From: an uncultured bacterium
Lineage (GTDB): Bacteria; Omnitrophota; Gorgyraeia; Duberdicusellales; CBEUCJ01
Assembly: GCA_965541615.1 (NCBI GenBank)
Contig: CBEUCJ010000001.1
Span: 195,754-259,753, forward strand
Length of the DNA stretch: 64,000 nucleotides
Direction of reading: 5' to 3'
Below are positions 1-64,000 of the stretch, piece after piece (positions within the stretch are counted from its first letter, which is position 1; the number at the start of each line of letters is the position of its first letter). The notes under the pieces were generated by a model that saw only the letters and a program-made list of their open reading frames with translations, had not been told where the DNA came from and did no database searches. Position numbers and translations under genes: made by a program.

Positions 1-494
1 TATATTTCAATTTCTATATATATATTGTTATCAAAAGAGAATTTTCTTTTGAGACTTTTTATTATTCTATGAAGGGTTTCTATCTCTAATAATTGGGGAG
101 TTCCCCCTCCAAAATGGACATTTATAATTTTGATATTATTGAGTATTCTTGAAATAATTCTTACTTCATTCTCTATGAGATTCAAAAAGTTTTTAGCATA
201 ATTTTTAAAAGGTTTTAAAGGTAAAGAAGGGCATACACAGTAAGGACATATTTTCTTACAAAAGGGATAATGAACATATAGAATTACATTTTTTATTTTT
301 CTTCTATTTCTCTTTATATACTCTATAAATTTATTCTTAGTACTTACTAGAGGAAAGTAATGAGGATAACCTATATTGAAAGGAGAAAGAATAATTCCCT
401 TTTCTATAACTCTTTCAATGATATTTATAATTTCTTTAGAGGTATAAAATAGAGATGATTCTTTAAGGATTTTTTTAATAACGTTTCTTATCAT
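1..494 (-). CDS. HemN/HemW-like radical SAM protein (partial; N-terminal ~164 aa, continues past the left edge)
   Basis: Manual minus-strand translation gives MIRNVIKK...ILYVHYPFCKKICPYCVCPS (CxxxCxxC) ...NVHFGGGTPQLL (HemN-type GGGTP motif). The ATG overlaps the TGA of the upstream gene (ATGA). Not in the ORF track because it is truncated by the window edge. Confidence 0.6.
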   Translation of the reverse strand, partial: MIRNVIKKILKESSLFYTSKEIINIIERVIEKGIILSPFNIGYPHYFPLVSTKNKFIEYIKRNRRKIKNVILYVHYPFCKKICPYCVCPSLPLKPFKNYAKNFLNLIENEVRIISRILNNIKIINVHFGGGTPQLLEIETLHRIIKSLKRKFSFDNNIYIEIEI

Positions 495-2173
495 CTTTTT
501 AGAATTTCTTTTTGAAGAGCATAAGCTATTGCTTCCTTAACCTGAAAAGATTCTTTTATTATTTTATTACCTACTGAAAACTCTGTGATACCTTTTATAT
601 CTATTTCCATAAATCCAGGTAATAATTCTTTCCCTTTCAAGTAAGAATAAGGAATAAATAAGAGAGAAATGAGAGGAATGAGAAAGTTATAACCTAAAGG
701 TAATTTATAACTATTATCTTTTTTTTCAAAGAATTTATTTTTATAAAGAAATTTTACAATCCTTTTCACAAATGATTTTTCTTTTGAAGGTAAGCTTTCC
801 AATATAAACTCAGGGATCTCCCCTTTATAGTAAAGAAATCTTATTAAAAGTGAATGAAAAAGGAGTAAGTTCCTTAAGAAAGGGTTTTTTGGAAAGGGAT
901 AGTATGTAGAGAAGAGAAAGTTCTCTAATGAATTTTCTTTTTGTAGAGAACTATGCCACCCCTTCCAGTCCCATCTATTATACCAAATTGGAGAAGTAAG
1001 GTATGGACTAAAAAGAGATTTTGCAAATGGTCCTATTCCTATAAGAATTCCGTAAATAGATGGCATATAGTAGTAATATTCATAAGAAAAAGGAGTAGGA
1101 CTACTACTTTCAGAAGTAGGGGAAGAAAAAACTCTCAACTTGTAATCAAAGTCTCCATTTCTTATAAAGATCTTTGCTTCTTGAGAAAATCTTATAACCG
1201 TATTTAAGAAATAAAAAGTTTCCCATATCCCTGCGTGATTATCTAAGAGTTCAAATTTTCCTAAGCGATAGTTTCGTGGAGTGACTATATATCTTCCTAT
1301 ATCAATTGAAAACCTTACATCTTTACTATCTTTGAAGAAATTTATTAAAGAGAAAACATCTTTAAGAGAATCTGAAATAGGGAGATAAGGTAAACCATAT
1401 AATAAATCTATATTAACTAAGGGAATCCTAAATTTTGATTTTAAATCCTCTAGTAATCCCCAAATAAGTTCACTGTCCCCCCCTCTTCCTAAGAATTTTC
1501 TTACTTTGTTGTTAAAAGTTTGCACTCCTAACGATATTCTTTTACATCCATTTTCTTGTAGAAGATTTATAATTTCTTCAATTCCTTCTTCTTCAGGAGA
1601 AAGTTCCACCTCCCAATATACTTTTTCAAAAAATTTGTTTCCATACATTTCTCTGAAATTTTTAAATAAGTTGACGAACCCCTTAATACTTAACAAATTA
1701 GGTGTTCCTCCTCCTATGTGAATTAACTTAGGTTCCAAAAGTCTAAAAAAGTCATCTTTGTTAAGATGAGGATGGATTATTCTTAACAATTGAATACTGA
1801 GAGGGCCTCCTTTTTTCTTATATAATTTATATAATCCCTTAATCCATATCTCAAGTTCTTTCTTACAGAGTTTGCCAAACATATTATTAAATTTTATAAG
1901 CTCTTTGTTATTTTTATGATATATTCCTCCAAACATACAAAATTTGCAGATACGTCTACAGAAAGGATAGTGGATGTATACTCCACAATTAAATTCTTTT
2001 TTTTTAATTTCTTCTAAAAAAAATTTTGGGATTTTCTCAGTAAAGTTGAGAGAAGGAAAGTTAAAAATAGAATGTTTTTGGATGAAATTTTTATCTTCAA
2101 TACTGATATGTCCGCTTCCTGGGAATAAAGTTATTAATTGCCAAAAGAAAGGATTCTTTAGTAATTTTTCCAT
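491..2173 (-). CDS. HemN-like radical SAM protein (coproporphyrinogen-III-oxidase family), unusually long at 560 aa
   Basis: VYIHYPFCRRICKFCMFGG (CxxxCxxC in the HemN YxHxPFC context); HIGGGTP motif further on. About 100 aa longer than typical HemN/HemW. Confidence 0.6.
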   Translation of the reverse strand: MEKLLKNPFFWQLITLFPGSGHISIEDKNFIQKHSIFNFPSLNFTEKIPKFFLEEIKKKEFNCGVYIHYPFCRRICKFCMFGGIYHKNNKELIKFNNMFGKLCKKELEIWIKGLYKLYKKKGGPLSIQLLRIIHPHLNKDDFFRLLEPKLIHIGGGTPNLLSIKGFVNLFKNFREMYGNKFFEKVYWEVELSPEEEGIEEIINLLQENGCKRISLGVQTFNNKVRKFLGRGGDSELIWGLLEDLKSKFRIPLVNIDLLYGLPYLPISDSLKDVFSLINFFKDSKDVRFSIDIGRYIVTPRNYRLGKFELLDNHAGIWETFYFLNTVIRFSQEAKIFIRNGDFDYKLRVFSSPTSESSSPTPFSYEYYYYMPSIYGILIGIGPFAKSLFSPYLTSPIWYNRWDWKGWHSSLQKENSLENFLFSTYYPFPKNPFLRNLLLFHSLLIRFLYYKGEIPEFILESLPSKEKSFVKRIVKFLYKNKFFEKKDNSYKLPLGYNFLIPLISLLFIPYSYLKGKELLPGFMEIDIKGITEFSVGNKIIKESFQVKEAIAYALQKEILKR

Positions 2174-2243
2174 TTCTCTTGAAAATCTTCACGGAACATT
2201 ATATATTATAATGGAAAGGTAATCAAGAGAAAGGAGGGATAGG

Positions 2244-2465
2244 ATGCAGAATAAGTTTATAAAAATTACAACTCTTCCATTAGTACCATTCATTACTCTT
2301 TTATTTCATGTTCAGAAAAGTGAAGCTATAGTCAATATGTCTAACGCTTCTAAAAAAATAGTGAAAAAACAATATTTATCAAATTTATTTGAAGAAATAG
2401 CAAAAGACTTTCAAAAAGAGGATATAGAGAAAAAGACTATAATGATTGCTTTCGCGTGTTATTAA
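2244..2465 (+). CDS. hypothetical small protein
   Basis: ORF only; no recognisable motif. Confidence 0.2.
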   Translation: MQNKFIKITTLPLVPFITLLFHVQKSEAIVNMSNASKKIVKKQYLSNLFEEIAKDFQKEDIEKKTIMIAFACY

Positions 2466-2959
2466 GGTTATTTTTTATATTTTTAAGAAAAAAGTTTAGA
2501 ATAAAAGGAGTCTTAGTCTCTTTATTGCTTATGACACTTATAACAACTGTAATCCTAGGAAGAACAAAATGTTACTTGCCTCTTTTAATTTTTCCTTTTA
2601 AATTGTCATCTTGTTTATCATCTTATACTCAGGAAAAAGGAATAAAAAGAGATACTTTCTTAGAAGCGAAGGTATGTTCATTATATAGAATAAAATACAT
2701 CCTTGAGCAAGAGAATATAGACAAAGATAAAAGAGACGAATTATTAAATCTATTTTTTCTTGTCCTTCTTAAATCTCCCTGCCCTATGTATATCAAAGAA
2801 GCTATGGATGCTCTTTCTGTAATTCATAATAAAATAGAAGAAAACAATATAAAAGAGCTAAAGAGGATATTTTATGAGGAGAAGAAAAAAGTTATTGAAG
2901 AATTGCTTCATAGTTATAGGAATCTATCTTTTGTTTTTAGCTGGAGACAGTTATTGTAA
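2456..2959 (+). CDS. hypothetical protein (N-terminal hydrophobic segment)
   Basis: ORF only. Its 3' end overlaps the predicted start of the next gene, so one of the two starts is probably wrong. Confidence 0.2.
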   Translation: MLLRLFFIFLRKKFRIKGVLVSLLLMTLITTVILGRTKCYLPLLIFPFKLSSCLSSYTQEKGIKRDTFLEAKVCSLYRIKYILEQENIDKDKRDELLNLFFLVLLKSPCPMYIKEAMDALSVIHNKIEENNIKELKRIFYEEKKKVIEELLHSYRNLSFVFSWRQLL

Positions 2960-4607
2960 AGAAACTTTTCGAACTCCGTATTTTGATATTACTTTAGACT
3001 CATTTAAAATAGAAAAAGGATTATTAAGCTTTAGTATAGAATCAGTAAAAAAGAAAGTTCCTATCTATGTTAAGTTTACCTCAATAAAAGATCCTACCTA
3101 CCATTTTTTTCTTTTCTACAAGGATAATATAGAAAAATGTTTTTTTTCATTTAGAAAGGTCCCTTTCGTTATTCTGAATAAAAAACGTTATATAATTTAT
3201 TCTTCTATCTATAATCCTTATCATCCATTAGAAAGAAATTTTTTATTCAGTTATCCTTATATTTTAACTTTTGAAACAGATGGCTTTTCTTTATCTTTTT
3301 TTGTATATGTTACTACGAAAAATTTCTCAAGAGAGTTAAAACAGTTATTTGAAAATAATACACTTCTTTCTCATCCTGAAGGTGTAGATATGGTAAGATC
3401 AGTATTTTCTCCTAAGTTGGCAGAATATTTAAAATACGATAAGATGCTTCTTGATACTTTATTATCTCATCCCCATAGTAGAAAGTTAATGTATTCTCGT
3501 AATGCTTCTGAGTTTATTCTCTCTTCCTCTAATGATGGTTGTTTAACCAGAGAGGAGATAAAGAACTTTATAGAAACTTTTAAAGTCGTCCCTACTTCTC
3601 AGATATATCCAAAAAGTGCAGAGATTTTCTATTTCTTAGATGAACGAATACCACCTTTTACTGAGTTTTTAAATGACATACGAAAGATAATCACTCCTTT
3701 TGAAAAAGGATGGATGTGGATGCTTCTTAACAATGTAGATAGTAATACCTTTCTTGTATTGTTGTTGGATAAGAGTTGTATCATTATAAAAGATAATAAA
3801 ATAATAAAAGTATTCAAAGGTTATTCTTTTAAAAAAAACATTGTAATGAAAAACATCCCTTTAGTAATTGTGAACTTTGAAAAAAATTGGTGTTTTATAG
3901 AGAAAGAAATCCCCAAATGGGTGAAGTCAGTTCTTAATGTTTTAGGCTTAACTGGTGATGATGTGAGATTGGTTAAAAGAGAATTTATACCCACTGAAGA
4001 ACTAGAAGTATTGAAAAAGTATCGTGAGATTATAAAAAAATCATCTTTAGAAATGGAAATAACTCGGAATTCTTATTTACTTTTAAAGTTTAGTAAGGAT
4101 GAAAATAGCTTTTATAATAAAAGGAATAAAATGTTTACCTCCCTTATTTATGCTAATCTTATCGATCCTATCGCAAGATATATAGTCAATGAATCTCTAT
4201 GGGAGAGTAAGTTCGATATATATACTATTTTTACTCTATATAGACATTACACTACTGAGGATAGTTGGCTTAGATACATAGTCCATGGAATGAAATTGGA
4301 GGGTATTTACTATACTATTAGTGGAAGTTATAGAAGCAAATTAGGTCATTGTATTACAAGAGCAATTGCTTCAGCAGCCCTCTCTTTAATGATAAATGAA
4401 CCAGTTGATTGTTATCTTATATATGGTTTCGATGATAAGAATAACCTTTTAATGTATCATGCCTTTTGCTGGTTGCCGAGAGAAAAAATACTTTTAGAAA
4501 GAAGCAATCCTATTAGGAACATATTGGTTCCTTGTCTTTCTCCTCTGTTCTATACTTCAGATAAATTGGAGATATTGTGGGAGTTTCATTCTCCTCAACG
4601 AAAATAG
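2874..4607 (+). CDS. secreted transglutaminase-like / papain-fold cysteine peptidase domain protein
   Basis: N-terminal signal-like segment. The C-terminus reads LGHCITRAIASAALSL...YLIYGFDD...MYHAFCWLP, resembling the Cys...His...Asp core of transglutaminase-like domains (G-x-C / HAW-like). Confidence 0.35.
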   Translation: MRRRKKLLKNCFIVIGIYLLFLAGDSYCKETFRTPYFDITLDSFKIEKGLLSFSIESVKKKVPIYVKFTSIKDPTYHFFLFYKDNIEKCFFSFRKVPFVILNKKRYIIYSSIYNPYHPLERNFLFSYPYILTFETDGFSLSFFVYVTTKNFSRELKQLFENNTLLSHPEGVDMVRSVFSPKLAEYLKYDKMLLDTLLSHPHSRKLMYSRNASEFILSSSNDGCLTREEIKNFIETFKVVPTSQIYPKSAEIFYFLDERIPPFTEFLNDIRKIITPFEKGWMWMLLNNVDSNTFLVLLLDKSCIIIKDNKIIKVFKGYSFKKNIVMKNIPLVIVNFEKNWCFIEKEIPKWVKSVLNVLGLTGDDVRLVKREFIPTEELEVLKKYREIIKKSSLEMEITRNSYLLLKFSKDENSFYNKRNKMFTSLIYANLIDPIARYIVNESLWESKFDIYTIFTLYRHYTTEDSWLRYIVHGMKLEGIYYTISGSYRSKLGHCITRAIASAALSLMINEPVDCYLIYGFDDKNNLLMYHAFCWLPREKILLERSNPIRNILVPCLSPLFYTSDKLEILWEFHSPQRK

Positions 4608-4652
4608 CCCCTCTAAAAAAAGAAAATGGCAGGTTTGTGAAAGAAGTAAACT

Positions 4653-5852
4653 ATGTCTATTAAATTAATGAGAAGATTGGATTATTGGCTAGGTATTCCT
4701 TTGTGCTTTTTGTTTACTTTTTTTGTCCATTTCTCAAAATTATTCTTATTTAAAGAAAAGAAGAAAGACATCAAAAAAATATTGTTTATTAAACTTTCAG
4801 AAATAGGAAGTATTATTTTAGCTTATCCTTTACTTCAATGCACAAAGAGGAGATACCCTCAAAGTGAAATATTTTTTCTTAGTTTTAAAGAAAATGAAGC
4901 TATTTTGGAGGTATTAAAGATTTCTAAAGATAGGATACTGAGTATAAGAAAAGGTTCTATAAAAGAGTTTATTTTAGATACCTTGAGAATGATAAAAAAA
5001 TTAAGAAAAGAAAATATAGATGTTGTTTTTGATTTAGAGTTTTTTTCTCGTTTTACAGCTATTTTATCTTTTTTAATAAAAGCAAAGAAAAGAGTAGGGT
5101 TTTATCACTATACTTTTGAAGGTCTCTATAGAGGAGAATTATTAACTCATAAAATTCAATACAATCCTTTAATCCACATAAGTAAAGTTTATTTATCTTT
5201 TTTACAAGTGATAGAAAAAGAAAAGAAAAATACACCTGAATTAGAAGAAAAAATCAATGAAGATGATATTAATTTACCGAAATTTGCTGCTTCTGAACAG
5301 GAGAAAAAGGAAATGTTAAATAAATTGAAAGATGCAGGTATAAATGAAAAAGCAAAGTTATTCCTCATTAATTTAGGTGAAGGAAATATCCCTTTAAGAG
5401 AATGGCCTTTAGAAAACTTTATTTCTCTTTCAAAGATGATTTTAGAAGATGATGAAGAAAACTGCATTATTATTGTAGGAAAAAATTTATCTTACAAAGT
5501 AAAAGAGTTTTGCAAAAAATTCTCTGAAAAAAGAGTTATAAATTTAGCAGGAAAGACTACGCTTAAAGAATTATTAACTCTTTTTGAAATTTCTGAAGCT
5601 TTGATATGTTGTGATTGCGGTTTAGCACATTTAGCTTCTTTAACCTCAGTTAAAAAATTTGTAATATTTGGTCCAGAATCTCCGCTGGTTTTTTCTCCTT
5701 TGGGAGAAAATACTTATATAATATATTCAAATCTTCCGTGTTCTCCTTGCCTTTCTATTTTAAACCATAGATGTTCTGCATGTAAGGATAATAAATGTTT
5801 AAAGGTAATTAAATCAGAAGAAGTTTACAGAGTAGTGAAATCTGCTGTATGA
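4653..5852 (+). CDS. glycosyltransferase family 9 (heptosyltransferase-like)
   Basis: KILFIKLSEIGSIILAYPLL (GT9 N-terminal motif); LINLGEGNIPLREWPLENF; CCDCGLAHLASLTSVKKFVIFGPESP (GT9 C-terminal donor-binding motif). Confidence 0.6.
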   Translation: MSIKLMRRLDYWLGIPLCFLFTFFVHFSKLFLFKEKKKDIKKILFIKLSEIGSIILAYPLLQCTKRRYPQSEIFFLSFKENEAILEVLKISKDRILSIRKGSIKEFILDTLRMIKKLRKENIDVVFDLEFFSRFTAILSFLIKAKKRVGFYHYTFEGLYRGELLTHKIQYNPLIHISKVYLSFLQVIEKEKKNTPELEEKINEDDINLPKFAASEQEKKEMLNKLKDAGINEKAKLFLINLGEGNIPLREWPLENFISLSKMILEDDEENCIIIVGKNLSYKVKEFCKKFSEKRVINLAGKTTLKELLTLFEISEALICCDCGLAHLASLTSVKKFVIFGPESPLVFSPLGENTYIIYSNLPCSPCLSILNHRCSACKDNKCLKVIKSEEVYRVVKSAV

Positions 5853-6943
5853 AAGTGATATTTATTTCCAGAGAGTGTTATGAATTTCCAGGAGGAAGAA
5901 TTAGGAGTTATGAGTTTTCTGAAGAGCTTGAAAAAAGGGGAATAGATACTTCTTTTTTCTTTTTTATAGATAATAAAAAAGAATATTTAGAAAGAGATAT
6001 TCTTTTAAGAGAAAAAATTATACTCACTTTTAAAAGCCTTCCATATTTTCTTAGACAAAGAAATTGTATTTTTGTAGTGAATAGATTTAATTATCATTCT
6101 CTTTGCGTATGGTTAGTTTCTTTATTTAAAAAAATCCCTTATGTATTTGATATGGATGATTGGGAGTCTCGTCAAGATACAGGATATTATTTTGGTATAT
6201 TTCCTAAATCAAAATCTGAATATTTATCCAGAATATTTGCTCATAATAGTAGATTTTGTATAGCTGCAAGTCATTATCTTAAAGATTATTTATCTCAATT
6301 TAATAAGAAAGTGTATCTTATTCCCACCGGTATAGATACCAATCTATTTAAACCAAAACATAATTGTGATAAAAAAGAAGTTATATTCTCTTGGCATGGA
6401 TTAATAAATAGAAAAGAGATCGTTGATTATCTTAAATTTGTAATAGAATGTTTTATTATTGTCAATAGAGAAATTAAACATACTCAACTATGGATAAAAG
6501 GGACAGGTATTTTCATCAAAGATTTTTTAGAAATATTAAAAAATTATAGAAATGAGAATATAAAATACTTTAGATGGTCACATCCTTTGACTATTCCTTC
6601 TTATTTAGATAAAGTAGATATAGGACTTTTCCCTTTGCTTGAGAGAACGCATTTTAATCTGGCAAAATTTCCTGTAAAAGTAGTTGAATATATGGCAAAG
6701 AAAATTCCTGTTATTGCTTCAAATATGGGTGAAGTAAAATATATAATAAAACACAATTATAATGGATTCTTAGCTAATTCAAAGGAAGAGTTTGTTGATT
6801 ATATGTTAAAATTAGCAAAGGACAGATTTTTAAGAGAAAAAATAGGCAAAAATGCTTACGAAACTGTAAAAGAAAAGTATTCTTTAAGTCTATTGGGAGG
6901 AAAATTATATAAAATATTTAAAGAAAATTTTGAACAGTTATAA
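5849..6943 (+). CDS. glycosyltransferase, GT1/GT4 (GT-B) family
   Basis: The C-terminal region VVEYMAKKIPVIASNMGEVKYIIKHNYNGFLANSKEEFVDYMLKL is typical of a GT4 nucleotide-sugar-binding domain. Confidence 0.55.
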   Translation: MKVIFISRECYEFPGGRIRSYEFSEELEKRGIDTSFFFFIDNKKEYLERDILLREKIILTFKSLPYFLRQRNCIFVVNRFNYHSLCVWLVSLFKKIPYVFDMDDWESRQDTGYYFGIFPKSKSEYLSRIFAHNSRFCIAASHYLKDYLSQFNKKVYLIPTGIDTNLFKPKHNCDKKEVIFSWHGLINRKEIVDYLKFVIECFIIVNREIKHTQLWIKGTGIFIKDFLEILKNYRNENIKYFRWSHPLTIPSYLDKVDIGLFPLLERTHFNLAKFPVKVVEYMAKKIPVIASNMGEVKYIIKHNYNGFLANSKEEFVDYMLKLAKDRFLREKIGKNAYETVKEKYSLSLLGGKLYKIFKENFEQL

Positions 6944-6949
6944 AGAAAA

Positions 6950-8233
6950 ATGGAGAAAAAAATTGTTATTTTAGGAGGAGGATTAGCAGGAGTATCTTTA
7001 GCCTATTTTTTAAAAAATAAAAATTTTCTTTTATTTGAAAAAGAAAAAGAATTAGGAGGTTTGTGTAGGACAAAAAGAAAAAATAATTTTTTATTTGATT
7101 TTTGTGGTCATGTTTTACATTTTAAACATAAAGAAATATTTTATCTAATAAGAAAACTTTTGGGTAAAGATTTATTAAGACATAAAAGAAATTCTGTAGT
7201 ATACTGTTTTAAAAGATTTATTCCTTATCCTTTTCAAGTGAATCTTTATAATCTACCTTTTAAAATTACAAAAGGATGCTTTAGTGATTTTGTAAAAATT
7301 TATTTTGATGGGAAAAAAGAGCCTTCTAATTTTTTAGAATGGTGTTATAAAAATTTTGGAAAAAGCATTACTGATCATTTTATGAGACCTTATAATGAAA
7401 AATTCTGGACTTATCCTTTAGAAAAGTTAAACTGGGAATGGGCAGAAAAAGTAATAATCGTTCCTACACTAAATCAACTTTTAGAAGGTACACTTAAAGA
7501 AAATAAAAAAAACTTAGGATACAATTCTTTTTTCTGGTATCCTAAAAAAGGAGGTATAGATAATCTTATAAAAGCTTTTTTGTTGCATATTGATTCTAAG
7601 AAGATATTTAAAGAATGTGAAGTTGTAAAAATAGACCCTATTTTAAAAAGAGTAGAGTTTAAAAATGGGCTTAAAGAAAAATATGATGTATTGATTTCTA
7701 CTTTACCTTTACCAGACTTACCTAAGATTTTAAACTTTCCAAGTTTTATTTTAAAATTTTTTAAAAAATTGAAATGGATTTCTATTTTTAATCTTAATTT
7801 AGGAGTAAAAGAAAAGTCTAAACAATGGCATTGGATATATTTTCCTGAAAAAGAATTTAGTTTCTATAGAGTAGGTTTTTTTAACAATTTTTTTCAAAAT
7901 TCATTTAATACTTCTCTGTATACAGAGGTTTCCTATTCTCAAAATAAGCCTATAGATAAAAGAAAAATAGTTGGAAAGATAATCAAAGATTTGCTAAAAA
8001 TAGGAATAATTGAAAAAAAAGAAAATATAAAAGAAATCGTTATTAATGATATAAAATATGCTTATCCTGTTTATGATTTGGACTGGAAAGAAGCTCGAGA
8101 AAAAATTTTAAATTATCTTGAAAAGTACAGGATTTTTTGTATAGGGCGATTCGGAAACTGGAAATATATGTCCATGGAGGATGTAATATTAGAAAGTTTG
8201 AAATTTTCAAAATTTATAAATGAGAATTTTTGA
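6950..8233 (+). CDS. glf: FAD-dependent UDP-galactopyranose mutase (Glf) family enzyme
   Basis: N-terminal Rossmann KIVILGGGLAGVSLAYFL...EKEKELGGLCRT. The internal YNEKFW and FWYPKKGGIDNLI segments and the C-terminal IFCIGRFGNWKYMSMEDVILESL each parallel the corresponding Glf regions (YTEKQW, GGY, GRLAEYKYYDMHQVI). Confidence 0.5.
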   Translation: MEKKIVILGGGLAGVSLAYFLKNKNFLLFEKEKELGGLCRTKRKNNFLFDFCGHVLHFKHKEIFYLIRKLLGKDLLRHKRNSVVYCFKRFIPYPFQVNLYNLPFKITKGCFSDFVKIYFDGKKEPSNFLEWCYKNFGKSITDHFMRPYNEKFWTYPLEKLNWEWAEKVIIVPTLNQLLEGTLKENKKNLGYNSFFWYPKKGGIDNLIKAFLLHIDSKKIFKECEVVKIDPILKRVEFKNGLKEKYDVLISTLPLPDLPKILNFPSFILKFFKKLKWISIFNLNLGVKEKSKQWHWIYFPEKEFSFYRVGFFNNFFQNSFNTSLYTEVSYSQNKPIDKRKIVGKIIKDLLKIGIIEKKENIKEIVINDIKYAYPVYDLDWKEAREKILNYLEKYRIFCIGRFGNWKYMSMEDVILESLKFSKFINENF

Positions 8234-9002
8234 AAGATTTAAAAAGATTTATTTTTACCGTAATATTCTAAAAGAACTGACACTAAAGAATTTAAAAATA
8301 AAGTATTCTGGTTCTATGTTAGGTATATGGTGGGCAATAATTACTCCTTTAATTTTGGCAATAAGTATTAATTTTGTTTTTAATGTTGTTTTTAATATCG
8401 GTATCAAAAACTTTACTCTTTTTGCTCTTTCTGGAATCTTACCTTGGATATTTTTCTCTAATGCGTTATTCGAAACTACAAATTCTTTTGTAATTAATTC
8501 TCAAATTTTAAAACAGGCAATTTTTCCTCATGAGTTTATTCCTCTTTCTTCTATTTTAAGTAATTTCCTTAATTTTCTTATTGGATTTTTTGCTTTGCTA
8601 CCTTTATTTATTGTTTTCAATCATAAAATATTATTAATCTCCCCTTTTTTATTTTTAATATTACTTCTTCATCTTCTTTTTTTGATTGGTTTAGGATTTT
8701 TACTCTCTGTTTTAAATGTTTTTTTGCGTGATGTATCTTGTTTTTTATCTATAGTATTAATGATTTGGTTTTGGGTTACTCCAATATTTTATCCCATTGA
8801 TTTTTTAAAATTTCCTTACCGTTTAGTATGTATTTTAAATCCTTTAACTTATTACATAATTTCCTATCAGAAAATTCTTTTTAAAGGAGAATCTCTTTCT
8901 TTTTCAGAGATATTTATAATGCTATTTATTTCTTTACTTTTCTTTATTGGAGGTTATTCTTTTTTTATTAAAAAAGAAAAACTTTTGTTAAAAAGAATAT
9001 GA
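8220..9002 (+). CDS. wzm: ABC-2 type polysaccharide export permease (Wzm/TagG family)
   Basis: ILKELTLKNLKIKYSGSMLGIWWAIITPL is the ABC-2 permease signature; six or more hydrophobic helices; translationally coupled to the downstream ATPase. Confidence 0.65.
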   Translation: MRIFERFKKIYFYRNILKELTLKNLKIKYSGSMLGIWWAIITPLILAISINFVFNVVFNIGIKNFTLFALSGILPWIFFSNALFETTNSFVINSQILKQAIFPHEFIPLSSILSNFLNFLIGFFALLPLFIVFNHKILLISPFLFLILLLHLLFLIGLGFLLSVLNVFLRDVSCFLSIVLMIWFWVTPIFYPIDFLKFPYRLVCILNPLTYYIISYQKILFKGESLSFSEIFIMLFISLLFFIGGYSFFIKKEKLLLKRI

Positions 9003-12000
9003 TTGTGGTAGAACTCAAAAATGTTTGGGAAAAATATAGTATAAAATTTGTCTCTGAAAAGAAAATTTGGCGAGAAGAAATTTGGGCATTAAAAGACATT
9101 AATCTTAAAGTTAAGAAAGGAGAAGTTTTAGGAATAATTGGAGCTAATGGAGCAGGAAAGACTACTCTTTTAAAACTCATCGCTGGAATGCTTATTCCTG
9201 ATAGAGGTGAGGTTATTGTAAAAGGAAAAGTAGCTACAATTATGGAATTGGGAGCAGGTTTTAATCCTGAATTTACAGGCAAAGAGAATATAATTCTTAA
9301 TGCTCACACTTATGGATTAGATGAAAATAGTTTAAATGAAAGATTAGAAAAAATTATAGAATTTTCTGGGTTAGGAAAATTTATTTACGCTCCTATAAAG
9401 TATTACTCTCAGGGTATGTTTTTAAGGTTAGCTTTCTCATTAGCTATTCATGCTGAACCAGATATTCTTCTTATAGATGATATTTTAGCTGTGGGGGACA
9501 AAGAAGCTCAAGAAAAATGTATTAATAAAATATTTGAATTAAAAAAGGAAAGAAAGACTATTATTTTGGTAAGTCATGATATGGAAATGATAAGCAGATT
9601 ATGTGATAGAGCAATTTTTTTAGAGAAAGGTAAGATCATTTATGAAGGAGTACCTCAAAAAGCAGTTTTTAAATATCTAGAAACTGTAGGAAATAAAGAA
9701 GGTATTGGTGTTTTGGAAGAGAATGATTTAAGGATCGTTTTTAACAATGGAAGAATCAATATAAGCTGGAGAGATTTTCCTATTACAAAAAGAAACAGCT
9801 GTATTTTTTATTTTGATTCTTTAGTTAATAGCCAGATTTCTTTTTTAAATCTTTTTTGGAGAGTAAAAAAAATAGATTCTAATAAGATTTTAGCTGAAGG
9901 TAGAGATCATAAAGATTTTCTTTTACAAATTTGGAATATCCAATTACAAGATAATTGTTTACATTTAGAAATAGAAATACTCAGTTCAACTGGAGAATCT
10001 CATTTAGGTCTTTCACTTTTTTCTGAATACAAAAAGTGGATAACTTTGAATGAAGAAAAAGAGTTTCCTCCTTTTATTTCTAAAACAGAATATCAAGATT
10101 TAGGTTTAAAAATCTCTCCTGAAGGAATAATAGGTATTAAATCAAAAAATATTCAAGATTTTCCTTATCTTATTTTTGAAAGAAAAGATAATAGTGACCA
10201 GATTAAGCTTTTTAATACAGGTTATAAAGAAGAAGCTCGCATTGTTCAGTTGCCTTTAAATAATAATAAACTTATTGTAGATATCAAAGTATTTTCTGAA
10301 GAAAATGACTTCGAAAAATATATTAAAGATAAAAAAGATAAATTGAAATCTAAACTCCTCTCTCAAAGAACTCTAACCTCAAAAAACTTAAAAGTATATG
10401 CAGACACAGAAAAAAAAGCAGTAAGGATTTATTACAAAGATTTAGAGATCACTAAAGCATTTGGTTTGCACACTTCTTTTTTAATAGATAACAATTGGTA
10501 TGGAAATTCAGAAGCTGAGTGGCAAGTAGAAAAGAAAAACTCTATGCTTATTTTGCAATTTAGTTGGAAAAAGTTGAGAATTAATCAGAGATGGAAACTC
10601 ACTCTTAAAGAAAATTCTATTTTCTGGCAAATAGAATCTGAAATAAAAAATTTGCCCAACCTTAAATTATTCAAATTCGGTATATTTTTATCTGAAAAAT
10701 ACAATACTTTTTTCTCTGGAGCTCAACAAGAGAATTTTCCTGAAGAATTTAATTCATGGCGGGATATGGAATTAAATGATTTCCAAGCTGGATTGATAGG
10801 AGTAAGAAAAAGAGAAAACTATCCTGCTATTGTTCTAGAAAATAAAAATAAACTTCAGGCTTTTATCCAAAATAGTAATAACAATTTAAGCTCCCGTGTT
10901 TTACAGTTAGGCACTTTTCTATCTCCTAATCAAAAAAAATTTTCTTTTTCTACACAACTTAAATTTTTAGAAGAAGAGAATCTTATTGAAGACTATATTA
11001 AAGAAGAACAGCAAAAACTCCTCTCTCAAAGAACTCTAACCTCAAAAAACTTAAAAGTATATGCAGACACAGAAAAAAAAGCAGTAAGGATTTATTATAA
11101 AGATTTAGAAATTACGAAAAACAGAGGGTTATATACAGCGATATGTTTAAAAAATAAAAGATGGATTCATTCTTTTGACTGTTCTTGGCAGATAGAAAAA
11201 AAATCTGAAGAATTGATCTTAATTGTAAAATATAAAAAAATTCTTTCAGAAGTTTGGCGTTTAAGTTGCCAAAATAATATTTTAGAAATTAAAATTGAGC
11301 TAAATCCAATGGCGCCCTTTGTTTTGCTTAATAGAGATTTGAGATTAGAGATATCTGATGAGTATGAAAAATGGATTACTGCTTATGAGGGAGGAGATTT
11401 TTTAAATCAACATTATGGCGGTATAATTCCTGTAAGACTAAAAGATAATAAGGTTTCTAAAATAATGCTGAAAACAAATGATGAGATTTCAGCTCCAACT
11501 TTGTATTTTGAGACTTTATGTCCACATTATGGACAAATTTTGGGAATATATAAAAACAAAAAAGATAAATATATTTGTCTTAATTTTTCTTCTATGATTT
11601 CAAAAAAAGAAAATCGATTTTATCCTGAAAAATATATTTGTTTTTTATCTAAAATTATTTTTAATGAGAATATTGAATTAAAAGAGACTGAATTTGAAGA
11701 AAAAGTTGAGATAAGTAAAGATAATTTAAGGTTTATTTTTGATAGGGGGAAAAGTCAAATATTTTGGAAAGAAGAAAAAATAACCCAAGCTTTAGGAGTT
11801 TATACATCTTTACGTTCTTCTGGTATATGGTATGATTCTTATCAAGCAAAGTGGGAGATAATTAAAAAAGAAAAAGATAGGTTGATTTTACGTGGTGATT
11901 GGATATACCTTCCTATTTCACAGATTTGGAATATAGAACTGAGAGAAAAAAATTTAATATACTGGAAAGTAGATATAGAAGTTCATGAAGAAATTGATTT

Positions 12001-12346
12001 AGAGATAGAGCAAGCAGGTATTATGCTTTCTTTAAAATATGAAAATTGGAAAATACCCAGATTAATCCAAAATAAATTTCTTGATGAATTCCCACAAGAT
12101 TATGATATCTTGCCTTTTAGGTTTTGGTATGGAAAATCAAATAAAATAGAAGTTTTTAGTGAAAAAAAAGATTTTCCAAAATTATTGTTTGAATGTAAAT
12201 CTGAAGAAGAATCTTTTAGAGCTGTAGTAGAAAATAGTGATTATTTTTACAAAGCAAGATTAATTCAATATCAAAGATCAAATATCCAAAAAAGATTTCC
12301 AGGTAAATATTCTTATTTTGAAGGAGTAATTAAAATTGAAAGTTAA
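8999..12346 (+). CDS. wzt: polysaccharide ABC exporter ATP-binding protein (Wzt/TagH family) with ~850-aa C-terminal extension made of at least 4 tandem copies of a ~200-aa repeated domain
   Basis: Walker A GIIGANGAGKTTLL; signature YSQGMFLRLAF; Walker B ILLIDDILAVGD (DD, not the usual DE). The extension carries repeats of the type xVRIxxxxxxIxWxxxEITKxxGLxT...W...S...W.I.KK....LIL...W..L..SQIWN..L.E.N.I.W.VDIE. Confidence 0.7.
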   Translation: MIVVELKNVWEKYSIKFVSEKKIWREEIWALKDINLKVKKGEVLGIIGANGAGKTTLLKLIAGMLIPDRGEVIVKGKVATIMELGAGFNPEFTGKENIILNAHTYGLDENSLNERLEKIIEFSGLGKFIYAPIKYYSQGMFLRLAFSLAIHAEPDILLIDDILAVGDKEAQEKCINKIFELKKERKTIILVSHDMEMISRLCDRAIFLEKGKIIYEGVPQKAVFKYLETVGNKEGIGVLEENDLRIVFNNGRINISWRDFPITKRNSCIFYFDSLVNSQISFLNLFWRVKKIDSNKILAEGRDHKDFLLQIWNIQLQDNCLHLEIEILSSTGESHLGLSLFSEYKKWITLNEEKEFPPFISKTEYQDLGLKISPEGIIGIKSKNIQDFPYLIFERKDNSDQIKLFNTGYKEEARIVQLPLNNNKLIVDIKVFSEENDFEKYIKDKKDKLKSKLLSQRTLTSKNLKVYADTEKKAVRIYYKDLEITKAFGLHTSFLIDNNWYGNSEAEWQVEKKNSMLILQFSWKKLRINQRWKLTLKENSIFWQIESEIKNLPNLKLFKFGIFLSEKYNTFFSGAQQENFPEEFNSWRDMELNDFQAGLIGVRKRENYPAIVLENKNKLQAFIQNSNNNLSSRVLQLGTFLSPNQKKFSFSTQLKFLEEENLIEDYIKEEQQKLLSQRTLTSKNLKVYADTEKKAVRIYYKDLEITKNRGLYTAICLKNKRWIHSFDCSWQIEKKSEELILIVKYKKILSEVWRLSCQNNILEIKIELNPMAPFVLLNRDLRLEISDEYEKWITAYEGGDFLNQHYGGIIPVRLKDNKVSKIMLKTNDEISAPTLYFETLCPHYGQILGIYKNKKDKYICLNFSSMISKKENRFYPEKYICFLSKIIFNENIELKETEFEEKVEISKDNLRFIFDRGKSQIFWKEEKITQALGVYTSLRSSGIWYDSYQAKWEIIKKEKDRLILRGDWIYLPISQIWNIELREKNLIYWKVDIEVHEEIDLEIEQAGIMLSLKYENWKIPRLIQNKFLDEFPQDYDILPFRFWYGKSNKIEVFSEKKDFPKLLFECKSEEESFRAVVENSDYFYKARLIQYQRSNIQKRFPGKYSYFEGVIKIES
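10352..10447 (+). repeat. near-identical ~96-nt direct repeat, copy 1 (inside the wzt extension)
   Basis: aaactcctctctcaaagaactctaacctcaaaaaacttaaaagtatatgcagacacagaaaaaaaagcagtaaggatttatta... recurs at 11018..11113 with only a few mismatches near the 3' end. It encodes KLLSQRTLTSKNLKVYADTEKKAVRIYYKDLEITK twice. Confidence 0.85.
11018..11113 (+). repeat. near-identical ~96-nt direct repeat, copy 2
   Basis: See copy 1. This marks a recent internal duplication of one domain repeat in wzt. Confidence 0.85.
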
Positions 12347-14543
12347 TGAGATTATTAAAGGCAGAGTAAGAATAATTTTTACTCAAAAAGGTGTAAGTAT
12401 TTTCTGGAATAATATTGAGATTACAAAAAATGTCGGCCTAAATGTAGCAATTAATACTGCAGGTTTATGGACAGATTCTTCAAAGGCAGATTGGAAGATA
12501 ATAGAAAAAAAAGGAGATAGTGTTGTTTTGAAAATAATATTTAAAGAGTTACCTCTTTCTCAAATTTGGAATTTAAAGTTCTTTACAGAGAAAGAAATAG
12601 ATTGGCAGATAGATACACAGATAGAGGAATGGATCTTTATAGATGAAGTAAGAATTTTATGCTTACTCCAACCTTATTATAAAAGTTGGATATGTGATTA
12701 TAAAGAAGGAGATTTTGTTAAATTGAGCAGAAATTGGCATGATCTATACATTAGTTCATCTTCATCTTCTTTGGTAGGAGCAAGATTTTGTGTTCAAGAA
12801 AAGTTTTTACCTTCTTTTACAATGGAATCTTTGGATAAAGAATTCTTCTCATTTGTCCAAGTATCTCCCCAGATAATAGGTGCATATGTTATTGGATTTA
12901 GAAGTAAAGATATGAAAGAGTTTTTACCAGGGTATCATCATACTTTTTCAGGAAAACTTAGTCTATTTGAAGAAGAGAAAATTTTGGATGAAAAATTAGA
13001 AATACCCCGCAGTTTAAAAATGGAAAAAGATTTAAGAAAAAAAGGATTTAAAAAGGAAAAGTTAAAAGTTTTACTTTTAAATCTTCCTTGGCAAAGAGAA
13101 GGAAAATGGGGAGTAAGAGCAGGTTCTCGCTGGCCACATATTAAAGATGATTCTGAAGGGAATTATTTACCTTTCCCCTTTTTTTTAGCTTATGCAACGA
13201 GTCTTTTAAAAAAACATAATATCGATGCACATATAATCGATGCCATTGCAGAAAAAATAAATTTTGAGGAACTTTTAAAAAGAATTATAAAAGAAGATTA
13301 CAACATTTTTGTAATTGAGACTTCTGTTCCTTCTTTCTATGATGATTTAAAAATGGCAGAAAAACTTTCTTCTTTAGGAAAGATTATTCTTTGTGGACCA
13401 AATGTGTTAATTTACAGTGAAGAATTTTTAAAGAATACTCCTTTTGTTGATTATGTTATTTATGGAGAATATGAATTTACACTTTTAAATTTAATAAAAG
13501 CATTAAAAGAAAAAAAAGATTTAAGAAAAATTAAAGGGATCATCTTCAGAGAAAATTCAGATATAATAAAAACTCCACCTCAAGAATTGATAGATATAAA
13601 CTTACTTCCTTGGCCAGAAAGAGAAGAACTCCCTATTTATAACTATTGGGATATGCCAGGAAATATTCCCTATCCTTCAGTTCAGATGCTTTCTTCACGA
13701 GGATGTGTTTTTTCTTGTAATTTCTGTCTTTGGCCTCAAGTTTTGTTTATGAAAAAATACAGAGCAAGAGATATAAAAGATGTTGTAGATGAAATGCAAT
13801 ATGTAGTAGAAAAATTTGGGTTTAAATCTATTTATTTTGATGACGATACTTTCAATATAGGAAAAGAGAGAGTTTTGAATTTATGTAAAGAAATTATAAA
13901 AAGAGGATTAAATAAAATTCCTTGGGCAATAATGGCAAAACCAGATTTGATGGATGAGGAATTATTAGATAACTTAAAAAAAGCAGGTTTATTCTCTATA
14001 AAATATGGAGTGGAAAATGCTGATCAAGAGATTGTAAATAGATGCGGTAAAAATCTTAATTTAAAAAAAGCAGAAAAAATGATTAAATACACAAAATCTT
14101 TAGGAATAAAAATTCATCTTACTTTTAGCTTTGGACTCGAAGGTGAGACAAAGGAAACTATAAAAAGAACCATTGATTATGCACTAGAACTTGATCCAGA
14201 TTCAGTTCAATTCTCTATAATTACTCCTTTCCCTGGAACAAAACTTTATGAGGATTTAGAGAGAGAAGGAAGAATTTTAACAAAGAATTGGTCTCTTTAT
14301 GATGGGCATTACAGTTGTGTATTTAAACCTAAAAACTTATCACCAAAGGATTTAGAAGAAGCAAAACAATATGCTTACCGAGTATGGAAAGATTTTCAAA
14401 GAAAGAAAAGAGGATTTATTGGAGATTTGAAAAGATTTTTAAATTACGCAAAAGAAAGAGGATTAAGTTATGCTTTTTATAAAAGTTTTGACTATTTTAA
14501 ATATCTCCTGTTTTACAGAAAAAAGTTTCTAGGAAAAATATAA
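12336..14543 (+). CDS. B12-binding (class B) radical SAM enzyme with an N-terminal Wzt-extension-type repeat domain
   Basis: N-terminus RVRIIFTQKGVSIFWNNIEITKNVGLNVAI...LPLSQIWNLKF matches the wzt C-terminal repeats. B12-binding segment KVLLLNLPWQREGKWG...NIFVIETSVPSF. rSAM core SSRGCVFSCNFCLWPQ (CxxxCxxC) followed by IYFDDDTF. TTG start 11 nt inside the wzt 3' end. Confidence 0.65.
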   Translation: MKVNEIIKGRVRIIFTQKGVSIFWNNIEITKNVGLNVAINTAGLWTDSSKADWKIIEKKGDSVVLKIIFKELPLSQIWNLKFFTEKEIDWQIDTQIEEWIFIDEVRILCLLQPYYKSWICDYKEGDFVKLSRNWHDLYISSSSSSLVGARFCVQEKFLPSFTMESLDKEFFSFVQVSPQIIGAYVIGFRSKDMKEFLPGYHHTFSGKLSLFEEEKILDEKLEIPRSLKMEKDLRKKGFKKEKLKVLLLNLPWQREGKWGVRAGSRWPHIKDDSEGNYLPFPFFLAYATSLLKKHNIDAHIIDAIAEKINFEELLKRIIKEDYNIFVIETSVPSFYDDLKMAEKLSSLGKIILCGPNVLIYSEEFLKNTPFVDYVIYGEYEFTLLNLIKALKEKKDLRKIKGIIFRENSDIIKTPPQELIDINLLPWPEREELPIYNYWDMPGNIPYPSVQMLSSRGCVFSCNFCLWPQVLFMKKYRARDIKDVVDEMQYVVEKFGFKSIYFDDDTFNIGKERVLNLCKEIIKRGLNKIPWAIMAKPDLMDEELLDNLKKAGLFSIKYGVENADQEIVNRCGKNLNLKKAEKMIKYTKSLGIKIHLTFSFGLEGETKETIKRTIDYALELDPDSVQFSIITPFPGTKLYEDLEREGRILTKNWSLYDGHYSCVFKPKNLSPKDLEEAKQYAYRVWKDFQRKKRGFIGDLKRFLNYAKERGLSYAFYKSFDYFKYLLFYRKKFLGKI

Positions 14544-14554
14544 AAAATGCCTAT

Positions 14555-17500
14555 ATGGAAAAAATTCTTGAAGGAATAGATAAGGAAAAAGTATTAACTG
14601 GTCCACGAGTAGTCCAAATCGATTTAACAGATAAATGTAACTTAAACTGTATTTTTTGCTGGGTCCACTCACCTTTGTTCGATAAAAAAAAGATTTTTCC
14701 AGAAGGATTGAAAGAATTACCTTTTAAATTAGTTAAAAATTTAATAAAGGAATTAAAAGATTTAGGAACAGAAGAAATTATTCTTTCAGGATCAGGTGAA
14801 CCTTTTATGTATGATAAAATTTTAGAAGTTATAGATTTAATAAAATCTTATGGTTTTTATTTGAATATTATTACCAATGGTTTACTTATAAATGATAAGA
14901 TAGCAAAATTTTTAGTTGAGAAAAAAGTAGATCTTCTTACAGTAAGTGTATCTGCAGCTAAACCTTCTACATATTTAAAACTGCATCCTCCAGCTACTCA
15001 TGATGATTTTTTAAAACTTAAAAACAATTTAAAAAAAATATCTAATTATAAAAATGAAATTGTGACGATTTATCCTCATACAAAAATTTATAATGTAATC
15101 TGTAATAAAAATTACAGAGAGATTGAAGAGATGATAGATTTTGCAAAAGAAGTCGATGCAGATTCTGTTGAATTTCAAACAATAGATATAATTGAAAATA
15201 AAACAGAATTTTTAGCTTTAGGTAATAAAGAAAAAGAAGAAATTTTTGAAATATTTGAAAGAATAAGAAAAAGAAAAGATTTAATAGATTATGAAATTCC
15301 AAAAGAAAAAAAAATAAAAGATTTTATAAAAGAAGAATTTTCAGATTTTGGAAAGATATGGAAAAATTATAAAGAAAATTTTCAACTTACAAGATATGCA
15401 AAAGAACTTATATGCCCTAAAGGTTTTAATGGAGAAAGAAAAATAATTTTTCATACATATTCTCCTTATGCAACAAGAGTTTCTGATTTTTGGTATAAGT
15501 TTAATTTCAACAATAACTGTAAAGAATGTGAGTTGAAAAGAAAATGTTTCAATAAGAAAGAGGAAGTTGGAGAGGTTGATGTGAAGCTGTTGAATCTTTT
15601 AAATGTGGAAAGTTTTTTAAGAAAATTAGTTAACCTGGATAATCAGAATTTTACTTATAGAAAAGATATTGATAGTATCCCCTGTTATATAGGCTGGTAT
15701 TATGCACGAATTTTGACAAATGCAGATGTAATTCCTTGCTGTAAAGCTTATAAATTTGCTTTAGGTAATTTATACAAAAAATCATTTAGCCAAATTTGGA
15801 AATCAGAAAAATATAATGAATTTAGAATAAAAGCTAAAAATTTGTCAAAAAAAGACAAATATTTTTCTTTAATAAACTGTATAAAAGAATGTGATAATTG
15901 GGGAATGAATATGGAAATTCACAAAAAATTTATGGAATATAAAAAAGAAAAGGATATAAGAGAAAAATCATTTTCTTTAGTAATAAATGCTGATAAATTT
16001 TTTGAAGGGAATTTTAACAAAGGCAATCATGAGTTTGGTAAAGGGTTAATAATAGATGGAGGAGAAAAAAGAGGGCATGCATTATATTCTATAACTATAA
16101 AAGAAAATGGAAGATATGAATTATGGTCAAAATACGCTTCCTATCAAATAAGACCAGTTAAAATTTTTATTGATGGAAATTTAATAAAAGAAGATGGACT
16201 TTCAAAAATTACTGGAGGCTGGAATAAAGTTTTTTCAAAATGGTTTAAGGAAGGAGAAATCTATCTTAAAGAAGGAAAGCATATTTTAAAAATTGTAGCA
16301 GATAACTGCATTCCTCATATAGAGAAATTTGCCTTTTTAAAAAAAGAAGGAAAGATTAATTTATTTAATATCAAAACTTCTTATCTTGAAAAATTTAAAG
16401 ATATTCTTAAAAAAGAAGGTTTAAAAAAAGCTATTTATAAATTATTTTATAATCTTACTCCTTCAAATTTAAAAGACAGATATTTGGAGATTTTAGGAAT
16501 TTTAGATAAAGAATATGCTTATAAAGGCCCTTTTCATGTTCAGATAGATTTAACTAATGATTGTAATAGTAATTGCATTGCCTGTTGGTGCAATTCTCCT
16601 TTATTTAAAAAACCAAGATTAACACCTGAAGAAAAAAAAGAATATCTTCCCTTTTCTTTAGTTAAAGAAGTTTTAGATGAATTGAAAGCAATGCATACTA
16701 CAGAGATTTACTATTCAGGAGGTGGAGAACCTTTTATGCATCCTAATATTTTAGAAATTTTAGAGTATACAAAAAAGAAAGGATTTATAACTCATGTAAA
16801 TACAAATTTCACTTTAGTTAATAAAGATGTAGCTGATAAATTAATAGATATAGGTGTAGATTTTTTAACAGTAAGTGTATGGGCAGGGACTCCTCAAGTT
16901 TATAAAAAAGTCCATTTAAGAGATGAAGAGGTTTTTTTTAGAGTAAAAGATACTCTCCTGTACCTTAACAAAAGAAAAAAGCAAAAATACAACAAACCTT
17001 TAATTAAAATTTATTCTGTAATTTTTAATATGAATTATCATGAGATAGAAGAAATAATTAAATTTGCAGAAGATACTTTATCTGAGTCTATAGAATTCAC
17101 TTTAGTCGATACTATACCAGGAGTTACTGATGTATTGCGACTAAATGATAAGCAGTATGAAGAGTTAATTTATAAATTTGAAAAGATTAAAAGAAAATTA
17201 GATAAAAATAATAGACTTCCCTCAGGTTTACTTTTATTTCAATTTGAACAGTTTTTGCGAAGGATTTCTCAAAAAAACAATGTAAAAGAAGCAAAGTATG
17301 ATAAGAATATAATTGATAGTATGCCTTGTTATATTGGTTGGCTTTTTGCAAGAATTATCCCTAATGGAGAGGTTCATCCCTGTCTTAAGGCTCATCGTAT
17401 ACCTAGTGGTTCTTTATATTTAAATAGATTTTTTGAAATATGGAATTCAGATAAACAAAAATATTTCAGAAAAAAGACTTTAGTCTATGAAAAAAAGGAT

Positions 17501-18793
17501 CCCTTTTTTAGATTAATAGGAAATGACCCTTTTACAAAAGAAGCAGGTTGTTATAAAGTTTGTGATGATATTGGAAGAAACATGTGGATGCATTCAAGAA
17601 TAAGTATGTTAACTTATCCTGAAAAATTATTATTAAAAACAGCAGCAGCTGGCATAAAAATTTTAAGAAAAATAAAGCCTAAAAAAGAAGAATATAAAAT
17701 GTATCATAAAGACCCACTTATTGCAGGTATTCTTCATGGAAGAAAAGCATTTAGAGGTCCTAATCAGGTAGTCATTGATATTACAAATAAATGTAATTTA
17801 AATTGTATTGTTTGCTGGCTTTACTCACCTTTTTCAAAAGTGGATAAAGATTGGCTTAATGAAGAGATTTCCAAAGATACACTTTTTAGATTAATAAAAG
17901 ATTTAAAAGATATTCATACAGAACGTATAAGATTTACAGGTGGAGGAGAACCTTTTATGTGCAAGTATTTAATAGAGGCGATTGAATTTGCACGGAAAAA
18001 TGGTTTATTAGTGTCTATTACTACAAATTTTGGGTTAGTTTCAAAAAAAGATATAAAACGTTTAGTCGATTTAGAGGTTGATGAATTATGCATCAGTATT
18101 TGGGCAAAGAACAAAGAAACTTATTTAAAAACTCATCCATCTGTTTCAGAAAAATATTTTGAGAATTTAAAAGAAAATCTTTTATATCTTAAAGAGATTA
18201 AAAGAAAAAAGCCTCGAGTTACATTTGCAAATGTAATAATGAATTTGAATTATAAAGAATTTGATGAAATGTATGAATTTGCAAAAGAATATGGTGCTGA
18301 TGCAATTTATTTTACTCTTCCTGATGTTTTTAGAGATGAAATTAAAAGGTTCTTATTAAGTGATAAAGAGAAAGAATTTTTAATTAGAAAAGCAGAGAAG
18401 ATGAAAATGAAAGCAAAAAAAGACAAAATCGAACTTGAATTTTTTGAAGGGTTTATAAGAAGATTATCTAAAAAAGAAGAATTTACAAAAGGAGAGTATG
18501 ATAAAGATGATATAGATAAAATCCCCTGTTATGTAGGATGGATATTCTCACGCATTTTAGCAGATGGAAATGTGGTTCCTTGTTGTAGAGCTGTTAATAA
18601 AATAATGGGAAATGTAAATAAGACCTCTTTTAAAGATATATGGTATTCTCAAAAATATAATGAATTTAGAGCTAAAGCGAAGTTTTTAAAGAAAACACAC
18701 CCCTTTTTTAAAGACATAGGATGTATAAAAGAATGTGATAATTTTATGCATAATTTAGAAATTCATAGAAAGTTGAATAATGTGTTAATATAA
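14555..18793 (+). CDS. 1412-aa protein with three tandem radical SAM / SPASM(twitch)-type modules
   Basis: Module 1: IDLTDKCNLNCIFCW...GSGEPFM, then IPCYIGWYYARILTNADVIPCCKAY...CIKECDNW. Module 2: IDLTNDCNSNCIACWC...GGGEPFM, then MPCYIGWLFARIIPNGEVHPCLKAH...GCYKVCDD. Module 3: IDITNKCNLNCIVCW...GGGEPFM, then IPCYVGWIFSRILADGNVVPCCRAV...CIKECDNF. A Cys-free ~130-aa beta-rich insert (GKGLIIDGGEKRGHALYSITIKENGRYELW...ILKIVADNC) lies between modules 1 and 2. Confidence 0.7.
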   Translation: MEKILEGIDKEKVLTGPRVVQIDLTDKCNLNCIFCWVHSPLFDKKKIFPEGLKELPFKLVKNLIKELKDLGTEEIILSGSGEPFMYDKILEVIDLIKSYGFYLNIITNGLLINDKIAKFLVEKKVDLLTVSVSAAKPSTYLKLHPPATHDDFLKLKNNLKKISNYKNEIVTIYPHTKIYNVICNKNYREIEEMIDFAKEVDADSVEFQTIDIIENKTEFLALGNKEKEEIFEIFERIRKRKDLIDYEIPKEKKIKDFIKEEFSDFGKIWKNYKENFQLTRYAKELICPKGFNGERKIIFHTYSPYATRVSDFWYKFNFNNNCKECELKRKCFNKKEEVGEVDVKLLNLLNVESFLRKLVNLDNQNFTYRKDIDSIPCYIGWYYARILTNADVIPCCKAYKFALGNLYKKSFSQIWKSEKYNEFRIKAKNLSKKDKYFSLINCIKECDNWGMNMEIHKKFMEYKKEKDIREKSFSLVINADKFFEGNFNKGNHEFGKGLIIDGGEKRGHALYSITIKENGRYELWSKYASYQIRPVKIFIDGNLIKEDGLSKITGGWNKVFSKWFKEGEIYLKEGKHILKIVADNCIPHIEKFAFLKKEGKINLFNIKTSYLEKFKDILKKEGLKKAIYKLFYNLTPSNLKDRYLEILGILDKEYAYKGPFHVQIDLTNDCNSNCIACWCNSPLFKKPRLTPEEKKEYLPFSLVKEVLDELKAMHTTEIYYSGGGEPFMHPNILEILEYTKKKGFITHVNTNFTLVNKDVADKLIDIGVDFLTVSVWAGTPQVYKKVHLRDEEVFFRVKDTLLYLNKRKKQKYNKPLIKIYSVIFNMNYHEIEEIIKFAEDTLSESIEFTLVDTIPGVTDVLRLNDKQYEELIYKFEKIKRKLDKNNRLPSGLLLFQFEQFLRRISQKNNVKEAKYDKNIIDSMPCYIGWLFARIIPNGEVHPCLKAHRIPSGSLYLNRFFEIWNSDKQKYFRKKTLVYEKKDPFFRLIGNDPFTKEAGCYKVCDDIGRNMWMHSRISMLTYPEKLLLKTAAAGIKILRKIKPKKEEYKMYHKDPLIAGILHGRKAFRGPNQVVIDITNKCNLNCIVCWLYSPFSKVDKDWLNEEISKDTLFRLIKDLKDIHTERIRFTGGGEPFMCKYLIEAIEFARKNGLLVSITTNFGLVSKKDIKRLVDLEVDELCISIWAKNKETYLKTHPSVSEKYFENLKENLLYLKEIKRKKPRVTFANVIMNLNYKEFDEMYEFAKEYGADAIYFTLPDVFRDEIKRFLLSDKEKEFLIRKAEKMKMKAKKDKIELEFFEGFIRRLSKKEEFTKGEYDKDDIDKIPCYVGWIFSRILADGNVVPCCRAVNKIMGNVNKTSFKDIWYSQKYNEFRAKAKFLKKTHPFFKDIGCIKECDNFMHNLEIHRKLNNVLI

Positions 18794-18881
18794 ATTAGGA
18801 GATCAGTTTTTGGATGAAAAACTTTATTTTTCTATTTTCAAAGCAAAGTTTTTACTAAAGGCAGAGAGTTTAGAGAATTAA

Positions 18882-19582
18882 ATGAAGTTGGAAATAGTAT
18901 TACCTGTATATAATGAAGAAGAGATTTTAGAAAAAAATGTAATAAGAGTCAAAAATTTTTTTAAGAAGCATAACTTCAAATTTATAATCTCTATTGTAGA
19001 TAATGGATCCACAGATAACACTTATAAAATTGCTAAAAATTTAGCAGATAAAAATGATAATATATTTGCTTTTAAATTGAAAAAAGGGGTAGAGGGAGAG
19101 CATTAAAATTTAGAATATTAAATTCTTCTTGTGCTATTTTGGGGTATATGGATATAGATTTATCTGCAGACCTTTATGATTTTTTGATATTGTATAGAGA
19201 AATTCAAAATGGGTATGATATAGTAATAGGTTCAAGATTGTTACCTGCTTCTTCTGTAAAAAGATCGATTCTCAGAAAATTACTTTCTCGAGTTTATAGC
19301 AAGATGGTAAGGAGAGTTTTGAATTTACCTTTTTTTGATTATCAATGTGGTTTTAAGTTATTTAGAAGAGAGAAAATCGTCTCACTAATGCCATTGATAA
19401 AAAATAATAATTGGTTTTTCGATACTGAGCTCATATTCTATGCATATAGAAAAAATTTAAAAATAAGAGAGATTCCTATAAGGTGGAAAGAAAGAAAATA
19501 TGGAAAGGTAAAGTTATTTCCTACGATTATTGAAGACATTAAAGGAATAATGAGATTGAGATTTAATAAAGAGTATTATTAG
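18882..19582 (+). pseudogene. GT2 glycosyltransferase (DPM1/polyprenol-phosphate-sugar synthase-like) split by a 1-nt frameshift in an A6G4 homopolymer (19080-19089)
   Basis: ORF 18882-19106 gives IVLPVYNEEE...SIVDNGSTDNT...FKLKKGVEGEH*. The next frame continues KRGRGRALKFRILNSSCAILGYMDIDLSAD...VIGSRL (the GT2 R-x-x-G-x-G-x-A-L ... DADL ... GSR motifs) into ORF 19139-19582. The split could be real (pseudogene or phase variation) or a homopolymer sequencing error. Confidence 0.55.
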
Positions 19583-19707
19583 CTAGTGTAGAGCATCATC
19601 AGATATATTATATGTTTCCTTTGATAAGTATAGGTTTAGTTTCAGGGTTAAGAGAAATTCAAAAATTAGTAATATACAAAAGAATAAATAATAATGAGTA
19701 GAAAACT

Positions 19708-20805
19708 TTGAAATACTCCTATTATATTAGAACATTATTAAATTATATAATTTTATATCCAAAACTTATTACTTTAAAATCCATCTATCGACTTTCTCTT
19801 TTATTATTTGGTAAAAATTATATCTCAGAACCTCTTACCATAAATTTTCTTATTACTCACAGATGTAATCTTAAATGCAAAATGTGTAGTTTTTTTGGAA
19901 GAAAGACTTATGAAACTAAAGAAAGAGATATAGAATTTGAGGATGTTAGAAAAATATTAATGAGTAGTAAAAAAATAAAGCCGATTATTTCTTTTGGTGG
20001 TGGAGAGCCATTTTTAAGAGAAGATTTTATTGATATATTAAAATTTGCTAAACATGAATGTAATTTAAAAGTGGTAGTGATTACAAATGGCTCTTTGCTT
20101 ACTGATAAGATAATAAAAACTATTGATAAACTAAACCTAATAGATTATTTTATAATATCTATACATGGTCTTTTTAATTTGCATGATGAAATAGTGGGAC
20201 TAAAGGGAGCTTTTGATAGAGTTGTTTCTAATATAAGAAAATTCTCTAAGAAACTTAAATCGAAGGTGATCGTTTCCTCAGTATTAATGAGAGAGAATAT
20301 ATTCTTTTTTGATGATTTTATAAGATTCTTTTTAAATGAAGGTATAAAAAAAATAAAAATAGAGCATTTGAACTTCCTAACAGAAGAAGAAACTAATCTT
20401 TATCAAAAAGAAAATATTTTTTTACCATTTACATTTATAAGAAAAGATTTATTCGAGAAAGAATTTATTGAAAAAGCTTGGTATACACTCGTTAATCTTA
20501 AAAGAAAATATCGTTCCAAACTCATTATTAAACCACCTCTCTCTCGAAAACAGTTTTATGAATGGTATGAAAAAAAAATTGGGAATAGCAATGAATTTTA
20601 TAGGCTTAGATGTGTTTTTATAAAACATTCTTTATTTATCGATCCACAAGGAGAAGTAATTCCATGCCAATTCCTTCGTAATTGTAAGATAGGAAATACC
20701 AAAAACAATGATCTTCTTAAATTGTGGAATTCTGCAATATATAAAAATATAAGAAAAATAATAAACAAAAGTAATTTTCCTGTTTGTTTTAGATGTTGTA
20801 AATAG
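19708..20805 (+). CDS. radical SAM / SPASM-domain protein
   Basis: INFLITHRCNLKCKMCSFFG (CxxxCxxC); FGGGEPF; C-terminal IDPQGEVIPCQFLRNCKIGN...FPVCFRCCK (SPASM-like Cys cluster). Confidence 0.65.
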   Translation: MKYSYYIRTLLNYIILYPKLITLKSIYRLSLLLFGKNYISEPLTINFLITHRCNLKCKMCSFFGRKTYETKERDIEFEDVRKILMSSKKIKPIISFGGGEPFLREDFIDILKFAKHECNLKVVVITNGSLLTDKIIKTIDKLNLIDYFIISIHGLFNLHDEIVGLKGAFDRVVSNIRKFSKKLKSKVIVSSVLMRENIFFFDDFIRFFLNEGIKKIKIEHLNFLTEEETNLYQKENIFLPFTFIRKDLFEKEFIEKAWYTLVNLKRKYRSKLIIKPPLSRKQFYEWYEKKIGNSNEFYRLRCVFIKHSLFIDPQGEVIPCQFLRNCKIGNTKNNDLLKLWNSAIYKNIRKIINKSNFPVCFRCCK

Positions 20806-20814
20806 TTTTCATTT

Positions 20815-23800
20815 ATGGCAGACTTCCCCAAATACCTTTCTATTCAAACCACATCTTTATGTAATGCTTCTTGTGTATTTTGTCCCTATAAAGATATAAA
20901 AGATTTATTTCCTAAAAAAATTATGGATATGAGACTATTTAAAAAAATAATAAATGAATGTTCAAACTATAAAGTTGAAAGAATAATCCTTTACATGAAT
21001 AATGAGCCTTTAACTGATCCTTACATAATAGAAAGGGTCAACTATGCAAAAGAAAAAGTACCTTGGGCTTGTGTTCATATTTTAACTAATGGTGTATTAC
21101 TTACTGATGAAATGGCAGAAAAAATTTTAAATTCAAAATTAGATTGGATTGGAATAAGTTTTCATGGGATAAGAAAAGAGACGGTTGAGAAAACAATGGG
21201 TATAAATTTTGATATAACATTTGAAAGGATTAATAAATTTATAGAAAAGGCAAAAAAAATAAAGAATATAAAGGAATACATAATGATAACTTTCCTAAAG
21301 CATAAATATTTAACAGATGAAGAAAAAGAAGAAGCGATTAAATACTGGAGAAATAAAGGAATAGAAAGAATTAGTTTTTTTGAAGCTCCTATCTCACGTG
21401 CAGGGAATGTAAAAAGTCTAAATAAGATATATCATAAAGAAAAAATTGTTGGTTGTAAATCTATATGGGCAGAAGAAATGATTCATATTACTGAGGATGG
21501 AAAAGTAATTTTATGTTGTATGGATTGGAGAAGGGAAGTTATTTTAGGAGATTTGAATAAAGAAAGTATATACAGTGTGTGGAATGGAAGAAGAAAAGAA
21601 ATTTGGCAGATGATTAAAGGATATAAAGAGATGCCAGAGGATTTTTTATGTAGAAGATGTGAAGAAGCAATAACAGAAAAAGAAAAAAAATCAGTTTTAC
21701 TTGTGAACTTACCTCCTTGGGGTGTAGATACTCCTTATTTAGGTATTGCTTCTCTTGCTAGTTATCTTAATAAGAACAGAATACCTACTCAAATATTCGA
21801 TTTTAATATAGAGTTGTATAATCTCGTTCCTTCAGAATATAAGTATCTATGGGGTATGAACTATAGTAGTTGGTGGAAAAATAAGTTTAGTTTTATTAAA
21901 GATAAAATAGGTCCTCATATTTATGCTTTAATGGAAAGATTGTTATACTTTCCTCACAAAATAATAGGATTTTCTCTTCCTTCAAATTGGTCATACACAA
22001 TTTTAGAAGAAATAGTAAGAAAAATAAAAGAGAGGGATAAAAATAAAATAATAATATTAGGAGGGATTTCTATATCAATAAAAGAACAAAGATTTGAGAT
22101 TTTAAAACGAATAGAAAAATATATAGATTATTGCATCATTGGTGAAGGAGAAAAGGCTTTGTATGAGATAGTAAAGAACATTTTTGAGAAAAAAGAAGAT
22201 GATATAAAAAAGATTAAAGGAGTATTAACAAAGGATACTTTTTTTAGTGATGGAGAAAAAGCAGAGATAGAATCACTCGATGAATTACCTTTTCCTTCCT
22301 TTGAGGAGTTTGATCTTGAAAAATACACTGCAAAAGGTAGCCTTCCTATAGAATTTTCTCGAGGGTGTATAGGTAATTGTTCATTTTGCGATTTTAAAAT
22401 AATTTCTCCTCGATTTAAGAAAAAGACAGCTTCTTACATTTTTAATCAGATTAAATATTATATAGAAAAGTATGGCATAAACCATCTTACAGTTGTAGAT
22501 CCTGCACTAAATTCAGATATAAAAACTTTAGAAGAATTATGTGATTTGCTAATCAAATACAAGGTTAAAATTAAGTTATCTGGTTTAGCTATTCCCCGAA
22601 AAGAGATGAGTTATGAATTACTCTGTAAGATGAAAAAAGCAGGCTTTTACCGTTTAGAATATGGAGTTGAAAGTGGCTCTGATAAAATTCTTAAGTTAAT
22701 GAGGAAAATGTTTACTTCTGAGATAGCTGAGAAAGTGATTAAAGATACTCATAGAGCAGGAATAGAAGTACATTTATATTTTATAGTAGGTTTTCCTGGA
22801 GAAGGAGAAAAAGAATTTAATGAAACAAAAGAATTTTTAAAAAGAGTAGCTTTATACGTAACAGCAATAAAATCAATTAATCCTCTTTATGTAATGGCAG
22901 GTTCAGAAATATTTTATCATCCAGAGAAATATGGGATTATTATACCTGATAATGAAGGTGATAGAAAATGGTATACAGTGAATTTAGATAACACTTTTGA
23001 TATAAGAAGAGAAAGAGTATTGGAGTTAAAAAGATGGGCAAAAGAACTAAATATAAAATTTTCAGAAGATGCTGAATCTTTGGAATTCACCTTAAAATTT
23101 GCTGAAAAGAAAAAAGAAAATGAAATTATAAGTATAAAAAAGAAAACGTTACCTGAGGAAGTTAAAAAATGTGATTTTCTTTTAATTAATCTTCCTCCTT
23201 GGTCTCAAGAAAATCCTCATATAGGTGTTGGTTATTTATGCAGTTATTTAAGAAAAAAAAGATTCAAACCTAAAGTTTTAGATTTAAATAAAAAATTTTA
23301 TCTTAACCATCAAGATTTTAAAATGCTCTGGCATGTGGAGAATAAAAATTTCTGGTCAAATGAATCTACATTTCCTTTGATTTTGAAAATTTTCAAAGAG
23401 GATATAGATAAAGCAATAGAGGAAGTTATTTCTTACGATTGTGAAGTTTTGGGGTTTTCTGTAGTAGATCCAAAAGAAAAACTTACCATTGAATTTATAA
23501 AAAGAATAAAAGAGAAAGCACCAGACAAAAAAATAATATTGGGAGGTCCTGCCACCTCTACTTATGAGCAGAGAAAGATTTTTTTAGATAATGTGGATAA
23601 AGATATAACTGCTTTTGTTATTGGAGAAGGTGAAGTCGCTCTCTTTTCTTTGTTGAGAAATATTTTAGAAAAGAGGGAGATAGATAACATTGAAGGATGT
23701 ATGGTTAAAAAAGATGGTAAGTGGAAATATAAAGAAAGAAAATTTTTTATTCCTCTTGATGAATTACCTTTTCCTACCTATGAAGAATTTGATATGAGTC

Positions 23801-24810
23801 TATATGGAAGATCTATTTTAGTTGAATGGTCAAGAGGTTGTATTGGAAGATGCGCTTTTTGTAAAAACTACAAACTTTTCCCTGTATTTAGAGTAAGATC
23901 TCCTGAGAATATATTAAAAGAATTAAGATTTCATAAAGAGAAATATAAAATTGAAGAATTCACAGTAGTAGATAATATATTAAATGGAGATTTAAATAAT
24001 TTAAGAAAAGTTTGTGAAAAAATAATAAAGGAAAATTTAAAAATAAGATGGACAGGCCAAATTGCTCCTTCAAAAAATATGGATTTTGAATTTTTTAAAT
24101 TATTAAAAAAAACAGGTTGTTTTAAATTACAAATTGGGTTTGAATCTGCTTCAAATAAGGTATTAAAAAAAATGAGAAAAACTTTTACTCAAGAAATATC
24201 TGAAAAGAATATAAGATATGCAAAGAAAGCAGGAATAGAAACAGAAATTTTTGTAATGGTAGGTTTTCCTGGTGAAGATGAAAAAGAATTTAAAAAGACT
24301 TATAATTTTATAAAAAGAAACTCAAAATATATTGATACTATAAAATCTATAAATACTCTGCATTTAATAGCAGGAACAGATGTATATGAGAAAAGAGAAG
24401 ATTTTGGAATAAAACCTTTACCTAAAGAAAATTGGCATTATTTATGGGAGACTTACGATGGAAATAATTATAAAATAAGAAAAAGAAGAGCAGAAATACT
24501 TTTAGATTTAGCTTACAATTTAGGAATAAAAGTTATGGAGACGAATATAACTGAAGGTAAAGAAAGTATATTTAAAGTTATAAAAGAAAAACCTCTTTGT
24601 GAAAAAATAGAATTGTTAAGGTCTTCCATTAATAATTTACAAGAACTCCCTCAAAAAAGAATAAGGAAGATAAGAAAAAAAAGGAGCTTTTTGAAGTATT
24701 TTATTTTGTTTTCACTTTCTTTTTACATATTTTTTTATATTGTATATTTTTGGATGTATATGATTTTAAAGAAAAAGATTATTTGGGGAGGAAAGTTGAA
24801 TAAGAAATAA
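20815..24810 (+). CDS. 1331-aa membrane-anchored protein with three radical SAM modules (1 twitch/SPASM-like + 2 tandem B12-binding class B modules)
   Basis: Module 1: IQTTSLCNASCVFCPYK...IVGCKSIW...ILCCMDW...FLCRRCEE. Module 2: NLPPWGVDTPYLGIASLASYL (B12-binding) + EFSRGCIGNCSFCDFK. Module 3: NLPPWSQENPHIGVGYLCSYL + EWSRGCIGRCAFCKNYK. Modules 2 and 3 are diverged tandem duplicates (DELPFPSFEEFD / DELPFPTYEEFD). C-terminal hydrophobic helix FILFSLSFYIFFYIVYFWMYMIL. Confidence 0.7.
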   Translation: MADFPKYLSIQTTSLCNASCVFCPYKDIKDLFPKKIMDMRLFKKIINECSNYKVERIILYMNNEPLTDPYIIERVNYAKEKVPWACVHILTNGVLLTDEMAEKILNSKLDWIGISFHGIRKETVEKTMGINFDITFERINKFIEKAKKIKNIKEYIMITFLKHKYLTDEEKEEAIKYWRNKGIERISFFEAPISRAGNVKSLNKIYHKEKIVGCKSIWAEEMIHITEDGKVILCCMDWRREVILGDLNKESIYSVWNGRRKEIWQMIKGYKEMPEDFLCRRCEEAITEKEKKSVLLVNLPPWGVDTPYLGIASLASYLNKNRIPTQIFDFNIELYNLVPSEYKYLWGMNYSSWWKNKFSFIKDKIGPHIYALMERLLYFPHKIIGFSLPSNWSYTILEEIVRKIKERDKNKIIILGGISISIKEQRFEILKRIEKYIDYCIIGEGEKALYEIVKNIFEKKEDDIKKIKGVLTKDTFFSDGEKAEIESLDELPFPSFEEFDLEKYTAKGSLPIEFSRGCIGNCSFCDFKIISPRFKKKTASYIFNQIKYYIEKYGINHLTVVDPALNSDIKTLEELCDLLIKYKVKIKLSGLAIPRKEMSYELLCKMKKAGFYRLEYGVESGSDKILKLMRKMFTSEIAEKVIKDTHRAGIEVHLYFIVGFPGEGEKEFNETKEFLKRVALYVTAIKSINPLYVMAGSEIFYHPEKYGIIIPDNEGDRKWYTVNLDNTFDIRRERVLELKRWAKELNIKFSEDAESLEFTLKFAEKKKENEIISIKKKTLPEEVKKCDFLLINLPPWSQENPHIGVGYLCSYLRKKRFKPKVLDLNKKFYLNHQDFKMLWHVENKNFWSNESTFPLILKIFKEDIDKAIEEVISYDCEVLGFSVVDPKEKLTIEFIKRIKEKAPDKKIILGGPATSTYEQRKIFLDNVDKDITAFVIGEGEVALFSLLRNILEKREIDNIEGCMVKKDGKWKYKERKFFIPLDELPFPTYEEFDMSLYGRSILVEWSRGCIGRCAFCKNYKLFPVFRVRSPENILKELRFHKEKYKIEEFTVVDNILNGDLNNLRKVCEKIIKENLKIRWTGQIAPSKNMDFEFFKLLKKTGCFKLQIGFESASNKVLKKMRKTFTQEISEKNIRYAKKAGIETEIFVMVGFPGEDEKEFKKTYNFIKRNSKYIDTIKSINTLHLIAGTDVYEKREDFGIKPLPKENWHYLWETYDGNNYKIRKRRAEILLDLAYNLGIKVMETNITEGKESIFKVIKEKPLCEKIELLRSSINNLQELPQKRIRKIRKKRSFLKYFILFSLSFYIFFYIVYFWMYMILKKKIIWGGKLNKK

Positions 24811-25029
24811 TCATAGGTTATGAGAATAATGTCAATACAGAAGAATAATAAGAGTCTTAAAAGAGAATTTAATCTAAATGGAAAATGTGCGTTACTAAAG
24901 AACTAAAATAAAATTTTGGAAGCATGGAAAAACAAATTGCAATATTATTTATCTTCATTTTCAATTTGGAGAAAATTTTATAAATTAAAGGTAAAATGAG
25001 TAGAAGTTTAATAAATTTTTGTTTGATAA

Positions 25030-26490
25030 ATGAGAAGTGATACAAATAATACAATGAAAAATTTACTATTTGTATTTGGTATATTATTTCTCTTAAGACT
25101 GTACCATCTATCCTTTCAAGACTTCTGGTACGATGAAATATACACAGTTCGACATGTGAAAGTGCCTTGGTTTATTTGGAATCCTCCTTTTTATTACATT
25201 TTTCTTCATTTTTGGATAAGACTTTTTGGTATTTGTGAATTTTCTTTGAGATTTCCTTCTTTGATTTTCAGTTTTTTATCTTGTATATTGTTATTTTTAT
25301 TGGGTAAAAGACTCTTTAATGAAAAGATAGCTTTTATTGCTGTGCTTTTTATGGGATTATCTCCTTTTCAAATATGGTATGCTCAAGAAGCACGCAGTTA
25401 TAGCATGTTATTATTTTTCTCTTTATTGTCAAATTATTTATTTTTAAAAGCGATAGAAAAGGATAAACTACAATTATGGCTTTATTTTGTAGTAGTCTCA
25501 AGTTTGGGAGTTTATGTTAATTACTTTTTTATTTTTTTAATTGTAACTCAATTATTTTATCTTCTTTTTTCTAGGAAATTATCTTTATCTAAATTAGGTT
25601 TCTTTTCATTAATTTCAATTTTATTTTTGCCTTATTTAAAAAGATTTCTAGCAAAGTTTTTTACAGTGAAGAACGGTTTTTGGATCCCTCCTCCTTACAT
25701 GATGTCTTTTATATTTACATTAGAAAATTTTATTTTAGGATATAATGCTTTTTCTTTTTTGTATCGTTTGATAGATATTATAATTGCAGTAAGTTTTTTT
25801 GTGAGCTTGGCATATTCTTTAAAAATATTTGGAAAAAACGTTTTATTTTGTTTTTTCTTTCTCTTTTCCCCTCTTATATTAGTTTTTACCTTTTCTAAAC
25901 TATTTTTTTCTATTTATTTAGATAGAGGGTTAATATTTTCAAGCCCATATTTGTATTTACTTTTATCTTTGGGTTTATTTTATCTACCAAAAGGAGTAGT
26001 AAAACTTATAATTTTTAGTATAGTAGGATATAGTCTATTCTTCAGCCTTTTCCTTTACTACCGTAATGATTTTCTTTCTCCCCCTTTTCATCATATAGGT
26101 GTGGTGCCTAAATTGCCTATAAAGCCCCTCGTAAAATTTGTGGAGAATAATTTTAAGGAGGGAGATATGATTTTTTTTACAAATTATTCTCTTCTGCCTT
26201 CTTTTAGATTTTATAGTAAGAAAAAAGAATTATTATATTTTTTGTTTTTTCCTGGTAAAGCATTTAATCCTTTTTCTGCAAAACCTATTCAAGAAGCTTT
26301 ATTTCAAATTTCTGTTCAGAAAGTAAAAAAATTAAAATTTAATAAATTGTGGGTGATTTCCTGTAACTGGGAAAGAGACGGTTATTTAGATGAAAATTCA
26401 AAAGCAGTTAATGATTTTTTAATTAAGAATTTTAAATTAGAATTAGTAAAGGAAATCGATAAGACATGGGTATATAGATACAGCAGGTAA
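25030..26490 (+). CDS. GT-C fold membrane glycosyltransferase (ArnT/PMT, GT39/GT83-like)
   Basis: About 12 hydrophobic helices; QDFWYDEIYT first-loop DE motif typical of ArnT/PMT-type GT-C enzymes. Confidence 0.45.
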   Translation: MRSDTNNTMKNLLFVFGILFLLRLYHLSFQDFWYDEIYTVRHVKVPWFIWNPPFYYIFLHFWIRLFGICEFSLRFPSLIFSFLSCILLFLLGKRLFNEKIAFIAVLFMGLSPFQIWYAQEARSYSMLLFFSLLSNYLFLKAIEKDKLQLWLYFVVVSSLGVYVNYFFIFLIVTQLFYLLFSRKLSLSKLGFFSLISILFLPYLKRFLAKFFTVKNGFWIPPPYMMSFIFTLENFILGYNAFSFLYRLIDIIIAVSFFVSLAYSLKIFGKNVLFCFFFLFSPLILVFTFSKLFFSIYLDRGLIFSSPYLYLLLSLGLFYLPKGVVKLIIFSIVGYSLFFSLFLYYRNDFLSPPFHHIGVVPKLPIKPLVKFVENNFKEGDMIFFTNYSLLPSFRFYSKKKELLYFLFFPGKAFNPFSAKPIQEALFQISVQKVKKLKFNKLWVISCNWERDGYLDENSKAVNDFLIKNFKLELVKEIDKTWVYRYSR

Positions 26491-26560
26491 TGTTCTCAAT
26501 TTATATTTTAGTATTTGTATGAATTACTTGAGAAATACTCTAAATTCATTTTTGATGTAA

Positions 26561-27727
26561 ATGAACGTTCTGATGATACATCCTCATGATTTGTTCGCAT
26601 GTGCAGAACCCTGGACAATAAGAATTATAAATATTGCAAAAGAGTTTGTAAAATTAAATCATAAAGTAAGACTTTGTTATTTTCCTTTATCTTTTGGAGA
26701 AAAAAATACGAAAAAAATTGATTCTATAGAAATTTTTCCCTTGGAAAGGAGACCAACTCCAATTTCATTTTTGAGAAATGTAAAAAAATTGATAGAATTA
26801 GCAAAATGGGCAGATGTAATTCATTTTCAAAAATGTCATCATTATTCAGCTATACCTGCAGTTTTAGCTGCTTATATTACAGGAAAACCCCTTCATTATG
26901 ATTGGGATGATTGGGAGGAAAAAATATGGTATGAGTCTTGTGGTAAAAGTTTACATTCAAGATTTATAGGTGTTTCTTTTAAAATTTTAGAAAGATGGCT
27001 TCCTGTTTTGGCTGATTCAGTTTCATGTTCTAGTAATTATCTAAAAAAAATAGCTTATAAATATGGAGTAAAAAAAGAATATATTTTTGATAGCCCTGTG
27101 GGGGCAGATTTAGAAAAATTTAGACCTGATTTAAATGGAAGCTGGGTTAGAGAAAAATACGATATAAAGGAACATTTAGTTTTATATATAGGGCAACTTC
27201 ATGGTGCTCAATATGTGGATTTATTCATAAAAGCAGCAAATATAGTTTTACATGAAAAACCAAATGCTACTTTTATGATTGTAGGAGAAGGATTTTTAAG
27301 GAGAAAATTAGAAAGATTAGTACAGGATTTAGGAATAGAAAATAAAGTTATTTTTACAGGAGCTGTTCCTCATAAAGAGATTCCTTATTATATTTGTGCA
27401 GCTGATATTTGTGTAGCTTCTTTTAAAAAAACAGAAGTGACTCAATGCAAATCTCCGTTAAAAATTGTAGAATATTTAGCTTGTGGAAAGCCAGTTGTAG
27501 CAAGTTTAGTAGGAGAAGTAAGAAGTATGGTGGGAGGAGTAGGTGTGTTAGTAGAACCTGGTAATCATTTGAATTTAGCAAAAGCTATAATCTTTCTTCT
27601 TGAAAATGAAGAGATAAGAAAAGAATTAGGCAAAAGAGCAAGAAAAAGAGTAGAATACAAATACAACTGGAATTTTACTGCTAAATCGATACTTTCTGCT
27701 TATGAAAAGATTTTAAATGACCCATGA
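26561..27727 (+). CDS. glycosyltransferase family 4 (GT-B)
   Basis: LVLYIGQLHGAQYVDLFIKAA...FMIVGEGFLRRKLERL...IFTGAVPHKEIPYYICAADICV...EYLACGKPVVAS is the canonical GT4 C-terminal domain. Confidence 0.65.
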   Translation: MNVLMIHPHDLFACAEPWTIRIINIAKEFVKLNHKVRLCYFPLSFGEKNTKKIDSIEIFPLERRPTPISFLRNVKKLIELAKWADVIHFQKCHHYSAIPAVLAAYITGKPLHYDWDDWEEKIWYESCGKSLHSRFIGVSFKILERWLPVLADSVSCSSNYLKKIAYKYGVKKEYIFDSPVGADLEKFRPDLNGSWVREKYDIKEHLVLYIGQLHGAQYVDLFIKAANIVLHEKPNATFMIVGEGFLRRKLERLVQDLGIENKVIFTGAVPHKEIPYYICAADICVASFKKTEVTQCKSPLKIVEYLACGKPVVASLVGEVRSMVGGVGVLVEPGNHLNLAKAIIFLLENEEIRKELGKRARKRVEYKYNWNFTAKSILSAYEKILNDP

Positions 27728-28170
27728 AAAGAGCTAACTATAAGTTACTGGGAGAGATTTTAGTAGAAGAGGGATTTATTAAAAAAGAGGATTTAGAAAT
27801 AGCGTTGGAAAGAAAAAAAAGAGAAAAGAAAATGTTAGGAGAAATTCTTTTAGAAATGGGTAGCTTAAAAGAAGAGGAGTTAGTTCAAGTTTTAAGTCTT
27901 CAATTTGGTTCTTCTTATTTACCTTTGGATAATTATGAGATAGATTTTCAAATAGTAAAAAGAATCCCTCAGGATATAATAGAAAAATATAAGATAATTC
28001 CTATCGATATTATTGGGAATATTTTAACGATAGTTACATTCGATCCTTCAAATTTAGAGTTAGAAGAATTGGAGAACGTATTAGGGTTTGATATACAGGT
28101 TTTTATATGTACAAAAAGTGAATTTGAGAGGGCTTTAAAGAAAATTAAACAGAATGTTTCTTCAGGATAA
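27724..28170 (+). CDS. stand-alone T2SSE_N (GspE N-terminal) domain protein with tandem MshEN-like c-di-GMP-binding motifs
   Basis: KLLGEILVEEGFIKKEDLEIALERKK + KMLGEILLEMGSLKEEELVQVLSLQ match the paired 24-residue MshEN motif. This is followed by the T2SSE_N fold (IIPIDIIGNILTIVTFDPSN). Confidence 0.5.
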   Translation: MKRANYKLLGEILVEEGFIKKEDLEIALERKKREKKMLGEILLEMGSLKEEELVQVLSLQFGSSYLPLDNYEIDFQIVKRIPQDIIEKYKIIPIDIIGNILTIVTFDPSNLELEELENVLGFDIQVFICTKSEFERALKKIKQNVSSG

Positions 28171-29851
28171 ACTTAAAGAAATATTAATTGAAAAAAAACT
28201 CATTGCTGAAGATGATCTTAAAAATGCTTTGAAGCTTCAAAAAGAAAAAGGAGGATTACTTTCAGATATATTAATAAAAATGGGTTTAATAGATGAAAAA
28301 AGATTAACTTTGGCTCTAAGCCAAAGTTTAAACATCCCTGTCTTAAGATTGAGTAAATTTAAAATAGATAAAGAGGTAATAAAACTTATGCCTTTGGAAT
28401 TGATAAAAAAATACCAGATTTTACCTTTAGCAAAAATAGGAAAAATACTTACTGTAGCTTTAGGAGACCCTCTAAATATTTTTGCTATAGATGATTTAAA
28501 AGCTGTAACTGGTTTACATATAAATCCTATTTTAGCTTTACCTTCAGAAGTAAAAGAAAATATAAATAAACTTTTTGCTCAAGATACAGAAAGAACTTTA
28601 GAAGAGATTTTAAAGAAAACTGAGAAACCAAATTTAGAGTTTATCCCTGTTCAGAAAGAGGAGTTGAGTACTCAAGAAGTTGAAGAAGCTCCTATCGTTA
28701 AGTACACTTATACTTTACTTAAAAAAGCCATAGAGAAAAGAGCTTCAGATATCTTAATAGAGCCTTTAGAGAAGAAAGTGAAGATAAGATTTAGAATAGA
28801 TGGTGTTTTACGTGAAGAGGAGTTAATCCCTAAGAATGTGCATAATTTTATTGTTACAAGGATAAAAGTAATGTCTAAATTAAATGTAGCTGAACACAGA
28901 CTTCCTCAAGATGGTAGGTTTAAGATAAAAATCAATAACAGAGAGATAGATTTTAGAGTTTCTATTCTCCCTTCAAGTTTTGGAGAAAAGATAGCTTTAA
29001 GAGTTTTAGATAAAAGTATGGGGTTGTTAGATTTAGATAGTTTAGGTTTTGAAAAAGATAATTTGGAAAAGATTAAAAAATCTGCTTCTATGCCCCATGG
29101 AATGATTTTGGTTTGTGGTCCTTCAGGTTCAGGTAAGACCACCACACTTTATGCTATCCTTAAATTCGTTGATTCTCCTGAGAAAAATTTGATTACAGTT
29201 GAGGATCCTGTAGAATATCAGATAAAAACAGCTACACAGATAAATGTAAATCCTGAAGTAGGTTTAACTTTTGCTTCTGCTTTGAGATCTATTTTAAGAC
29301 AAGACCCAGATATCATAATGGTTGGAGAGATTAGAGATCCAGAGACTTTAGATATAGCTATAAAAGCTGCTTTAACAGGACATTTGTTGTTATCTACAGT
29401 TCATACTACCACAGCTTCAGGAGCAATAGTTAGGTTATTAAATATGGGAGCAGAAAATTATCTTTTAACTTCATGTTTAATATGTGTGATAGCTCAGAGG
29501 TTAGTTAGAAAACTATGTGAGCATTGTAAAGAAGAGAAGTTAATAAAAAGAGAAATAATTGAGAGATTAAAAATGCCTTGTAAATCTTGTGAAGAAAATG
29601 TAAGAGTATTTGTTCCTAAAGGATGCGATAAATGTTTTAACACAGGTTATTTAGGAAGGATTGGAATATGTGAGGTTTTATCTATGAGTAATGAAATCAG
29701 AGAATTAATTTTAAAAAATGCACAGGAATCTGAGATTAGAAATAAAGCTAGATCAGAAGGGATGAGGACTCTAAGAGAAGATGGATTTGTTAAGGTAATC
29801 AAAGGGATTACTTCTTTAGATGAAGTTTTAAGGATAACAGCTCCAGAGTAG
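28154..29851 (+). CDS. pilB: type IV pilus assembly ATPase PilB/GspE family
   Basis: Walker A LVCGPSGSGKTTTLYA; VGEIRDPETLDIAIKAALTGHLLLSTVHT; tetracysteine CEHCK...CKSCE...GCDKC; N-terminal T2SSE_N domain with weaker MshEN-like motifs (KLKEILIEKKLIAEDDLKNALKLQ...LLSDILIKMGLIDEKRLTLALSQ). Confidence 0.8.
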   Translation: MFLQDKLKEILIEKKLIAEDDLKNALKLQKEKGGLLSDILIKMGLIDEKRLTLALSQSLNIPVLRLSKFKIDKEVIKLMPLELIKKYQILPLAKIGKILTVALGDPLNIFAIDDLKAVTGLHINPILALPSEVKENINKLFAQDTERTLEEILKKTEKPNLEFIPVQKEELSTQEVEEAPIVKYTYTLLKKAIEKRASDILIEPLEKKVKIRFRIDGVLREEELIPKNVHNFIVTRIKVMSKLNVAEHRLPQDGRFKIKINNREIDFRVSILPSSFGEKIALRVLDKSMGLLDLDSLGFEKDNLEKIKKSASMPHGMILVCGPSGSGKTTTLYAILKFVDSPEKNLITVEDPVEYQIKTATQINVNPEVGLTFASALRSILRQDPDIIMVGEIRDPETLDIAIKAALTGHLLLSTVHTTTASGAIVRLLNMGAENYLLTSCLICVIAQRLVRKLCEHCKEEKLIKREIIERLKMPCKSCEENVRVFVPKGCDKCFNTGYLGRIGICEVLSMSNEIRELILKNAQESEIRNKARSEGMRTLREDGFVKVIKGITSLDEVLRITAPE

Positions 29852-29855
29852 TTTT

Positions 29856-31544
29856 ATGAGACTTAAAGAGAAAATACTTGTTAAGTTAAAGAATAAAGGG
29901 ATTTCAGAAAATGAGATAAAAGAACTCTTAGCTATAAAAGAGTTTTCTGAATTTAAAGAAAGATTGTTTTCTGAAAAATTACTTACAAAAGAAGAATTTT
30001 TAAAGATACTTTCTGAAGAATTTCAGATTCCTTTGATAAATTTAAAAGATTTAAAGATTAGCAAGGATTTAAAAAAACTTTTACCTAAAGATACAGCCTT
30101 AAAGTATAAAATAGCACCTGTTGAAAGTAGAGAGAATATTTTAAAAATAGCTATCTCAGATCCTTCTGATATTTTTGTCAAACAGGATTTAGAAATCTTA
30201 GTTAATAAGAAAATAGAGTATGTTTTAGCTTCAGAAGAAGAGATTAAGATTCTTCAGGAAAGATTATATGGACTTGAAAAAGATACTGTAGATATCTTAA
30301 AAGAAGTAAAAGATTTAGGTGAGCCTGAACTTACAGAAGTTGAAGAGCTGAAAGTAGATTCAGTTATAAGAGAAGCAGAAAGACCACCCATAGTAAAAAT
30401 AGTAGATTTACTCCTTTATGAAGGTTTAAGAAGGAGAGCTTCAGATATTCATATAGAACCTAAAGAAGATTGCTTGAAAGTAAGATACAGAATAGATGGC
30501 ATCTTACAAGAAGCTTACAACATTCCTAAAAAAAATCAAAATGCTATTATTGCCAGATTGAAGATAATGTCCAGATTAGATATGACTGAAACAAGGATTC
30601 CTCAAGATGGAAGATTTAAGGTAAAATTTGAAGGTAGAGAAATAGACTTTAGGGTTTCAAGTCTTCCTTCAATTTTTGGAGAAAAATTTGTTTTAAGGAT
30701 TTTAGACAAAGAGAATCTTTTTGTAGGATTAGATAAATTAGGATTTTCACCTGAACCCTTAGAGATATTTAAAGAAGCTATTAAAAGACCTTTTGGGATG
30801 ATTTTGGTAACAGGTCCTACAGGTTCTGGAAAGTCTACGACACTCTATTCTATAATTCAACAGTTAAACACTCCTGATAGAAATATAATAACCATTGAAG
30901 ACCCTGTAGAGTATCAAATAGAAGGAATAACTCAAATTCAAGTAAGACCTGAAATAGGATTAGATTTTGCTCAAGGATTAAGAGCTATATTACGCCAAAG
31001 TCCAGATATTATCTTAGTAGGTGAGATTAGAGATACTGAGACTGCTGACATAGCTATAAAAGCTGCTTTGACAGGGACTTTGATTTTATCTACATTACAC
31101 ACAAATGATGCTTGTGGAGCTATTACGAGATTAGAGAACATGGGAATAGAACCTTTCTTGATAGCTTCTTCATTGATATTGGTTACTGCTCAAAGATTAT
31201 GTAGAAAAATTTGTGATAAATGCAAATATAGTTATAATGTTTCAGAAGTAGTTTTAAAAAGATTGGGATTAGAGCATTTGAAAGATAAAAAATTTTATTA
31301 TGGAAAAGGATGCCAAAATTGTAATAATACAGGTTACAAAGGTAGGACCCCTATTTTAGAATGTTTGTATATAGATGATGCAGTAAAAGAGTTAATAATA
31401 AAGTGTGCTTCTAGTGATCAAATTAAAAATTTTGTGATAAAAAACAAAGGATTTAAGACTTTGAGAGACGATGCTCTTAAGAAATGTTTAGAAGGAGTTA
31501 TAAGTTTAGAAGAGATGGTAAGAGTAACTGCTGAGGAGGAGTAA
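29856..31544 (+). CDS. second PilB/GspE-type assembly ATPase (paralog)
   Basis: LVTGPTGSGKSTTLYS; VGEIRDTETADIAIKAALTGTLILSTLHT; CDKCK...GCQNCNNTGYKGR; 562 aa with an N-terminal T2SSE_N domain, so assembly-type, not PilT. Confidence 0.75.
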   Translation: MRLKEKILVKLKNKGISENEIKELLAIKEFSEFKERLFSEKLLTKEEFLKILSEEFQIPLINLKDLKISKDLKKLLPKDTALKYKIAPVESRENILKIAISDPSDIFVKQDLEILVNKKIEYVLASEEEIKILQERLYGLEKDTVDILKEVKDLGEPELTEVEELKVDSVIREAERPPIVKIVDLLLYEGLRRRASDIHIEPKEDCLKVRYRIDGILQEAYNIPKKNQNAIIARLKIMSRLDMTETRIPQDGRFKVKFEGREIDFRVSSLPSIFGEKFVLRILDKENLFVGLDKLGFSPEPLEIFKEAIKRPFGMILVTGPTGSGKSTTLYSIIQQLNTPDRNIITIEDPVEYQIEGITQIQVRPEIGLDFAQGLRAILRQSPDIILVGEIRDTETADIAIKAALTGTLILSTLHTNDACGAITRLENMGIEPFLIASSLILVTAQRLCRKICDKCKYSYNVSEVVLKRLGLEHLKDKKFYYGKGCQNCNNTGYKGRTPILECLYIDDAVKELIIKCASSDQIKNFVIKNKGFKTLRDDALKKCLEGVISLEEMVRVTAEEE

Positions 31545-31551
31545 TTTTTAG

Positions 31552-32757
31552 ATGCCTTATTATAAGTACATAGCTGAGAATTCTGAAGGCAAAAAGATAA
31601 AAGGAGTAATTCAAGCTTCAGAGGAATCTGAAGTAGTTCAAAAGTTAAGAGAAGAAGGTTTAGTCCTTTTAGATTTAAAAGAGACTAAAAAAGGCATAGT
31701 TAAAAATATAGTCAGAGGGAAAATAAAATTAGAGGATTTAGCTTCTTTTTCAAGACAGTTAGCTACCATACTTCAAAGTGGGATCCCTCTGGTAGAAGGT
31801 TTAGGAATACTCTCTCAGCAAGTAACAAATCCTGCTTTTAAGAAGATAATCTCTAATATTCAAAAAGAGATTAAAGAGGGATTGGCTTTTTCAGATTCTT
31901 TAAAAAAATACCCAAATGTGTTTTCAGAATTATACATAAATATGGTAAAAGCTGGTGAAGCTTCAGGTTTATTAGATGAAATTTTAGATAGGTTAGCTAG
32001 TTACTTAGAAAGAACAGTTCAACTCCAGCATAAGATAAAATCTAGTTTAATGTATCCAATTGTAGTAGTTTTAATGGCTATAGGAATAACTGCTTTTTTG
32101 ATGGTAAAAGTAATCCCTACTTTTAAAGAAATCTTTGAGATGTTAGAGGCAAAATTACCTTTACCTACCAGGATTTTAATAAAAATAAGTGAATTTTTTA
32201 AAAATAGCTTTATTTTTATCTTAATGGGATTAGGGATAGGTGTTTTTATTTTCTTGCAGGGTTTGAAAAATCCTAAATTTAAAAAGATAGTAGATGCAAA
32301 TGTTTTAAGAATTCCTGTATTTGGTGATTTATGTAAGAAGATAGCTATAGCTAAATTTTCAAGGACTTTAGCTACTTTGATTAAAAGTGGTGTCTCTATA
32401 TTACAGTCTTTAGAGATAGTAGCTAAGACTTCAGGAAATAAGATTATTGAAGAAGCTGTATTAAAAGCAAGAGAGAGTATAAAGGAAGGTGAGTTTTTGG
32501 CTGCTCCTTTAGAAAAAACTCAAATTTTTCCTCCATTAGTAGTTAGGATGATAGCTGTAGGTGAAAAGACAGGAAAGTTAGAATTTATGTTGTCTAAAAT
32601 TGCTGATTTTTATGATGAAGAAGTTTCAACTACTGTATCTAATTTAATGAGTTTGATAGAACCACTTATTATTGGTTTTTTAGGAATAGTAATTGGAGGA
32701 ATAGTTGTTTCATTATTCTTACCTATATTAAAAATTACACAGTTAGTAGGAAGATAA
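31552..32757 (+). CDS. pilC: type IV pilus platform protein PilC/GspF
   Basis: Two T2SSF repeats (SFSRQLATILQSGIPLVEGL / KFSRTLATLIKSGVSILQSL); three TM segments. Confidence 0.8.
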   Translation: MPYYKYIAENSEGKKIKGVIQASEESEVVQKLREEGLVLLDLKETKKGIVKNIVRGKIKLEDLASFSRQLATILQSGIPLVEGLGILSQQVTNPAFKKIISNIQKEIKEGLAFSDSLKKYPNVFSELYINMVKAGEASGLLDEILDRLASYLERTVQLQHKIKSSLMYPIVVVLMAIGITAFLMVKVIPTFKEIFEMLEAKLPLPTRILIKISEFFKNSFIFILMGLGIGVFIFLQGLKNPKFKKIVDANVLRIPVFGDLCKKIAIAKFSRTLATLIKSGVSILQSLEIVAKTSGNKIIEEAVLKARESIKEGEFLAAPLEKTQIFPPLVVRMIAVGEKTGKLEFMLSKIADFYDEEVSTTVSNLMSLIEPLIIGFLGIVIGGIVVSLFLPILKITQLVGR

Positions 32758-32760
32758 AGC

Positions 32761-32789
32761 TTGACACCCTAAATTTTGAATAGTAAACT
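32761..32789 (+). promoter_or_regulatory. sigma70-like promoter for the pilin gene (-35 TTGACA, 17-nt spacer, -10 TAAACT), with a strong SD AGGAGGTG at 32841-32848
   Basis: ttgacaccctaaattttgaatagtaaact read directly; the SD lies 9 nt before the ATG at 32858. Confidence 0.45.
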
Positions 32790-32857
32790 TTAAAAGTAGA
32801 TTTAAAAATAGAAAATAAAGTTTTAATTTTGTTTAAAGAAAGGAGGTGTTTTAAAAG

Positions 32858-33304
32858 ATGAAGAAAGGTTTTACTTTAGTAGAAATTATGATTGTAGTCG
32901 CTATCATTGCTTTATTAGCAGCTATAGCTATCCCTAACTTACTACGTGCAAGATTGAATGCTAATGAATCTGCTGCAATAGCAGCTTTACAGACTATTTC
33001 TTCTGCAGCTCAAAGTTATAGAGCTGTAAATCCTACTTTTCCTGCTAATTTGAGTGCGTTGGGTAATGCAACTCCTCCTTACATTGATAGTGTCTTAGCA
33101 AGTGGGTCAAAGCAAGGATATAACTTTACTCTTTCAGGTAGCACAAACACTTTTTTGGCTATAGCTTATCCTCAAATTCATGGAAAAACAGGTAGACGTT
33201 CTTTCTGTGTAGATGAGAGTGGAGTTATAAGATACACAGACCCAGGTTCAGCAGTTACTAGTCCTTCTGCTTGTGATAGCAGTTTTGGGAATCCAATAGA
33301 ATAA
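32858..33304 (+). CDS. pilA: type IV pilin (major pilin, PilA-like)
   Basis: MKKGFTLVEIMIVVAIIALLAAIAIP: class III signal with G/FTLVE prepilin cleavage-methylation motif; C-terminal Cys pair. Confidence 0.8.
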   Translation: MKKGFTLVEIMIVVAIIALLAAIAIPNLLRARLNANESAAIAALQTISSAAQSYRAVNPTFPANLSALGNATPPYIDSVLASGSKQGYNFTLSGSTNTFLAIAYPQIHGKTGRRSFCVDESGVIRYTDPGSAVTSPSACDSSFGNPIE

Positions 33305-33334
33305 TAATTTTTTTGTTTTTATGTTAATTAAAAA

Positions 33335-33364
33335 GGGGGCTTTAAAAAGCCCCCTTAATTTTTT
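33335..33364 (+). terminator. rho-independent terminator after the pilin gene
   Basis: GGGGGCTTT-aa-AAAGCCCCC perfect 9-bp stem followed by TTAATTTTTT. Confidence 0.7.
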
Positions 33365-33369
33365 AAAGT

Positions 33370-35421
33370 TTGAAAAGATATATTTTTTTAATTATTCTAA
33401 TAGGCTTTTTCTTATATTTAAAAGTTATATTCTTTGATTTTGTTTGGGATGATAAAGCTTTAGTTATAAATAATCCTTTAATAAGACCCCCTTTAAGACT
33501 CAAAGAAATATTTACCAATACAATATTCTATCCAAAAGTATTAAAGACTCCTTTTTGGAGACCTCTTCAAACTTTAAGTTACTTTTTAGATTATAAAATA
33601 GCAGGTCTTAATTCTAAAATTTTCCATTTAACTAATATTATTCTTCATATTTTAAACTCCATTTTAGTATTTTTAATCATCCAAAATATTTTTTCTAAAA
33701 AATTTATATCTTTTTTTACATCTATATTTTTTCTTATTCATCCTTTAAATTTAGAATCTGTGTGTTATGTATCAGGAAGAGCAGATTTATTGATGGGATT
33801 CTTTATATTAACAGCTTTTTATTTTTTTCTATTTTATCAAAACACTAATAAATTACTCTTTCTTTTACTTTCTTTAATATTTTTTTCTTTAGCTTTACTT
33901 TCAAAGGAACCCAGTTTAATATTTCCCATTTGGATTTTTTTATATTTAAAATTTATAAAAAAAGATGTTTTTAAAAAAGCTTTTAAAAAAACTATATTCT
34001 TTTTTTTAATCTCTTTTTTTTATCTAATTTTAAGGATCTTTGTTTTAAAGATTCCTTCCTCTATAACTCTTCAAAAATTCTATCCTCCTTTAGTAAGATT
34101 TCTAACTCTGCCTCAAGTTTTTTTTCAATACTTAATTGTTCTCTTTTTTCCAATACATCTTCATATGGCAAGGAATGTGATGATTTTTGAGAAGTTTTGC
34201 TTTTTTTTATTATTTCAATGGTTGATAATGCTGTTTATTTTTCTTTTTCTTTTTAAAATTTCTCAAAAATCTTTTTATGCAAAGTTTTCTCTTATTTTCT
34301 TTTTTACTTTTTTATTTCCTAATCTACCACCTTTTCCTCAGAATGCTTTTTTAGCAGAACATTTTTTATATTTAGCTCAGGTAGGTATATGGGTTATGCT
34401 TTCAGTTTTTTTATATTCTAAGAAGTTAAGAAGTATTTTGTTTTTCTATCTTTTGTTTATATTTTTTATTAACTTTAAAACCTCTGATTATTGGAAAGAT
34501 AATAAAGTGCTTTATGAAAGGATACTTAAACTTTCTCCTAATAGTTTTGCTGTATGTAATAATTTAGGGACAGTGTATTTAGAAGAGGGAGATTTTAAAA
34601 AAGCTGATTTTTTATTTAAAAGAGCTTTAGAGATTAATCCTGGTTTTTTAGAAGCAAAACTCAATTTAGCTAGGATTTATTATCTTAAAGGAGATTTAGA
34701 GAAAGCTATAAGTATGACTAAAAAAATAATAAAATCAGAACCTTCTTATTACTTAGCTTACCAGTATTTAGGTGCTTTTTATGCAAAAAAGAAAAATTTT
34801 GAAAAAGCTGAAAAAGCATTTAAAAAAGCTTTAGAGTTAAATCCTAAGAATCCTTTAATTTGGTATGATCTTTACCTTTTTTATAAAGAAAAAGGAGATA
34901 TTAAGAATGCATATTCTGTTTTAAAGAAAGCAGGCAGTTTAAATAAAGAGTATTTTGGTGAGTTTTATTTTTTAAAAAGCAAAGAGTTTTTAGAAAAAGG
35001 AAATTTTAAAAAAGCTTTAAATTATGTAAATAAAGCTTTAAGAATAAATAGATTAAAATGTGAGTATTTTAATTTGAAAGGTGTAATATTTAAAAATATG
35101 GGTAGGTTTAAAGAAGCAATTATTTTTTATAAGAAAGCTTTAAGATTAAATCCTAAGAGTCCACAGGTTTATAATAATTTAGGAGTACTCTTTGCTCTTT
35201 TAAAAAGGGATAAGGAAGCAGAATTCTATTTTAAAAAGTCTTTAGAATTTGATAAAGATAACTTTGAAGCAAATATGAATTTGGGTTTTTTTTATTTAAA
35301 AAAAGGAGAAAAAGCTAAAGCAAGATATTATTTTTTAAAAGCAAAAAAAATAAATCCTCAATATTTTTCAAAATTTAAAGATTATTTAAAAGACAACTCA
35401 ATTATTGATGTAGATTTCTGA
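33370..35421 (+). CDS. TMTC-like GT-C membrane protein (DUF1736-type N-terminal domain) with C-terminal TPR repeats
   Basis: N-terminal FDFVWDDKALVINNP...FWRPLQTLSYFLDYKIAGLNSKIFHLTNIILHILNSILVFL matches the W-DD / RPL / HL-N--LH motif set of TMTC/PMT_2-like proteins. At least 8 TPR units follow (NNLGTVYLEEGDFKKA...). Confidence 0.5.
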   Translation: MKRYIFLIILIGFFLYLKVIFFDFVWDDKALVINNPLIRPPLRLKEIFTNTIFYPKVLKTPFWRPLQTLSYFLDYKIAGLNSKIFHLTNIILHILNSILVFLIIQNIFSKKFISFFTSIFFLIHPLNLESVCYVSGRADLLMGFFILTAFYFFLFYQNTNKLLFLLLSLIFFSLALLSKEPSLIFPIWIFLYLKFIKKDVFKKAFKKTIFFFLISFFYLILRIFVLKIPSSITLQKFYPPLVRFLTLPQVFFQYLIVLFFPIHLHMARNVMIFEKFCFFLLFQWLIMLFIFLFLFKISQKSFYAKFSLIFFFTFLFPNLPPFPQNAFLAEHFLYLAQVGIWVMLSVFLYSKKLRSILFFYLLFIFFINFKTSDYWKDNKVLYERILKLSPNSFAVCNNLGTVYLEEGDFKKADFLFKRALEINPGFLEAKLNLARIYYLKGDLEKAISMTKKIIKSEPSYYLAYQYLGAFYAKKKNFEKAEKAFKKALELNPKNPLIWYDLYLFYKEKGDIKNAYSVLKKAGSLNKEYFGEFYFLKSKEFLEKGNFKKALNYVNKALRINRLKCEYFNLKGVIFKNMGRFKEAIIFYKKALRLNPKSPQVYNNLGVLFALLKRDKEAEFYFKKSLEFDKDNFEANMNLGFFYLKKGEKAKARYYFLKAKKINPQYFSKFKDYLKDNSIIDVDF

Positions 35422-35441
35422 AGATGATAAGATAGTGTAAA

Positions 35442-36359
35442 ATGTTAAAGAAACCATATTCTAAAGAAAAGATAGTTTGCTTAAATATAGGAGAAGATTC
35501 AATTAAAGGAATAGAAATTGAGACATTACCTCCTCTAAAAGACCTCCCTTTTAGGTTTATTCTTGATAAGTTTTATATCAAAAATTTTAAAGAACTTACT
35601 TGTGAAGTTTTAAAAGAATTTTTTCTAAAAGCAAATTTTTCTACCCAAAAAGTAAGAGTATGTTTAGAAAGGATTCATACTCTTGCAAGATACATTGAGC
35701 TTCCTAAAATGGAGCTTAAAGAATTCAAAAACGCTCTTAAGTTTGAAGTAGAAAAGTGCATTCCTTTTTCTATAGAAGAAGTGTACTTTGACGGAGATAT
35801 TTTAGAAGAGTATGAGCAAAAAATGAGGGTGATAGTAGCTGTTTGCAAGAAAAAATTAATAGATTCTATTTTAGATCTTTTTAATAAAATAAATATTTTT
35901 GTTGAGTTAATAAATTTAGAGAGTTTAGCTTTGATTAATTTTTTTAATTATTTTTTCAAAGTCAACACAGAAACAGGTTTACTCAATATTGGAGATAAGG
36001 TTAGTTCCTTTACTATTTTGAGAGCTCAGATTCCTTTTTTAACAAGAGTCATAGCTTTGGGTAGATACCATTTTTTAAAAGAAGATAATTTTAATTCTTT
36101 TGAGAATCTGCTTAGAGAAATTAAACTTACCTTAGATTATTTTGAGACTCAAACTTCAAGTTCAGTAAAAAAGATGTTTATAACTGGAGAAGGAGTATAT
36201 ATTAGCAAAATAACAGATTTCTTTACAGAAAATCTAAATATACCTGCAGAAAAGCTTAGTATTGAAAACAAAATAGATTTTAAAGATCCTTCTACAAAAT
36301 CAAATTTTTTAAAAGAAGAAAATACATTCCATGCGTGTTTGGGGTTAGGGGTATCATGA
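35442..36359 (+). CDS. pilM: type IV pilus assembly protein PilM (actin-like)
   Basis: Position upstream of pilNOPQ; size and N-terminal VCLNIGEDSIKGIEIE segment. Confidence 0.55.
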   Translation: MLKKPYSKEKIVCLNIGEDSIKGIEIETLPPLKDLPFRFILDKFYIKNFKELTCEVLKEFFLKANFSTQKVRVCLERIHTLARYIELPKMELKEFKNALKFEVEKCIPFSIEEVYFDGDILEEYEQKMRVIVAVCKKKLIDSILDLFNKINIFVELINLESLALINFFNYFFKVNTETGLLNIGDKVSSFTILRAQIPFLTRVIALGRYHFLKEDNFNSFENLLREIKLTLDYFETQTSSSVKKMFITGEGVYISKITDFFTENLNIPAEKLSIENKIDFKDPSTKSNFLKEENTFHACLGLGVS

Positions 36360-36925
36360 TAATAAAAATAAATCTTTTACCTCCTCATGTAAAAGATTCT
36401 CAAAGAAAAATTAAAAAAATTAAATTAAATTTTAAGACTTTAGTTAAAGTGCTTTTAATTTTTATAATAATAGAAATTTCTTTAGGAGTCTTAAAAGGAG
36501 CAATTAAATTTAAGATAAAAAAGATAAATAAAGAAAGGAAAAGATTAGCTCCTTTATTAGGACAAATTCAGTCTATAAACAGAGAGTTGAGAAAAATAGA
36601 AGAGAAAATCTCTATTTTAAATAGTGTAAAGAAAAGGAATTTTTGTATATCTCTTTTTTTTGATAAGCTTTTAAAGATTTTGCCCAAAACCATTTGGTTT
36701 TCAAAAGTAATTATTACACAAGAAAATATATTTATAGAAGGCAGTTCAGTAAGTTTGGGTAAATTTGATCAGACTTACTATGTGAATGAGCTGGTAGAGA
36801 GAATAAGAGATTGTTTTAAAGATATTGTTCAAGATGTAGAATTGAAATCTTTAAGAAAGAGAAACATTTCAAAAACTGAAATTGCAGATTTTTCTATATG
36901 GATAAGATTAAAATCAGAAAATTAA
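36335..36925 (+). CDS. pilN: PilN-like fimbrial assembly protein
   Basis: INLLPPHVK N-terminus, single TM, coiled coil. Confidence 0.55.
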   Translation: MFGVRGIMIIKINLLPPHVKDSQRKIKKIKLNFKTLVKVLLIFIIIEISLGVLKGAIKFKIKKINKERKRLAPLLGQIQSINRELRKIEEKISILNSVKKRNFCISLFFDKLLKILPKTIWFSKVIITQENIFIEGSSVSLGKFDQTYYVNELVERIRDCFKDIVQDVELKSLRKRNISKTEIADFSIWIRLKSEN

Positions 36926-37446
36926 TATACTTTCTTCTTATAGGAATATTAGGAATAAATATCTTCTTTTTATTTCCTTTTCAGGTGATTACATTCTTTT
37001 CTATAAATAAGAAGTTAATAAAGCTTTCAAGAAAATTAAAGGAAGAAAAACTCCAAGTCTCCAGACTCACCAAATACAAAGAAAGTTTAAAATTGCAAAA
37101 AGAAAAATATCAAAAAGTTTTAAACAGTAGTATCAGAGAAGAAGAGTTCTCTAAAATTATTAGTATAATCTCACAAAAAGCTAAAAAATTCGGGGTTAAA
37201 CTCTGTGATTTAGAACCTTTGGAGATCTCTGAAAAGAATAGTTTTGATGGAGGAGAATGTTATCTTAAGCCTATTTCTGTTACTGCCTACAGTACTTTCA
37301 AATCATTTATGAGATTCTTAAGGTATATAGAAAAATATGAAAAGTTTATAAAGGTTAAAAATTTAGAGATCCTCTCAACCTACTCTGGAGAGTATCCTAT
37401 CAGGTTTTTATTAGAGGTTTTTGTGATAAAATTTAAAAAAATATGA
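36898..37446 (+). CDS. pilO: PilO-like protein
   Basis: Single N-terminal TM + coiled coil; synteny. Confidence 0.45.
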   Translation: MDKIKIRKLIYFLLIGILGINIFFLFPFQVITFFSINKKLIKLSRKLKEEKLQVSRLTKYKESLKLQKEKYQKVLNSSIREEEFSKIISIISQKAKKFGVKLCDLEPLEISEKNSFDGGECYLKPISVTAYSTFKSFMRFLRYIEKYEKFIKVKNLEILSTYSGEYPIRFLLEVFVIKFKKI

Positions 37447-37781
37447 AGATACTTTTTTATCTTCTTATTTTTTTATTTTTTCAGAATTTTACTTACGCAG
37501 ATAATTCTGAAAGAGACCCTTTTCTTCCTTTAGTATCTCCTGAAGGTAAACTGATAAACATTTCTTACAAAATCTCTTTTTCAGAGATTAAATTGGAGGC
37601 TATCATTTATTCGAAAGATAAACCTTTAGCTATAATAAATGGTAATCTTTATAAAGAAGGTGAAAAGATTGGAGAATACAAGATTGTTAAGATAAATGAA
37701 GATAAGGTAGTTTTAAAAAAAGGAAAAGAAGAATTTAATTTGATGTTGTATGAAGAAAAGTTTCAAAACCAAGGAAGGTGA
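37443..37781 (+). CDS. PilP-like small periplasmic protein
   Basis: Signal peptide; 112 aa; position between pilO and pilQ. Confidence 0.35.
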   Translation: MKILFYLLIFLFFQNFTYADNSERDPFLPLVSPEGKLINISYKISFSEIKLEAIIYSKDKPLAIINGNLYKEGEKIGEYKIVKINEDKVVLKKGKEEFNLMLYEEKFQNQGR

Positions 37782-37787
37782 TTAAAG

Positions 37788-39092
37788 ATGAAGAAGATCA
37801 GTTTTTTATTGGTTTTTTTATTTTTGATTTTTTGTACTTATTCTCAAAATAAACCAGATACAAAAAAGAAAGATTCAGAAAATGAAGTTAGAATAACTTT
37901 AAATCTCAAAGATACAGATATTAAAACTTTCTTACAAGCTATAGCTGAAGCAGCCAAAGTCAATATAATCCCAGGTCCTGAAGTAGACGCAAAAGTTACA
38001 GCTCGTTTAAAAAACATTCCTTGGAAAAAAGCTTTAAGCGTAGTCTTAAAAGCTTATGGATTTGAATTTGAAGAGATATCACCTGGAGTAATCTATGTTA
38101 CAACTTTAGAGAAGATGGCTGAGAAAAGAAAACTAGAAAGAGAACTTAAAACTCAAGAACCTTTAGTTACAAAGACCTTTTCTTTAAACTATGCTAAGGT
38201 AGATGAGATTTCAGAGCCTATAAAACAGTTATTAACTCCTAGAGGAAAGATTACTTACGATAAAAGGACTAATACTCTTATAATTACAGATACAAAGAGC
38301 AATTTAGAGAGTTTAAAGAATCTGATCAAAAATTTAGATAGAAAAACAAAACAGATTTTAATAGAAGTGAGAATAGAAGAAGCAGATGTCAATCTAACAG
38401 AAAAATTGGGTATAAATTGGTCCTTAACAAATGCTAGTATGAATTTACCTAAAGTTGAACATAAATGGCCATTTGGTGGTGGTACAAAGTTTGAAAAAAG
38501 ATATATAAAAGGTCAATGGCCTACCCCTACACTTACTCATGGAATCATAGACCTTTCTAATGTAAGTGCAATTTTAGATGCTTTAGAAACAGAAGGACAT
38601 ACAAAGTTAATAGCCCATCCTAAAGTAGTCACTTTAGAAAATGAACCTGCCAAAATAAAAGTAGTTACAGAATGGCCAATCCCTAATTATTCTTATAATT
38701 CAGAGACAGGACAATGGGAGATAACTGGTTTTGAATATAAAGACATAGGTGTAGTCTTAGAAGTTACTCCTCAAATAAATGAAGAAAATATGGTTACTCT
38801 GAAAGTTAAACCCGAAGTTACAGAAGAATCTGGTGAAAAAATAGACTTTACAGGAGGAGCTCAATTGCCTATCACTTTAAAAAGAGAAGCTGAATTAAAA
38901 GTTAGTATTAAAGATGGACAGACTTTAGTTATAGGTGGTCTTTTAAAGTCTTCTAAAAATATTACAAAAAGTAAATTTCCTTTATTAAGCAAAGTGCCTT
39001 TATTAGGATGGTTTTTTTCTCATAAATATGAGAGCAAAAAAGATGTAGACTTATTAATATTCATTACTCCCCACATATTAAAAGAATCATAA
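37788..39092 (+). CDS. pilQ: type IV pilus secretin PilQ
   Basis: Secretin C-domain GQTLVIGGLLKSSKNITKSKFPLLSKVPLLGWFF...DLLIFITPHIL; N-terminal signal peptide. Confidence 0.8.
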   Translation: MKKISFLLVFLFLIFCTYSQNKPDTKKKDSENEVRITLNLKDTDIKTFLQAIAEAAKVNIIPGPEVDAKVTARLKNIPWKKALSVVLKAYGFEFEEISPGVIYVTTLEKMAEKRKLERELKTQEPLVTKTFSLNYAKVDEISEPIKQLLTPRGKITYDKRTNTLIITDTKSNLESLKNLIKNLDRKTKQILIEVRIEEADVNLTEKLGINWSLTNASMNLPKVEHKWPFGGGTKFEKRYIKGQWPTPTLTHGIIDLSNVSAILDALETEGHTKLIAHPKVVTLENEPAKIKVVTEWPIPNYSYNSETGQWEITGFEYKDIGVVLEVTPQINEENMVTLKVKPEVTEESGEKIDFTGGAQLPITLKREAELKVSIKDGQTLVIGGLLKSSKNITKSKFPLLSKVPLLGWFFSHKYESKKDVDLLIFITPHILKES

Positions 39093-39122
39093 AAAAATTT
39101 AATTTTTAAAGTCTAAAATTCC

Positions 39123-39150
39123 TTGACAGTTTGATAAAAAGGTTTATAAA
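39123..39150 (+). promoter_or_regulatory. sigma70-like promoter (-35 TTGACA, 16-nt spacer, -10 TATAAA) upstream of the acyl-CoA ligase/MMPL operon
   Basis: ttgacagtttgataaaaaggtttataaa read directly. Confidence 0.4.
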
Positions 39151-39179
39151 ATTAAATAATAAAATTTTAATAATTAAAT

Positions 39180-40661
39180 ATGAATATAAAAAATTTACTC
39201 TTAGAAAAAGCAGAAAAGTTTCCTTTAAAACCTTCTATTATTTTTGAAGATAAAACGATAACTTTTAAAGAATTAAAAGAAAGTGTTTTTTTATTTAGTC
39301 AATATCTTTTAAATTCAGGTATTAGAAAAGGAGATAAAGTAAGTATTTATCTTCCTAATCTGCCTGAGTACATAATCTCTTATTTAAGTATATGGAATTT
39401 AGGAGCAACAGCTGTTCCTTTAGATTTCATGTTTACTCAATCAGAATTAGAAAATATGATTTTGCATTCAGAATCAAAAATTTTAATATGCGAAGAAAAA
39501 AAAGGGATAAATTTTGAAGAATTAAAAAGAAAGACCAATTTAAAGAAAATAATATTTTTAGAAGATTTTAAAAATATAGATAAAAATTTAAAATATAAGA
39601 ACTCTGTACAAATAAATCCAGAAGATTTAGCTTTAATCTTTTATACTTCAGGAACGACAGGCGTTCCAAAAGGAGTTATGATCCCTTATGAGAATTTAGA
39701 AATCCCTCCTAAAAATGTTGATTATTTTTTGGATATAAGTGAATCTGATATTTGTCTGTGTAGTGTTCCTTTATCTCATGCAGGAGGTTGGGTGTATTTG
39801 TTATTGATGCTTTATAAAGGAGTTACAGTAATCTTAATGCAAAGATTTGAACCTTTAAAGTTTTTAAAAAATATAGAAAAGTACAAAGTAACTATTTTCT
39901 GGATAGTCCCTTCTATGTATATAGCTCTTTTAGTTTCAAAGGAAATTAAAAAAATAGATTTAAGTAGTTTAAAATACGCTGTAGTATTTGGAGCTCCTTC
40001 AAGTCCACATTTATTGAAAAAATTTCACAAATTTTGTCCTAATGCAAAACTTTTAAATGGATGGGGAATGACTGAAACATCTGCTCCTAATATAGTAACA
40101 CCTCCTTTTTCAGAGAAAATAGAAAGTGTAGGAAAACCTGTTCCTTGGATAGAGTTAAAGATTGTAGATGAAGATGGAAAAGCTTTAGGACAGAATGAAA
40201 TAGGAGAGTTGTTAATAAAGGGTAAAGGTTTGTTTAAAGGATATTATAAAAATGAAGAGTTAACAAAAGCTTCTTTTACTTGTGATGGGTTTTTTAAAAC
40301 AGGTGATTTAGCAAAGGTAGACCAAGAAGGTTTTTATTACATAGTAGGGAGAAAAAAAGAGATGATAAAAGTAGGAGGTGAGATAGTCTTTGAAAATGAG
40401 ATTGAAAAAGCAATTCTAACTCATCCTAAAGTAAAAGATGTTGCTGTAATAGGTGTTCCAGATACTTTAAGAGGAGAGGTTCCAAAAGCATTTGTAGTTT
40501 TAAAAGAAAAAAAGACTTTATCTGAATTTGAATTAAAAGAGTTCTTAAAAAGTAAATTAGCACATTTTAAAATTCCTCATTATATAGAATTCGTGACAGA
40601 ACTCCCTAAGACAAGATCAGGAAAAATAAATAAGGAACTTCTACGCAGAAAGATTCAATAA
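39180..40661 (+). CDS. AMP-dependent synthetase/ligase (acyl-CoA synthetase family)
   Basis: IFYTSGTTGVPKGV (AMP-binding motif I); GWGMTETS; FKTGDLAKVDQEGFYYIVGRKKEMIKVGGE. Confidence 0.75.
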   Translation: MNIKNLLLEKAEKFPLKPSIIFEDKTITFKELKESVFLFSQYLLNSGIRKGDKVSIYLPNLPEYIISYLSIWNLGATAVPLDFMFTQSELENMILHSESKILICEEKKGINFEELKRKTNLKKIIFLEDFKNIDKNLKYKNSVQINPEDLALIFYTSGTTGVPKGVMIPYENLEIPPKNVDYFLDISESDICLCSVPLSHAGGWVYLLLMLYKGVTVILMQRFEPLKFLKNIEKYKVTIFWIVPSMYIALLVSKEIKKIDLSSLKYAVVFGAPSSPHLLKKFHKFCPNAKLLNGWGMTETSAPNIVTPPFSEKIESVGKPVPWIELKIVDEDGKALGQNEIGELLIKGKGLFKGYYKNEELTKASFTCDGFFKTGDLAKVDQEGFYYIVGRKKEMIKVGGEIVFENEIEKAILTHPKVKDVAVIGVPDTLRGEVPKAFVVLKEKKTLSEFELKEFLKSKLAHFKIPHYIEFVTELPKTRSGKINKELLRRKIQ

Positions 40662-40667
40662 GTTTTT

Positions 40668-43028
40668 ATGGAATTAATGAGAGAAGACTTTAAGTATAAG
40701 ATAGCTAAAACTATCATTCATTTTAGGATTTACATAATATTAGGATTTAGTTTTTTAACATTCTGGTTTCTGTCTTTAGTAAAAGATATAAAATTTGAAA
40801 CTACTTTAGGAGATTTTTTACCTCAAAAGCATCCTTTTATAAAAGTCCATAATAAATTAACTTGCGTATTTGGAGGCTTAAATCAGGTGAGCATTGCTTT
40901 AAAAGTAAAAAGAGGAGATATCTTTAACAAAGATTTTTTAGAAAAGGTCATTAATATTACACAGGATCTATATTTAACAGATGGAGTAAATATCTCAAGG
41001 ATAAGATCTTTGGCTTCTAGAAATACAAAGTATGTAAGAGTTACTTCAGAAGGGTTTTTTTCAGAAAGATTGTTGAGGGTGCTACCTTCTACTCAAAAAG
41101 AGTTATCTGAATTTAAAAAGAAAGTTTTGAGTAACCCTAACATTTTAAAGATGGTTTCAAAAGATTTAAAGAGCACTTTAATTCAAGTAGATTTTAATCC
41201 AGATGTAAAGACTTCATACGTCTTTAAAGTTTTACAAGATTTAAAAAAGAAGTATGAAGATGAGAATACAAAAATCTATATAGCAGGCTTTCCTGTTTTA
41301 GAAGGTTGGATGAATTTTTATTTGCCTAAGATGGTAAGACTTCTTTTTGTGAGTATGGGAGTAATAGCTGTGATCTTATATCTTACATTTAGATCTAAAA
41401 GAGGAGTAATTCTTCCATTTTTGGATTCTTGTATGGCTACTATTTGGGGAATAGGAGTAATGAAGGTTTTAGGTTTAAAGTTAAACCCTTCTACAATTTT
41501 AGTCCCCTTTATAGTGCTCTCTTTAGGAATAAGCCATTCAGTACACACTTTAAAGAGATATTATGAAGAAATGAAAGACCCTCAAACCAAATCCAAGAGA
41601 GCAGTTATTAACACTGTAAGTAGTTTGCTTTTGCCAGGTTTAGGATGTGTATTAACAGATGGTTTTGGATTTTTGTCTTTATTGTTAGTGCCTATTCCTG
41701 CTATTAGGAGTATGGCTTTAGCTTCTGGAGTAGGGATTATAGCAAATTTTTTCACTTCTTTTATGTTCACTCCTTCTATTTTGTCTTTTTTACATAGACC
41801 TAAGATTTTAGAGATAAAGAAAGAAGAGACTCACATTTGGGTAGATAAATTCTTAAAAAAATTAAGCATATTTTCCATGAATAAGAGAGCATCAAGGTTT
41901 TTAACAATCTGTTGTATAAGTTTAATATTAATTTCTCTAACCCAGATAACTAAAATAACTGTAGGAGACAATTCAGAAGGAACTTCTTTATTGAGCCCCA
42001 ACACTCCTTACAATATCTCAGAAAAGTTCATAAATACTCATTTTGGAGGTACTAATTCCTATTACATTCTAATAAGTTCTAAAGATCAAATACTTTCTTC
42101 AAAAAATTTGAAAGAAATAGATGCTTTACAAAATTACTTATTAAAAAGAGTAAGATCTGCAGGTTCTGCAGATTCTGTAGCTAACGTTATAAAAGCTTTA
42201 AATATGATTATTTTTGGAGGCAATAAAAAACATTTTTCTATCCCTGAAGATGACAAGACTATAGCTGAGTATTGGTTTTTGTATACTATCTCAGGTTTTC
42301 CAGGAGATTTTGATCACCTAATTACCAGAGATAAAAAAATAGCAAATATAAAGATAGATTTAAAGGATCATAAAACTTCTACAGTAAATAAAATAGTTAA
42401 AGAAACTGAAAATTGGTTAAAAACCTATAAAAAATCTAAGGATTTAAATTTTGAATATGCAGGTGGAGATATAGGTATTTTATATGCAATAAATGACATA
42501 ATAAAAAAGACTTTACTTCCTAATTTTTTATTCATCCTTTTTTTGATATTTTTGTATGTAAGTTTAATCTATAGATCTCTTGTTGCAGGCACATTTTTAA
42601 TAATCCCTTTGATTTTCAGCTCTTTGATAGTATTTTGTGTATTTGGTTTTTTAAATATGAGTTTAACTACAGAGACTCTGCCTTTGGTTTCTTTAAGCTG
42701 TGGGTTAGGAATAAATTATGGGATATATATCATAGATAGATTATATCAAGAGATAAGGAATAAAAAGACTACTTATAAAAATATCTTGTATGAGACTCTC
42801 ATTACTTCAGGAAAAGCTGTATTCTTTAGTGGTTTCATAGTCTCAATAGGTGTATTTATGTGGGTATTCTCTGAGATTTTACTTCAAAGTAAGTTGGGTT
42901 TGAACCTTTGTATAAGTTTACTTTTAAATATGATAATAAGTTTAGTACTTTTGCCATATTTGGCATGGCAGATAAAACCAGCTTTTTTATTTAAGAGAAT
43001 TAAGAAAAGGATTAAAAGGAGGTGCTAA
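40668..43028 (+). CDS. MMPL/RND-superfamily exporter (HpnN-like)
   Basis: 786 aa; two 6-TM bundles separated by large periplasmic loops; typical MMPL/SSD topology. Confidence 0.6.
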   Translation: MELMREDFKYKIAKTIIHFRIYIILGFSFLTFWFLSLVKDIKFETTLGDFLPQKHPFIKVHNKLTCVFGGLNQVSIALKVKRGDIFNKDFLEKVINITQDLYLTDGVNISRIRSLASRNTKYVRVTSEGFFSERLLRVLPSTQKELSEFKKKVLSNPNILKMVSKDLKSTLIQVDFNPDVKTSYVFKVLQDLKKKYEDENTKIYIAGFPVLEGWMNFYLPKMVRLLFVSMGVIAVILYLTFRSKRGVILPFLDSCMATIWGIGVMKVLGLKLNPSTILVPFIVLSLGISHSVHTLKRYYEEMKDPQTKSKRAVINTVSSLLLPGLGCVLTDGFGFLSLLLVPIPAIRSMALASGVGIIANFFTSFMFTPSILSFLHRPKILEIKKEETHIWVDKFLKKLSIFSMNKRASRFLTICCISLILISLTQITKITVGDNSEGTSLLSPNTPYNISEKFINTHFGGTNSYYILISSKDQILSSKNLKEIDALQNYLLKRVRSAGSADSVANVIKALNMIIFGGNKKHFSIPEDDKTIAEYWFLYTISGFPGDFDHLITRDKKIANIKIDLKDHKTSTVNKIVKETENWLKTYKKSKDLNFEYAGGDIGILYAINDIIKKTLLPNFLFILFLIFLYVSLIYRSLVAGTFLIIPLIFSSLIVFCVFGFLNMSLTTETLPLVSLSCGLGINYGIYIIDRLYQEIRNKKTTYKNILYETLITSGKAVFFSGFIVSIGVFMWVFSEILLQSKLGLNLCISLLLNMIISLVLLPYLAWQIKPAFLFKRIKKRIKRRC

Positions 43029-43909
43029 AGATGAAAAGAGGATTACTTATTTCAATTTTATACTTAGGATTAATTTCGATAACCTTTTCACAAGATTTAG
43101 AATACCACAAGCTTTATTCTCTTACTGATGGTATGACAGCAGAGCAGATAATGAAGATAATGTACCATAACAAATATTCTTTGTTTGCTAAAGATATTAC
43201 TTTTAAAGGAGAGGTAATCTATATTGATAGTCCTACTTTTCAAAGAAAGAGAAAGTATAAAAAAAGTCGTATTATCTTAGGAAAAGATGGTTTTTCTTAT
43301 AAGGAACTCACAGTAATAACCTATCCTACAGAAGTAAAAGGTTTAGCAGTTTTGGTATGGAGTTATATATCTCCTCAGAAAGATCAACAGGTCTGGTTGT
43401 GGTTGCCTTCTTTAAAGAAAGTCAGAAAAATCTCAGCTTCACAAGATGATGATTCTTTTATGGGTTCAGATTTCACAGTAGAAGAGGTCTCTACCAGAAG
43501 ATTTGAAGATGAGACTTACAGATTAATAGGAGAAAAAGTATTCAGTGGTTATGAGTTTGATTATATGAAGAAGACTATTTTTAAAGGTAGAAGATGTTAT
43601 GTAATAGAAGCAAAACCCAAAAAAAAGAACTGGTATTATGCAAAGAGGATAGTATGGATAGATAAGGAGATTGGAGGAAATATTTATGAAGAGTATTTTG
43701 ATAAAAAAGGTAGGCTCTTTAAAAAAATATTTAGATATTGGAAATTAATAGATGTGAATGGTAAAAAGTATCCCACTCAGATAGCTTTAGAGGTAAAAGA
43801 CTTAAGGACTAATCATAAAACAATAATTTTAATGGAAGATATAAAATATGACCAAAATATAAAAGAAGAATATTTCACAGTAAAGACCTTAATGCGTCAA
43901 AGATGGTAA
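43022..43909 (+). CDS. LolA-like outer-membrane lipoprotein-sorting domain protein (DUF1329-type partner of RND exporters)
   Basis: Signal peptide; size and position right after the MMPL gene. Confidence 0.35.
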   Translation: MLKMKRGLLISILYLGLISITFSQDLEYHKLYSLTDGMTAEQIMKIMYHNKYSLFAKDITFKGEVIYIDSPTFQRKRKYKKSRIILGKDGFSYKELTVITYPTEVKGLAVLVWSYISPQKDQQVWLWLPSLKKVRKISASQDDDSFMGSDFTVEEVSTRRFEDETYRLIGEKVFSGYEFDYMKKTIFKGRRCYVIEAKPKKKNWYYAKRIVWIDKEIGGNIYEEYFDKKGRLFKKIFRYWKLIDVNGKKYPTQIALEVKDLRTNHKTIILMEDIKYDQNIKEEYFTVKTLMRQRW

Positions 43910-43944
43910 GATATAAAAATTTTTTTAAAAAAGGAGGCTAAATT

Positions 43945-45354
43945 ATGCGTAAGATAGTAATTTTATTTATTTCTCTTTTATTAGGAAGCTTTGTATATCC
44001 TTTTGAAATTAAAAATGAAAATTTTGAATATGCAGGTTTTTTAAAAACAGAAGTTTGGCTTAAGATTAACAACGATAATCAGCATCTTTTTCTTTCTTCT
44101 TTTAAAAATACTTTTGATTTAGAAACAGAATATAAAATCTCTGAGAATTGGGTGTTTTTTACGCATTTAAGGTATTATTATGATTTTGCATATGATATAA
44201 GAAACAGAGAAAATTTTGATAGAAATCAAAGTATTTCAGGTCATACCCCACGTACACATTGGTTAAGAGATTGTTATTTGGATTTTAATTCTGATAAATT
44301 AGATTTGAGATTGGGAAAGCAACAAGTAGTTTGGGGGCAGACAGACATCCCTATTTTAGATAGAGTTATGCCTTTAGATTTAAGTTGGTGGTGGCTAAGA
44401 GATTTAGAAGAGATAAGAATCCCTCTATGGATGATAAAGGCAGAGTATTTAACATCACTTAACTCTATTTTACAAGTTTTAATAATCCCTGATTTTGAAG
44501 CTAATAGATCTGCACCAGCATATGATACTTTTTCTTTTAGGTCTGTAAATGCTTTTTATGATTTTAAAAATTTGATGAAAAGTTTGGGAGGCAATGTGAT
44601 TGTAAAAAATTATTCTGTGCCAAAAAAATTTAAAAATTCTACATTTGGTGTAAGATGGAGATCGATTATACCTGGCTTTGATTTAGAATATACTTTTAAT
44701 TATCTATATGGATATACTTATTCAGCTTATACTTATTCTGAAGGAGTCAAAAATATAAGAGGTATATTTGGTGCTTTACCCATAGCTGATTATTATTATT
44801 CAAGAAGACATAAAAGATATCAACTTTTTGGATTTTCTTTTGCTAAAAGTTTTGTTGAAGCTGGAATATTGAAAGGATTAACTTTAAAAGGAGAGTTTTG
44901 TTTTATACATAAAGAACCTGCTTACTATGGAATCTCAGGTTCTCGTAAAATTACTGAGAATACAGACAAATACAATTGGGGTTTAGCTTTAGAAAGGTAT
45001 ATTTTTACTGATTGGTTAGTAAATTTACAGTTCTTACAATTTAGAACAAAAGATTTTACAAAACAAGGCTATAAACTCTTAGATAAAGCTACTTATGGAA
45101 TACAAGACAAATATGAGAATTACTTAATACTTAAGGTTATGACAGATTTTATGCATGAAAGATTAAAACCAGAACTTTTAATAGTCTGGCAGGACGATAA
45201 CTCTGGAAGGATAGTTTCAAAAGTTAAATATGAATTAAGAGAAAATATCTGGTTAAAGTTAGGTGTAGCGCATTTTTTTGGTGAGCTCGACACTCCTAAT
45301 GGAGAGTTTAGAAATAAAGACCAGCTATTCTTTGAGGTAAAGTATACTTTTTAA
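43945..45354 (+). CDS. outer-membrane beta-barrel protein (DUF1302-like)
   Basis: Signal peptide; alternating amphipathic strands; C-terminal ...VKYTF (aromatic C-terminus). Confidence 0.35.
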   Translation: MRKIVILFISLLLGSFVYPFEIKNENFEYAGFLKTEVWLKINNDNQHLFLSSFKNTFDLETEYKISENWVFFTHLRYYYDFAYDIRNRENFDRNQSISGHTPRTHWLRDCYLDFNSDKLDLRLGKQQVVWGQTDIPILDRVMPLDLSWWWLRDLEEIRIPLWMIKAEYLTSLNSILQVLIIPDFEANRSAPAYDTFSFRSVNAFYDFKNLMKSLGGNVIVKNYSVPKKFKNSTFGVRWRSIIPGFDLEYTFNYLYGYTYSAYTYSEGVKNIRGIFGALPIADYYYSRRHKRYQLFGFSFAKSFVEAGILKGLTLKGEFCFIHKEPAYYGISGSRKITENTDKYNWGLALERYIFTDWLVNLQFLQFRTKDFTKQGYKLLDKATYGIQDKYENYLILKVMTDFMHERLKPELLIVWQDDNSGRIVSKVKYELRENIWLKLGVAHFFGELDTPNGEFRNKDQLFFEVKYTF

Positions 45355-45409
45355 AGTTGCAAGGTTTAAAATTTGACAGGAGTTTTTTGAGATATTACAA
45401 TAAAATTAA

Positions 45410-46408
45410 ATGCATAGTTTTTTTAGAAGAAGTAGTTTTATATTATTTTTGTTTTTTAGTGGAGTTAGTTTTTCTCACCCTAAGACCACACGTTCCCTTA
45501 TAATTAAAAAAACTTTAGATGAATGGGAATTAAGATTAGGTTTAAAGACAGGTTACTTAGATGGAGAAATGAATTATGTGATTAAACCTGCTCCATATAA
45601 AAGTAAATTAGATTTTCCTTTAGGAAATTGGCTGTATGGAGGAGAGATTTTAATAGGTAGAAAACCTTTATATCTTGGTTTCGAGTTTTATAAAGAAATA
45701 TGGCAGACTGCTTCAGGAGATATGGAAGATAAAGACTGGGAGTGGGGGATTCTTCGTTCTTATACTAAATCAGATAGTGAAGTTAAACTGAAAATACAGA
45801 ACGTTTATCTTAAATTCTGTATTTGGGAAGGGAAAAATTTTTGGAAAGGGATTTCAGAAGATAAATATCAAAGACTTTTCTTTTTAGCAGGTTATCTTTA
45901 TGAAAGATTTAAATACAGAATATTAGGAATAAGAAATGTCTTAGCAGGAGGAAGTTCATATGAAGGAAAAGAAGTCTTAGCTTATAAAGCTGAGTATACA
46001 GTACCCTATATAGGAATAGAAGGTGAGTGTATTTATGAGATAGATAATTATTCTTTATCAAAATTTTTTAAAAATCTGGGAATATCAGGCTATATTGCAG
46101 GTTCTCCTTACACTAAAGTAAAGCAGAGAGATGATCACGTATTGAGAAATAAGTTAAGCCATGGAGATTGCGATGGATGGGCTGTTTTGGCAGGTTTAAA
46201 GATTTTTATAAAGACTAACAAAAATTGGGAGATCAATTTTGGTTTAGATTATCTTAATATAGAGACAGATGGCAAACAATCACAATACTGGTATGGAGAT
46301 GACCCTCTCAGTGCTTATGATGATACAGGCACTCATATAGATGGTATTGATTTGGAAATAAAACAGCATTATAAATTTTACTGGATGAGTTTAGTTTACA
46401 GATTCTAA
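45410..46408 (+). CDS. omptin-family outer-membrane aspartyl protease (OmpT/Pla-like)
   Basis: Segment-by-segment similarity to E. coli OmpT: DMEDKDWEW (vs VDQDWMD, catalytic Asp pair); LFFLAGYLYERFKY (vs LGLMAGYQESRYSF); TVPYIGIEGECIY (vs KMPYIGLTGSYRY); RDDHV (vs DNDEHY, Asp-His dyad). Signal peptide, ~310-aa mature size, C-terminal Phe. Confidence 0.55.
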   Translation: MHSFFRRSSFILFLFFSGVSFSHPKTTRSLIIKKTLDEWELRLGLKTGYLDGEMNYVIKPAPYKSKLDFPLGNWLYGGEILIGRKPLYLGFEFYKEIWQTASGDMEDKDWEWGILRSYTKSDSEVKLKIQNVYLKFCIWEGKNFWKGISEDKYQRLFFLAGYLYERFKYRILGIRNVLAGGSSYEGKEVLAYKAEYTVPYIGIEGECIYEIDNYSLSKFFKNLGISGYIAGSPYTKVKQRDDHVLRNKLSHGDCDGWAVLAGLKIFIKTNKNWEINFGLDYLNIETDGKQSQYWYGDDPLSAYDDTGTHIDGIDLEIKQHYKFYWMSLVYRF

Positions 46409-46417
46409 ATAATTCAT

Positions 46418-47035
46418 TTGAATTTAAATAATTTTAAACTTTGCCTTTCAATCTTAATCTTTATATTCCTCTTAAATTGTGCTTCTCAAATAGCAAACTT
46501 AGATTCTAAAGGTCAAAATATAATTTGTTTTGGTGATAGTATTACTTCAGGAGAAGGAGTAGGAATAAAAGATTCCTATCCTTCAATTTTATCTAAACTT
46601 TTGAAAAGAAAAGTAATAAATGCAGGAAGACCAGGTGATACTACCCAAACTGCTTTGAAAAGATTAGACTCAGATGTTTTAAGTAAAGACCCCTATCTGG
46701 TAATTATAGAGCTTGGAGGAAATGATTTTTTACAAAAAGTGCCTTTAGAAAAAACTCTTTCTAATATTGAAAAAATTGTAAAAAAGATTATAGAAAAAGG
46801 AGCAATAGTAGTCTTGTGTGATATAAGCTCAGGTTTTCTTTTATCTGAATATAGAAAAGGATACAAAAAAATTGCACGCAAATATAAAGCTATTTTTATA
46901 CCAGAATTATTAAAAGGGATAATAGAAAATCCTTATTTAAAATCTGATTTTATACATCCTAATAAAGAAGGTCATAAAAAAATAGCTTACCGTATCTATG
47001 AAACTTTAAAAGAATACAATTTATTTTCAAAATAA
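46418..47035 (+). CDS. SGNH/GDSL hydrolase (TesA-like arylesterase/lysophospholipase)
   Basis: ICFGDSITSGEG (GDS block); ELGGNDF; DFIHPNKEGH (DxxH). Confidence 0.7.
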   Translation: MNLNNFKLCLSILIFIFLLNCASQIANLDSKGQNIICFGDSITSGEGVGIKDSYPSILSKLLKRKVINAGRPGDTTQTALKRLDSDVLSKDPYLVIIELGGNDFLQKVPLEKTLSNIEKIVKKIIEKGAIVVLCDISSGFLLSEYRKGYKKIARKYKAIFIPELLKGIIENPYLKSDFIHPNKEGHKKIAYRIYETLKEYNLFSK

Positions 47036-47039
47036 AAAT

Positions 47040-47756
47040 TTAGGGTTTATTATATTTTCTTAAAGCTTTTAAAAGATAGGAAAAATCTTTAGGTAGAGGA
47101 GCAACCAGCTTTAGGGTTTCTTTTTTAAAAGGATGAAAAAATTCTAAGCTTAAAGCATGTAAAGTTAATCTGGAAATAATTGGTTTTTCTTCTCCTTTCT
47201 TTTTGTAGTTCTTTTTTATTTGAGATAAATATATAGGTTCTTTATTTGCATAAAGAGGGTCTATAGCTAAAGGATGATTTATGTATTTTAAATGCAATCT
47301 TATTTGATGTCTTTTTCCTGTTATAGGAGTTATTTCTAAAAGTGTATAGTCTTTAAATCTTTCTAATACCTTGTATTTAGTCTCAGCAGGCTCTCCAAAT
47401 TTTGATAATTTCATCCTTAAGAAACTTTTTTTATCTTCACAAATAGGTTTCTTAATAATGCCTGTATCTTTTTCTACTCTACCTTTTACTATTCCTAAAT
47501 AGATTTTATTAACTTCTCTATTTTCAAAAGCTTTGTTTAAAAATTTATGCATGGTTTTATCCTTAGAAAATAAGATTACTCCTGAAGTATCTTTATCTAA
47601 TCGGTGAGTTACAAATAATCTTTTGTTTATTTTTTCTTCTAATATTCCTAATAGAGTCTCTTTTTTAGGGGTAAAACTGTTAGGGATCGTAGTTAATTTA
47701 GCAGGTTTATTTACACAGATTATAAATTCATCTTCATATAAGATTGGGATTTCCAT
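47040..47756 (-). CDS. RluA-family pseudouridine synthase
   Basis: HRLDKDTSGVILFSK catalytic motif. Confidence 0.75.
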   Translation of the reverse strand: MEIPILYEDEFIICVNKPAKLTTIPNSFTPKKETLLGILEEKINKRLFVTHRLDKDTSGVILFSKDKTMHKFLNKAFENREVNKIYLGIVKGRVEKDTGIIKKPICEDKKSFLRMKLSKFGEPAETKYKVLERFKDYTLLEITPITGKRHQIRLHLKYINHPLAIDPLYANKEPIYLSQIKKNYKKKGEEKPIISRLTLHALSLEFFHPFKKETLKLVAPLPKDFSYLLKALRKYNKP

Positions 47757-47764
47757 TTTTAAGA

Positions 47765-47851
47765 TGCCGGAGGAGGGATTTGAACCCTCACCCCCTTTGA
47801 AAGGGGAGCAGATTTTGAGTCTGCCGCGTCTGCCAGTTCCGCCACTCCGGC
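47765..47851 (-). tRNA. tRNA-Leu (anticodon CAA)
   Basis: Manual fold: acceptor GCCGGAG/CTCCGGC; anticodon stem GCAGA/TCTGC with loop CTCAAAA; long variable arm CCCCTTTCAAAGGGG; T-arm GAGGG-TTCAAAT-CCCTC; no encoded CCA. Confidence 0.8.
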
Positions 47852-47884
47852 TTCTTAAAGATTAAGGAATCTTTTGAAGACAAG

Positions 47885-47957
47885 TGGAGCTGGAGGGACT
47901 TGAACCCTCGACCCCCAGACTGCCAGCCTGGTGCTCTCCCAGCTGAGCTACAGCCCC
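47885..47957 (-). tRNA. tRNA-Ala (anticodon GGC)
   Basis: Manual fold: GGGGCTG acceptor with G3:U70; D-arm GCTC-AGCTGGGA-GAGC; anticodon loop CTGGCAG; T-arm GAGGG-TTCAAGT-CCCTC; discriminator A; no encoded CCA. Confidence 0.8.
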
Positions 47958-47983
47958 ACTTTTTCTAAAAAGAACTTCTAAAA

Positions 47984-48042
47984 AGTATATATTAGCAAAA
48001 ATTTTGTGTCAAGTTGACAACAAAAAATTAAAAGAATAAAAT
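47984..48042. promoter_or_regulatory. back-to-back divergent sigma70-like promoters sharing a 13-nt palindrome (TGTCAAgTTGACA)
   Basis: Minus strand: -35 TTGACA (48007-48012), 17-nt spacer, -10 TATACT (47984-47989), reading into tRNA-Ala/Leu/rluA. Plus strand: -35 TTGACA (48014-48019), 17-nt spacer, -10 TAAAAT (48037-48042), reading into nfo/leuS. Confidence 0.45.
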
Positions 48043-48060
48043 ACTGAAATTTTAACTAAA

Positions 48061-48906
48061 ATGAAGTTAGGTATGCAAATCTCTATTCAAGGAGGTTTAG
48101 ATAAGGTAATAGACAGAGCTTTAGAATTAGGTTGTAATTGTATACAATTCTTTCCTAGAAATCCTAGAGAATGGAAGAGAAAGAAATTGAATAAAAAAGA
48201 GGTAGAGTTATTTAAAAAGAAGTTAAAAGATACTAATATTAGTCCTGTAGTAATTCACGCACCTTATACTTGTAATTTAGCTTCTCCAAAAAAAAAGTTA
48301 TACAGAGATTCTGTTAAAGCTTTTATGAGAGATGTTCAAGATGCAGATATATTAGGTGCAGATTTTTTTGTTTTTCATATGGGTTCTCATTCAAAGACTT
48401 CAGAAAAAGAGGGTTTAGATAGAGTGACAGAAGCTTTAAAGACTGTATTTGAAAAATTGAAGCCTCGTTGTACAATTTTATTAGAAAATACCTCAGGTAG
48501 TGGAAGTTGGTTAGGTTATACTTTTTGGCATCATAATTATATTTTAAAAAAATTAAAATGGAACAAGAAAATAGGAGTGTGTTTAGATACTTGTCATAGT
48601 TTTTGTGCAGGATATGATATCTCTACAGAGGAGGGTTTAGAGAATTTATTAGAAGAAATAGATAAAACTGTGGGTTTAGAAAGATTAAAATTAATTCATT
48701 TAAATGATTCAAAAGACAAACTTGGTTCAAAAAAAGATAGGCACTTTCATATAGGAGAAGGATTCATTGGTTTAGAGGCTTTTAAGAGAATAGTAAATCA
48801 CCCAAAATTGAGAGATCTGCCATTTATTTTAGAGACACCCAATAAAAACCCTTCTGATGATCCTAAGAATTTAATGATTGTAAAGAGTATTAGAATTGAA
48901 AACTAA
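48061..48906 (+). CDS. nfo: endonuclease IV (AP endonuclease, Nfo)
   Basis: HAPYTCNL; ILLENTSGSGSWLG; GVCLDTCHSFCAGYD; IHLNDSKDKLGSKKDRHFHIGEG, co-linear with E. coli Nfo. Confidence 0.8.
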   Translation: MKLGMQISIQGGLDKVIDRALELGCNCIQFFPRNPREWKRKKLNKKEVELFKKKLKDTNISPVVIHAPYTCNLASPKKKLYRDSVKAFMRDVQDADILGADFFVFHMGSHSKTSEKEGLDRVTEALKTVFEKLKPRCTILLENTSGSGSWLGYTFWHHNYILKKLKWNKKIGVCLDTCHSFCAGYDISTEEGLENLLEEIDKTVGLERLKLIHLNDSKDKLGSKKDRHFHIGEGFIGLEAFKRIVNHPKLRDLPFILETPNKNPSDDPKNLMIVKSIRIEN

Positions 48907-48919
48907 AAGGAGGCAAAAA

Positions 48920-51385
48920 ATGAGTTACCCTTTCAAGGAGATAGAAAAAAAATGGCAAAAAAAATGGGAGGAATCCAAGTTATTTAAATGTGACTTAGAT
49001 GATGCTACTAAACCTAAATTTTATTGTTTGGTTATGTTTCCTTATCCTTCCTCAGAACTCCATGTAGGGCATGCCAGAAACTATGTATTAGGAGATGCTG
49101 TAGCTCGTTATAAATTAATGCGAGGGTTTAATGTGTTGAATCCTATGGGCTGGGATGCTTTTGGATTACCAGCTGAAAACCAAGCTATTAAACATAATAT
49201 CCATCCAAAGACATGGACTTTTAATAATATAAAAAGAATAAAAGAACAACTTAAAAGCTGGGGAGTAGTTTACGATTGGGATAGAGAAATAGCGACCTGC
49301 GAACCTGATTATTACAAATGGACTCAATGGTTATTTTTGAAGCTTTTTGAGAAGGGTTTAGCTTATAAGAAAAAAGCTCCTGTTAATTGGTGTCCAAAAT
49401 GTAAAACAGTATTAGCAAATGAGCAGGTAATAGATGGAAAATGTGAAAGATGTTCTACAGAAGTAGAATGGAGAGAGTTAGAACAATGGTTCTTTAAGAT
49501 AACTTATTATCAAGATAGGTTATTAGAAGATTTAGAGATGTTAAAAGGATGGCCTGAAAAAGTAAAGATAATGCAAAGAAACTGGATAGGAAAATCCTGG
49601 GGAGCTGAGATAAAGTTTAAAGTTAAAGGGAAAGATATTGACATTGTATGTTTTACTACAAGACCTGATACTTTATTTGGAGCAAGTTTTTTAGTTTTAG
49701 CTCCTGAACACCCTTTAATTAAAGATTTAATTTCAGATTCTAAAAATTTTTCTGAGCTAAAAAGTGCTATAGAGAGATTAAGAAAGCAACCTAAATTCAT
49801 AAGATATCTAAAAGACGTTGAGAAAGAAGGAGTTTTTTTAGAAAAATTTGCTATAAATCCAGTAAACAATAAAGAAATACCCATATTTGTATCGAATTAC
49901 GTTCTAACTGAATATGGAACAGGAGCAGTTTTTGGGTGCCCAGCTCATGACCAGAGAGATTTTGAATTCGCTAAGAAATACAACTTAGAAATAATAGAAG
50001 TTATTAGACCTTTAGAAGGTCAAAGTCCTTTACCTTTTAAAGCTTATGAAGGAGAAGGAGTTTTAGTGAATTCAGATAGATTTACAGGTTTAGATTCACA
50101 AAGAGCAAAAAAAGAGATAGTAAAATTTTTAGAAGAAAAAGGCTTAGCAAAAGAAAGCTTTCAATATAAATTAAAAGATTGGTTAATTTCTAGACAAAGA
50201 TACTGGGGGGCACCTATCCCTATTATCTACTGTGAGAAATGCGGGATAGTCCCTGTCCCAGAAAAAGATTTACCAGTTTTATTACCTCCTGTTAAAGAAT
50301 TTAAACCCACAGGTGAAAGTCCTTTAAAGTATGTAAAAGAGTTCGTTGAGACTAAATGTCCAAAATGTAAAGGACCTGCAAAAAGAGAAACCGATACCAT
50401 GGATACTTTTGTAGATTCAGCCTGGTATTATTTAAGATACATATCTCCTCATTTAGAATCAGCTCCATTCGATGTAGAGAAAGTGAATAAATGGTTACCT
50501 GTCGATCAATACATAGGAGGAGTAGAACACGCAGTTTTACATCTTCTTTATTCAAGATTTATAACTAAGTTTTTGTATGATTTGGGATTAGTAAATTTTA
50601 AAGAACCTTTTATGAATCTTTTTACACAAGGTATGATAATAAAAGATGGAGTTAAGATGTCAAAATCTAAAGGAAATGTAGTTTCACCTGATTTTATAAT
50701 AGAAAATTATGGAGCTGACACCATGAGACTTTATATTCTGTTTATGGGTCCTCCTGAAAAGGATGCAGAATGGCAGGATAAAGGTCTACAAGGATGTTTT
50801 AGATTTCTGAACAGATTCTGGAATTTAATAGAAGAAGCAAGACAAAAGAAGTTAATTGAGAATGTAAAAAAAGAATTTGATCTGAATTCTGAGAGCTCAA
50901 AGATATTATGGAAAAAGCTAAACTACACTATAAAAGAAGTAACTCAAAATTTAGAAAATAATTTCAGATTTAATACAGCAATAGCTAAAATAATGGAATT
51001 AGTAAACACTATATATCAAGTAAAGGATTCTCAAGATTTAGATAAAAATCTTTATGTTGAAGTATTAAAGAAACTCAGTTTGTTATTAGCTTGTTTTGCT
51101 CCTCACATTGCAGAAGAAGCTTGGTCTATTTTAGGAGGAAAAGAATCTGTATTTAAACAAAAATGGCCTTCTTATTCAGAAGAGATTCTAGAAGAATCTG
51201 AAATTGAATATGCAGTTTTAGTAAATGGAAGAGTAAAATCTCACATAAAGATAAATAAAAATTTAAATTCTGAAGAGATAAAAAAGATAGCTTTAGAAGA
51301 CCCCAAAATCAAAAAGATTTTAGGAGAAAAAGTTCCTAAAAAAATAATTTTGGTACCTCAAAAACTCATTAATATCGTAATTTAG
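48920..51385 (+). CDS. leuS: leucyl-tRNA synthetase
   Basis: HVGHARNY (HIGH); KMSKSKGN (KMSKS); CP1 editing domain. Start moved to the ATG at 48920, preceded by AAAAGGAGG; the ORF track begins at a TTG at 48896. Confidence 0.9.
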   Translation: MSYPFKEIEKKWQKKWEESKLFKCDLDDATKPKFYCLVMFPYPSSELHVGHARNYVLGDAVARYKLMRGFNVLNPMGWDAFGLPAENQAIKHNIHPKTWTFNNIKRIKEQLKSWGVVYDWDREIATCEPDYYKWTQWLFLKLFEKGLAYKKKAPVNWCPKCKTVLANEQVIDGKCERCSTEVEWRELEQWFFKITYYQDRLLEDLEMLKGWPEKVKIMQRNWIGKSWGAEIKFKVKGKDIDIVCFTTRPDTLFGASFLVLAPEHPLIKDLISDSKNFSELKSAIERLRKQPKFIRYLKDVEKEGVFLEKFAINPVNNKEIPIFVSNYVLTEYGTGAVFGCPAHDQRDFEFAKKYNLEIIEVIRPLEGQSPLPFKAYEGEGVLVNSDRFTGLDSQRAKKEIVKFLEEKGLAKESFQYKLKDWLISRQRYWGAPIPIIYCEKCGIVPVPEKDLPVLLPPVKEFKPTGESPLKYVKEFVETKCPKCKGPAKRETDTMDTFVDSAWYYLRYISPHLESAPFDVEKVNKWLPVDQYIGGVEHAVLHLLYSRFITKFLYDLGLVNFKEPFMNLFTQGMIIKDGVKMSKSKGNVVSPDFIIENYGADTMRLYILFMGPPEKDAEWQDKGLQGCFRFLNRFWNLIEEARQKKLIENVKKEFDLNSESSKILWKKLNYTIKEVTQNLENNFRFNTAIAKIMELVNTIYQVKDSQDLDKNLYVEVLKKLSLLLACFAPHIAEEAWSILGGKESVFKQKWPSYSEEILEESEIEYAVLVNGRVKSHIKINKNLNSEEIKKIALEDPKIKKILGEKVPKKIILVPQKLINIVI

Positions 51386-51708
51386 TGATTTTTAAGATTT
51401 CTTATCAAGAGAGAAAAGCTCTTCTTATTTTGGTTTGTATAATTTCAGTAGGAGTAGCTTTTAAATTTATAAAGAAAAAAGTCAGATTTGCTCAGATAGA
51501 ACAAAAGTTTTTTCAAAAATGCATTAATGTAAACAAAGCAGATTTTAAAGAGCTGGTGACTTTACCTTTTATAGGAGAAAAAATAGCCAAAGAAATAATA
51601 AAAGAAAGGCAGAAAAAGCCATTTAATTCTTTAGAAGATTTATTAAGAGTAAAAGGGATAGGTAATAAAAAATTAGAGAAGATAAAAAGATTCATTTGTT
51701 TTGATTAA
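51385..51708 (+). CDS. comEA: ComEA-like helix-hairpin-helix DNA-binding protein
   Basis: N-terminal TM; INVNKADFKELVTLPFIGEKIAKEIIKER...LLRVKGIGNKKLEKIK (HhH pair). Confidence 0.65.
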   Translation: MIFKISYQERKALLILVCIISVGVAFKFIKKKVRFAQIEQKFFQKCINVNKADFKELVTLPFIGEKIAKEIIKERQKKPFNSLEDLLRVKGIGNKKLEKIKRFICFD

Positions 51709-53119
51709 GTTTTTAGCTCCTTTATTTTTCATCTTTTTTTCTATAGGAATTTTTTTGAGTAAATTTTTTTCTTTCAATTTTTTATTCTTTTCTCTACTGC
51801 TTTTTATAATTCTTTTGTATTTTTTCTTAAAATTTAAAAGATTATTTTTATTCGACATTTTTTTACTTTTAGTTTTTTTAATTTTAGGAGCTCTTTTGCA
51901 CAGAATAAATATTTTTAGTTCATCTGCCCACATAAAAAATTTTTTAAAAGAAAAAGAAGTAATTTTTCTTAAAGGCATTATAAATTCAGACCCCAAAAAG
52001 TATTCTAAAAATTTTACTGAATTTTTAATAATGCCTTTGGTGTTAGAAAGAGAAAATAAAATAATCAAAAAAATAGAAGGAAATATAAAAGCATTTTATT
52101 GGGGAAATTTAGATTTAAATTATGGAGATCTTTTAATATTAAAAGCAAAAGTTAAAAAAAATAATCTCTATATAATCTGGCTAAAGAAAATAGGTAGATT
52201 CTTTCTTAATCCTTTAAAGTACGCTTCTTATAAACTAAGAAAAAGTATAGAGAAGACTTTTCAAAGAGAATTTTCTCCACAAATCTCAGGGTTTTTAAAT
52301 TCTATTCTTATTGGTAAAAGAGAGTATCTATCAAAAAAAGAGCTAATCATTTTTAAAAATACAGGGACTATGCATCTTTTGGCTATTAGTGGTTTGCATG
52401 TAGGAGTATTTACAGGTATTTTAAATTTTATTTTGAAATTTTTTGGATTAAAGAAAAAATTTAGATATTTTTTTCTTTTGCTTTCTCTTCCTTTTTATGC
52501 TGTTTTGACTGGTTTAAATCCACCTGTATTGAGAGCATGTATTCTGGTATTTTTTTGGATAATCAGTTTTTTCTTAAATAGACCGCAGGATTTAATTAAT
52601 AATTTATTTATTTCAGCATTGTTACTTTTATTTTTTAAACCTGAACTCCTTTTTAACATAAGTTTTCAGTTTTCCTATATATGCACTTTTTTTATAATCC
52701 TTTTTTTAAATACTATTAAATTTAAACCTCCTCTTCTTTATCTTAAAAATCTATCTTTAATCTCTATTGTAGCTTTTTTGAGTACTCTGCCTTTAGTTTC
52801 ATTTTATTTTGGTATAATCCCTTTTGTAGGAATAATAGCTAACATATTTTTGACACCTATTTTATTTTTGGTAATGTCATTAAGCTTTTTATTTTTGTTT
52901 TTACAAATTTTCAAATTAGGATTCATTATAAAAGATTCTCTTTTATTTTTGGTAGAGCTCTTTAGATTAATTAACTTTTTTTTATTTAAGATAGGTGGTA
53001 AGATAGATTTTAAATTTTCAATTTTAGGAGTAGTTTTCTATTATTCTTTATTTTTAGGGATGATATTTATTTTTAAGTATTCTAGAAGAAAACAAGATAC
53101 TCCTTTAATTTTACCTTGA
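51701..53119 (+). CDS. comEC: ComEC/Rec2-family competence channel protein (DUF4131 + competence domains; no metallo-beta-lactamase domain)
   Basis: IFKNTGTMHLLAISGLHVGVFTG core motif; polytopic; ends after the competence domain (472 aa). Confidence 0.65.
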   Translation: MIKFLAPLFFIFFSIGIFLSKFFSFNFLFFSLLLFIILLYFFLKFKRLFLFDIFLLLVFLILGALLHRINIFSSSAHIKNFLKEKEVIFLKGIINSDPKKYSKNFTEFLIMPLVLERENKIIKKIEGNIKAFYWGNLDLNYGDLLILKAKVKKNNLYIIWLKKIGRFFLNPLKYASYKLRKSIEKTFQREFSPQISGFLNSILIGKREYLSKKELIIFKNTGTMHLLAISGLHVGVFTGILNFILKFFGLKKKFRYFFLLLSLPFYAVLTGLNPPVLRACILVFFWIISFFLNRPQDLINNLFISALLLLFFKPELLFNISFQFSYICTFFIILFLNTIKFKPPLLYLKNLSLISIVAFLSTLPLVSFYFGIIPFVGIIANIFLTPILFLVMSLSFLFLFLQIFKLGFIIKDSLLFLVELFRLINFFLFKIGGKIDFKFSILGVVFYYSLFLGMIFIFKYSRRKQDTPLILP

Positions 53120-53129
53120 AATTTTATTC

Positions 53130-54086
53130 TTGCAAAAGGATTCTGTTATGATAAAAATTTTTTCTATGAGAAAAATACTAATTTTATTCTTCTTGATATT
53201 TTTTTCTCAAACAGTTTTTGCTTTTTGGATATGGAGCCCTAAAACTAAAAAATGGAAGAATCCAAAAATTTCTCCTAAACCTACTGCTCAATCTCAATTC
53301 CAATATGCAAAGGAACTTTTTGATAAGAAAGAATACTTGAGAGCAATTAAAGAGTTCCAAAAAGTAGAAAAGTATTTTAAAGGATCTAAAAAAGCAAGTT
53401 TAGCTCTTTACTATATAGGAGTATGTTATGAGAATCTAAAAGAAGATTTAAAAGCTTTTAAAGTATACAAAAAACTTTTAGAGAGTTATCCTTTTTTTGA
53501 GAATTTAGAAGAAATATATAAAAGAATGTATGAGATTGGAGAAAGATTAGAAAAGAAAAAAACTCGTAAATTTTTAGGTTTGGAATTAGAGCCTCCAAGT
53601 TTACTAGTTTTTAGGACTTTAGCTGAAGAAGGAGCTCATACTGAGTATGCTATGAAAGCTCTTTATAAAGAAGGTATAATTTTAATGAGATTGAATAAGT
53701 TTCTGGAAGCTCAAAGATGTTTTAAAAAGATTACAGAAGAGTACTCAGATAGCAAGTTAGCAAAACTCTCTAAATTCTGGTTAGCTTTATGTAAAATAAA
53801 GAGTTCTCCCAAAATTGAGTATGCTCAACAGGATTTAGAATCTGCTGAGAAACTTTTGAAAGAGTTTTTGTCTGAGTGCTCTGAAAAAGAGTTAATAGAG
53901 TCTGCAAAGAAAGAATTAAAATTTTTGAGAGGAAAGATAGCTGAGAAGAATTATAAAATAGCTCAATTTTACGAGTCTCAAAAAGCATTTAACTCTGCAA
54001 AGATTTACTATGAGTACATAATAAAGAATTTTCCTGATACTGAATGGGCAAAAAAAGCCAAAGAAAAATTAAAGCAGTTACCATGA
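53130..54086 (+). CDS. TPR-repeat protein (BamD/YfiO-like), secreted
   Basis: Signal peptide without lipobox Cys; TPR-like helices (YAKELFDKKEYLRAIKEFQKV...). Confidence 0.3.
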   Translation: MQKDSVMIKIFSMRKILILFFLIFFSQTVFAFWIWSPKTKKWKNPKISPKPTAQSQFQYAKELFDKKEYLRAIKEFQKVEKYFKGSKKASLALYYIGVCYENLKEDLKAFKVYKKLLESYPFFENLEEIYKRMYEIGERLEKKKTRKFLGLELEPPSLLVFRTLAEEGAHTEYAMKALYKEGIILMRLNKFLEAQRCFKKITEEYSDSKLAKLSKFWLALCKIKSSPKIEYAQQDLESAEKLLKEFLSECSEKELIESAKKELKFLRGKIAEKNYKIAQFYESQKAFNSAKIYYEYIIKNFPDTEWAKKAKEKLKQLP

Positions 54087-54583
54087 GAAAACTTTGTTTA
54101 CTTTTAGTTTTATGTGGTTGTGGATACACAATTTTAACTGTAAAAAACATAGAATCTTTACAATTAGTCCCATTTGAAAATAGAGTAAAAATTACCACAC
54201 ATTCACAAAATTATTCTCAGACTCAAGTTTATCCTGTAGGATTAGAAGATAAAATAACAAAGTTCTTGAAAAAAGAAATCTTAACAAAGACCAATCTAAA
54301 ATTAGTCCAAGATTCACAAGTCTTGCTTAAAGGGTATATAAAAGATTTTAAAAGATACCCTTTAACTTACACTGAATCTGAAGATGTTGATCAATATAGA
54401 ATAATCTGTGTTTGTAGAATAACTTTGACAGATAGAGATAAAGTAATTTTAGATAAAAATGTAACAGAAGATTTTGTCTTTTGTGTAAGAGGAGAAAATT
54501 CTATAAGTTTTAAAGAAGCTGAGACTATCATAGCTGAAAGAATAGCTGAAAAAATAACTGAAGTCCTAAGGTACACATGGTAA
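54044..54583 (+). CDS. LptE-like LPS-assembly lipoprotein
   Basis: Lipobox LLVLCGCG; ~180 aa; position between leuS-region genes and holA, mirroring the enterobacterial leuS-lptE-holA arrangement. Confidence 0.35.
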   Translation: MGKKSQRKIKAVTMRKLCLLLVLCGCGYTILTVKNIESLQLVPFENRVKITTHSQNYSQTQVYPVGLEDKITKFLKKEILTKTNLKLVQDSQVLLKGYIKDFKRYPLTYTESEDVDQYRIICVCRITLTDRDKVILDKNVTEDFVFCVRGENSISFKEAETIIAERIAEKITEVLRYTW

Positions 54584-55239
54584 GAAATGTGATAATTTTA
54601 ATAGGAGAAAATAATCAAAGTAAAAAAAGATTCATAGAAAAGATTAGAAAAGAACTAATTCCTAATTCTTTAAAGGAATTAAACATTAATACTTACTTTC
54701 CTGAAGATTTAAATAAAGAAAAACTCTTGGAAATTTTAAATACAGTAACTTTTTTTGGTAAAAAAATAATCATAATCAATAGAGCTCAAGATTTGTCTGA
54801 AGATTTAAAGAAGCTAATTATACAAAAGGTAGAGACTCTAAAAGAAGATAAAATCTTAATCCTGAACTTTGAAGAATCAGAGCGTTTGGTATTAGAAGAA
54901 GATATTCTGTATTCAGCTGTTTCTAAAAAAGCAAAGGTTTACAAAATGGGATTAAGAAAAAAGATGAACCTTTCTTCTTTTTCAAAATCTTTTCAAAATT
55001 CAGATATAGAAAAAAGTATATACATAATGAACTTTCTGTGTAATCAAACTCCTTCAGTTTCCCAGTTTCAAAAAGAAGTCTGGAAAATTTTAGGTACGAT
55101 AATTAAGAATTATCAAAAATTAAATAAAAAAAATAGAGAAAAACTTTTTGAGATTTTTAAAACCGAGAGGAGATTAAAGAGTTTAAGTTTTAATCCTTTA
55201 AGATTAATAGAATTTTTGATAATTAAATTACTTAGATAA
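54577..55239 (+). CDS. DNA polymerase III delta subunit-like (short HolA)
   Basis: VIILIGENN...TFFGKKIIIINRAQDLSEDLKKLI resembles the HolA N-domain; the comEA-comEC-holA-rpsT neighbourhood is the arrangement found in Bacillus. Confidence 0.4.
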   Translation: MVRNVIILIGENNQSKKRFIEKIRKELIPNSLKELNINTYFPEDLNKEKLLEILNTVTFFGKKIIIINRAQDLSEDLKKLIIQKVETLKEDKILILNFEESERLVLEEDILYSAVSKKAKVYKMGLRKKMNLSSFSKSFQNSDIEKSIYIMNFLCNQTPSVSQFQKEVWKILGTIIKNYQKLNKKNREKLFEIFKTERRLKSLSFNPLRLIEFLIIKLLR

Positions 55240-55497
55240 AAGAAGTTGATTTAGTTTCTTTGCCAATTTGCTCTTTTGACGAGAAGCTTTATTTTTATGG
55301 ATTACTCTTTTTTGAGCTGCCATGTCTAGTTTTTTATATACAACAGATAAGTATTTTTTAGCTTCCTGTAGATTACTTTCTAAAAGTTTTTTGAATTTCT
55401 TTATACTTTCTTTTAGTTCTTTTTTGACTTTTAAATTTCTTAATCTTCTTTTTTGAGCTTTTCTTAAAGCTCTTAATGCAGTTCTTGTTTGAGGCAT
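55228..55497 (-). CDS. rpsT: 30S ribosomal protein S20
   Basis: MPQTRTALRALRKAQKRRLRN...VIHKNKASRQKSKLAKKLNQL. Start set at the internal ATG (55497), which has AAGGAGA 5 nt upstream; the ORF-track start at 55536 is an artefactual extension. Confidence 0.85.
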   Translation of the reverse strand: MPQTRTALRALRKAQKRRLRNLKVKKELKESIKKFKKLLESNLQEAKKYLSVVYKKLDMAAQKRVIHKNKASRQKSKLAKKLNQLLLSK

Positions 55498-55547
55498 TTT
55501 TGTCTCCTTTTGATGTTGAAGGTAAAAATATATCATATTTTAGATAG

Positions 55548-57056
55548 ATGTCAATGAAATTTGAGAGGAGATTTTTAAAAAATTCTCTTTTGTTAAGTAT
55601 AGGAGTAATTTTATCAAGGATAAGTGGATTTTTGAGAGATTTGATTTTAGCTAACTATTTTGGAGTAAAAGGAGTAATTGAAGCTTTTTTTATTTCTCAA
55701 AGGATCCCTAATCTTTTAAGGTATGTTTTAGGAGAAGGGATAGTGAATTCAGCTATTGTGCCTGTATTGAGTAGGTATAAAGATACCAAAGATTTTAATA
55801 AGATCTGTAATTCTTTAATCTTGGTCTTTGGATCTTTAGGTATAGTAATCTCTTTTATGGGAAGTATTTTGGCTCCTTTATTTGTAAAGATTTTGGCTCC
55901 AGGTTTCTTAAAGAATAAAGAGTTATTTTTAATGACTACTAAACTTACAAGGATAACTTTTTTTTATTTTTTCTTTATAACTGTATTTTCTTCTTTTATG
56001 GGAATCTTATTTTGTTTGGGAGAATTTTTTTCTTCTGGTTTTTCTCCTTTTATAGCTAACTTAGTATTAATTTTGGGAATAATATTTTCTGTAAAGTTTT
56101 TAAAATCTCCTATTTACGGAATAGCATGGTTTTTTGTGTTTTCTGGTCTTTTTTATCCTCTAACTCAATTGCTTTTTCTTTTTAAAAGAGGTTTTGTATT
56201 TAATTTGCCTAAAAAAATTTTTTTAAAACCTATAAAAGAAATCGCAAAGTTATCTTTCCAAAGATTATTTCTATTTGCCTTTTGGTATCTTAATAACATC
56301 ATAGATACTATATTTTCTTCTCTCTTTTGGATAGTAGGGAGAGGAGCTGTTTCAGCTATTTATTATTCTCAAAGGTTGATAAGTTTGCCTTTGGGAGTGG
56401 TAGGTTTTTCTTTCTTGGGAGCAGGCACTGCTCAACTTTCAGAATATGTAAGTAAAGAAGATATTTCTAAATTTCAAGATGTATTTAGTTATTCTTTAAG
56501 ATTATTGAGTTTTTTAATTATTCCTCTTAGTTTTGTCTATATTCTTTTCCCTGATTCTATAATAAGATTATTGTTCGAAAGAGGTAAATTTACTCCAGAT
56601 TCTACATTCTTTGTAAGTTGGCCTTTGATCTTTTATTCTTTTGGTCTTTATTTTTTTTCAATAAACTATCTCCTCAATTCTTTTTTCTTTTCACACTGTG
56701 ATTTAAAGACTCCTTTAAAGATATCTTTTTTTTCTTTCTTGTTGAACGTAGTTTTGAATCTGATTCTAATATTTCCATTAAGGACTGGAGGGATAGCTTT
56801 ATCTACTAGTTTGACAGCTTTTTTTAGATTCTTGTGGTATATTTTTATAATAAAGAAGAGAGGAGTAAATTTTAAAGGTTTTTTTTCTTATGTAAGTAAG
56901 ATAACTTTGTTGAGTTTTGTAATAGGAGTTTTAATATTTTATCTCTCTAAAAAACTTAACTTTATTAATTGTATTTTTTTAGGAGCAATTTTCTATATAT
57001 TTACATCTTTCATTTTGGGATTATTTCCTGTCAGATATGGAGAAAGAAAAGTTTAA
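55548..57056 (+). CDS. murJ: lipid II flippase MurJ (MviN)
   Basis: ILSRISGFLRDLILANYFGVKGVIEAFFISQRIPNLLRYVLGEGIVNSAIVP is the canonical MurJ N-terminus; ~14 TM. Confidence 0.85.
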   Translation: MSMKFERRFLKNSLLLSIGVILSRISGFLRDLILANYFGVKGVIEAFFISQRIPNLLRYVLGEGIVNSAIVPVLSRYKDTKDFNKICNSLILVFGSLGIVISFMGSILAPLFVKILAPGFLKNKELFLMTTKLTRITFFYFFFITVFSSFMGILFCLGEFFSSGFSPFIANLVLILGIIFSVKFLKSPIYGIAWFFVFSGLFYPLTQLLFLFKRGFVFNLPKKIFLKPIKEIAKLSFQRLFLFAFWYLNNIIDTIFSSLFWIVGRGAVSAIYYSQRLISLPLGVVGFSFLGAGTAQLSEYVSKEDISKFQDVFSYSLRLLSFLIIPLSFVYILFPDSIIRLLFERGKFTPDSTFFVSWPLIFYSFGLYFFSINYLLNSFFFSHCDLKTPLKISFFSFLLNVVLNLILIFPLRTGGIALSTSLTAFFRFLWYIFIIKKRGVNFKGFFSYVSKITLLSFVIGVLIFYLSKKLNFINCIFLGAIFYIFTSFILGLFPVRYGERKV

Positions 57057-58257
57057 AGAACTTCCTTCTAAATGTGGAGTATATATTTTCAAAGATAGTA
57101 AAGGAAAAGTCTTATATGTAGGTAAAGCCAAAAATATTAAGGAAAGAGTAGCTAACCATTTTTCTTCAAAAGATCCCAAGCACGTTCTTTTAATAGAGAA
57201 GACTAAATACATAGATTATTATCTCTGTCCTACAGAACCCCAAGCTTTATTATTAGAGCAAGCTTTAATTAAAGAAAATTCTCCTCCTTTTAACATAGAG
57301 CTAAGAGATGATAAAAGTTATCCTTATGTAAGAATAAGTTTAGATGAGTTTCCTTCAATAAGCATCGTTAGACCAAAGGATAAAACAGATGCTTTGTATT
57401 TAGGACCTTTTACAAATAAAAAAATATTGAGACAAGCTCTAAATTTTATAAGAAAGATCTTTCCTTTTAGGACTTGCAAAAGAATGAAGAAGAAAGCGTG
57501 TTTAAACTACCATTTAAATCTATGTCCTGCTCCTTGTCAAAATAAAATTAAGAAAGAAGATTATAATAAAAACATAAAGAGAATAATAAAAATATTAAAA
57601 GGGGAAAGAAGAGATTTAATTCAAGAACTAGAAAATGAGATGCAAAAGTTAGCTAAAGAATTGAGATTTGAAGAGGCAGCTATTTTGAGAGAAAAGTTGA
57701 AAGCTTTGTTAGCTATATACGAAGGAATGAGAGGCTATATTCAGGAAGCTACACTTTTAAAAGATATTTTAGGATTAAAAAAGCTTCCTAGGATAATAGA
57801 AGGTTTTGATGTTTCAAATTTAGGGGGGAAGTTAGCTTGTGGGGCTATGGTAAGATTTGTAGAAGGAGAACCTGATAAATCTAACTATAGAAGGTTTAAG
57901 ATAAAACAAGCTTTTACTAAATCTGATTTAGATATGTTAGCTGAAATAGTAAGAAGAAGATATACTAGACTTTTAAAAGAAAAAAAAGAACTCCCAGATT
58001 TGATATTGATAGATGGAGGTTTAGCCCATTTACATACAGCAAAAAGAGAACTCAAAAAATTAGGTTTAGATATCTATGTAATATCTATTGCTAAAAAAGA
58101 AGAAAAGATTTATACTGATTTGAGAGAGGAACCTTTAATTTTACCTAAAAATTCTCCTGGTTTGCAGTTGATTCAAAGAATAAGAAATGAAGCACACAGA
58201 TTTTCAAAAGATTATCACAAAATTTTACAGAGAAAATCTCTTTACAGAAAAGATTAA
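57037..58257 (+). CDS. UvrC-like excinuclease (GIY-YIG + UVR domains), short form
   Basis: GVYIFKDSKGKVLYVGKAKNIKERVANHF (GIY-YIG); Cys cluster CKRMKKKACLNYHLNLCPAPC; UVR domain ELENEMQKLAKELRFEEAAILREKL. It lacks the C-terminal HhH region of full-length UvrC. Confidence 0.55.
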   Translation: MEKEKFKELPSKCGVYIFKDSKGKVLYVGKAKNIKERVANHFSSKDPKHVLLIEKTKYIDYYLCPTEPQALLLEQALIKENSPPFNIELRDDKSYPYVRISLDEFPSISIVRPKDKTDALYLGPFTNKKILRQALNFIRKIFPFRTCKRMKKKACLNYHLNLCPAPCQNKIKKEDYNKNIKRIIKILKGERRDLIQELENEMQKLAKELRFEEAAILREKLKALLAIYEGMRGYIQEATLLKDILGLKKLPRIIEGFDVSNLGGKLACGAMVRFVEGEPDKSNYRRFKIKQAFTKSDLDMLAEIVRRRYTRLLKEKKELPDLILIDGGLAHLHTAKRELKKLGLDIYVISIAKKEEKIYTDLREEPLILPKNSPGLQLIQRIRNEAHRFSKDYHKILQRKSLYRKD

Positions 58258-58531
58258 ACTCACTCAATTTCAAAAAAAAGTTTTAAAAGAAGTACTAAAA
58301 ATTCCTTTAGGAGAGACTCTGAGTTACAAAGAGTTAGCTAAAAGAATAGGACATCCAAGAGCTTTAAGAGCTGTAGGAAAAGCTTTGAAAGAAAATCCTT
58401 TTCCTTTAATAATTCCTTGCCATAGAGTCGTAAAGTCTTCAGGAGAGTTAGGTGGGTATAGTAAGGGTAAAGAGTTGAAGAAAAAACTATTGGAGTTAGA
58501 AAAAGAGATAAAGAAGATTTTATCTTCTTGA
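58187..58531 (+). CDS. methylated-DNA-protein-cysteine methyltransferase (Ogt/MGMT) C-terminal domain protein
   Basis: FQKKVLKEVLKIPLGETLSYKELAKRIGHPRALRAVGKALKENPFPLIIPCHRVV (PCHRV active site). 114 aa, so no N-terminal domain; overlaps the 3' end of the uvrC-like gene by ~70 nt. Confidence 0.65.
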   Translation: MKHTDFQKIITKFYRENLFTEKIKLTQFQKKVLKEVLKIPLGETLSYKELAKRIGHPRALRAVGKALKENPFPLIIPCHRVVKSSGELGGYSKGKELKKKLLELEKEIKKILSS

Positions 58532-58566
58532 AAAAATTCTAACTGAATCATAAAATAACTTTTGAA

Positions 58567-59649
58567 ATGGACATAATAGATTTATTTCACAAAATGGCAG
58601 AGTTAGATGCTTCAGATTTATTTTTAAGAATAAATTCTCCTCCTAAGATGAGAGTATATTCAGAAGTGGTAGACGTAGGTGATAAAAAGATAACTAAAGA
58701 TGAAATGTATGAGTTGGTAAATCAGATAACAAATGAAGAGAAAAGAAAAACTCTATTTGAACAAAAAGGAGTAGATTTTGCTATCTATATTCAAAATTTG
58801 GGAAGATTTAGAGTCAGCTTATTTATTCAGAGAAATACGCCTGCTTTAGTAGTTAGAAGAGTAAAAGAAAAAATATTTAATTTTGAAGAGTTGAATTTAC
58901 CTTCAGAAGTTTTGAAAAAATTATGTAAAGAGAAAAGAGGTTTAATTTTAGTTACAGGAGCTACAGGTTCAGGAAAATCTACCACCATTGCTAGTATGAT
59001 AAACTATATAAATAGTTTTAGAAAATGTCATATTTTAACTTTAGAAGAGCCTATAGAATTTATATTTAAAGATGACCAAGCTATTATAAACCAGAGAGAG
59101 ATAGGTTTAGATGTTAAAGATTACAAAAGTGCTTTAAGACAATTTGCTCTCCAGAGCCCTGATGTAATTTACATAGCTAACATAAGAGATACAGAGACCA
59201 TGTCTGCAGCTTTGACTGCTGCTGAGACAGGAGTTTTAGTTTTTTCTACACTCCATACAATTAATGCTTACCAGACTGTACAGAGGATAATTAACTTTTT
59301 CCCTCCCTATCAGCACAATCAAGTTCTTTTGCAACTTTCACTCTTATTAAAAGGAGTAATTTCTTTGAGATTAATAAAAAGAGCAGATACTCAAGGTATG
59401 ATTCCAGCTTACGAGATTATGACTTTGAGTCCAACTATCTCTAGACTTTTAAGAGAAGCAAAGATTTGGGAAATCCCTAGATACATAGAAGAAGGAGATA
59501 TTTATGGAATGATAAGCTTTAAAAAGTGTCTGATAAGATTAGTAAGAGAAGGAAAAATTACCCCTCAATCAGCCTTAGAATATGCAGATAGTAAAGAAGA
59601 TATGCGAATAGAGTTAAAAAATATATTAAATATAGATGTAGAAAGATGA
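58567..59649 (+). CDS. pilT: twitching motility ATPase PilT
   Basis: LILVTGATGSGKSTTIASM; IANIRDTETMSAALTAAETGVLVFSTLHT; ~360 aa without an N-terminal T2SSE_N domain. Confidence 0.8.
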   Translation: MDIIDLFHKMAELDASDLFLRINSPPKMRVYSEVVDVGDKKITKDEMYELVNQITNEEKRKTLFEQKGVDFAIYIQNLGRFRVSLFIQRNTPALVVRRVKEKIFNFEELNLPSEVLKKLCKEKRGLILVTGATGSGKSTTIASMINYINSFRKCHILTLEEPIEFIFKDDQAIINQREIGLDVKDYKSALRQFALQSPDVIYIANIRDTETMSAALTAAETGVLVFSTLHTINAYQTVQRIINFFPPYQHNQVLLQLSLLLKGVISLRLIKRADTQGMIPAYEIMTLSPTISRLLREAKIWEIPRYIEEGDIYGMISFKKCLIRLVREGKITPQSALEYADSKEDMRIELKNILNIDVER

Positions 59650-60743
59650 AAGCTCAGATTTTAGAAAAGATAAAAGAATTAGAAAAGTTATTTAATGATT
59701 TAAGAAAGGTTATAGATGAATCTCTTTTAAAAGAAAAAATAAATTCTATTCAAAATGAGATGGCAAGAGAGAACTTCTGGGAAAATCAAAAAACAGCCAA
59801 TAAGAAGATTAAAGAACTGAAAAGAGCAAAATCTTTATTAGAACCCTTTAATGAAATTAAAAGAGGTTTGGAAGATAATAAAGAATTTGTGAATTTAGTT
59901 TCAGAAGATGATATTCAATTTTTGACTCAAATAGAAAAGGAGCTAACATCTCTTTTAAAAAAAGCTAAAAACTTAAAATTAGAGGTCCTTCTTGATGGAG
60001 AGTATGACCAAAATAATGCTATTTTGAGTATAAATTCAGGAGCAGGAGGTATAGATGCTTGTGATTGGGCTCAAATTTTGTTGAGGATGTATACAAGATG
60101 GGCTGAAGACAAAAACTATGAAGTTAAGACTTTAGATATTTTGTATGAACCAGAAGCAGGCATTAAAAATGCAGTCCTTTACATAAAAGGACTTTATGCT
60201 TATGGATTTTTAAAATCTGAAACAGGAGTCCATAGATTGGTGAGGATTTCTCCTTTTGATGCTAATAAAAGAAGGCACACCTCTTTTGCTTCAGTGGAAG
60301 TCATACCCGAAATAGAAAAAGATATAGATATTCAAATTAGAGAAGAAGATTTAAAGATAGAGACTTTTAGAAGTTCAGGACCTGGTGGCCAACACGTTAA
60401 TGTTACAGATTCTGCAGTAAGGATTACTCACATCCCTACTCAGATCACAGTGACTTGCCAAAATGAACGTTCTCAATATCAAAATAAACAGATGGCTTTA
60501 AAAATTTTAAAGGCTAAGTTATTTGAATTAGAACAAAAAAAGATTAAAGAAAAAATAGAAAGCATAAAACCTCAAAAGATGAAGATAGAATGGGGTTCAC
60601 AGATTCGTTCTTATATTTTGCATCCCTACACTTTAGTAAAAGACCATAGGACAAATTTTGAGACTCCAAAAGTGGAAGAAGTTTTAGATGGAAAAATAGA
60701 TGATTTTATAGAAGCTTATCTATTAAAATCCAAGAATGCTTAA
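59646..60743 (+). CDS. prfB: peptide chain release factor 2
   Basis: SPF tripeptide ([13 protein letters not shown]); GGQ ([21 protein letters not shown]); full length in a single frame. Confidence 0.8.
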
Positions 60744-63627
60744 AAATATAATTTTAAAAATTACACAAAGAAAAATAGATAGGTTATCACCTAAAGTAAA
60801 TATAAAACTCAATAAAGAGATACCTATACCCTGTTGTTTAGAGATTAAAAAATTAGCTCCTTTAGTAAGTTATATTAATAGTCTAGAAGAAAAGTTTTCT
60901 AAACTTTCAGATTCAGAGTTAAAGGAATACACATTCAAGTTCAAAAAATTAATAGAAGATGAGAGAAAAAAATACCCTCCTCATCTTACAAAAGAAGAGA
61001 TCTTTAAAGAAGATCAAAAAATATTAGAAAAGATTCTGCCTGAATGCTTTGCTTTAGTGAGAGAAGCAGCCAAAAGGACCATAAAGATGAGACATTTTGA
61101 TGTTCAGATTTTAGGAGGTATAGTCTTACATCAAGGCAAAATAGCAGAGATGGCTACAGGTGAAGGAAAGACTCTTGTAGCTACATTACCTGCTTTTTTG
61201 AATGCTTTATCAGGTTTTGGAGTCCATATTGTGACTGTAAATGATTATTTAGCAAAGCGTGATAGAGAATGGATGGGACCAATCTATGAGTTTTTAGGTT
61301 TAAAGGTAGGAGTAATATACCATGGAATGAGTCATTATGAAAGAAAAAAAGCTTACCAGGCTGATATTACTTATGGAACTAACAATGAATTTGGATTTGA
61401 TTATTTAAGAGATAATATGGTAACTGATCTTTCTGAATGTGTACAAAGAGGTCATTTTTATGCTATAGTAGATGAAGTAGATTCTATATTAATAGATGAA
61501 GCCAGAACTCCTCTAATAATCTCAGGTCCTGCAGAGGAGTCTACACAAAAATATTACATTGCTGATAAAATAGCACGCAAGTTAAAAGGAAGAAAAATAT
61601 TAGAAAAGGATGAAGTAGAAGCAAAGTATAAAGGCATAGATTTAGAAAAAGGTGTTGACTACATATTTGATGAGAAGACTCAAAATGTGAGTCTTACTGA
61701 GGAAGGTATAAAAAAGTGTGAAGAGTACTTGGGAATAGATCTTTTTAAAGATTTAGAAAACCAATGGGTCCATCATATAATTCAAGCTATAAGAGCACAT
61801 GAAGCTTTTAAGAGAGATAGAGATTATATAGTTAAAGATGGGAAAGTAATAATTGTAGATGAATTCACAGGTAGATTGATGCCAGGAAGAAGGTGGTCAG
61901 ATGGTTTGCATCAAGCAATTGAGGCAAAAGAAGGTTTAAAGATAGAGAGAGAAAATCAAACTTTAGCTACAATTACTCTGCAGAATTATTTTAAAATGTA
62001 TCAGAAATTAGCAGGTATGACAGGAACAGCTTACACAGAAGCTAATGAATTTAAACAGATTTATAATTTAGATGTGGTAGTCATTCCTACAAACAAACCT
62101 TTAAGACGTACTAATTTTCCTGATGTTATATACAAGACCGAAAAAGAAAAATTTCAAGCAGTAGTTAATGAAATTCAAGAGTTATACAAAATAGGAAGAC
62201 CTGTTTTAGTAGGGACTACTTCTATTGAGAAATCTGAAAGGCTAAGTGAGATGTTAAAAAAGTTAAAGATACCTCATCAAGTTTTAAATGCAAAGTACCA
62301 TGAAAAAGAAGCTTACATTGTAGCTCAGGCTGGAAGATATAAAGCTGTTACCATAGCTACTAATATGGCTGGGCGTGGTACAGATATTTTATTAGGAGGG
62401 AATCCTGAGTATTTAGCTAAATGGGAATTATTGCAAAAAGGTTTAAAGCCTCACACTCCTGAATTTGAGGCTGAATACAAAGTTTTATATGAAAAGTATA
62501 AACAGATAACAGATGCTGAACACAAAAAAGTAGTGGAATTAGGAGGTCTACATGTAATAGGTACAGAGCGTCACGAAGCAAGGCGTATAGATAATCAGTT
62601 GAGAGGAAGAGCTGGTCGCCAAGGAGATCCAGGATCTTCCAGATTTTATGTTTCTTTAGAAGATGATTTAATGAGATTATTCGCTTCAGATAGAATCATG
62701 TTTATTATGGATAAATTAGGTTGGCGAGAAGGTGAGAGATTAGAATCTCCTCTTTTGACTAAATCCATAGAGATAGCTCAAAAAAGGGTAGAGAACTATA
62801 ATTTTGATATAAGAAAACAACTCTTAGAATTTGACAATGTGATGAACAGGCAAAGAGAAGTAATTTATAAGAAAAGAAGAAAAGTTCTAGAAGCAGAAAA
62901 TCTGAAACCAGAGATTTTAGAGATCTTAAAAGATGTGATTGAAGAGAAAGTAGATCTTTTTTGCCCTCCTAAATCTACTATAGATGAATATGATTTGAAA
63001 TCTTTACTGATTTGGGCCAGTTTCAATTTAGGAATAAAAGTCAGTTTAGAAGAGCTTGTAAATAAGAATAATTCTGAGATAAAAGAAATTTTATTTAAAA
63101 AAGCTTTGGCTTTTTATGAAGAGAAAGAGAAAAGGTTAGGTCCTGAAATGAGAAAGATTGAAAAGATGATTTATTTATATGCTATAGATTCAAAATGGAA
63201 AGATCACTTATATGGTATAGATTATCTAAAAGAAGGAATTTTTCTAAGAAGTTATGGACACAGAGACCCTTTAGTGGAATTTCAGTATGAAGCTTTTAAA
63301 AGTTTTGAAGAGATGTTAAAAAGAATAGAAGAAAGTTTAATTGAGAATATTTTTAGATTTGAACCTCCTGAAGAATCTAAATTAGTAAGCGTGTTTGAGA
63401 CTCTGCCTCAAGATTTTGTTCATCAAGAGTTTCAGAGTTTTAAAGCAAAAAAAGCAGATTCTGAATCTGCTCAAGATTTAAAAAAACTTTCAGAAAAAAA
63501 GACTCTCAAAGTGATAGTTAGAGAAGGTACTTACAAGAGAGAAGGCAAAAAAATAGGTAGGAATGACCCTTGTCCTTGTGGAAGCGGAAAAAAATACAAA
63601 AAGTGCTGTTATCCAAAGTATGGATAA
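60736..63627 (+). CDS. secA: preprotein translocase ATPase SecA
   Basis: [37 protein letters not shown]; C-terminal zinc motif [13 protein letters not shown]. Confidence 0.9.
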
Positions 63628-63650
63628 ATTTTTTATTAAGCATTTGCTGT

Positions 63651-64000
63651 TTGGCCCTACCTTTTCTAAATGAGAATTTCTTTTTTCTAATCTGGTTTGG
63701 ATTCTGTCCTTTCTTTTTTTATTTAGATAAAAATAAGAGATTTCCTTTTTTAAAAGGTTTTTTCTTAGGATTAATTTTCTTTTTGGTTAGTATTTATTGG
63801 TTAAAGAATGTAACTTATTTAGGATGGATTCTTTTAAGTTTGTATTGTGCAATTTACTTTGGAATCTTTTTTTATTTTTTTGCTAAGTATAAATTAAATA
63901 ATATCAAAGATTGTTTGTTTTATTCTTCTTTATGGGTAATTTTAGAATTTATAAGAGCAAATTTTCTAGGAGGATTCAGCTGGAATATGCTTTATAATTC
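63651..64000 (+). CDS. lnt: apolipoprotein N-acyltransferase (Lnt), N-terminal part; continues past the right edge
   Basis: Manual translation gives ...FFFLIWFGFCPFFFYLDKNK...SSLWVILEFIRANFLGGFSWNMLYN. It matches the Lnt N-terminal membrane region (W-x-L-E-x-x-R-x-x-x-F-x-G-F-x-W). Start tentatively placed at the in-frame TTG at 63651. Confidence 0.5.
   Translation, partial: MALPFLNENFFFLIWFGFCPFFFYLDKNKRFPFLKGFFLGLIFFLVSIYWLKNVTYLGWILLSLYCAIYFGIFFYFFAKYKLNNIKDCLFYSSLWVILEFIRANFLGGFSWNMLYN

Follow-up and report, generated by a model that had tools for sequence, protein, structure and literature searches.

In ABC-dependent O-polysaccharide export, as in E. coli O9a/O8 and Klebsiella O12, Wzm adjoins Wzt, the ATPase has a C-terminal extension (Wzt_C, a ~150-aa β-sandwich), and tailoring by a kinase/methyltransferase terminator is coupled to export through WbdD and the Wzt carbohydrate-binding domain. 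Radical SAM (rSAM) enzymes that act on carbohydrates include BtrN, in which the core is followed by a domain with about four Cys for one auxiliary cluster, and the further twitch-domain enzymes HygY and SpeY; BtrN-type proteins are stand-alone, ~250-300 aa long, and act on aminoglycoside intermediates. HpnJ, BchE and AprD4 are non-methylating rSAMs with a B12 domain, the substrates of HpnJ and AprD4 being amino sugars, and GenK and Fom3 are class B cobalamin-dependent rSAM methyltransferases. A polypeptide with two rSAM domains is known in FbiC, a CofG-CofH fusion (PMC11917521), which covers two distinct steps in the making of a single cofactor.

The locus described here lies in a window of 64,000 nt (the whole stretch of DNA analysed) from Candidatus Omnitrophota (Table 1). 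It is real, and is a conserved, uncharacterised Omnitrophota variant of the ABC-transporter glycan pathway, with relatives of its rSAM block in at least 130 species-level Omnitrophota genomes. No paper found in the literature describes it, and all eight of its rSAM modules miss every cut-off of the curated families (NCBIfam etc.). It resembles the O9a/O8 and O12 systems in its adjoining wzm and wzt, in an ATPase extension predicted to recognise glycan and, apparently, in tailoring coupled to export, but here tailoring falls to rSAM modules (2-13 per locus).

Table 1. Features of the locus and its surroundings, with positions in the window.
Feature	Position	Strand	Evidence or remarks
HemN-like rSAM gene, cut by window edge	1-~490	-	CKKICPYC
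HemN-like rSAM gene	491-2173	-	CRRICKFC
GT9-family glycosyltransferase	4653-5852	+	Pfam PF01075, E 2e-19
GT4 glycosyltransferase (GT4a)	5849-6943	+	Pfam Glycos_transf_1, Glyco_transf_4
FAD-dependent amine-oxidase-family protein	6950-8233	+	Pfam PF01593, PF13450
Wzm, ABC-2 permease	8220-9002	+	Pfam PF01061; NCBIfam galactan Wzm/RfbD weak match
Wzt nucleotide-binding domain (NBD; aa 1-243)	8999-9727	+	Pfam ABC_tran
Wzt C-terminal extension, four tandem X domains	9728-12346	+	aa 244-468, 469-690, 691-900, 901-1115
r735	12336-14543	+	core motif aa 457; PF04055 E 2.6e-21
r735 X domain (aa 1-235)	12336-13040	+	galactose-mutarotase-like β-supersandwich
r735 catalytic part	13071-14543	+	B12-binding-like domain and rSAM core CVFSCNFC (aa 457)
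r1412	14555-18793	+	motifs aa 28, 670, 1080; three PF04055 stretches, E 1.9e-55; three SPASM stretches
r1412 module 1	14555-15964	+	rSAM and twitch-like auxiliary domain (Pfam)
r1412 CBM6/CBM35-like β-jelly-roll (aa 474-596)	15974-16342	+	structural alignment
r1412 module 2	16475-17674	+	twitch-type rSAM, best conserved; anchors locus in all genomes
r1412 module 3	17675-18793	+	twitch-type rSAM (Pfam)
Disrupted GT2, polyprenyl-phosphate glycosyltransferase-like	18882-19582	+	ORFs 18882-19106, 19139-19582
r365	19708-20805	+	single rSAM with SPASM/twitch; motif aa 53; PF04055 E 1.1e-22; PF13186 E 6e-11
r1331	20815-24810	+	motifs aa 16, 518, 1009; three PF04055 stretches, E 4.2e-66; one SPASM, two B12-binding stretches
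r1331 N-terminal twitch-type rSAM module	20815-21684	+	Pfam
r1331 two B12-binding rSAM modules and C-terminal transmembrane tail	21685-24810	+	PF02310 (two stretches), PF04055
r1331 transmembrane tail anchor (aa 1292-1315)	24688-24759	+	conserved in 24/25 orthologues
GT-C fold membrane glycosyltransferase (PMT_2)	25030-26490	+	Pfam PF13231, E 1e-19
GT4 glycosyltransferase (GT4b)	26561-27727	+	Pfam

The gene order read in a first-pass annotation is borne out: GT9, GT4, FAD enzyme, Wzm, Wzt, rSAM genes, GT-C and GT4. Spacing is operon-like: between GT9 and r1412, and again between r365 and r1331, neighbouring genes overlap or are 7-12 nt apart. Longer intervals are confined to a deletion remnant behind r1412, the 219 nt that follow r1331 and the 70 nt that follow the GT-C gene. 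Synteny of the rSAM block with wzm/wzt extends throughout Omnitrophota: both genes are present in 32 of the 44 loci with sufficient upstream DNA, and Wzm is 30-56% identical among the loci listed; for five loci, each gene was inspected individually. Within 10 kb upstream, Wzm/Wzt were not seen in the remaining 12, but in nine of these, arrays of X-domain and rSAM genes reach the end of the examined DNA, so that the transporter may be further out. The two HemN-like genes at the left edge exist as claimed, but they are encoded on the other strand, and in other genomes they are not conserved neighbours of the locus.

Two of the earlier gene labels have to be replaced. The supposed Glf-like protein is a member of the FAD amine-oxidase family, of PRK07208-type in NCBIfam (160 bits below cut-off); for UDP-galactopyranose mutase it scores only 56 bits against a cut-off of 304; its homologues lie directly upstream of wzm in many loci. 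The gene labelled GT1 is a GT4, since Pfam Glycos_transf_1 corresponds to CAZy GT4, and its homologues in other genomes are usually downstream of the rSAM block. GT9 (98 bits for Heptosyltransferase II, cut-off 135) belongs to the present operon but is not a conserved member of the locus, having a homologue in only one other. GT4b is present in 40 of the 50 loci with sufficient downstream DNA (44-68% identity among the loci listed), and GT-C homologues in about eight others. The GT2, which resembles ArnC/PgfS/AglJ with scores under the cut-offs, is broken here and adjoins the site of a 1717-bp deletion, as judged against a strain of 98% identity; in locus L001, it is an intact 232-aa gene followed by one for a 610-aa membrane protein.

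The best solved relatives of the Wzt NBD are 8dku, 7k2t and 6oih (E 6e-69, alignment only to aa 241), deposited merely as 'ABC transporter', which we take to be the Aquifex aeolicus O-antigen transporter Wzm-Wzt. Judging by this match, the ATPase is a true Wzt. Its extension has no Pfam match, PF14524 (Wzt_C) included, and consists of four ~220-aa supersandwich repeats, standing where the canonical carbohydrate-binding domain, which is absent, would be. BLASTP with r735 aa 1-250 recovers all four in Wzt (E 4e-22, 1e-21, 1e-10 and 6e-4). Unlike in the O9a/O8/O12 systems, the X domain is also fused to tailoring enzymes, and that of r735 is taken to be a putative glycan-recognition domain. The X family is small, with only 616 clusters among 1.84 billion representatives, and its named members are all from Omnitrophota. 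Among the best 147 members, X is joined to a Wzt NBD in 74 (NBD-X(1-5)), to rSAM modules in 18, stands alone in 55, and has no other partner; one family protein is an NBD-X4-rSAM fusion. Neither X nor the CBM-like domain is matched in Pfam or PDB sequence searches, and their structural alignments are at 5-21% identity. The rSAM proteins hold two kinds of carbohydrate-binding fold, one common to the Wzt C-terminus. CBM6/CBM35 and mutarotase-like domains of glycoside hydrolases accompany secreted hydrolases, whereas those here are cytoplasmic and partner an rSAM enzyme or an ABC ATPase. A family fused, among its best matches, only to Wzt ATPases or rSAMs favours a glycan substrate. However, the same supersandwich is found in the YidC periplasmic domain and a viral capsid protein, so X is possibly a protein-protein docking domain.

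All eight CxxxCxxC motifs fall inside Pfam PF04055 matches, confirming them as rSAM cores. They had been placed in five plus-strand genes; there are four (12336-24810), the fifth ORF being the broken GT2. The core of r735 is likewise secure, but its reading as a B12-binding class B enzyme is weakened by a sub-threshold PF02310 match (25.4, Pfam gathering score 32.1). Its nearest NCBIfam families are HpnJ (265 bits) and BchE (189 bits) and its nearest solved structure is AprD4 (E 2e-25), yet it scores far under the equivalog cut-offs of HpnJ, BchE and AprD4 (578, 481 and 500), none of which has an N-terminal X domain. An r735-type orthologue lies directly upstream of the anchor twitch module (r1412 module 2) in 42 of 44 loci.

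The module composition proposed for the other three proteins agrees with Pfam: three paralogous twitch/SPASM-type modules in the 1412-aa chain, a single SPASM protein in r365, and one SPASM-like plus two B12 modules in r1331. The SPASM label itself needs qualifying: Pfam does find SPASM stretches, but the auxiliary domains retain 4-5 conserved Cys and are therefore twitch-like rather than full SPASM; the NCBIfam twitch family NF033640 gives 77-80 bits per module (cut-off 170). In r1412, module 1 is 41-50% identical to modules 2 and 3 and has an extra four-Cys insertion (C287, C322, C325, C331). Module 2 is 45-72% identical across all 80 loci and has conserved C925, C943, C999 and C1003, while the auxiliary domain of module 3 gives the best match to BtrN, its closest solved protein by sequence (E 4e-7 by single sequence, 3e-9 by profile, at only 38 bits). 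In contrast to the stand-alone BtrN type, these modules are triplicated in one chain, with a CBM, in an export locus. The r1331 N-terminal module also matches BtrN (E 3e-7), whose Cys spacing its own (C214-x19-CC-x43-C-x2-C) presumably recalls. The two r1331 B12 modules (38% identical paralogues) resemble class B methyltransferases in pairing a B12-binding domain with an rSAM core and score best there (TIGR03975, 144 bits, cut-off 282; PhpK, 124-139 bits, cut-off 600), but are tandem-duplicated, twitch-fused and membrane tail-anchored. These best NCBIfam matches are RiPP and phosphonate methyltransferases. For several modules of the locus, the nearest solved or curated relatives (BtrN, BlsE, DesII, AprD4, HpnJ) act on sugars; the twitch matches to such enzymes are weak (E 1e-5 to 1e-9) and miss curated cut-offs, so the reaction is not assignable.

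Modules fuse and split freely, with one to six per polypeptide: 77 loci encode 184 single-, 51 double-, 30 triple-, 5 quadruple- and 1 sextuple-module proteins, and elsewhere, as many as 10 genes with modules related to r365 can follow one another in an array. The concatenation had been called an unrecognised architecture. It is indeed absent from characterised systems in the literature, but it is not rare, being common in Omnitrophota genomes, where the fusions are annotated only as 'radical SAM protein'. FbiC also has more than one core per chain, whereas here three, four or six modules are fused, paralogous repeats included, in highly variable combinations.

An ABC-exported glycan with several radical modifications, as first proposed, is in line with all in-silico evidence gathered (synteny, gene spacing, carbohydrate-binding folds). 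The best explanation of the whole, which we consider moderately probable, is a lipid-linked glycan tailored by a membrane-tethered rSAM set on the cytoplasmic face before Wzm/Wzt export. GT4 and GT2 enzymes would assemble the glycan on a polyprenyl carrier, and X and CBM domains would dock the rSAM modules onto the sugar chain. The twitch modules may take sugar C-H hydrogens, leaving residues oxidised, epimerised or deoxygenated, reactions known from BtrN, HygY, AprD4 and DesII with small sugars; C-methylation of unactivated sugar carbons could fall to the methyltransferase-like pair of B12 modules in r1331, and the HpnJ/AprD4-like r735 might catalyse a rearrangement or dehydration. Like the E. 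coli O9a Wzt domain that reads the chain terminus, the Wzt X repeats would recognise the modified glycan once it is complete and control its export; in the periplasm, GT-C enzymes would then finish it or transfer it. That the rSAMs act on the polymer rather than on a precursor is suggested only by the X domain that Wzt and r735 share; the rSAM chemistry and the final glycan acceptor we likewise infer.

The rSAM modules might instead work earlier, on nucleotide sugars or small molecules, and yield unusual monosaccharides, with glycosyltransferases polymerising them afterwards, and the X and CBM-like domains binding a monosaccharide or nucleotide-sugar or simply keeping the enzymes near the transporter. 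The nearest characterised sugar-acting rSAMs (BtrN, AprD4, DesII, BlsE) all act on small molecules, and monosaccharides are the ligands of aldose 1-epimerases, which rank among the best structural matches to X. We nevertheless think this unlikely, as X is repeated one to five times on a transporter ATPase that handles lipid-linked polymer, the typical ligands of CBM6/35 modules are glycan chains or their ends, and no nucleotidyltransferase or dehydratase gene is consistently linked in the five loci inspected; nor do a conserved tail anchor and as many as 13 rSAM modules in one locus readily follow from precursor synthesis alone.

A substrate other than glycan had also been considered from the start. 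Several conserved GT4, GT2 and GT-C genes, a Wzt NBD closest to O-antigen and teichoic-acid exporters, and two carbohydrate-binding folds weaken the case for a glycolipid or lipid whose head group or tails (hopanoid-like, membrane-spanning, polyprenyl) would be modified and then exported by the ABC-2 transporter. That reading, which we regard as improbable, draws on the membrane tail anchor of the rSAM set, on HpnJ, the family nearest r735, which acts on a hopanoid-linked amino sugar, and on weak matches to Tes/GDGT-MAS and ladderane-type B12 rSAMs, although family cut-offs are far off (HpnJ 265/578; Tes about 1e-39 summed over three modules). Homologues of the lipid genes Mss and ElbD are reported in Omnitrophota MAGs (PMC11868695). 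A short glycolipid head group is compatible with the data. Least credible, and very improbable in our estimate, is a RiPP-like peptide or protein, for example pilin, that would be cross-linked or methylated, then glycosylated and exported. SPASM/twitch and class B rSAMs typically serve in RiPP maturation, TIGR03975 comprises RiPP C-methyltransferases, and the locus is closely followed in the window by a type IV pilus cluster that includes a PMT_2-TPR protein; this cluster, however, is adjacent in no other genome. RRE and PqqD domains were not detected in Pfam searches, a conserved small ORF that could encode a precursor is missing from the rSAM blocks of 75 loci (the only ~40-aa ORF that recurs there encodes a transmembrane tail anchor split off from its protein), peptidase and typical RiPP exporter are absent, the transporter being of Wzm/Wzt type, and the fused domains are carbohydrate-binding folds.

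For the preferred reading of a lipid-linked glycan tailored before export, the combination of Wzm/Wzt with eight rSAM modules and carbohydrate-binding domains suggests that radical chemistry rewrites a surface glycan. Such radical rewriting of an exported bacterial polysaccharide would be without earlier description.

All eight CxxxCxxC radical SAM (rSAM) cores that the first-pass annotation counted after wzm/wzt lie in PF04055 stretches above the gathering score, in four genes named here by length in amino acids (r735, r1412, r365 and r1331). The two HemN-like rSAM genes it placed at the left edge exist in tandem on the minus strand (positions 1-2173), one truncated by the window end, and the observation is thus confirmed with small corrections. 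Both HemN-like genes score far under every HemN/HemW/HutW cut-off. A GGE-type SAM motif is seen in the rSAM sequences. The three modules of r1412 are paralogues of one another (38-50% identity), and r1331 likewise has a paralogous pair of B12 modules (38% identity). The window has a G+C content of ~27% and carries almost all of its genes on the plus strand. In two runs, from the GT9 gene through r1412 and between r365 and r1331, neighbouring genes either overlap at their stop and start codons or are spaced by 7-12 nt; larger gaps occur past r1412 (915 nt, containing a GT2 remnant), r1331 (219 nt) and the GT-C gene (70 nt). Scans of positions 2000-21900 predict 99 promoters (111.5 ± 10.9 in shuffles) and 6 terminators (4.4 ± 2.0 in shuffles), in neither case better than shuffled sequence. 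As these scans are uninformative on operon structure, gene spacing and synteny were used. An Rfam scan found two tRNAs only, both distant from the rSAM locus.

Positions of genes in and around the rSAM locus
Feature	Position	Strand	Remarks
HemN-like rSAM 2	cut by window edge	-	CKKICPYC
HemN-like rSAM 1	491-2173	-	560 aa, CRRICKFC
GT9	4653-5852	+	
GT4	5849-6943	+	
FAD amine-oxidase-family protein	6950-8233	+	
Wzm	8220-9002	+	
Wzt	8999-12346	+	1115 aa
r735	12336-14543	+	
r1412	14555-18793	+	
Broken GT2 gene	18882-19582	+	
r365	19708-20805	+	
r1331	20815-24810	+	
PMT_2 GT-C protein	25030-26490	+	
Second GT4	26561-27727	+	
Pilin	32858-33304		
PMT_2 + TPR membrane protein	33370-35421		

A link of the GT9 and HemN-like genes to the system was rejected, as they are not adjacent to the locus in other genomes. 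A type IV pilus cluster at 27724-39092 encodes a stand-alone MshEN-domain protein, two PilB paralogues, PilC and the pilin, then a PMT_2-TPR protein, PilM, PilN and the secretin; the PMT_2-TPR protein could be a pilin glycosyltransferase. The genes at 39180-46408, for an AMP-binding (acyl-adenylate-forming) enzyme, an MMPL/RND-type transporter and LolA-like, DUF1302 outer-membrane and omptin-like proteins, have the appearance of a set for exporting lipids or lipoproteins. Beside r1412, comparison of positions 18794-19707 with a 98% identical contig (L001, 14240-16840) shows that 1717 bp have been cleanly deleted, and with them the gene of a polytopic membrane protein (610 aa) without Pfam or NCBIfam match. 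The adjoining ArnC/PgfS-like GT2 gene is split in the window (ORFs 18882-19106 and 19139-19582). The deletion and the split stem from variation between strains or from an error in assembly, and the strain, or the assembly, may therefore lack one periplasmic side-branch glycosylation step.

No single module reaches a curated NCBIfam cut-off, and the assignment of reactions from families failed. The twitch-type modules score 75-117 bits against TIGR04317 (cut-off 380 bits). Against the twitch family NF033640 (cut-off 170 bits), the complete 1412-aa protein reaches 177 bits, but this is a sum over modules; taken singly, modules score 80 and 77 bits and are not members. Among solved structures, the profile of these modules matches BtrN best (E 3e-9), followed by MoaA, BlsE, GDGT-MAS and DesII. 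Of the SPASM and twitch types named in the first pass, full SPASM was not borne out: the 7-Cys motif (CX9-15GX4C ... CX2CX5CX3C ... C, two auxiliary clusters) is absent. PF13186 (SPASM) matches above its gathering score, and 4-5 Cys are conserved in the auxiliary domain of each module (13-56 homologues; e.g. C925, C943, C999 and C1003), which fits one auxiliary cluster and a twitch-like domain instead of full SPASM. The Cys spacing of the N-terminal module of r1331 (C-x19-CC-x43-C-x2-C) presumably resembles that of BtrN.

For r735, the closest solved structure is AprD4 (E 2e-25), and the nearest curated families are the HpnJ equivalog (TIGR03471; 265 bits, 577.6 required) and BchE (189 bits, 481 required); no hopanoid genes lie within the locus. 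The r1331 B12 modules score 144 bits against the TIGR03975 C-methyltransferases (cut-off 282) and 124-139 bits against PhpK (cut-off 600), with weak matches only among solved structures. As candidate class B enzymes, this pair carries B12-binding PF02310 above its score (63 bits over 2 stretches), whereas in r735 the domain reaches 25.4 bits against a gathering score of 32.1. AprD4-type relatives have lost cobalamin. A transmembrane tail anchor ends the last B12 module and is kept in 24 of 25 orthologues. An ORF of ~40 aa ('...IIFLVVAMFSILVEFYHIMLKGLRGWTLFPGG'), with a conserved LLGG / FPGG after its helix, recurs in 8 loci (including L059, L068, L069, L071, L073 and L078). It resembles the C-terminal tail anchor of the terminal B12-rSAM, and may be this anchor as a separate ORF or a frameshift split-off. 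An r735 orthologue of 1236 aa, P0163, contains intein and LAGLIDADG Pfam domains (PF14528, PF14890), and an intein appears to be inserted into its B12-type rSAM.

The transporter is of the Wzm/Wzt type, with a PF01061 permease beside a PF00005 ATPase. The nucleotide-binding domain (NBD) of Wzt is closest to the solved chains 8dku, 7k2t and 6oih (E 6e-69, aligned to residue 241), which are deposited as 'ABC transporter' and which, in our view, represent Wzt of the O-antigen transporter of A. aeolicus; the best NCBIfam matches, TagH and galactan Wzt, are under their cut-offs. The canonical Wzt_C domain (PF14524) was not found, and past aa 245 Wzt gives no Pfam match. In place of the canonical domain, the C-terminus is occupied by four tandem repeats of another domain, here called X. 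The first ~240 residues of r735, likewise without Pfam match, are homologous to all four (E 4e-22, 1e-21, 1e-10 and 6e-4). Therefore, the same module, a carbohydrate-binding fold, is found on the transporter and on tailoring enzymes, replacing the canonical Wzt domain. The X-domain profile retrieves only 616 clusters among 1.84 billion representatives. The best 147 of these 616 comprise 74 NBD-X(1-5), i.e. Wzt-type, proteins, 55 X-only proteins or fragments, and 18 fusions to B12-type or twitch-type rSAM modules, including an NBD-X4-rSAM protein of 1856 aa. X-family members with a name are Omnitrophota in every case. Against PDB sequences, the profile finds nothing at E ≤ 1, and X is identified by fold comparison only, as a galactose-mutarotase-like supersandwich. 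Among X copies and orthologues, no His is conserved at ≥90%, as compared with the catalytic His/Glu set of aldose 1-epimerase; conservation falls chiefly on Trp, Tyr, Phe and Gly, with a few Glu or Asp (W53, W78, Y115, W118, F127 and D136 are among the conserved positions). This pattern suggests, as far as sequence can indicate, a binding role for X over a catalytic one. A further module, inside r1412, has the CBM6/CBM35 β-jelly-roll fold, with 13-18% identity in structural alignments and no Pfam match. The X and CBM-like modules represent two carbohydrate-binding folds and are predicted sugar binders.

An exact look-up of the 1412-aa protein gave no match, and a 98% relative was used instead. 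Full-length relatives of r1412 form >85 clusters (at 90% identity; 42-98% identical to it), and those bearing names are all Candidatus Omnitrophota. Variants of ~1300 aa, and of ~1920 aa with an extra B12 module, also occur. More than 120 full-length orthologues of r735 were found. Five loci were checked gene by gene (98%, 55%, 46%, 42% and 44% identity). All five share the order Wzm, long Wzt, B12-like rSAM, triple twitch rSAM, twitch/B12 rSAM(s), GT4, GT4, and the pattern of rSAM fusion and splitting differs in each. When each species was represented by one genome, 130 relatives were detected, and 80 loci were kept. Most are labelled Omnitrophota, ~20 have generic labels ('uncultured Planctomycetia', 'uncultured bacterium'), and the labels of a few read Aminicenantes, Desulfatiglandales, Caldisericota or Mariniplasma. 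One locus labelled Desulfatiglandales (L076, CAXXLN010000004.1) combines an X-free Wzm/Wzt pair with an ORF of 2779 aa that encodes six rSAM modules (twitch, B12 x4, twitch), and one labelled Aminicenantes (L048, CP070825.1) has only a B12-rSAM and twitch pair, 62-67% identical to the window proteins. These two could reflect horizontal transfer, or mislabelled or mis-binned Omnitrophota DNA.

Linkage of the rSAM block to wzm/wzt, about which the first-pass annotation asked whether it always holds, is seen in 32 of the 44 loci whose upstream DNA spans 9 kb or more, but not in the other 12; in 9 of those 12, arrays of X-domain and rSAM genes reach the upstream end of the compared DNA. An r735-type enzyme directly precedes the anchor module (module 2 of r1412, twitch-type) in 42 of the same 44, and a conserved GT4 is present in 40 of 50 loci with at least 8 kb downstream. 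Loci contain 2 to 13 rSAM modules. Over 77 loci, 184 polypeptides carry one module, 51 carry two, 30 three, 5 four and 1 six; some loci have ten separate tandem rSAM-SPASM genes of ~340 aa. In L070 (14838-25077), and also in L067 and L083, the conserved core is followed downstream by at least 10 such genes, which brings a single locus to at least 13 modules. In L016 (9980-16283), the first twitch module and the CBM-like domain are duplicated as a 631-aa gene ahead of a 1459-aa triple protein, a further sign of rapid module duplication in the family. The freedom with which modules are fused and split is an argument for their joint action in a single pathway. The block belongs together, as had been proposed, and does not form a mosaic of unrelated operons. 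The first-pass annotation had also not recognised triple-module fusion from characterised systems; no description of chains of three to six modules was indeed found in the literature, and FbiC carries two rSAM domains within one chain (PMC11917521).

The rSAM enzymes probably act on a carbohydrate. The first-pass annotation had named a RiPP as an alternative, in which the rSAM set matures a peptide. No co-conserved Cys/Ser-rich precursor ORF was found, and the RRE (PqqD-like) domain gives no Pfam match. The window gaps hold just short low-complexity ORFs, with no Cys/Ser-rich ORF or plausible precursor among them, and the 204 small ORFs in the rSAM blocks of 75 loci yield one family upon clustering, a detached transmembrane tail in 8 loci. 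As to a pilin or other protein target, a link to the neighbouring pilus cluster was rejected, as that cluster adjoins the locus in no other genome. Similarities to HpnJ, Tes and ladderane-type enzymes, and the membrane anchor of the rSAM set, hint at a lipid or glycolipid substrate. However, the similarity scores are low, and the conserved glycosyltransferases together with the two carbohydrate-binding folds favour a sugar target, which may also be a short glycolipid head group. The strongest competing reading is chemistry at the precursor level, on nucleotide sugars, since small molecules are the substrates of every characterised relative, but this leaves unexplained the presence of up to five copies of the same domain on the transporter ATPase. 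X may possibly be a protein-protein docking domain, which would be compatible with the same pathway.

Given the gene content, folds, synteny and fusions observed at the locus, we lean slightly towards modification of the polymer itself, and infer its substrate, the reactions and a gating role of X as follows. GT4 and GT2 enzymes would assemble a lipid-linked glycan at the cytoplasmic face, to which the X and CBM modules of the membrane-tethered rSAM enzymes would bind. Twitch modules could then oxidise, epimerise or deoxygenate the glycan through H-atom abstraction, and B12 modules could catalyse C-methylation or rearrangement. The Wzt X repeats would recognise the glycan before its export by Wzm/Wzt, and GT-C enzymes would finish or transfer it after export. 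In the ABC-transporter-dependent O-polysaccharide pathway, the Wzt C-terminal domain similarly reads a chain modification. However, the present locus uses another recognition fold, common to the tailoring enzymes, and its tailoring would be radical chemistry by many modules. A bolder reading, which we hold only tentatively and consider rather doubtful, is that Omnitrophota use a CBM-guided, membrane-tethered 'radical SAM assembly line' (2 to >13 modules per locus). It would act along the chain of a lipid-linked polysaccharide and rework its C-H bonds through C-methylation, epimerisation, oxidation, deoxygenation or cross-linking, after which the X-bearing ABC transporter would proofread and export the product. 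Such glycan chemistry after polymerisation would form a new class.

To our knowledge, sugar-acting rSAMs (BtrN, AprD4, DesII and BlsE, also GenK and HygY) act on small molecules only, and we know of no exported cell-surface polysaccharide tailored by rSAM enzymes, least of all by a whole suite. In the literature on Omnitrophota, on radical SAM with Wzt/O-antigen glycans and on multi-rSAM proteins, no description of the locus was found; a 2026 preprint mentions in passing that radical SAM and sugar-metabolism domains co-occur in long Omnitrophota proteins. The X domain provides a handle on a family now labelled just 'radical SAM protein' or 'hypothetical protein', and the fused modules, 1-6 per chain, are a natural library for studies of multiple radical centres. 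If the inference holds, the locus would represent a new type of glycan modification, predicting unprecedented sugars in a widespread uncultured phylum, and a second, structurally unrelated way for Wzt transporters to read their cargo. The 'assembly line', if true, would likewise entail a new mode of Wzt substrate recognition, and the surface biology and host attachment of these ultrasmall bacteria may depend on it.

Follow-up and report, generated by a model that had tools for sequence, protein, structure and literature searches.

A predicted beta-supersandwich repeat as a candidate glycan-recognition module common to a Wzt exporter ATPase and a radical-SAM enzyme in Omnitrophota

Characterised Wzt exporters choose their substrate through a single jelly-roll domain, which recognises a terminal cap, and radical-SAM (rSAM) enzymes are, to our knowledge, seldom linked to polysaccharide assembly. 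The carbohydrate-binding domain (CBD) of Wzt is a single jelly-roll that forms a dimer by C-terminal strand exchange and binds the cap (PMC9445017). In Escherichia coli O9a the cap-reading exporter and the modifying enzyme WbdD, a chain terminator, are functionally paired and encoded together, an arrangement that the locus described here resembles; WbdD and the Wzt CBD have no domain in common, whereas here the enzyme and the exporter bear homologous modules.

The locus belongs to the Omnitrophota, which are uncultivated ultra-small bacteria, and was analysed within a 64 kb stretch of DNA (the window). Its repeats recall the Wzt CBDs of E. coli O9a, R. terrigena and A. aeolicus (Wzt_C) in lying directly behind the ATPase domain and a hinge helix, with Wzm upstream and glycan genes around them, in outpacing the ATPase domain in evolution, and in their presumed role, the selection of a lipid-linked polymer for export. 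Unlike the single jelly-roll CBD, they are supersandwiches present in one to six copies, match Wzt-C neither in sequence nor in fold, and are attached to tailoring enzymes as well.

Five repeat copies on two overlapping genes

The features of the locus, in window coordinates, are as follows.

6950..8233, + strand: FAD/NAD-binding oxidoreductase (amine-oxidase-like, PRK07208-like; Pfam Amino_oxidase, NAD_binding_8)
8220..9002, + strand: Wzm, ABC-2 permease partner of Wzt (Pfam ABC2_membrane, 3e-11)
8999..9709, + strand: Wzt nucleotide-binding domain, aa 1-237 (ABC_tran, 2e-20)
9710..10393, + strand: repeat W1, Wzt aa 238-465 (HMM domain score 259 bits)
10352..10456, + strand: 105-nt tract at the W2 start, 96% identical to 11015-11119
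10394..11056, + strand: repeat W2, Wzt aa 466-686 (HMM domain score 288 bits)
11015..11119, + strand: 105-nt tract at the W3 start, partner of 10352-10456
11060..11695, + strand: repeat W3, Wzt aa 688-899 (HMM domain score 224 bits)
11705..12343, + strand: repeat W4, the C-terminal and most conserved copy, Wzt aa 903-1115 (HMM match aa 903-1113)
12342..12971, + strand: repeat R1, rSAM protein aa 3-212 (HMM match)
12975..13040, + strand: alpha-helical linker behind R1, aa 214-235 (DSSP helix in the R1 model)
13041..14543, + strand: B12-binding radical-SAM catalytic part (Pfam Radical_SAM, 2.6e-21)
14555..18793, + strand: triple radical-SAM/SPASM fusion protein (three Radical_SAM and three SPASM stretches)

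The product of 8999-12346 (1115 aa), an ABC ATPase domain followed by four repeats, is assigned to the Wzt proteins of polysaccharide/teichoic-acid ABC-2 exporters from its ATPase similarity, its motifs (Walker A GANGAGKT at aa 48, signature YSQG at aa 136, Walker B ILLID at aa 156) and the adjoining Wzm gene, whose 3′ end overlaps the Wzt start by 4 nt. The best solved relative of the ATPase domain is the A. aeolicus O-antigen Wzt (8dku/7k2t; E 5.6e-69), followed by TarH/TagH and RfbE; the top NCBIfam models are TagH and galactan Wzt, both under their full-length cut-offs, and for Wzm the galactan export permease Wzm/RfbD, again under cut-off. The oxidoreductase upstream (NCBIfam PRK07208-type 'hypothetical protein', 160 bits, under cut-off) opens the syntenic block, and a homologue lies directly 5′ of Wzm in most related loci.

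The initial annotation had counted five homologous copies, four on Wzt and one on the next protein, and both BLAST and profile searches bear the count out. Most pairs of the five segments match at E = 1e-5 to 2e-23 (W2-W3 1.8e-23, R1-W4 1.8e-21, R1-W2 9e-20), the weakest being W1-R1 (0.033), and an HMM of the five, run against a six-frame translation of the whole 64 kb, returned exactly those five at 224-303 bits. The copies are ~200-230 aa long, only 24-33% identical to each other, and have nine invariant columns, mostly hydrophobic or aromatic; charged tails of the EEENxxEDYIK type follow W1, W2 and R1. Their boundaries needed correction: the fourth copy reaches aa 1115 rather than ~aa 1000, the C-terminal extension of Wzt is 880 aa rather than ~850, and the rSAM copy, first placed at aa 10-100 because only its well-conserved N-terminal half had been caught, is a full domain of aa 3-212.

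The rSAM protein itself (12336-14543, 735 aa, TTG start) overlaps Wzt by 11 nt. Behind R1 and its helix lie a B12 domain (aa 284-384) and an rSAM core (aa 453-615) with the CxxxCxxC motif CVFSCNFC (aa 457-464, nt 13704-13727). Its B12-binding Pfam match is under the cut-off (1.4e-5, 25.4 bits against 32.1); homologues carry PF02310, and the HpnJ and BchE models align with aa 246-682, so that on sequence grounds the protein is classed as a B12-binding (class B) rSAM enzyme. The triple rSAM/SPASM protein is its kept downstream partner, which related loci encode as a single gene or split over three. Such an abundance of rSAM/SPASM enzymes is unusual for a locus of this kind, since they are met more often in the maturation of peptides than in the tailoring of glycans.

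Predicted fold and conserved residues

The repeat is predicted to adopt an all-beta, ~200-aa supersandwich of the galactose-mutarotase-like type, and it matches members of that superfamily, at a sequence identity of only 3-15%. A CBM-like fold akin to Wzt-C had been anticipated; its all-beta, carbohydrate-associated character is upheld by the model and the jelly-roll is not. Membership of the canonical Wzt-C family (2R5O/6O14 type) was rejected, there being no Wzt_C Pfam match for the repeats and the alignment with A. aeolicus Wzt (8dku) spanning only query aa 15-241. Pfam and NCBIfam scans of the whole Wzt and rSAM proteins returned nothing over the repeat region, and the repeat profile run against PDB sequences gave a chance-level match only (8wab, E 0.47). 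The same fold also occurs in proteins without demonstrated sugar binding, for example the P1 domain of YidC and P19, a capsid protein of PBCV-1.

Supersandwich proteins compared here comprise glycoside hydrolases, polysaccharide lyases, glycan phosphorylases, OpgG/OpgD and aldose 1-epimerases, and the nearest structures to the repeat include aldose 1-epimerases, OpgD/OpgG and a GH174 fucanase, a kinship that would suit a repeat acting on the polymer as a mutarotase-, epimerase-, hydrolase- or lyase-like enzyme. We regard this as very improbable. The family-wide positions in 393 copies are mostly aromatic or polar (W49, W57, W82, Y119, W122, T34, S52, Q80, N184, R192), with no His or Glu among them, and nothing in the repeat corresponds to the catalytic His/Glu pair of aldose 1-epimerases; the mostly hydrophobic or aromatic invariant columns of the window copies, the absence of any match to Aldose_epim or another Pfam family, and the four to six diverged tandem copies, atypical of a catalytic domain, speak against it too. 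A catalytic mutarotase in particular was rejected on the residues and the lack of an Aldose_epim match. The repeat is, on balance, better seen as a putative non-catalytic glycan-recognition module common to the exporter and its tailoring enzymes.

Distribution, gene order and descent of the copies

A profile of the five copies matched 580 protein clusters, every named one of which is from Omnitrophota, and judged from this search the repeat is restricted to that phylum. (Word-indexed homologue searches with repeat alignments yielded just 18 and 11 fragments; the proteins whose architectures are given come from one of them and from an exhaustive search of representatives.) Most matched clusters are Wzt proteins with 2-6 copies, and 87 of the 165 retrieved proteins combine an ABC domain with 2-6 repeats, three being the commonest number; tandem copies, initially called unusual, are so by comparison with characterised Wzt proteins but are the norm within this family. 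Other architectures are repeat plus B12-rSAM, repeat(s) plus rSAM-SPASM, GT39 glycosyltransferase plus 2-3 repeats, and sulfatase-family enzyme plus two repeats, together with two single-polypeptide fusions, P0034 (ABC, five repeats, rSAM-SPASM) and P0128 (ABC, two repeats, rSAM-SPASM). The repeat is thus carried by the exporter and by enzymes of the same glycan loci. Literature searches found nothing relevant on the repeat domain or on Omnitrophota Wzt, and no report in the searchable literature of this fold appended to an ABC exporter ATPase or to rSAM enzymes.

In the sulfatase-family fusion a single hydrophobic segment at the N-terminus resembles a signal peptide or anchor, and the glycan locus to which the fusion belongs also contains GT4, GT2 and CysD/N-like genes. 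The GT39 fusion takes the locus position of ordinary PMT_2 genes, and a crude hydropathy count gives such fusions 8-13 segments. C-terminal domains of GT39 enzymes (GT-C topology) are normally periplasmic and, by analogy with that general topology, the attached repeats are putatively so. From these two fusions the module seems active on either side of the membrane, as would suit a membrane-crossing ligand.

About 20 loci show the order flavoprotein, Wzm, Wzt-repeats, repeat-B12-rSAM and three SPASM rSAMs, and of the 22 in which a gene downstream of Wzt is visible, 20 have a repeat at the start of that gene; the genome scan for related loci used close C-terminal copies and covers that lineage. 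The pairing of Wzt with a repeat-bearing rSAM enzyme, first noted in this one locus, is on this gene order kept across the phylum. W1 is nearest to first copies from other Wzt proteins, W2 mostly to second copies and W3 to penultimate ones; conservation is by far the strongest in the C-terminal copy, and the rSAM copy has a lineage to itself. By these relationships each Wzt copy has its orthologue in the equivalent position of other Wzt proteins, which shows that the array is old, and recent local duplication was rejected. The two 105-nt tracts evolve in concert. With 35-53% identity the repeats change more quickly than the ATPase domain (65-70%) or the rSAM core (54-65%), a behaviour also known from serotype-specific Wzt CBDs.

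Position-wise conservation of this kind is also what a fixed assembly would show, and the repeats might be protein-protein docking or scaffold elements, the Wzt and enzyme copies binding each other or forming a rigid arm on which rSAM enzymes are assembled onto the exporter with no direct glycan binding. The union of ABC, repeats and rSAM-SPASM in P0034 and P0128, the strictly adjacent, overlapping Wzt and repeat-rSAM genes, the helical linkers between copies and the dimerisation of known Wzt CBDs (PMC9445017) all accord with docking. Against it, the module occurs on a sulfatase-family enzyme with a signal- or anchor-like N-terminus and on GT39 enzymes with normally periplasmic C-terminal domains, which could not reach a cytoplasmic Wzt arm, copy numbers from one to six are hard to fit to a fixed docking geometry, and both the fold and the aromatic/polar conservation suit sugar binding. 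We consider docking unlikely.

Proposed role and ligand

Returning to glycan recognition, the module arrangement across the phylum is probably a shared handle for one surface glycan. On Wzt, the tandem array would replace the canonical jelly-roll CBD, capture the lipid-linked polymer of the locus at the cytoplasmic face and hand it over to the Wzm/Wzt channel; the N-terminal module of the B12-rSAM enzyme would tether it to the same polymer, and elsewhere SPASM rSAMs, GT39 glycosyltransferases and the sulfatase-family enzyme would be tethered likewise. The same module on exporter and enzymes leads us to propose that tailoring and export are coupled. A loose parallel is the RiPP recognition element (RRE, PqqD-like) of rSAM/SPASM maturases, a non-catalytic N-terminal substrate-recognition domain common to several enzymes of a pathway; this is an analogy only, the RRE being a small winged-helix that binds leader peptides whereas the repeat belongs to a glycan-export locus and is a large beta-supersandwich. 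The initial annotation had taken the repeat for a glycan (terminus)-binding module: a carbohydrate-associated all-beta fold on the exporter and enzymes of glycan loci agrees with glycan binding. Its further suggestion, that the rSAM enzyme is the chain terminator, has no direct support, and nothing shows the product of that enzyme to be a terminating cap. Occurring on SPASM rSAMs, GT39 and sulfatase-family enzymes as well, the repeat looks less like a terminal-cap reader than like a module that targets proteins generally to one polymer.

On another reading the substrate is no glycan but a ribosomal peptide or protein matured by rSAM/SPASM enzymes and exported by the ABC-2 pump, or a hopanoid-like lipid. 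About ten rSAM domains lie in the locus; a neighbouring protein of 1331 aa reaches 277.8 bits with TIGR03975, a model for RiPP C-methyltransferases, and so falls just short of the cut-off (281.85), the best NCBIfam model for the R1-bearing enzyme is hopanoid-associated HpnJ, and GT39/PMT enzymes include protein O-mannosyltransferases. Yet the ATPase domain is nearest to O-antigen Wzt and teichoic-acid TagH/TarH, GT9, GT4, GT2 and GT39 genes flank the pump here and in relatives, all NCBIfam rSAM-family matches in the locus are under their curated cut-offs, and HpnJ itself acts on a sugar moiety. Equivalence of the R1-bearing enzyme with HpnJ was rejected (264.9 bits against a cut-off of 577.6). 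A non-glycan substrate thus seems quite unlikely.

If the repeat is a glycan-recognition module, a whole phylum would have swapped the jelly-roll reader for tandem arrays of a different, previously undescribed domain, which offers a handle on export-tailoring coupling in ABC-transporter-dependent glycan pathways, on the targets of the dense rSAM clusters of Omnitrophota and on the make-up of their cell surface. The domain deserves a family model, given that Pfam and NCBIfam leave about 880 residues of Wzt unannotated. More tentatively, and with considerable doubt on our part, Omnitrophota may make a surface glycan or glycolipid that is peculiar to their lineage and extensively modified by radical chemistry, to which one dedicated module, a polysaccharide equivalent of the RRE, would address cytoplasmic rSAMs, Wzt and outer GT39 and sulfatase-family enzymes alike, the differentiated Wzt copies forming a multi-site checkpoint that frees only fully tailored polymer.

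That four copies lend the exporter strong avidity for the epitope bound by the rSAM enzyme, as initially suggested, is weakened by their 24-33% identity, their same-position orthology, which argues against simple four-fold avidity for one epitope, the much stronger conservation of the C-terminal copy and the separate lineage of the rSAM copy. We infer that the ligand is a glycan, that one polymer is bound by exporter and enzymes alike, and that the copies, being differentiated, recognise different features. Possibly the C-terminal copy, which is conserved, recognises an end or anchor that is conserved too, and the faster-evolving inner copies the variable chain. The ligand of the rSAM lineage may differ from that of the Wzt copies, as this lineage lacks the family-wide Arg192 (R1 has Tyr at the aligned position) and has its own near-invariant D103/E104/R106.

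Locus anatomy and the five repeat units

A glycan-type gene cluster occupies 4.6-27.7 kb of the window (G+C about 27%), with its genes on the + strand.

Features of the cluster
within 4.6-27.7 kb, +: GT9 and GT4 glycosyltransferases
6950-8233, +: amine-oxidase-like flavoprotein
8220-9002, +: Wzm, ABC-2 permease
8999-12346, +: Wzt, ABC ATPase, 1115 aa
12336-14543, +: B12-binding radical-SAM (rSAM) protein, 735 aa
14555-18793, +: protein with three rSAM/SPASM units, 1412 aa
further downstream, +: more rSAM proteins, then GT39/PMT_2 (25030-26490) and GT4 genes

About ten rSAM domains are encoded in the locus. The Wzm and Wzt genes have 4 nt in common, and the rSAM gene, which has a TTG start, shares its first 11 nt (12336-12346) with the 3′ end of Wzt; comparable overlaps occur in related loci, and the arrangement suggests translational coupling. 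Upstream of the cluster lies a 577-aa ORF (2874-4607) without a Pfam or NCBIfam match, and directly 3′ of the cluster a T2SS/T4P-type secretion ATPase gene (T2SSE and MshEN domains; 28154-29851) is followed by an ORF of similar size (29856-31544).

All three motifs of the Wzt ATPase domain (Walker A, signature, Walker B) are intact. Among solved structures, the domain is closest to O-antigen Wzt from Aquifex aeolicus (E 5.6e-69); TarH/TagH and mycobacterial RfbE come next, and the Aquifex alignment stops at residue 241, the end of the nucleotide-binding domain. Membership tests place this domain and its Wzm partner in the Wzt system. Beyond residue 241, the initial annotation had described a repeat that recurs at the N-terminus of the adjacent rSAM protein, and this is borne out: BLAST comparisons between Wzt and the rSAM protein, and among five segments cut from the two, recovered five homologous units (E 1e-5 to 2e-23 for most segment pairs), and when the entire window was translated in all six frames, an HMM built from the five copies matched exactly these five, at 224-303 bits each. 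The pattern by which the repeat was recognized captures a real and well-conserved N-terminal half, but the units are actually domains of about 200 aa, four after the Wzt ATPase domain (W1-W4) and one on the rSAM protein (R1). In the structure model of R1, a helix (214-235) follows the domain, and charged stretches resembling this tail follow W1 and W2.

Repeat units, Wzt ATPase domain and rSAM core: boundaries and identity to five distant orthologues
Wzt ATPase domain: 65-70%
W1: Wzt aa 238-465; 36-39%
W2: Wzt aa 466-686; 36-45%
W3: Wzt aa 688-899; 35-37%
W4: Wzt aa 903-1113; 49-53%
R1: rSAM protein aa 3-212; 40-46%
rSAM core: 54-65%

Fold, conservation and divergence of the copies

No Pfam or NCBIfam model matches the repeat, Wzt_C included, and a PDB sequence search with it returned nothing; the extension likewise failed a test of Wzt-C membership. 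Structurally, as modelled, the extension belongs to the galactose-mutarotase-like superfamily, outside its catalytic families. In Wzt proteins characterised so far, the carbohydrate-binding domain is a jelly-roll that dimerises and recognises a terminal cap (PMC9445017), and none of these is among the matches listed for the repeat. A beta-sandwich or CBM-like fold, as anticipated for a glycan-binding module, is found, so that the initial annotation passes its own fold test, but the fold differs from that of Wzt-C. In function, the protein would resemble a Wzt whose C-terminal domain selects the substrate. Among 393 near-full-length copies, conservation falls mainly on aromatic and polar residues (T34, G38, W49, S52, W57, Q80, W82, Y119, W122, F132, P165, N184 and R192), a pattern that a sugar-binding surface could show. 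The same copies lack a conserved His/Glu pair, which argues against mutarotase-type catalysis, and a catalytic role for the repeat is regarded as highly improbable.

The copies are related by position. The closest relatives of W1 in other Wzt proteins are first copies, those of W2 mostly second, those of W3 penultimate and those of W4 C-terminal, while R1 is closest to copies on other B12-rSAM proteins. This same-position orthology, together with the identities of the individual parts, indicates that the array is old and its members differentiated, a poor fit with the earlier proposal that all four copies on Wzt read the same epitope. The rSAM-lineage repeats have conserved residues of their own (D103/E104/R106) and have not kept the family-wide Arg192, the aligned residue in the window copy being Tyr. 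Tracts of 105 nt at the starts of W2 (10352-10456) and W3 (11015-11119), which code for the linker and initial strands of both (KLLSQRTLTSKNLKVYADTEKKAVRIYYKDLEITK), are identical at 101/105 positions (96%); the repeats around them share only about 33% amino-acid identity. In L001, an 88%-identical orthologous locus, the corresponding tracts (4678-4782 and 5338-5442) are 103/105 identical to each other and only 89-91/105 identical to those of the window. Because the tracts match better within a locus than between loci, their sequences indicate ongoing gene conversion, that is, concerted evolution.

Distribution, architectures and the rSAM pairing

When 1.84 billion representative proteins were searched exhaustively with the repeat profile, 580 clusters matched at E <= 1e-3, 205 of them at E <= 1e-30, and all source-named matches were from Candidatus Omnitrophota/Omnitrophica. 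The comparison of related loci covered 25 (L001-L025), five obtained by exact-protein look-up and twenty by a genome scan that, made with close C-terminal copies, covers that lineage; 13 of the twenty are titled Omnitrophota, and the other seven belong to assemblies produced by automatic binning, with the titles Planctomycetia, Planctomycetales, Mariniplasma or "uncultured bacterium". The recurring gene order is flavoprotein, Wzm, Wzt with repeats, repeat-bearing rSAM protein and three SPASM rSAM units, either joined or as separate genes. Of the 22 loci that show the gene downstream of Wzt, 20 have a repeat at the start of that gene. The pairing of Wzt with a repeat-bearing rSAM protein, noticed initially in this one stretch, is therefore a conserved, phylum-wide feature. 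The rSAM protein itself has >1200 homologues; the best 120 are 46-88% identical to the query, and their alignments span 73-100% of it, with nearly all reaching 91% or more.

How the rSAM modules are joined into genes varies from genome to genome: the triple SPASM protein encoded here (14555-18793) corresponds to three separate genes in L004 and L006, two further related loci, and two other genes of the window, 19708-20805 and 20815-24810, appear to match a single L001 ORF, which the contig end cuts off after 1702 aa.

Architectures of repeat-bearing proteins (counts from 165 retrieved proteins)
ABC + 3 repeats: 41
ABC + 2 repeats: 20
ABC + 4 repeats: 14
ABC + 5 repeats: 11
ABC + 6 repeats: 1
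Other architectures: repeat + B12-rSAM; two or three repeats + rSAM-SPASM; B12-rSAM + repeats; GT39/PMT_2 membrane glycosyltransferase + two or three C-terminal repeats; sulfatase-family enzyme + two repeats
"Rosetta-stone" single polypeptides: P0034, ABC + 5 repeats + rSAM-SPASM; P0128, ABC + 2 repeats + rSAM-SPASM

Wzt with one repeat was also found, and most of the remaining proteins consist of repeats only, probably because short contigs truncate their genes. At the N-terminus of the sulfatase-family fusion, a single hydrophobic segment resembles a signal peptide or anchor, and upstream of the fusion lie SPASM rSAM, GT4, GT2 and CysD/N-like genes. On contig L027, the two-repeat sulfatase-family gene (protein P0140) adjoins CysD/CysN-like sulfate-activation genes, a second sulfatase-family gene and a phosphodiesterase, neighbours which hint that the polymer in some lineages may bear sulfate or phosphate-linked substituents. 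A 207-aa gene without an assigned family precedes a GT39 fusion and, in another locus, plain PMT_2 genes.

Proposed glycan recognition and competing explanations

The best-supported reading, at moderate confidence, is that the repeat is a non-catalytic glycan-recognition module that one pathway uses on both its exporter and its tailoring enzymes. It draws on the carbohydrate-associated fold, the aromatic and polar conservation, the canonical CBD place of the repeats on Wzt, their presence on same-locus enzymes apparently on both sides of the membrane, and the fusion of exporter and rSAM enzyme in single polypeptides. Serotype-specific Wzt CBDs evolve faster than catalytic domains, and the repeats do likewise, a further point in favour of this reading. 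The same fusions, and the position-specific conservation of the copies, would also suit a protein-protein scaffold, an explanation made unlikely by the varying copy number and by repeat-bearing enzymes that appear extracytoplasmic. That the system handles a substrate other than a glycan is quite improbable: the locus has numerous rSAM/SPASM enzymes and a neighbouring protein with a near-threshold RiPP methyltransferase match, but the ATPase domain is of Wzt/TagH type and glycosyltransferases lie all around. On the initial proposal that the B12-rSAM enzyme may add the cap that terminates the chain and is read by Wzt, the results speak neither for nor against. The closest named relative of this enzyme, at a score far below cut-off, is HpnJ, which acts on a sugar moiety.

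Within the literature that could be searched, no description of the repeat domain or of Omnitrophota Wzt systems was found. A Wzt-type exporter with a substrate-selecting C-terminal domain is already known; what is undescribed is this tandem domain family, common to an exporter and to radical-SAM, GT39 and sulfatase-family enzymes.

Between the SPASM genes, a GT2 gene (18880-19582) is split over two reading frames by a frameshift near 19080-19090, at a homopolymer A7G4 run (GAAAAAAGGGG); the split may reflect a pseudogene, an error in sequencing or phase variation at this site. Its motifs make the predicted product polyprenyl-phosphate sugar synthase-like. Synthases of this kind usually provide the donors that GT-C/GT39 enzymes use, and the PMT_2 gene at 25030-26490 is of the candidate recipient type.

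Follow-up and report, generated by a model that had tools for sequence, protein, structure and literature searches.

What would an uncultured bacterium do with three radical-SAM modules strung along a single chain beside a Wzm/Wzt exporter? The question is raised by a 1331-aa protein encoded in the window, by which we mean the whole 64-kb stretch of Omnitrophota DNA that was analyzed. Our answer, held with slightly better than even confidence, is that the locus uses radical chemistry in the cytoplasm to tailor a lipid-linked glycan or a glycolipid ahead of its export by the ABC transporter, with C-methylation probably among the steps. The substrate, the chemistry, and the timing at the cytoplasmic face are our inference; what the sequence shows directly are the domain identities, intact cofactor motifs, a C-terminal hydrophobic helix, shuffling of the modules, and synteny with the exporter and glycosyltransferase genes. 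The operon, conserved among uncultured Omnitrophota and undescribed, most likely modifies a sugar polymer of the cell surface before the ABC pump moves it out.

An earlier note had described the ORF as a fusion of one auxiliary-cluster radical-SAM module, two B12-type radical-SAM modules, and a C-terminal anchor. The ORF is present exactly as described, and this architecture was borne out by Pfam and by structural models. We refer to the modules as T, B, and A.

20815..24810, + strand: whole ORF of the T-B-A-anchor tri-modular radical-SAM protein, 1331 aa, ATG start
20815..21693, + strand: module T (aa 1-293), BtrN-like radical-SAM core and twitch domain (PDB sequence search, Foldseek)
20860..20883, + strand: CxxxCxxC of module T (C16, C20, C23), invariant in the alignment of relatives
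21454..21660, + strand: twitch auxiliary-cluster cysteines C214, C234, C235, C279, and C282, all invariant in the alignment
21694..23184, + strand: module B (aa 294-790), Rossmann cobalamin-binding domain and radical-SAM barrel of the "first-position" type (Pfam, AF2, Foldseek, clade)
22366..22389, + strand: CxxxCxxC of module B (C518, C522, C525; alignment)
23185..24549, + strand: module A (aa 791-1245), Rossmann cobalamin-binding domain and radical-SAM barrel of the constant "terminal" type (AF2, Foldseek, clade)
23839..23862, + strand: CxxxCxxC of module A (C1009, C1013, C1016; alignment)
24685..24768, + strand: C-terminal hydrophobic anchor helix (aa ~1291-1318) with Lys/Arg flanks, then an LLGG-like tail

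Pfam assigns to the ORF three stretches of Radical_SAM (PF04055, 222.7 bits), two of B12-binding (PF02310, 63.2 bits against a cutoff of 32.1), and one of SPASM, limited to aa 218-282. The motifs that had been quoted are all found: SLCNASCVFCPYK (aa 14-26), CCMDW (aa 234-238), and CRRCEE (aa 279-284) in module T, and NLPPW (aa 298 and 792), SRGCIGNCSFC (aa 515-525), and SRGCIGRCAFC (aa 1006-1016) in the other two modules. All relatives retain an intact CxxxCxxC in each of their modules. Nor is the ORF split in the real genome, an outcome that the earlier note had named as fatal to its reading: a 1331-aa gene of 98% identity is present in two other, independent assemblies, and the three-module plan is common to more than 20 relatives.

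BtrN is the best PDB match for module T both by sequence (4m7s, E 5.7e-9, ~39 bits, collinear from residue 8) and by fold (4m7t, E 5.8e-11, TM(target) 0.74 in Foldseek). C235 aligns with BtrN C187 and C279/C282 with the CxxC of BtrN, and C214 sits 21 residues before C235, at the CX14GX4C position; the β-hairpin/helix C-terminal extension holds the four cysteines, collinear with the auxiliary-cluster ligands of BtrN, that mark a twitch domain. Only five cysteines (C214, C234, C235, C279, and C282) follow the core, where the full seven-cysteine SPASM pattern (CX9-15GX4C...CX2CX5CX3C...C) was not found, its CX5CX3C part being absent. The earlier label "SPASM-like" thus holds for the presence of an auxiliary-cluster domain but not for a complete SPASM domain, this one being a BtrN-type twitch with one auxiliary cluster. 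As a BtrN-like twitch enzyme, module T would carry one SAM cluster and one auxiliary [4Fe-4S] cluster and would most likely abstract hydrogen from a carbohydrate C-H, leading to oxidation or epimerization of a sugar carbinol. Assignment of module T as a BtrN ortholog (2-DOIA dehydrogenase) was rejected, given a match of 39 bits (E 5.7e-9) and the Wzm/Wzt and glycosyltransferase context.

Modules B and A were modeled with AF2 (pLDDT 89.1 for B; pLDDT 88.6 and pTM 0.82 for A). Foldseek matched more than 100 radical-SAM structures at E<=1e-3, as befits a TIM barrel, and a Rossmann cobalamin domain lies directly before the barrel (PF02310; the fold match spans both domains). OxsB is the top fold match of both modules, followed by TsrM, MgmA, AprD4, and CysS for module B and, after OxsB at 1e-17, by TsrM, MgmA, CysS, TokK, and AprD4 for module A; E-values against OxsB, TsrM, MgmA, CysS, and TokK range from 1e-15 to 1e-19. 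Cobalamin-dependent radical-SAM enzymes carry a Gly-Gly motif on β4 and a Gly-Glu motif at the start of α5 (PMC9204698). These appear as G416G417/G445E446 in module B and G910G911/G939E940 in module A, with Gly-Gly at the end of a modeled strand and Gly-Glu at a helix start; both are invariant in relatives, which argues for cobalamin bound in both modules. The Rossmann domains contain no DxHxxG lower-ligand loop, the sole D.H..G in the protein (DTHRAG, aa 644) lying inside the barrel. Its absence had been put forward as a refutation, a test that is invalid: the motif is not a defining one and has been termed a "red herring," and OxsB, TsrM, and TokK bind cobalamin base-off/His-off (PMC9204698).

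The best NCBIfam matches for each B12 module are methyltransferase families, with TIGR03975 at 143.5 and 141.7 bits (cutoff 281.85), PhpK at 124 and 140 bits, and HpnJ and BchE at 87-97 bits. No curated family cutoff was reached and all scores lie far below, so that homology does not identify the reaction. Modules B and A are two different units of the cobalamin-dependent type (class B); most likely each methylates a sugar at an unactivated carbon, and the two do so at different positions.

Against methylation stand three structural neighbors that catalyze other reactions, in two cases on sugar rings: OxsB (ring contraction), AprD4 (a cobalamin-independent diol dehydratase), and, for the neighboring gene, HpnJ. 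The B12 modules may accordingly do something other than methyl transfer. They could act on a lipid-linked sugar by radical rearrangement, ring contraction, or deoxygenation of the ring, possibly without cobalamin, an alternative that we consider unlikely but that has precedents in these three enzymes. AprD4 gives the highest target-normalized TM-score for modules B and A (0.70-0.72), OxsB tops both fold searches, and the adjacent 735-aa paralog scores best against HpnJ (265 bits). Against this, methyltransferase families outscore HpnJ, BchE, and AprD4 in each module, neither the Gly-Gly nor the Gly-Glu cobalamin motif varies, and the class B enzymes characterized so far are mostly methylases (PMC9204698).

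Modules B and A had been taken for duplicates, and paralogs they are, with 38% identity over 447 aa (E 2e-92). The duplication is not recent, however: module B falls in clade B and module A in clade A, each with the same-position modules of other proteins, and clade A includes the sole B12 module of ~840-aa relatives. On sequence grounds, B and A are old, position-specific paralogs. Their likeness at the DNA level is recognizable, as had been proposed; the shared word GATGAATTACCTTTTCCT is present at two sites and no others in the 64-kb window, with none expected by chance, at 23758 as reported and at 22279, 2 nt from the 22281 first given. In-register DNA repeats with a spacing of ~1480 nt confirm the module period. 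A suggested comparison with the upstream 735-aa class B enzyme identifies it as a more distant paralog of both B12 modules (27-29% identity).

Almost all relatives come from Candidatus Omnitrophota. Their common plan is T-(B/D/E/F/G)n-A-anchor, the number of B12 modules ranging from one to four, and the architectures include T-A, T-B-A, T-E-A, T-B-F-A, and T-B-G-D-A. Module T is also found free-standing (~290 aa), with separately encoded B12 modules following it. Some relatives are joined to glycosyltransferases: P0086 fuses a T-type module (46% identity) to a GT4 enzyme, and P0092 and P0093 fuse B12 radical-SAM proteins to PMT_2 and GT9 enzymes, all three genes being located in unmistakable glycan clusters. 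At a further locus (L003), GT4-radical-SAM and carbamoyltransferase-radical-SAM fusions adjoin a sugar epimerase/dehydratase. The earlier note had suggested two successive methyl transfers. The modules, however, are also encoded singly and are shuffled from protein to protein, which makes independent reactions, each at its own site, more likely than two steps that must follow one another. No earlier description of the tri-modular family was found in the literature searched.

The neighboring genes place the protein in an export operon.

8220-9002, + strand: Wzm (Pfam ABC2_membrane), syntenic in relatives
8999-12346, + strand: long Wzt, 1115 aa (Pfam ABC_tran; NCBIfam TagH/Wzt-like, below equivalog cutoffs), syntenic in relatives
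12336-14543, + strand: HpnJ-like B12 radical-SAM protein, 735 aa, syntenic in relatives
14555-18793, + strand: 1412-aa protein with three radical-SAM/twitch-like modules, syntenic in relatives
19708..20805, + strand: accessory radical-SAM-SPASM protein, 365 aa, directly upstream, 9 nt from the target start
25030-26490, + strand: PMT_2 GT-C glycosyltransferase, downstream
26561-27727, + strand: GT4b, a conserved GT4 glycosyltransferase, downstream

The gene order Wzm-Wzt-B12 radical SAM-triple radical SAM-target-GT4-GT4 recurs in many Omnitrophota loci, which supports the functional tie to the exporter that the earlier note had proposed; Wzm/Wzt and glycosyltransferases accompany the target in L017, L018, L020, L022, L023, L025, L037, L039, and L048. 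GT4b (50-68% identity) lies directly 3′ of the target homolog in 27 of the 45 loci compared, and the accessory 365-aa gene is found in few other loci only. The conserved block yielded neither an initiating phosphoglycosyl transferase nor any gene of a nucleotide-sugar pathway, and no polyprenol-phosphate initiating transferase was recognized among the annotated ORFs of the window. The ~870-aa extension of Wzt contains no recognizable carbohydrate-binding module. The nearest solved relatives of GT4b include the glycolipid and small-molecule glycosyltransferases PimB′, BshA, and MshA, so a glycolipid, instead of a polymer, could be the product.

The single hydrophobic helix said to end the protein is present: aa ~1291-1318 form the sole Kyte-Doolittle segment above 1.6 in the 1331-aa chain, AlphaFold models them as one continuous helix, and the motif Y-x-x-F-Y-I-x-Y-F-W ... 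L-L-G-G is kept in relatives. The helix is predicted to be a membrane anchor, and the Fe-S and SAM domains imply that the bulk of such a tail-anchored protein is cytoplasmic. The anchor would keep the three catalysts at the inner face of the cytoplasmic membrane.

An anchor would also suit an enzyme that tailors a membrane lipid or the polyprenol carrier itself, for example by methyl branching or cross-linking of alkyl chains, with the ABC-2 transporter moving the lipid. Radical-SAM enzymes of hopanoids, ladderanes, and tetraether lipids are precedents, the B12 modules match rSAM_ladder_B12 (100-107 bits) as well as HpnJ and HpnR, and radical-SAM lipid genes are carried elsewhere in Omnitrophota (10.1101/2023.10.20.563219). 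We nonetheless judge lipid tailoring improbable, because two GT4 genes are syntenic with a block that lacks lipid-synthesis genes, module T and B12 radical-SAM proteins are fused directly to glycosyltransferases, and BtrN, the closest relative of module T, acts on an aminocyclitol.

Multiple C-methylation and cross-linking of a ribosomal peptide by a RiPP maturase is very improbable, even though TIGR03975, "RiPP maturation radical SAM C-methyltransferase," heads the NCBIfam names, RiPP maturases often have SPASM/twitch domains, and SuiB and SkfB are among the fold matches. The TIGR03975 scores are half of the cutoff in each module, and the cluster motif of module T starts at residue 16, which leaves no space for an N-terminal peptide-recognition domain (RRE). 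The conserved neighbors are Wzm/Wzt and glycosyltransferases, and neither a conserved small ORF nor a protease or RiPP exporter is present; across 40+ loci a conserved precursor-like ORF is largely lacking, and none lies near the target. Membership in TIGR03975 was rejected on the same three counts of score, precursor, and RRE. Finally, an assembly chimera or a fusion with inactive relic modules, as low-GC metagenome-type sequence and a frameshift in a neighboring GT2 gene might suggest, is effectively refuted by recovery of the same 1331-aa ORF from independent assemblies, by cluster cysteines and cofactor motifs that are all invariant among relatives, and by a conserved clade for each module type.

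Under the favored reading of pre-export glycan or glycolipid tailoring, the protein would be a tail-anchored, cytoplasm-facing enzyme with three autonomous radical-SAM catalysts. The two conserved GT4 glycosyltransferases would assemble its substrate, a polyprenol-linked glycan or glycolipid acted on at the membrane, and the HpnJ-like B12 radical-SAM protein and the triple twitch radical-SAM protein would process that substrate further. The long-Wzt/Wzm ABC transporter would export the modified product last.

Several known systems share parts of this arrangement. BtrN, the 2-deoxy-scyllo-inosamine dehydrogenase of butirosin synthesis (PDB 4M7S/4M7T), has its CxxxCxxC at the same position as C16/C20/C23 of module T, a C-terminal twitch domain with four cysteines for one auxiliary [4Fe-4S] cluster, and a carbohydrate-like substrate. 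Unlike BtrN, which belongs to an aminoglycoside cluster, module T lies in a glycan-export operon and is joined to B12 modules or to a GT4; it also has an invariant ISRAGN motif and one further invariant cysteine (C234). Sugar and small-molecule C-methylases of the GenK/GenD1/Fom3 type (PMC9204698), for which the matches included neither structures nor curated models, are a functional precedent for class B methylation of unactivated carbons on sugars; their substrates are soluble aminoglycoside or phosphonate intermediates, whereas lipid-linked glycans are proposed here. OxsB, TsrM, TokK, CysS, and MgmA share with modules B and A (13-20% identity) the Rossmann cobalamin domain ahead of a radical-SAM barrel, the lack of a His ligand motif, and the base-off type Gly-Gly and Gly-Glu motifs. 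Those enzymes are single-module, soluble, and secondary-metabolite or protein-modifying, in contrast to two to four B12 modules chained behind a twitch radical-SAM module on a polypeptide with a predicted membrane tether.

The classic protein with two radical-SAM domains is FbiC (F0 synthase), a fusion of CofG and CofH that performs two steps of one cofactor synthesis. Like the tri-modular protein, it has more than one complete radical-SAM active site per polypeptide; it lacks B12 domains, twitch domains, and an anchor, whereas the present family reaches five radical-SAM cores per chain in combinatorial module order. Among ABC-transporter-dependent O-polysaccharide pathways, one example of terminal or tailoring modification is that by WbdD, a conventional SAM methyltransferase/kinase that works with Wzm/Wzt. 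Both that system and the operon described here encode a cytoplasmic modifying enzyme, membrane-associated there and predicted to be so here, together with Wzm/Wzt and GT4 polymerizing transferases, and in both Wzt bears a C-terminal extension. The ~870-aa extension here differs from those of WbdD-type pathways in having no detectable carbohydrate-binding module, and in place of WbdD the modifiers comprise 7-8 radical-SAM active sites.

The three-module gene (20815-24810, + strand) starts at an ATG and encodes 1331 aa in a frame that is uninterrupted in the window. The earlier note had allowed that the ORF might be split in the real genome; it is not, and in two independent assemblies there is a gene of equal length with 98% identity. 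The same three-module plan is common to more than 20 relatives, and together with the independent assemblies this indicates that the ORF is not an artefact. All the motifs read from the sequence at the outset were recovered. Pfam finds Radical_SAM in three stretches (222.7 bits), B12-binding in two (63.2 bits; cutoff 32.1), and a SPASM-type stretch at aa 218-282. The protein divides as follows.

aa 1-293, module T: BtrN-like radical-SAM core and twitch domain.
aa 294-790, module B: Rossmann domain, then radical-SAM barrel.
aa 791-1245, module A: Rossmann domain, then radical-SAM barrel.

The sole hydrophobic stretch lies at aa ~1291-1318 and is modeled as one helix, in agreement with the single C-terminal helix reported previously. 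It is kept among relatives at the sequence level (Y-x-x-F-Y-I-x-Y-F-W ... L-L-G-G) and not just as hydrophobicity. This architecture can hardly be doubted: all three radical-SAM catalysts are intact, both B and A have a complete cobalamin-type domain, and a predicted membrane helix lies near the C-terminus.

Module T is collinear with BtrN from residue 8, with the cluster cysteines C16, C20, and C23 at matching positions. Its C-terminal domain aligns with the BtrN twitch domain, such that C235 corresponds to BtrN C187 and C279/C282 to the BtrN CxxC. By fold, too, BtrN is the closest match to this segment of the model (4m7t; E 5.8e-11; target-normalized TM 0.74). C-terminal to its core T has no more than five cysteines, and it lacks the CX2CX5CX3C motif that marks a full SPASM domain; the module thus has one auxiliary cluster and belongs to the twitch class. 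The earlier description of the module as SPASM-like holds insofar as this is a radical-SAM protein with an auxiliary cluster, but not in the sense of a full SPASM domain. All five cysteines and an ISRAGN motif are invariant in the alignment of relatives.

AlphaFold models of the two B12-type modules are confident (pLDDT 89.1 for B and 88.6 for A). The model of aa 1-800 has a pTM of 0.66, too low to read the relative orientation or packing of modules. Absence of a DxHxxG motif had been proposed as evidence against cobalamin binding, and neither Rossmann domain has the motif. However, OxsB, TsrM, and TokK bind cobalamin base-off/His-off, and DxHxxG has been called "a bit of a red herring"; the real signatures are a Gly-Gly motif in beta4 and a Gly-Glu where alpha5 begins (PMC9204698). 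We therefore dropped DxHxxG as a criterion. Both real signatures are present and invariant in the alignment of relatives (G416G417 and G445E446 in B; G910G911 and G939E940 in A), and in the model Gly-Gly falls at the expected strand end and Gly-Glu at the expected helix start.

Modules B and A are 38% identical over 447 residues (E 2e-92). Their likeness extends to DNA, as had been noted: an 18-nt word, GATGAATTACCTTTTCCT, has exactly two copies in the window against a chance expectation of none, one at 23758 and one at 22279, the latter 2 nt from the position first reported. Weaker in-register repeats recur at a spacing of ~1480 nt, the module period. A neighbor-joining tree and average-linkage clustering of 156 B12 modules rule out a recent tandem duplication. 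In the target, the first B12 module clusters with its first-position counterparts in other proteins (type B). The last one groups with the terminal modules of longer proteins and with the B12 module of the ~840-aa proteins, which have just one (type A). On the strength of these position-specific types, B and A are ancient paralogs with separate identities.

The database search returned 93 clusters, of which the named ones are nearly all Candidatus Omnitrophota, and a scan of species-representative genomes yielded 42 loci, almost all in Omnitrophota MAGs or MAGs with a coarse PVC label. Lengths of the relatives step through ~840, 1330, 1820, and 2320 aa, corresponding to an N-terminal T followed by one to four B12 modules, and CxxxCxxC is intact in every module. 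The architectures include T-A, T-B-A (the target), T-E-A, T-D-A, and T-F-A, and, among longer proteins, T-B-F-A, T-B-D-A, T-B-G-A, and T-B-G-D-A. Type A always carries the anchor; a branch comprising T-C and T-B-C is without it. T also exists as a free-standing protein of ~290 aa (70-74% identity), and at one locus (L048) a free T precedes B12 modules that have genes of their own, with the order unchanged. The modules are autonomous. An exhaustive search with module A gave 1638 representative clusters (E<=1e-30); among the best 150, roughly half carry two to four B12-radical-SAM stretches per chain, indicating that chained class B modules are common in metagenomes.

In the window, the target lies within a tightly spaced block, all on the + strand, whose members are, in the order listed:

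GT9.
GT4.
FAD oxidoreductase.
Wzm.
8999-12346, 1115-aa Wzt-type ATPase.
12336-14543, 735-aa HpnJ-like B12 radical-SAM protein.
14555-18793, 1412-aa three-module radical-SAM/twitch-like protein.
18882-19582, GT2 gene.
365-aa radical-SAM-SPASM protein.
20815-24810, the target.
PMT_2 GT-C glycosyltransferase.
GT4.

Across 45 loci examined by tblastn, the order Wzm, long Wzt, 735-aa radical-SAM protein, triple radical-SAM protein, target, and the two GT4 glycosyltransferases (GT4b, then GT4a) recurs wherever the contig is long enough (for example, L017, L018, L020, L022, L023, L025, L037, and L039). By this conserved order, the operon encodes seven to eight radical-SAM active sites. The organization into modules is separable, and its linkage to the ABC-2 exporter and the GT4 transferases is conserved. 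A scan of 18.5-27.8 kb for promoters and terminators gave counts no different from shuffles, so the operon boundary is not callable.

Several neighbors have features of their own. The Wzt has a ~870-aa C-terminal extension that matches nothing in Pfam or the PDB; the long form (1146-1167 aa) is kept beside the radical-SAM genes in relatives, and the extension may recognize the modified glycan or dock the radical-SAM enzymes. In the 1412-aa protein, behind each of three tandem radical-SAM modules comes a twitch-like domain with 4 or 5 Cys that is related to T (25-28% identity), and the protein is syntenic with the target in most loci. The best family match of the 735-aa protein is HpnJ (265 bits; cutoff 578), and its N-terminal domain of ~240 aa has no Pfam match, nor does a 577-aa ORF. 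A further radical-SAM protein of 560 aa is encoded just upstream of the glycan block (491-2173, - strand). The GT2 gene (DPM1/GtrB-like; 232 aa in the sister assembly, locus L050) is split in the window by a frameshift near 19079, where an A-run is 1 nt shorter than in L050; the corresponding L050 region is 6366-8886. A 610-aa polytopic membrane protein that follows GT2 in L050 and L051 is deleted, leaving its last ~29 codons (19612-19701). Either an accessory lipid-sugar branch is decaying in this strain, or the deletion is real and the frameshift is a sequencing error in a homopolymer.

Gene fusions among relatives bear on the substrate. One protein (P0086) joins a T-type module (46% identity) to a GT4, and in two others (P0092 and P0093) the fusion partners of B12 radical-SAM modules are a PMT_2 GT-C and a GT9; all three genes belong to evident glycan clusters, which include Wzm/Wzt or Wzx, a DegT aminotransferase, an acetyltransferase, and many glycosyltransferases. 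The locus (L003; 167-10004) of a five-module relative (P0041) encodes two fusions of radical-SAM/SPASM domains, one with a GT4 (905 aa) and the other with a carbamoyltransferase N-domain (906 aa), and an NAD-dependent sugar epimerase/dehydratase adjoins. These "Rosetta-stone" fusions tie the modules to sugar chemistry.

A full pilus operon (27724-39092) adjoins the glycan cluster; it includes two PilB ATPases in tandem and an MshEN ORF on its own. Within it, a type IV pilin gene lies directly 5′ of a 683-aa PMT_2 and TPR GT-C glycosyltransferase (32858-35421), an arrangement reminiscent of pilin glycosyltransferase genes. The adjacency of pilus and glycan genes recurs in the same species only and not in other loci, and a link to pilin glycosylation was set aside. 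The segment 39180-46408, encoding an acyl-AMP ligase, an MMPL/RND-like transporter, a LolA-like protein, DUF1302, and an omptin-like barrel, looks like a lipid or lipoprotein export module. The whole window has a GC content of ~27%, a monotonically rising cumulative GC skew, nearly all genes on the + strand, and genes for LeuRS, MurJ, UvrC, and ComEC; the skew and strand bias fit a segment lying in a single replichore of a small chromosome.

We propose that the bulk of the target would be cytoplasmic, because of its Fe-S and SAM chemistry, with the tail holding it at the inner membrane face. Its substrate would be a polyprenol-linked glycan or glycolipid built by the GT4 enzymes and exported by Wzm/Wzt; that the substrate is a sugar we consider probable. 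T would take hydrogen from a sugar C-H, leading to BtrN-like oxidation or epimerization, and B and A would methylate one unactivated carbon apiece, at different positions. Neither the whole target nor any single module scores up to the cutoff of an NCBIfam model. The highest per-module scores, all far below cutoffs, belong to methyltransferase families (TIGR03975, 143.5 and 141.7 bits, half of cutoff; PhpK, 124 and 140 bits). These scores, and the fact that most characterized class B enzymes are methylases (PMC9204698), favor methylation, which, granted a sugar substrate, we regard as an even call. Overall, this proposal is the best explanation, with slightly better than an even chance of being right.

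The main alternative, that B and A perform non-methylating B12-type chemistry on the same substrate, seems unlikely. The best fold matches for both modules include OxsB and AprD4 (the latter also scoring well), which act on sugar rings and do not methylate, but methyltransferase families outscore HpnJ and BchE (87-97 bits) per module. Less likely still is a lipid substrate, which fits the anchor and some lipid-family matches but does not fit the glycosyltransferase fusions. A role in RiPP maturation is very improbable: suggested by a family name only, that of a family scoring half of cutoff, it is opposed by conserved neighbors that are exporters and glycosyltransferases, by a T module without room for an N-terminal recognition domain, and by a search near the target that found no precursor ORF. 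The idea of an artefact or relic is excluded by the independent assemblies, the same-plan relatives, and the intact CxxxCxxC and invariant motifs.

On a bolder reading, which we hold to be less likely than not, the target would belong to an Omnitrophota-wide "radical-SAM glycan-tailoring line", in which one Wzm/Wzt operon would provide seven to ten radical-SAM active sites. Distinct cobalamin-dependent module types (A-G), combined assembly-line fashion behind a BtrN-like module and held to the membrane by the conserved tail, would each make their own radical modification (e.g., a C-methyl branch) on a lipid-linked sugar chain, and module number and order would encode a heavily C-branched surface glycan made without oxygen.

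Omnitrophota are host-dependent nanobacteria, a phylum with almost no cultured members. If a lipid-linked glycan is the substrate, this would be, in the literature searched, the first case of a cell-surface polysaccharide tailored extensively by radical, probably C-alkylating, chemistry. In that case it would also offer a natural setting in which to study how class B modules specialize and a possible source of unusual branched sugars, usable as Omnitrophota biomarkers or antigens; it would further link cobalamin supply to envelope biogenesis in the phylum. Literature searches (Omnitrophota radical SAM; radical SAM with Wzt; multi-radical-SAM-domain proteins; B12 radical SAM and polysaccharide) returned no description of the family or of chained class B modules. 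A 2026 Omnitrophota preprint lists radical SAM only as a Pfam co-occurring with sugar-metabolism domains in giant proteins. T belongs to a known superfamily, the twitch radical-SAM enzymes, with BtrN nearest, and B and A to another, the class B enzymes, with OxsB, TsrM, TokK, CysS, and MgmA nearest, while no curated family admits any of the three. To our knowledge, nearly all known radical-SAM enzymes, cobalamin-dependent ones included, are soluble, have a single module, and serve cofactor, antibiotic, RiPP, or lipid pathways. The novelty here lies in the arrangement: as many as five complete radical-SAM cores in one chain that is predicted to be membrane-tethered, drawn from module types in interchangeable combinations, with a conserved tail anchor, within a conserved Wzm/Wzt surface-glycan export operon of Omnitrophota.
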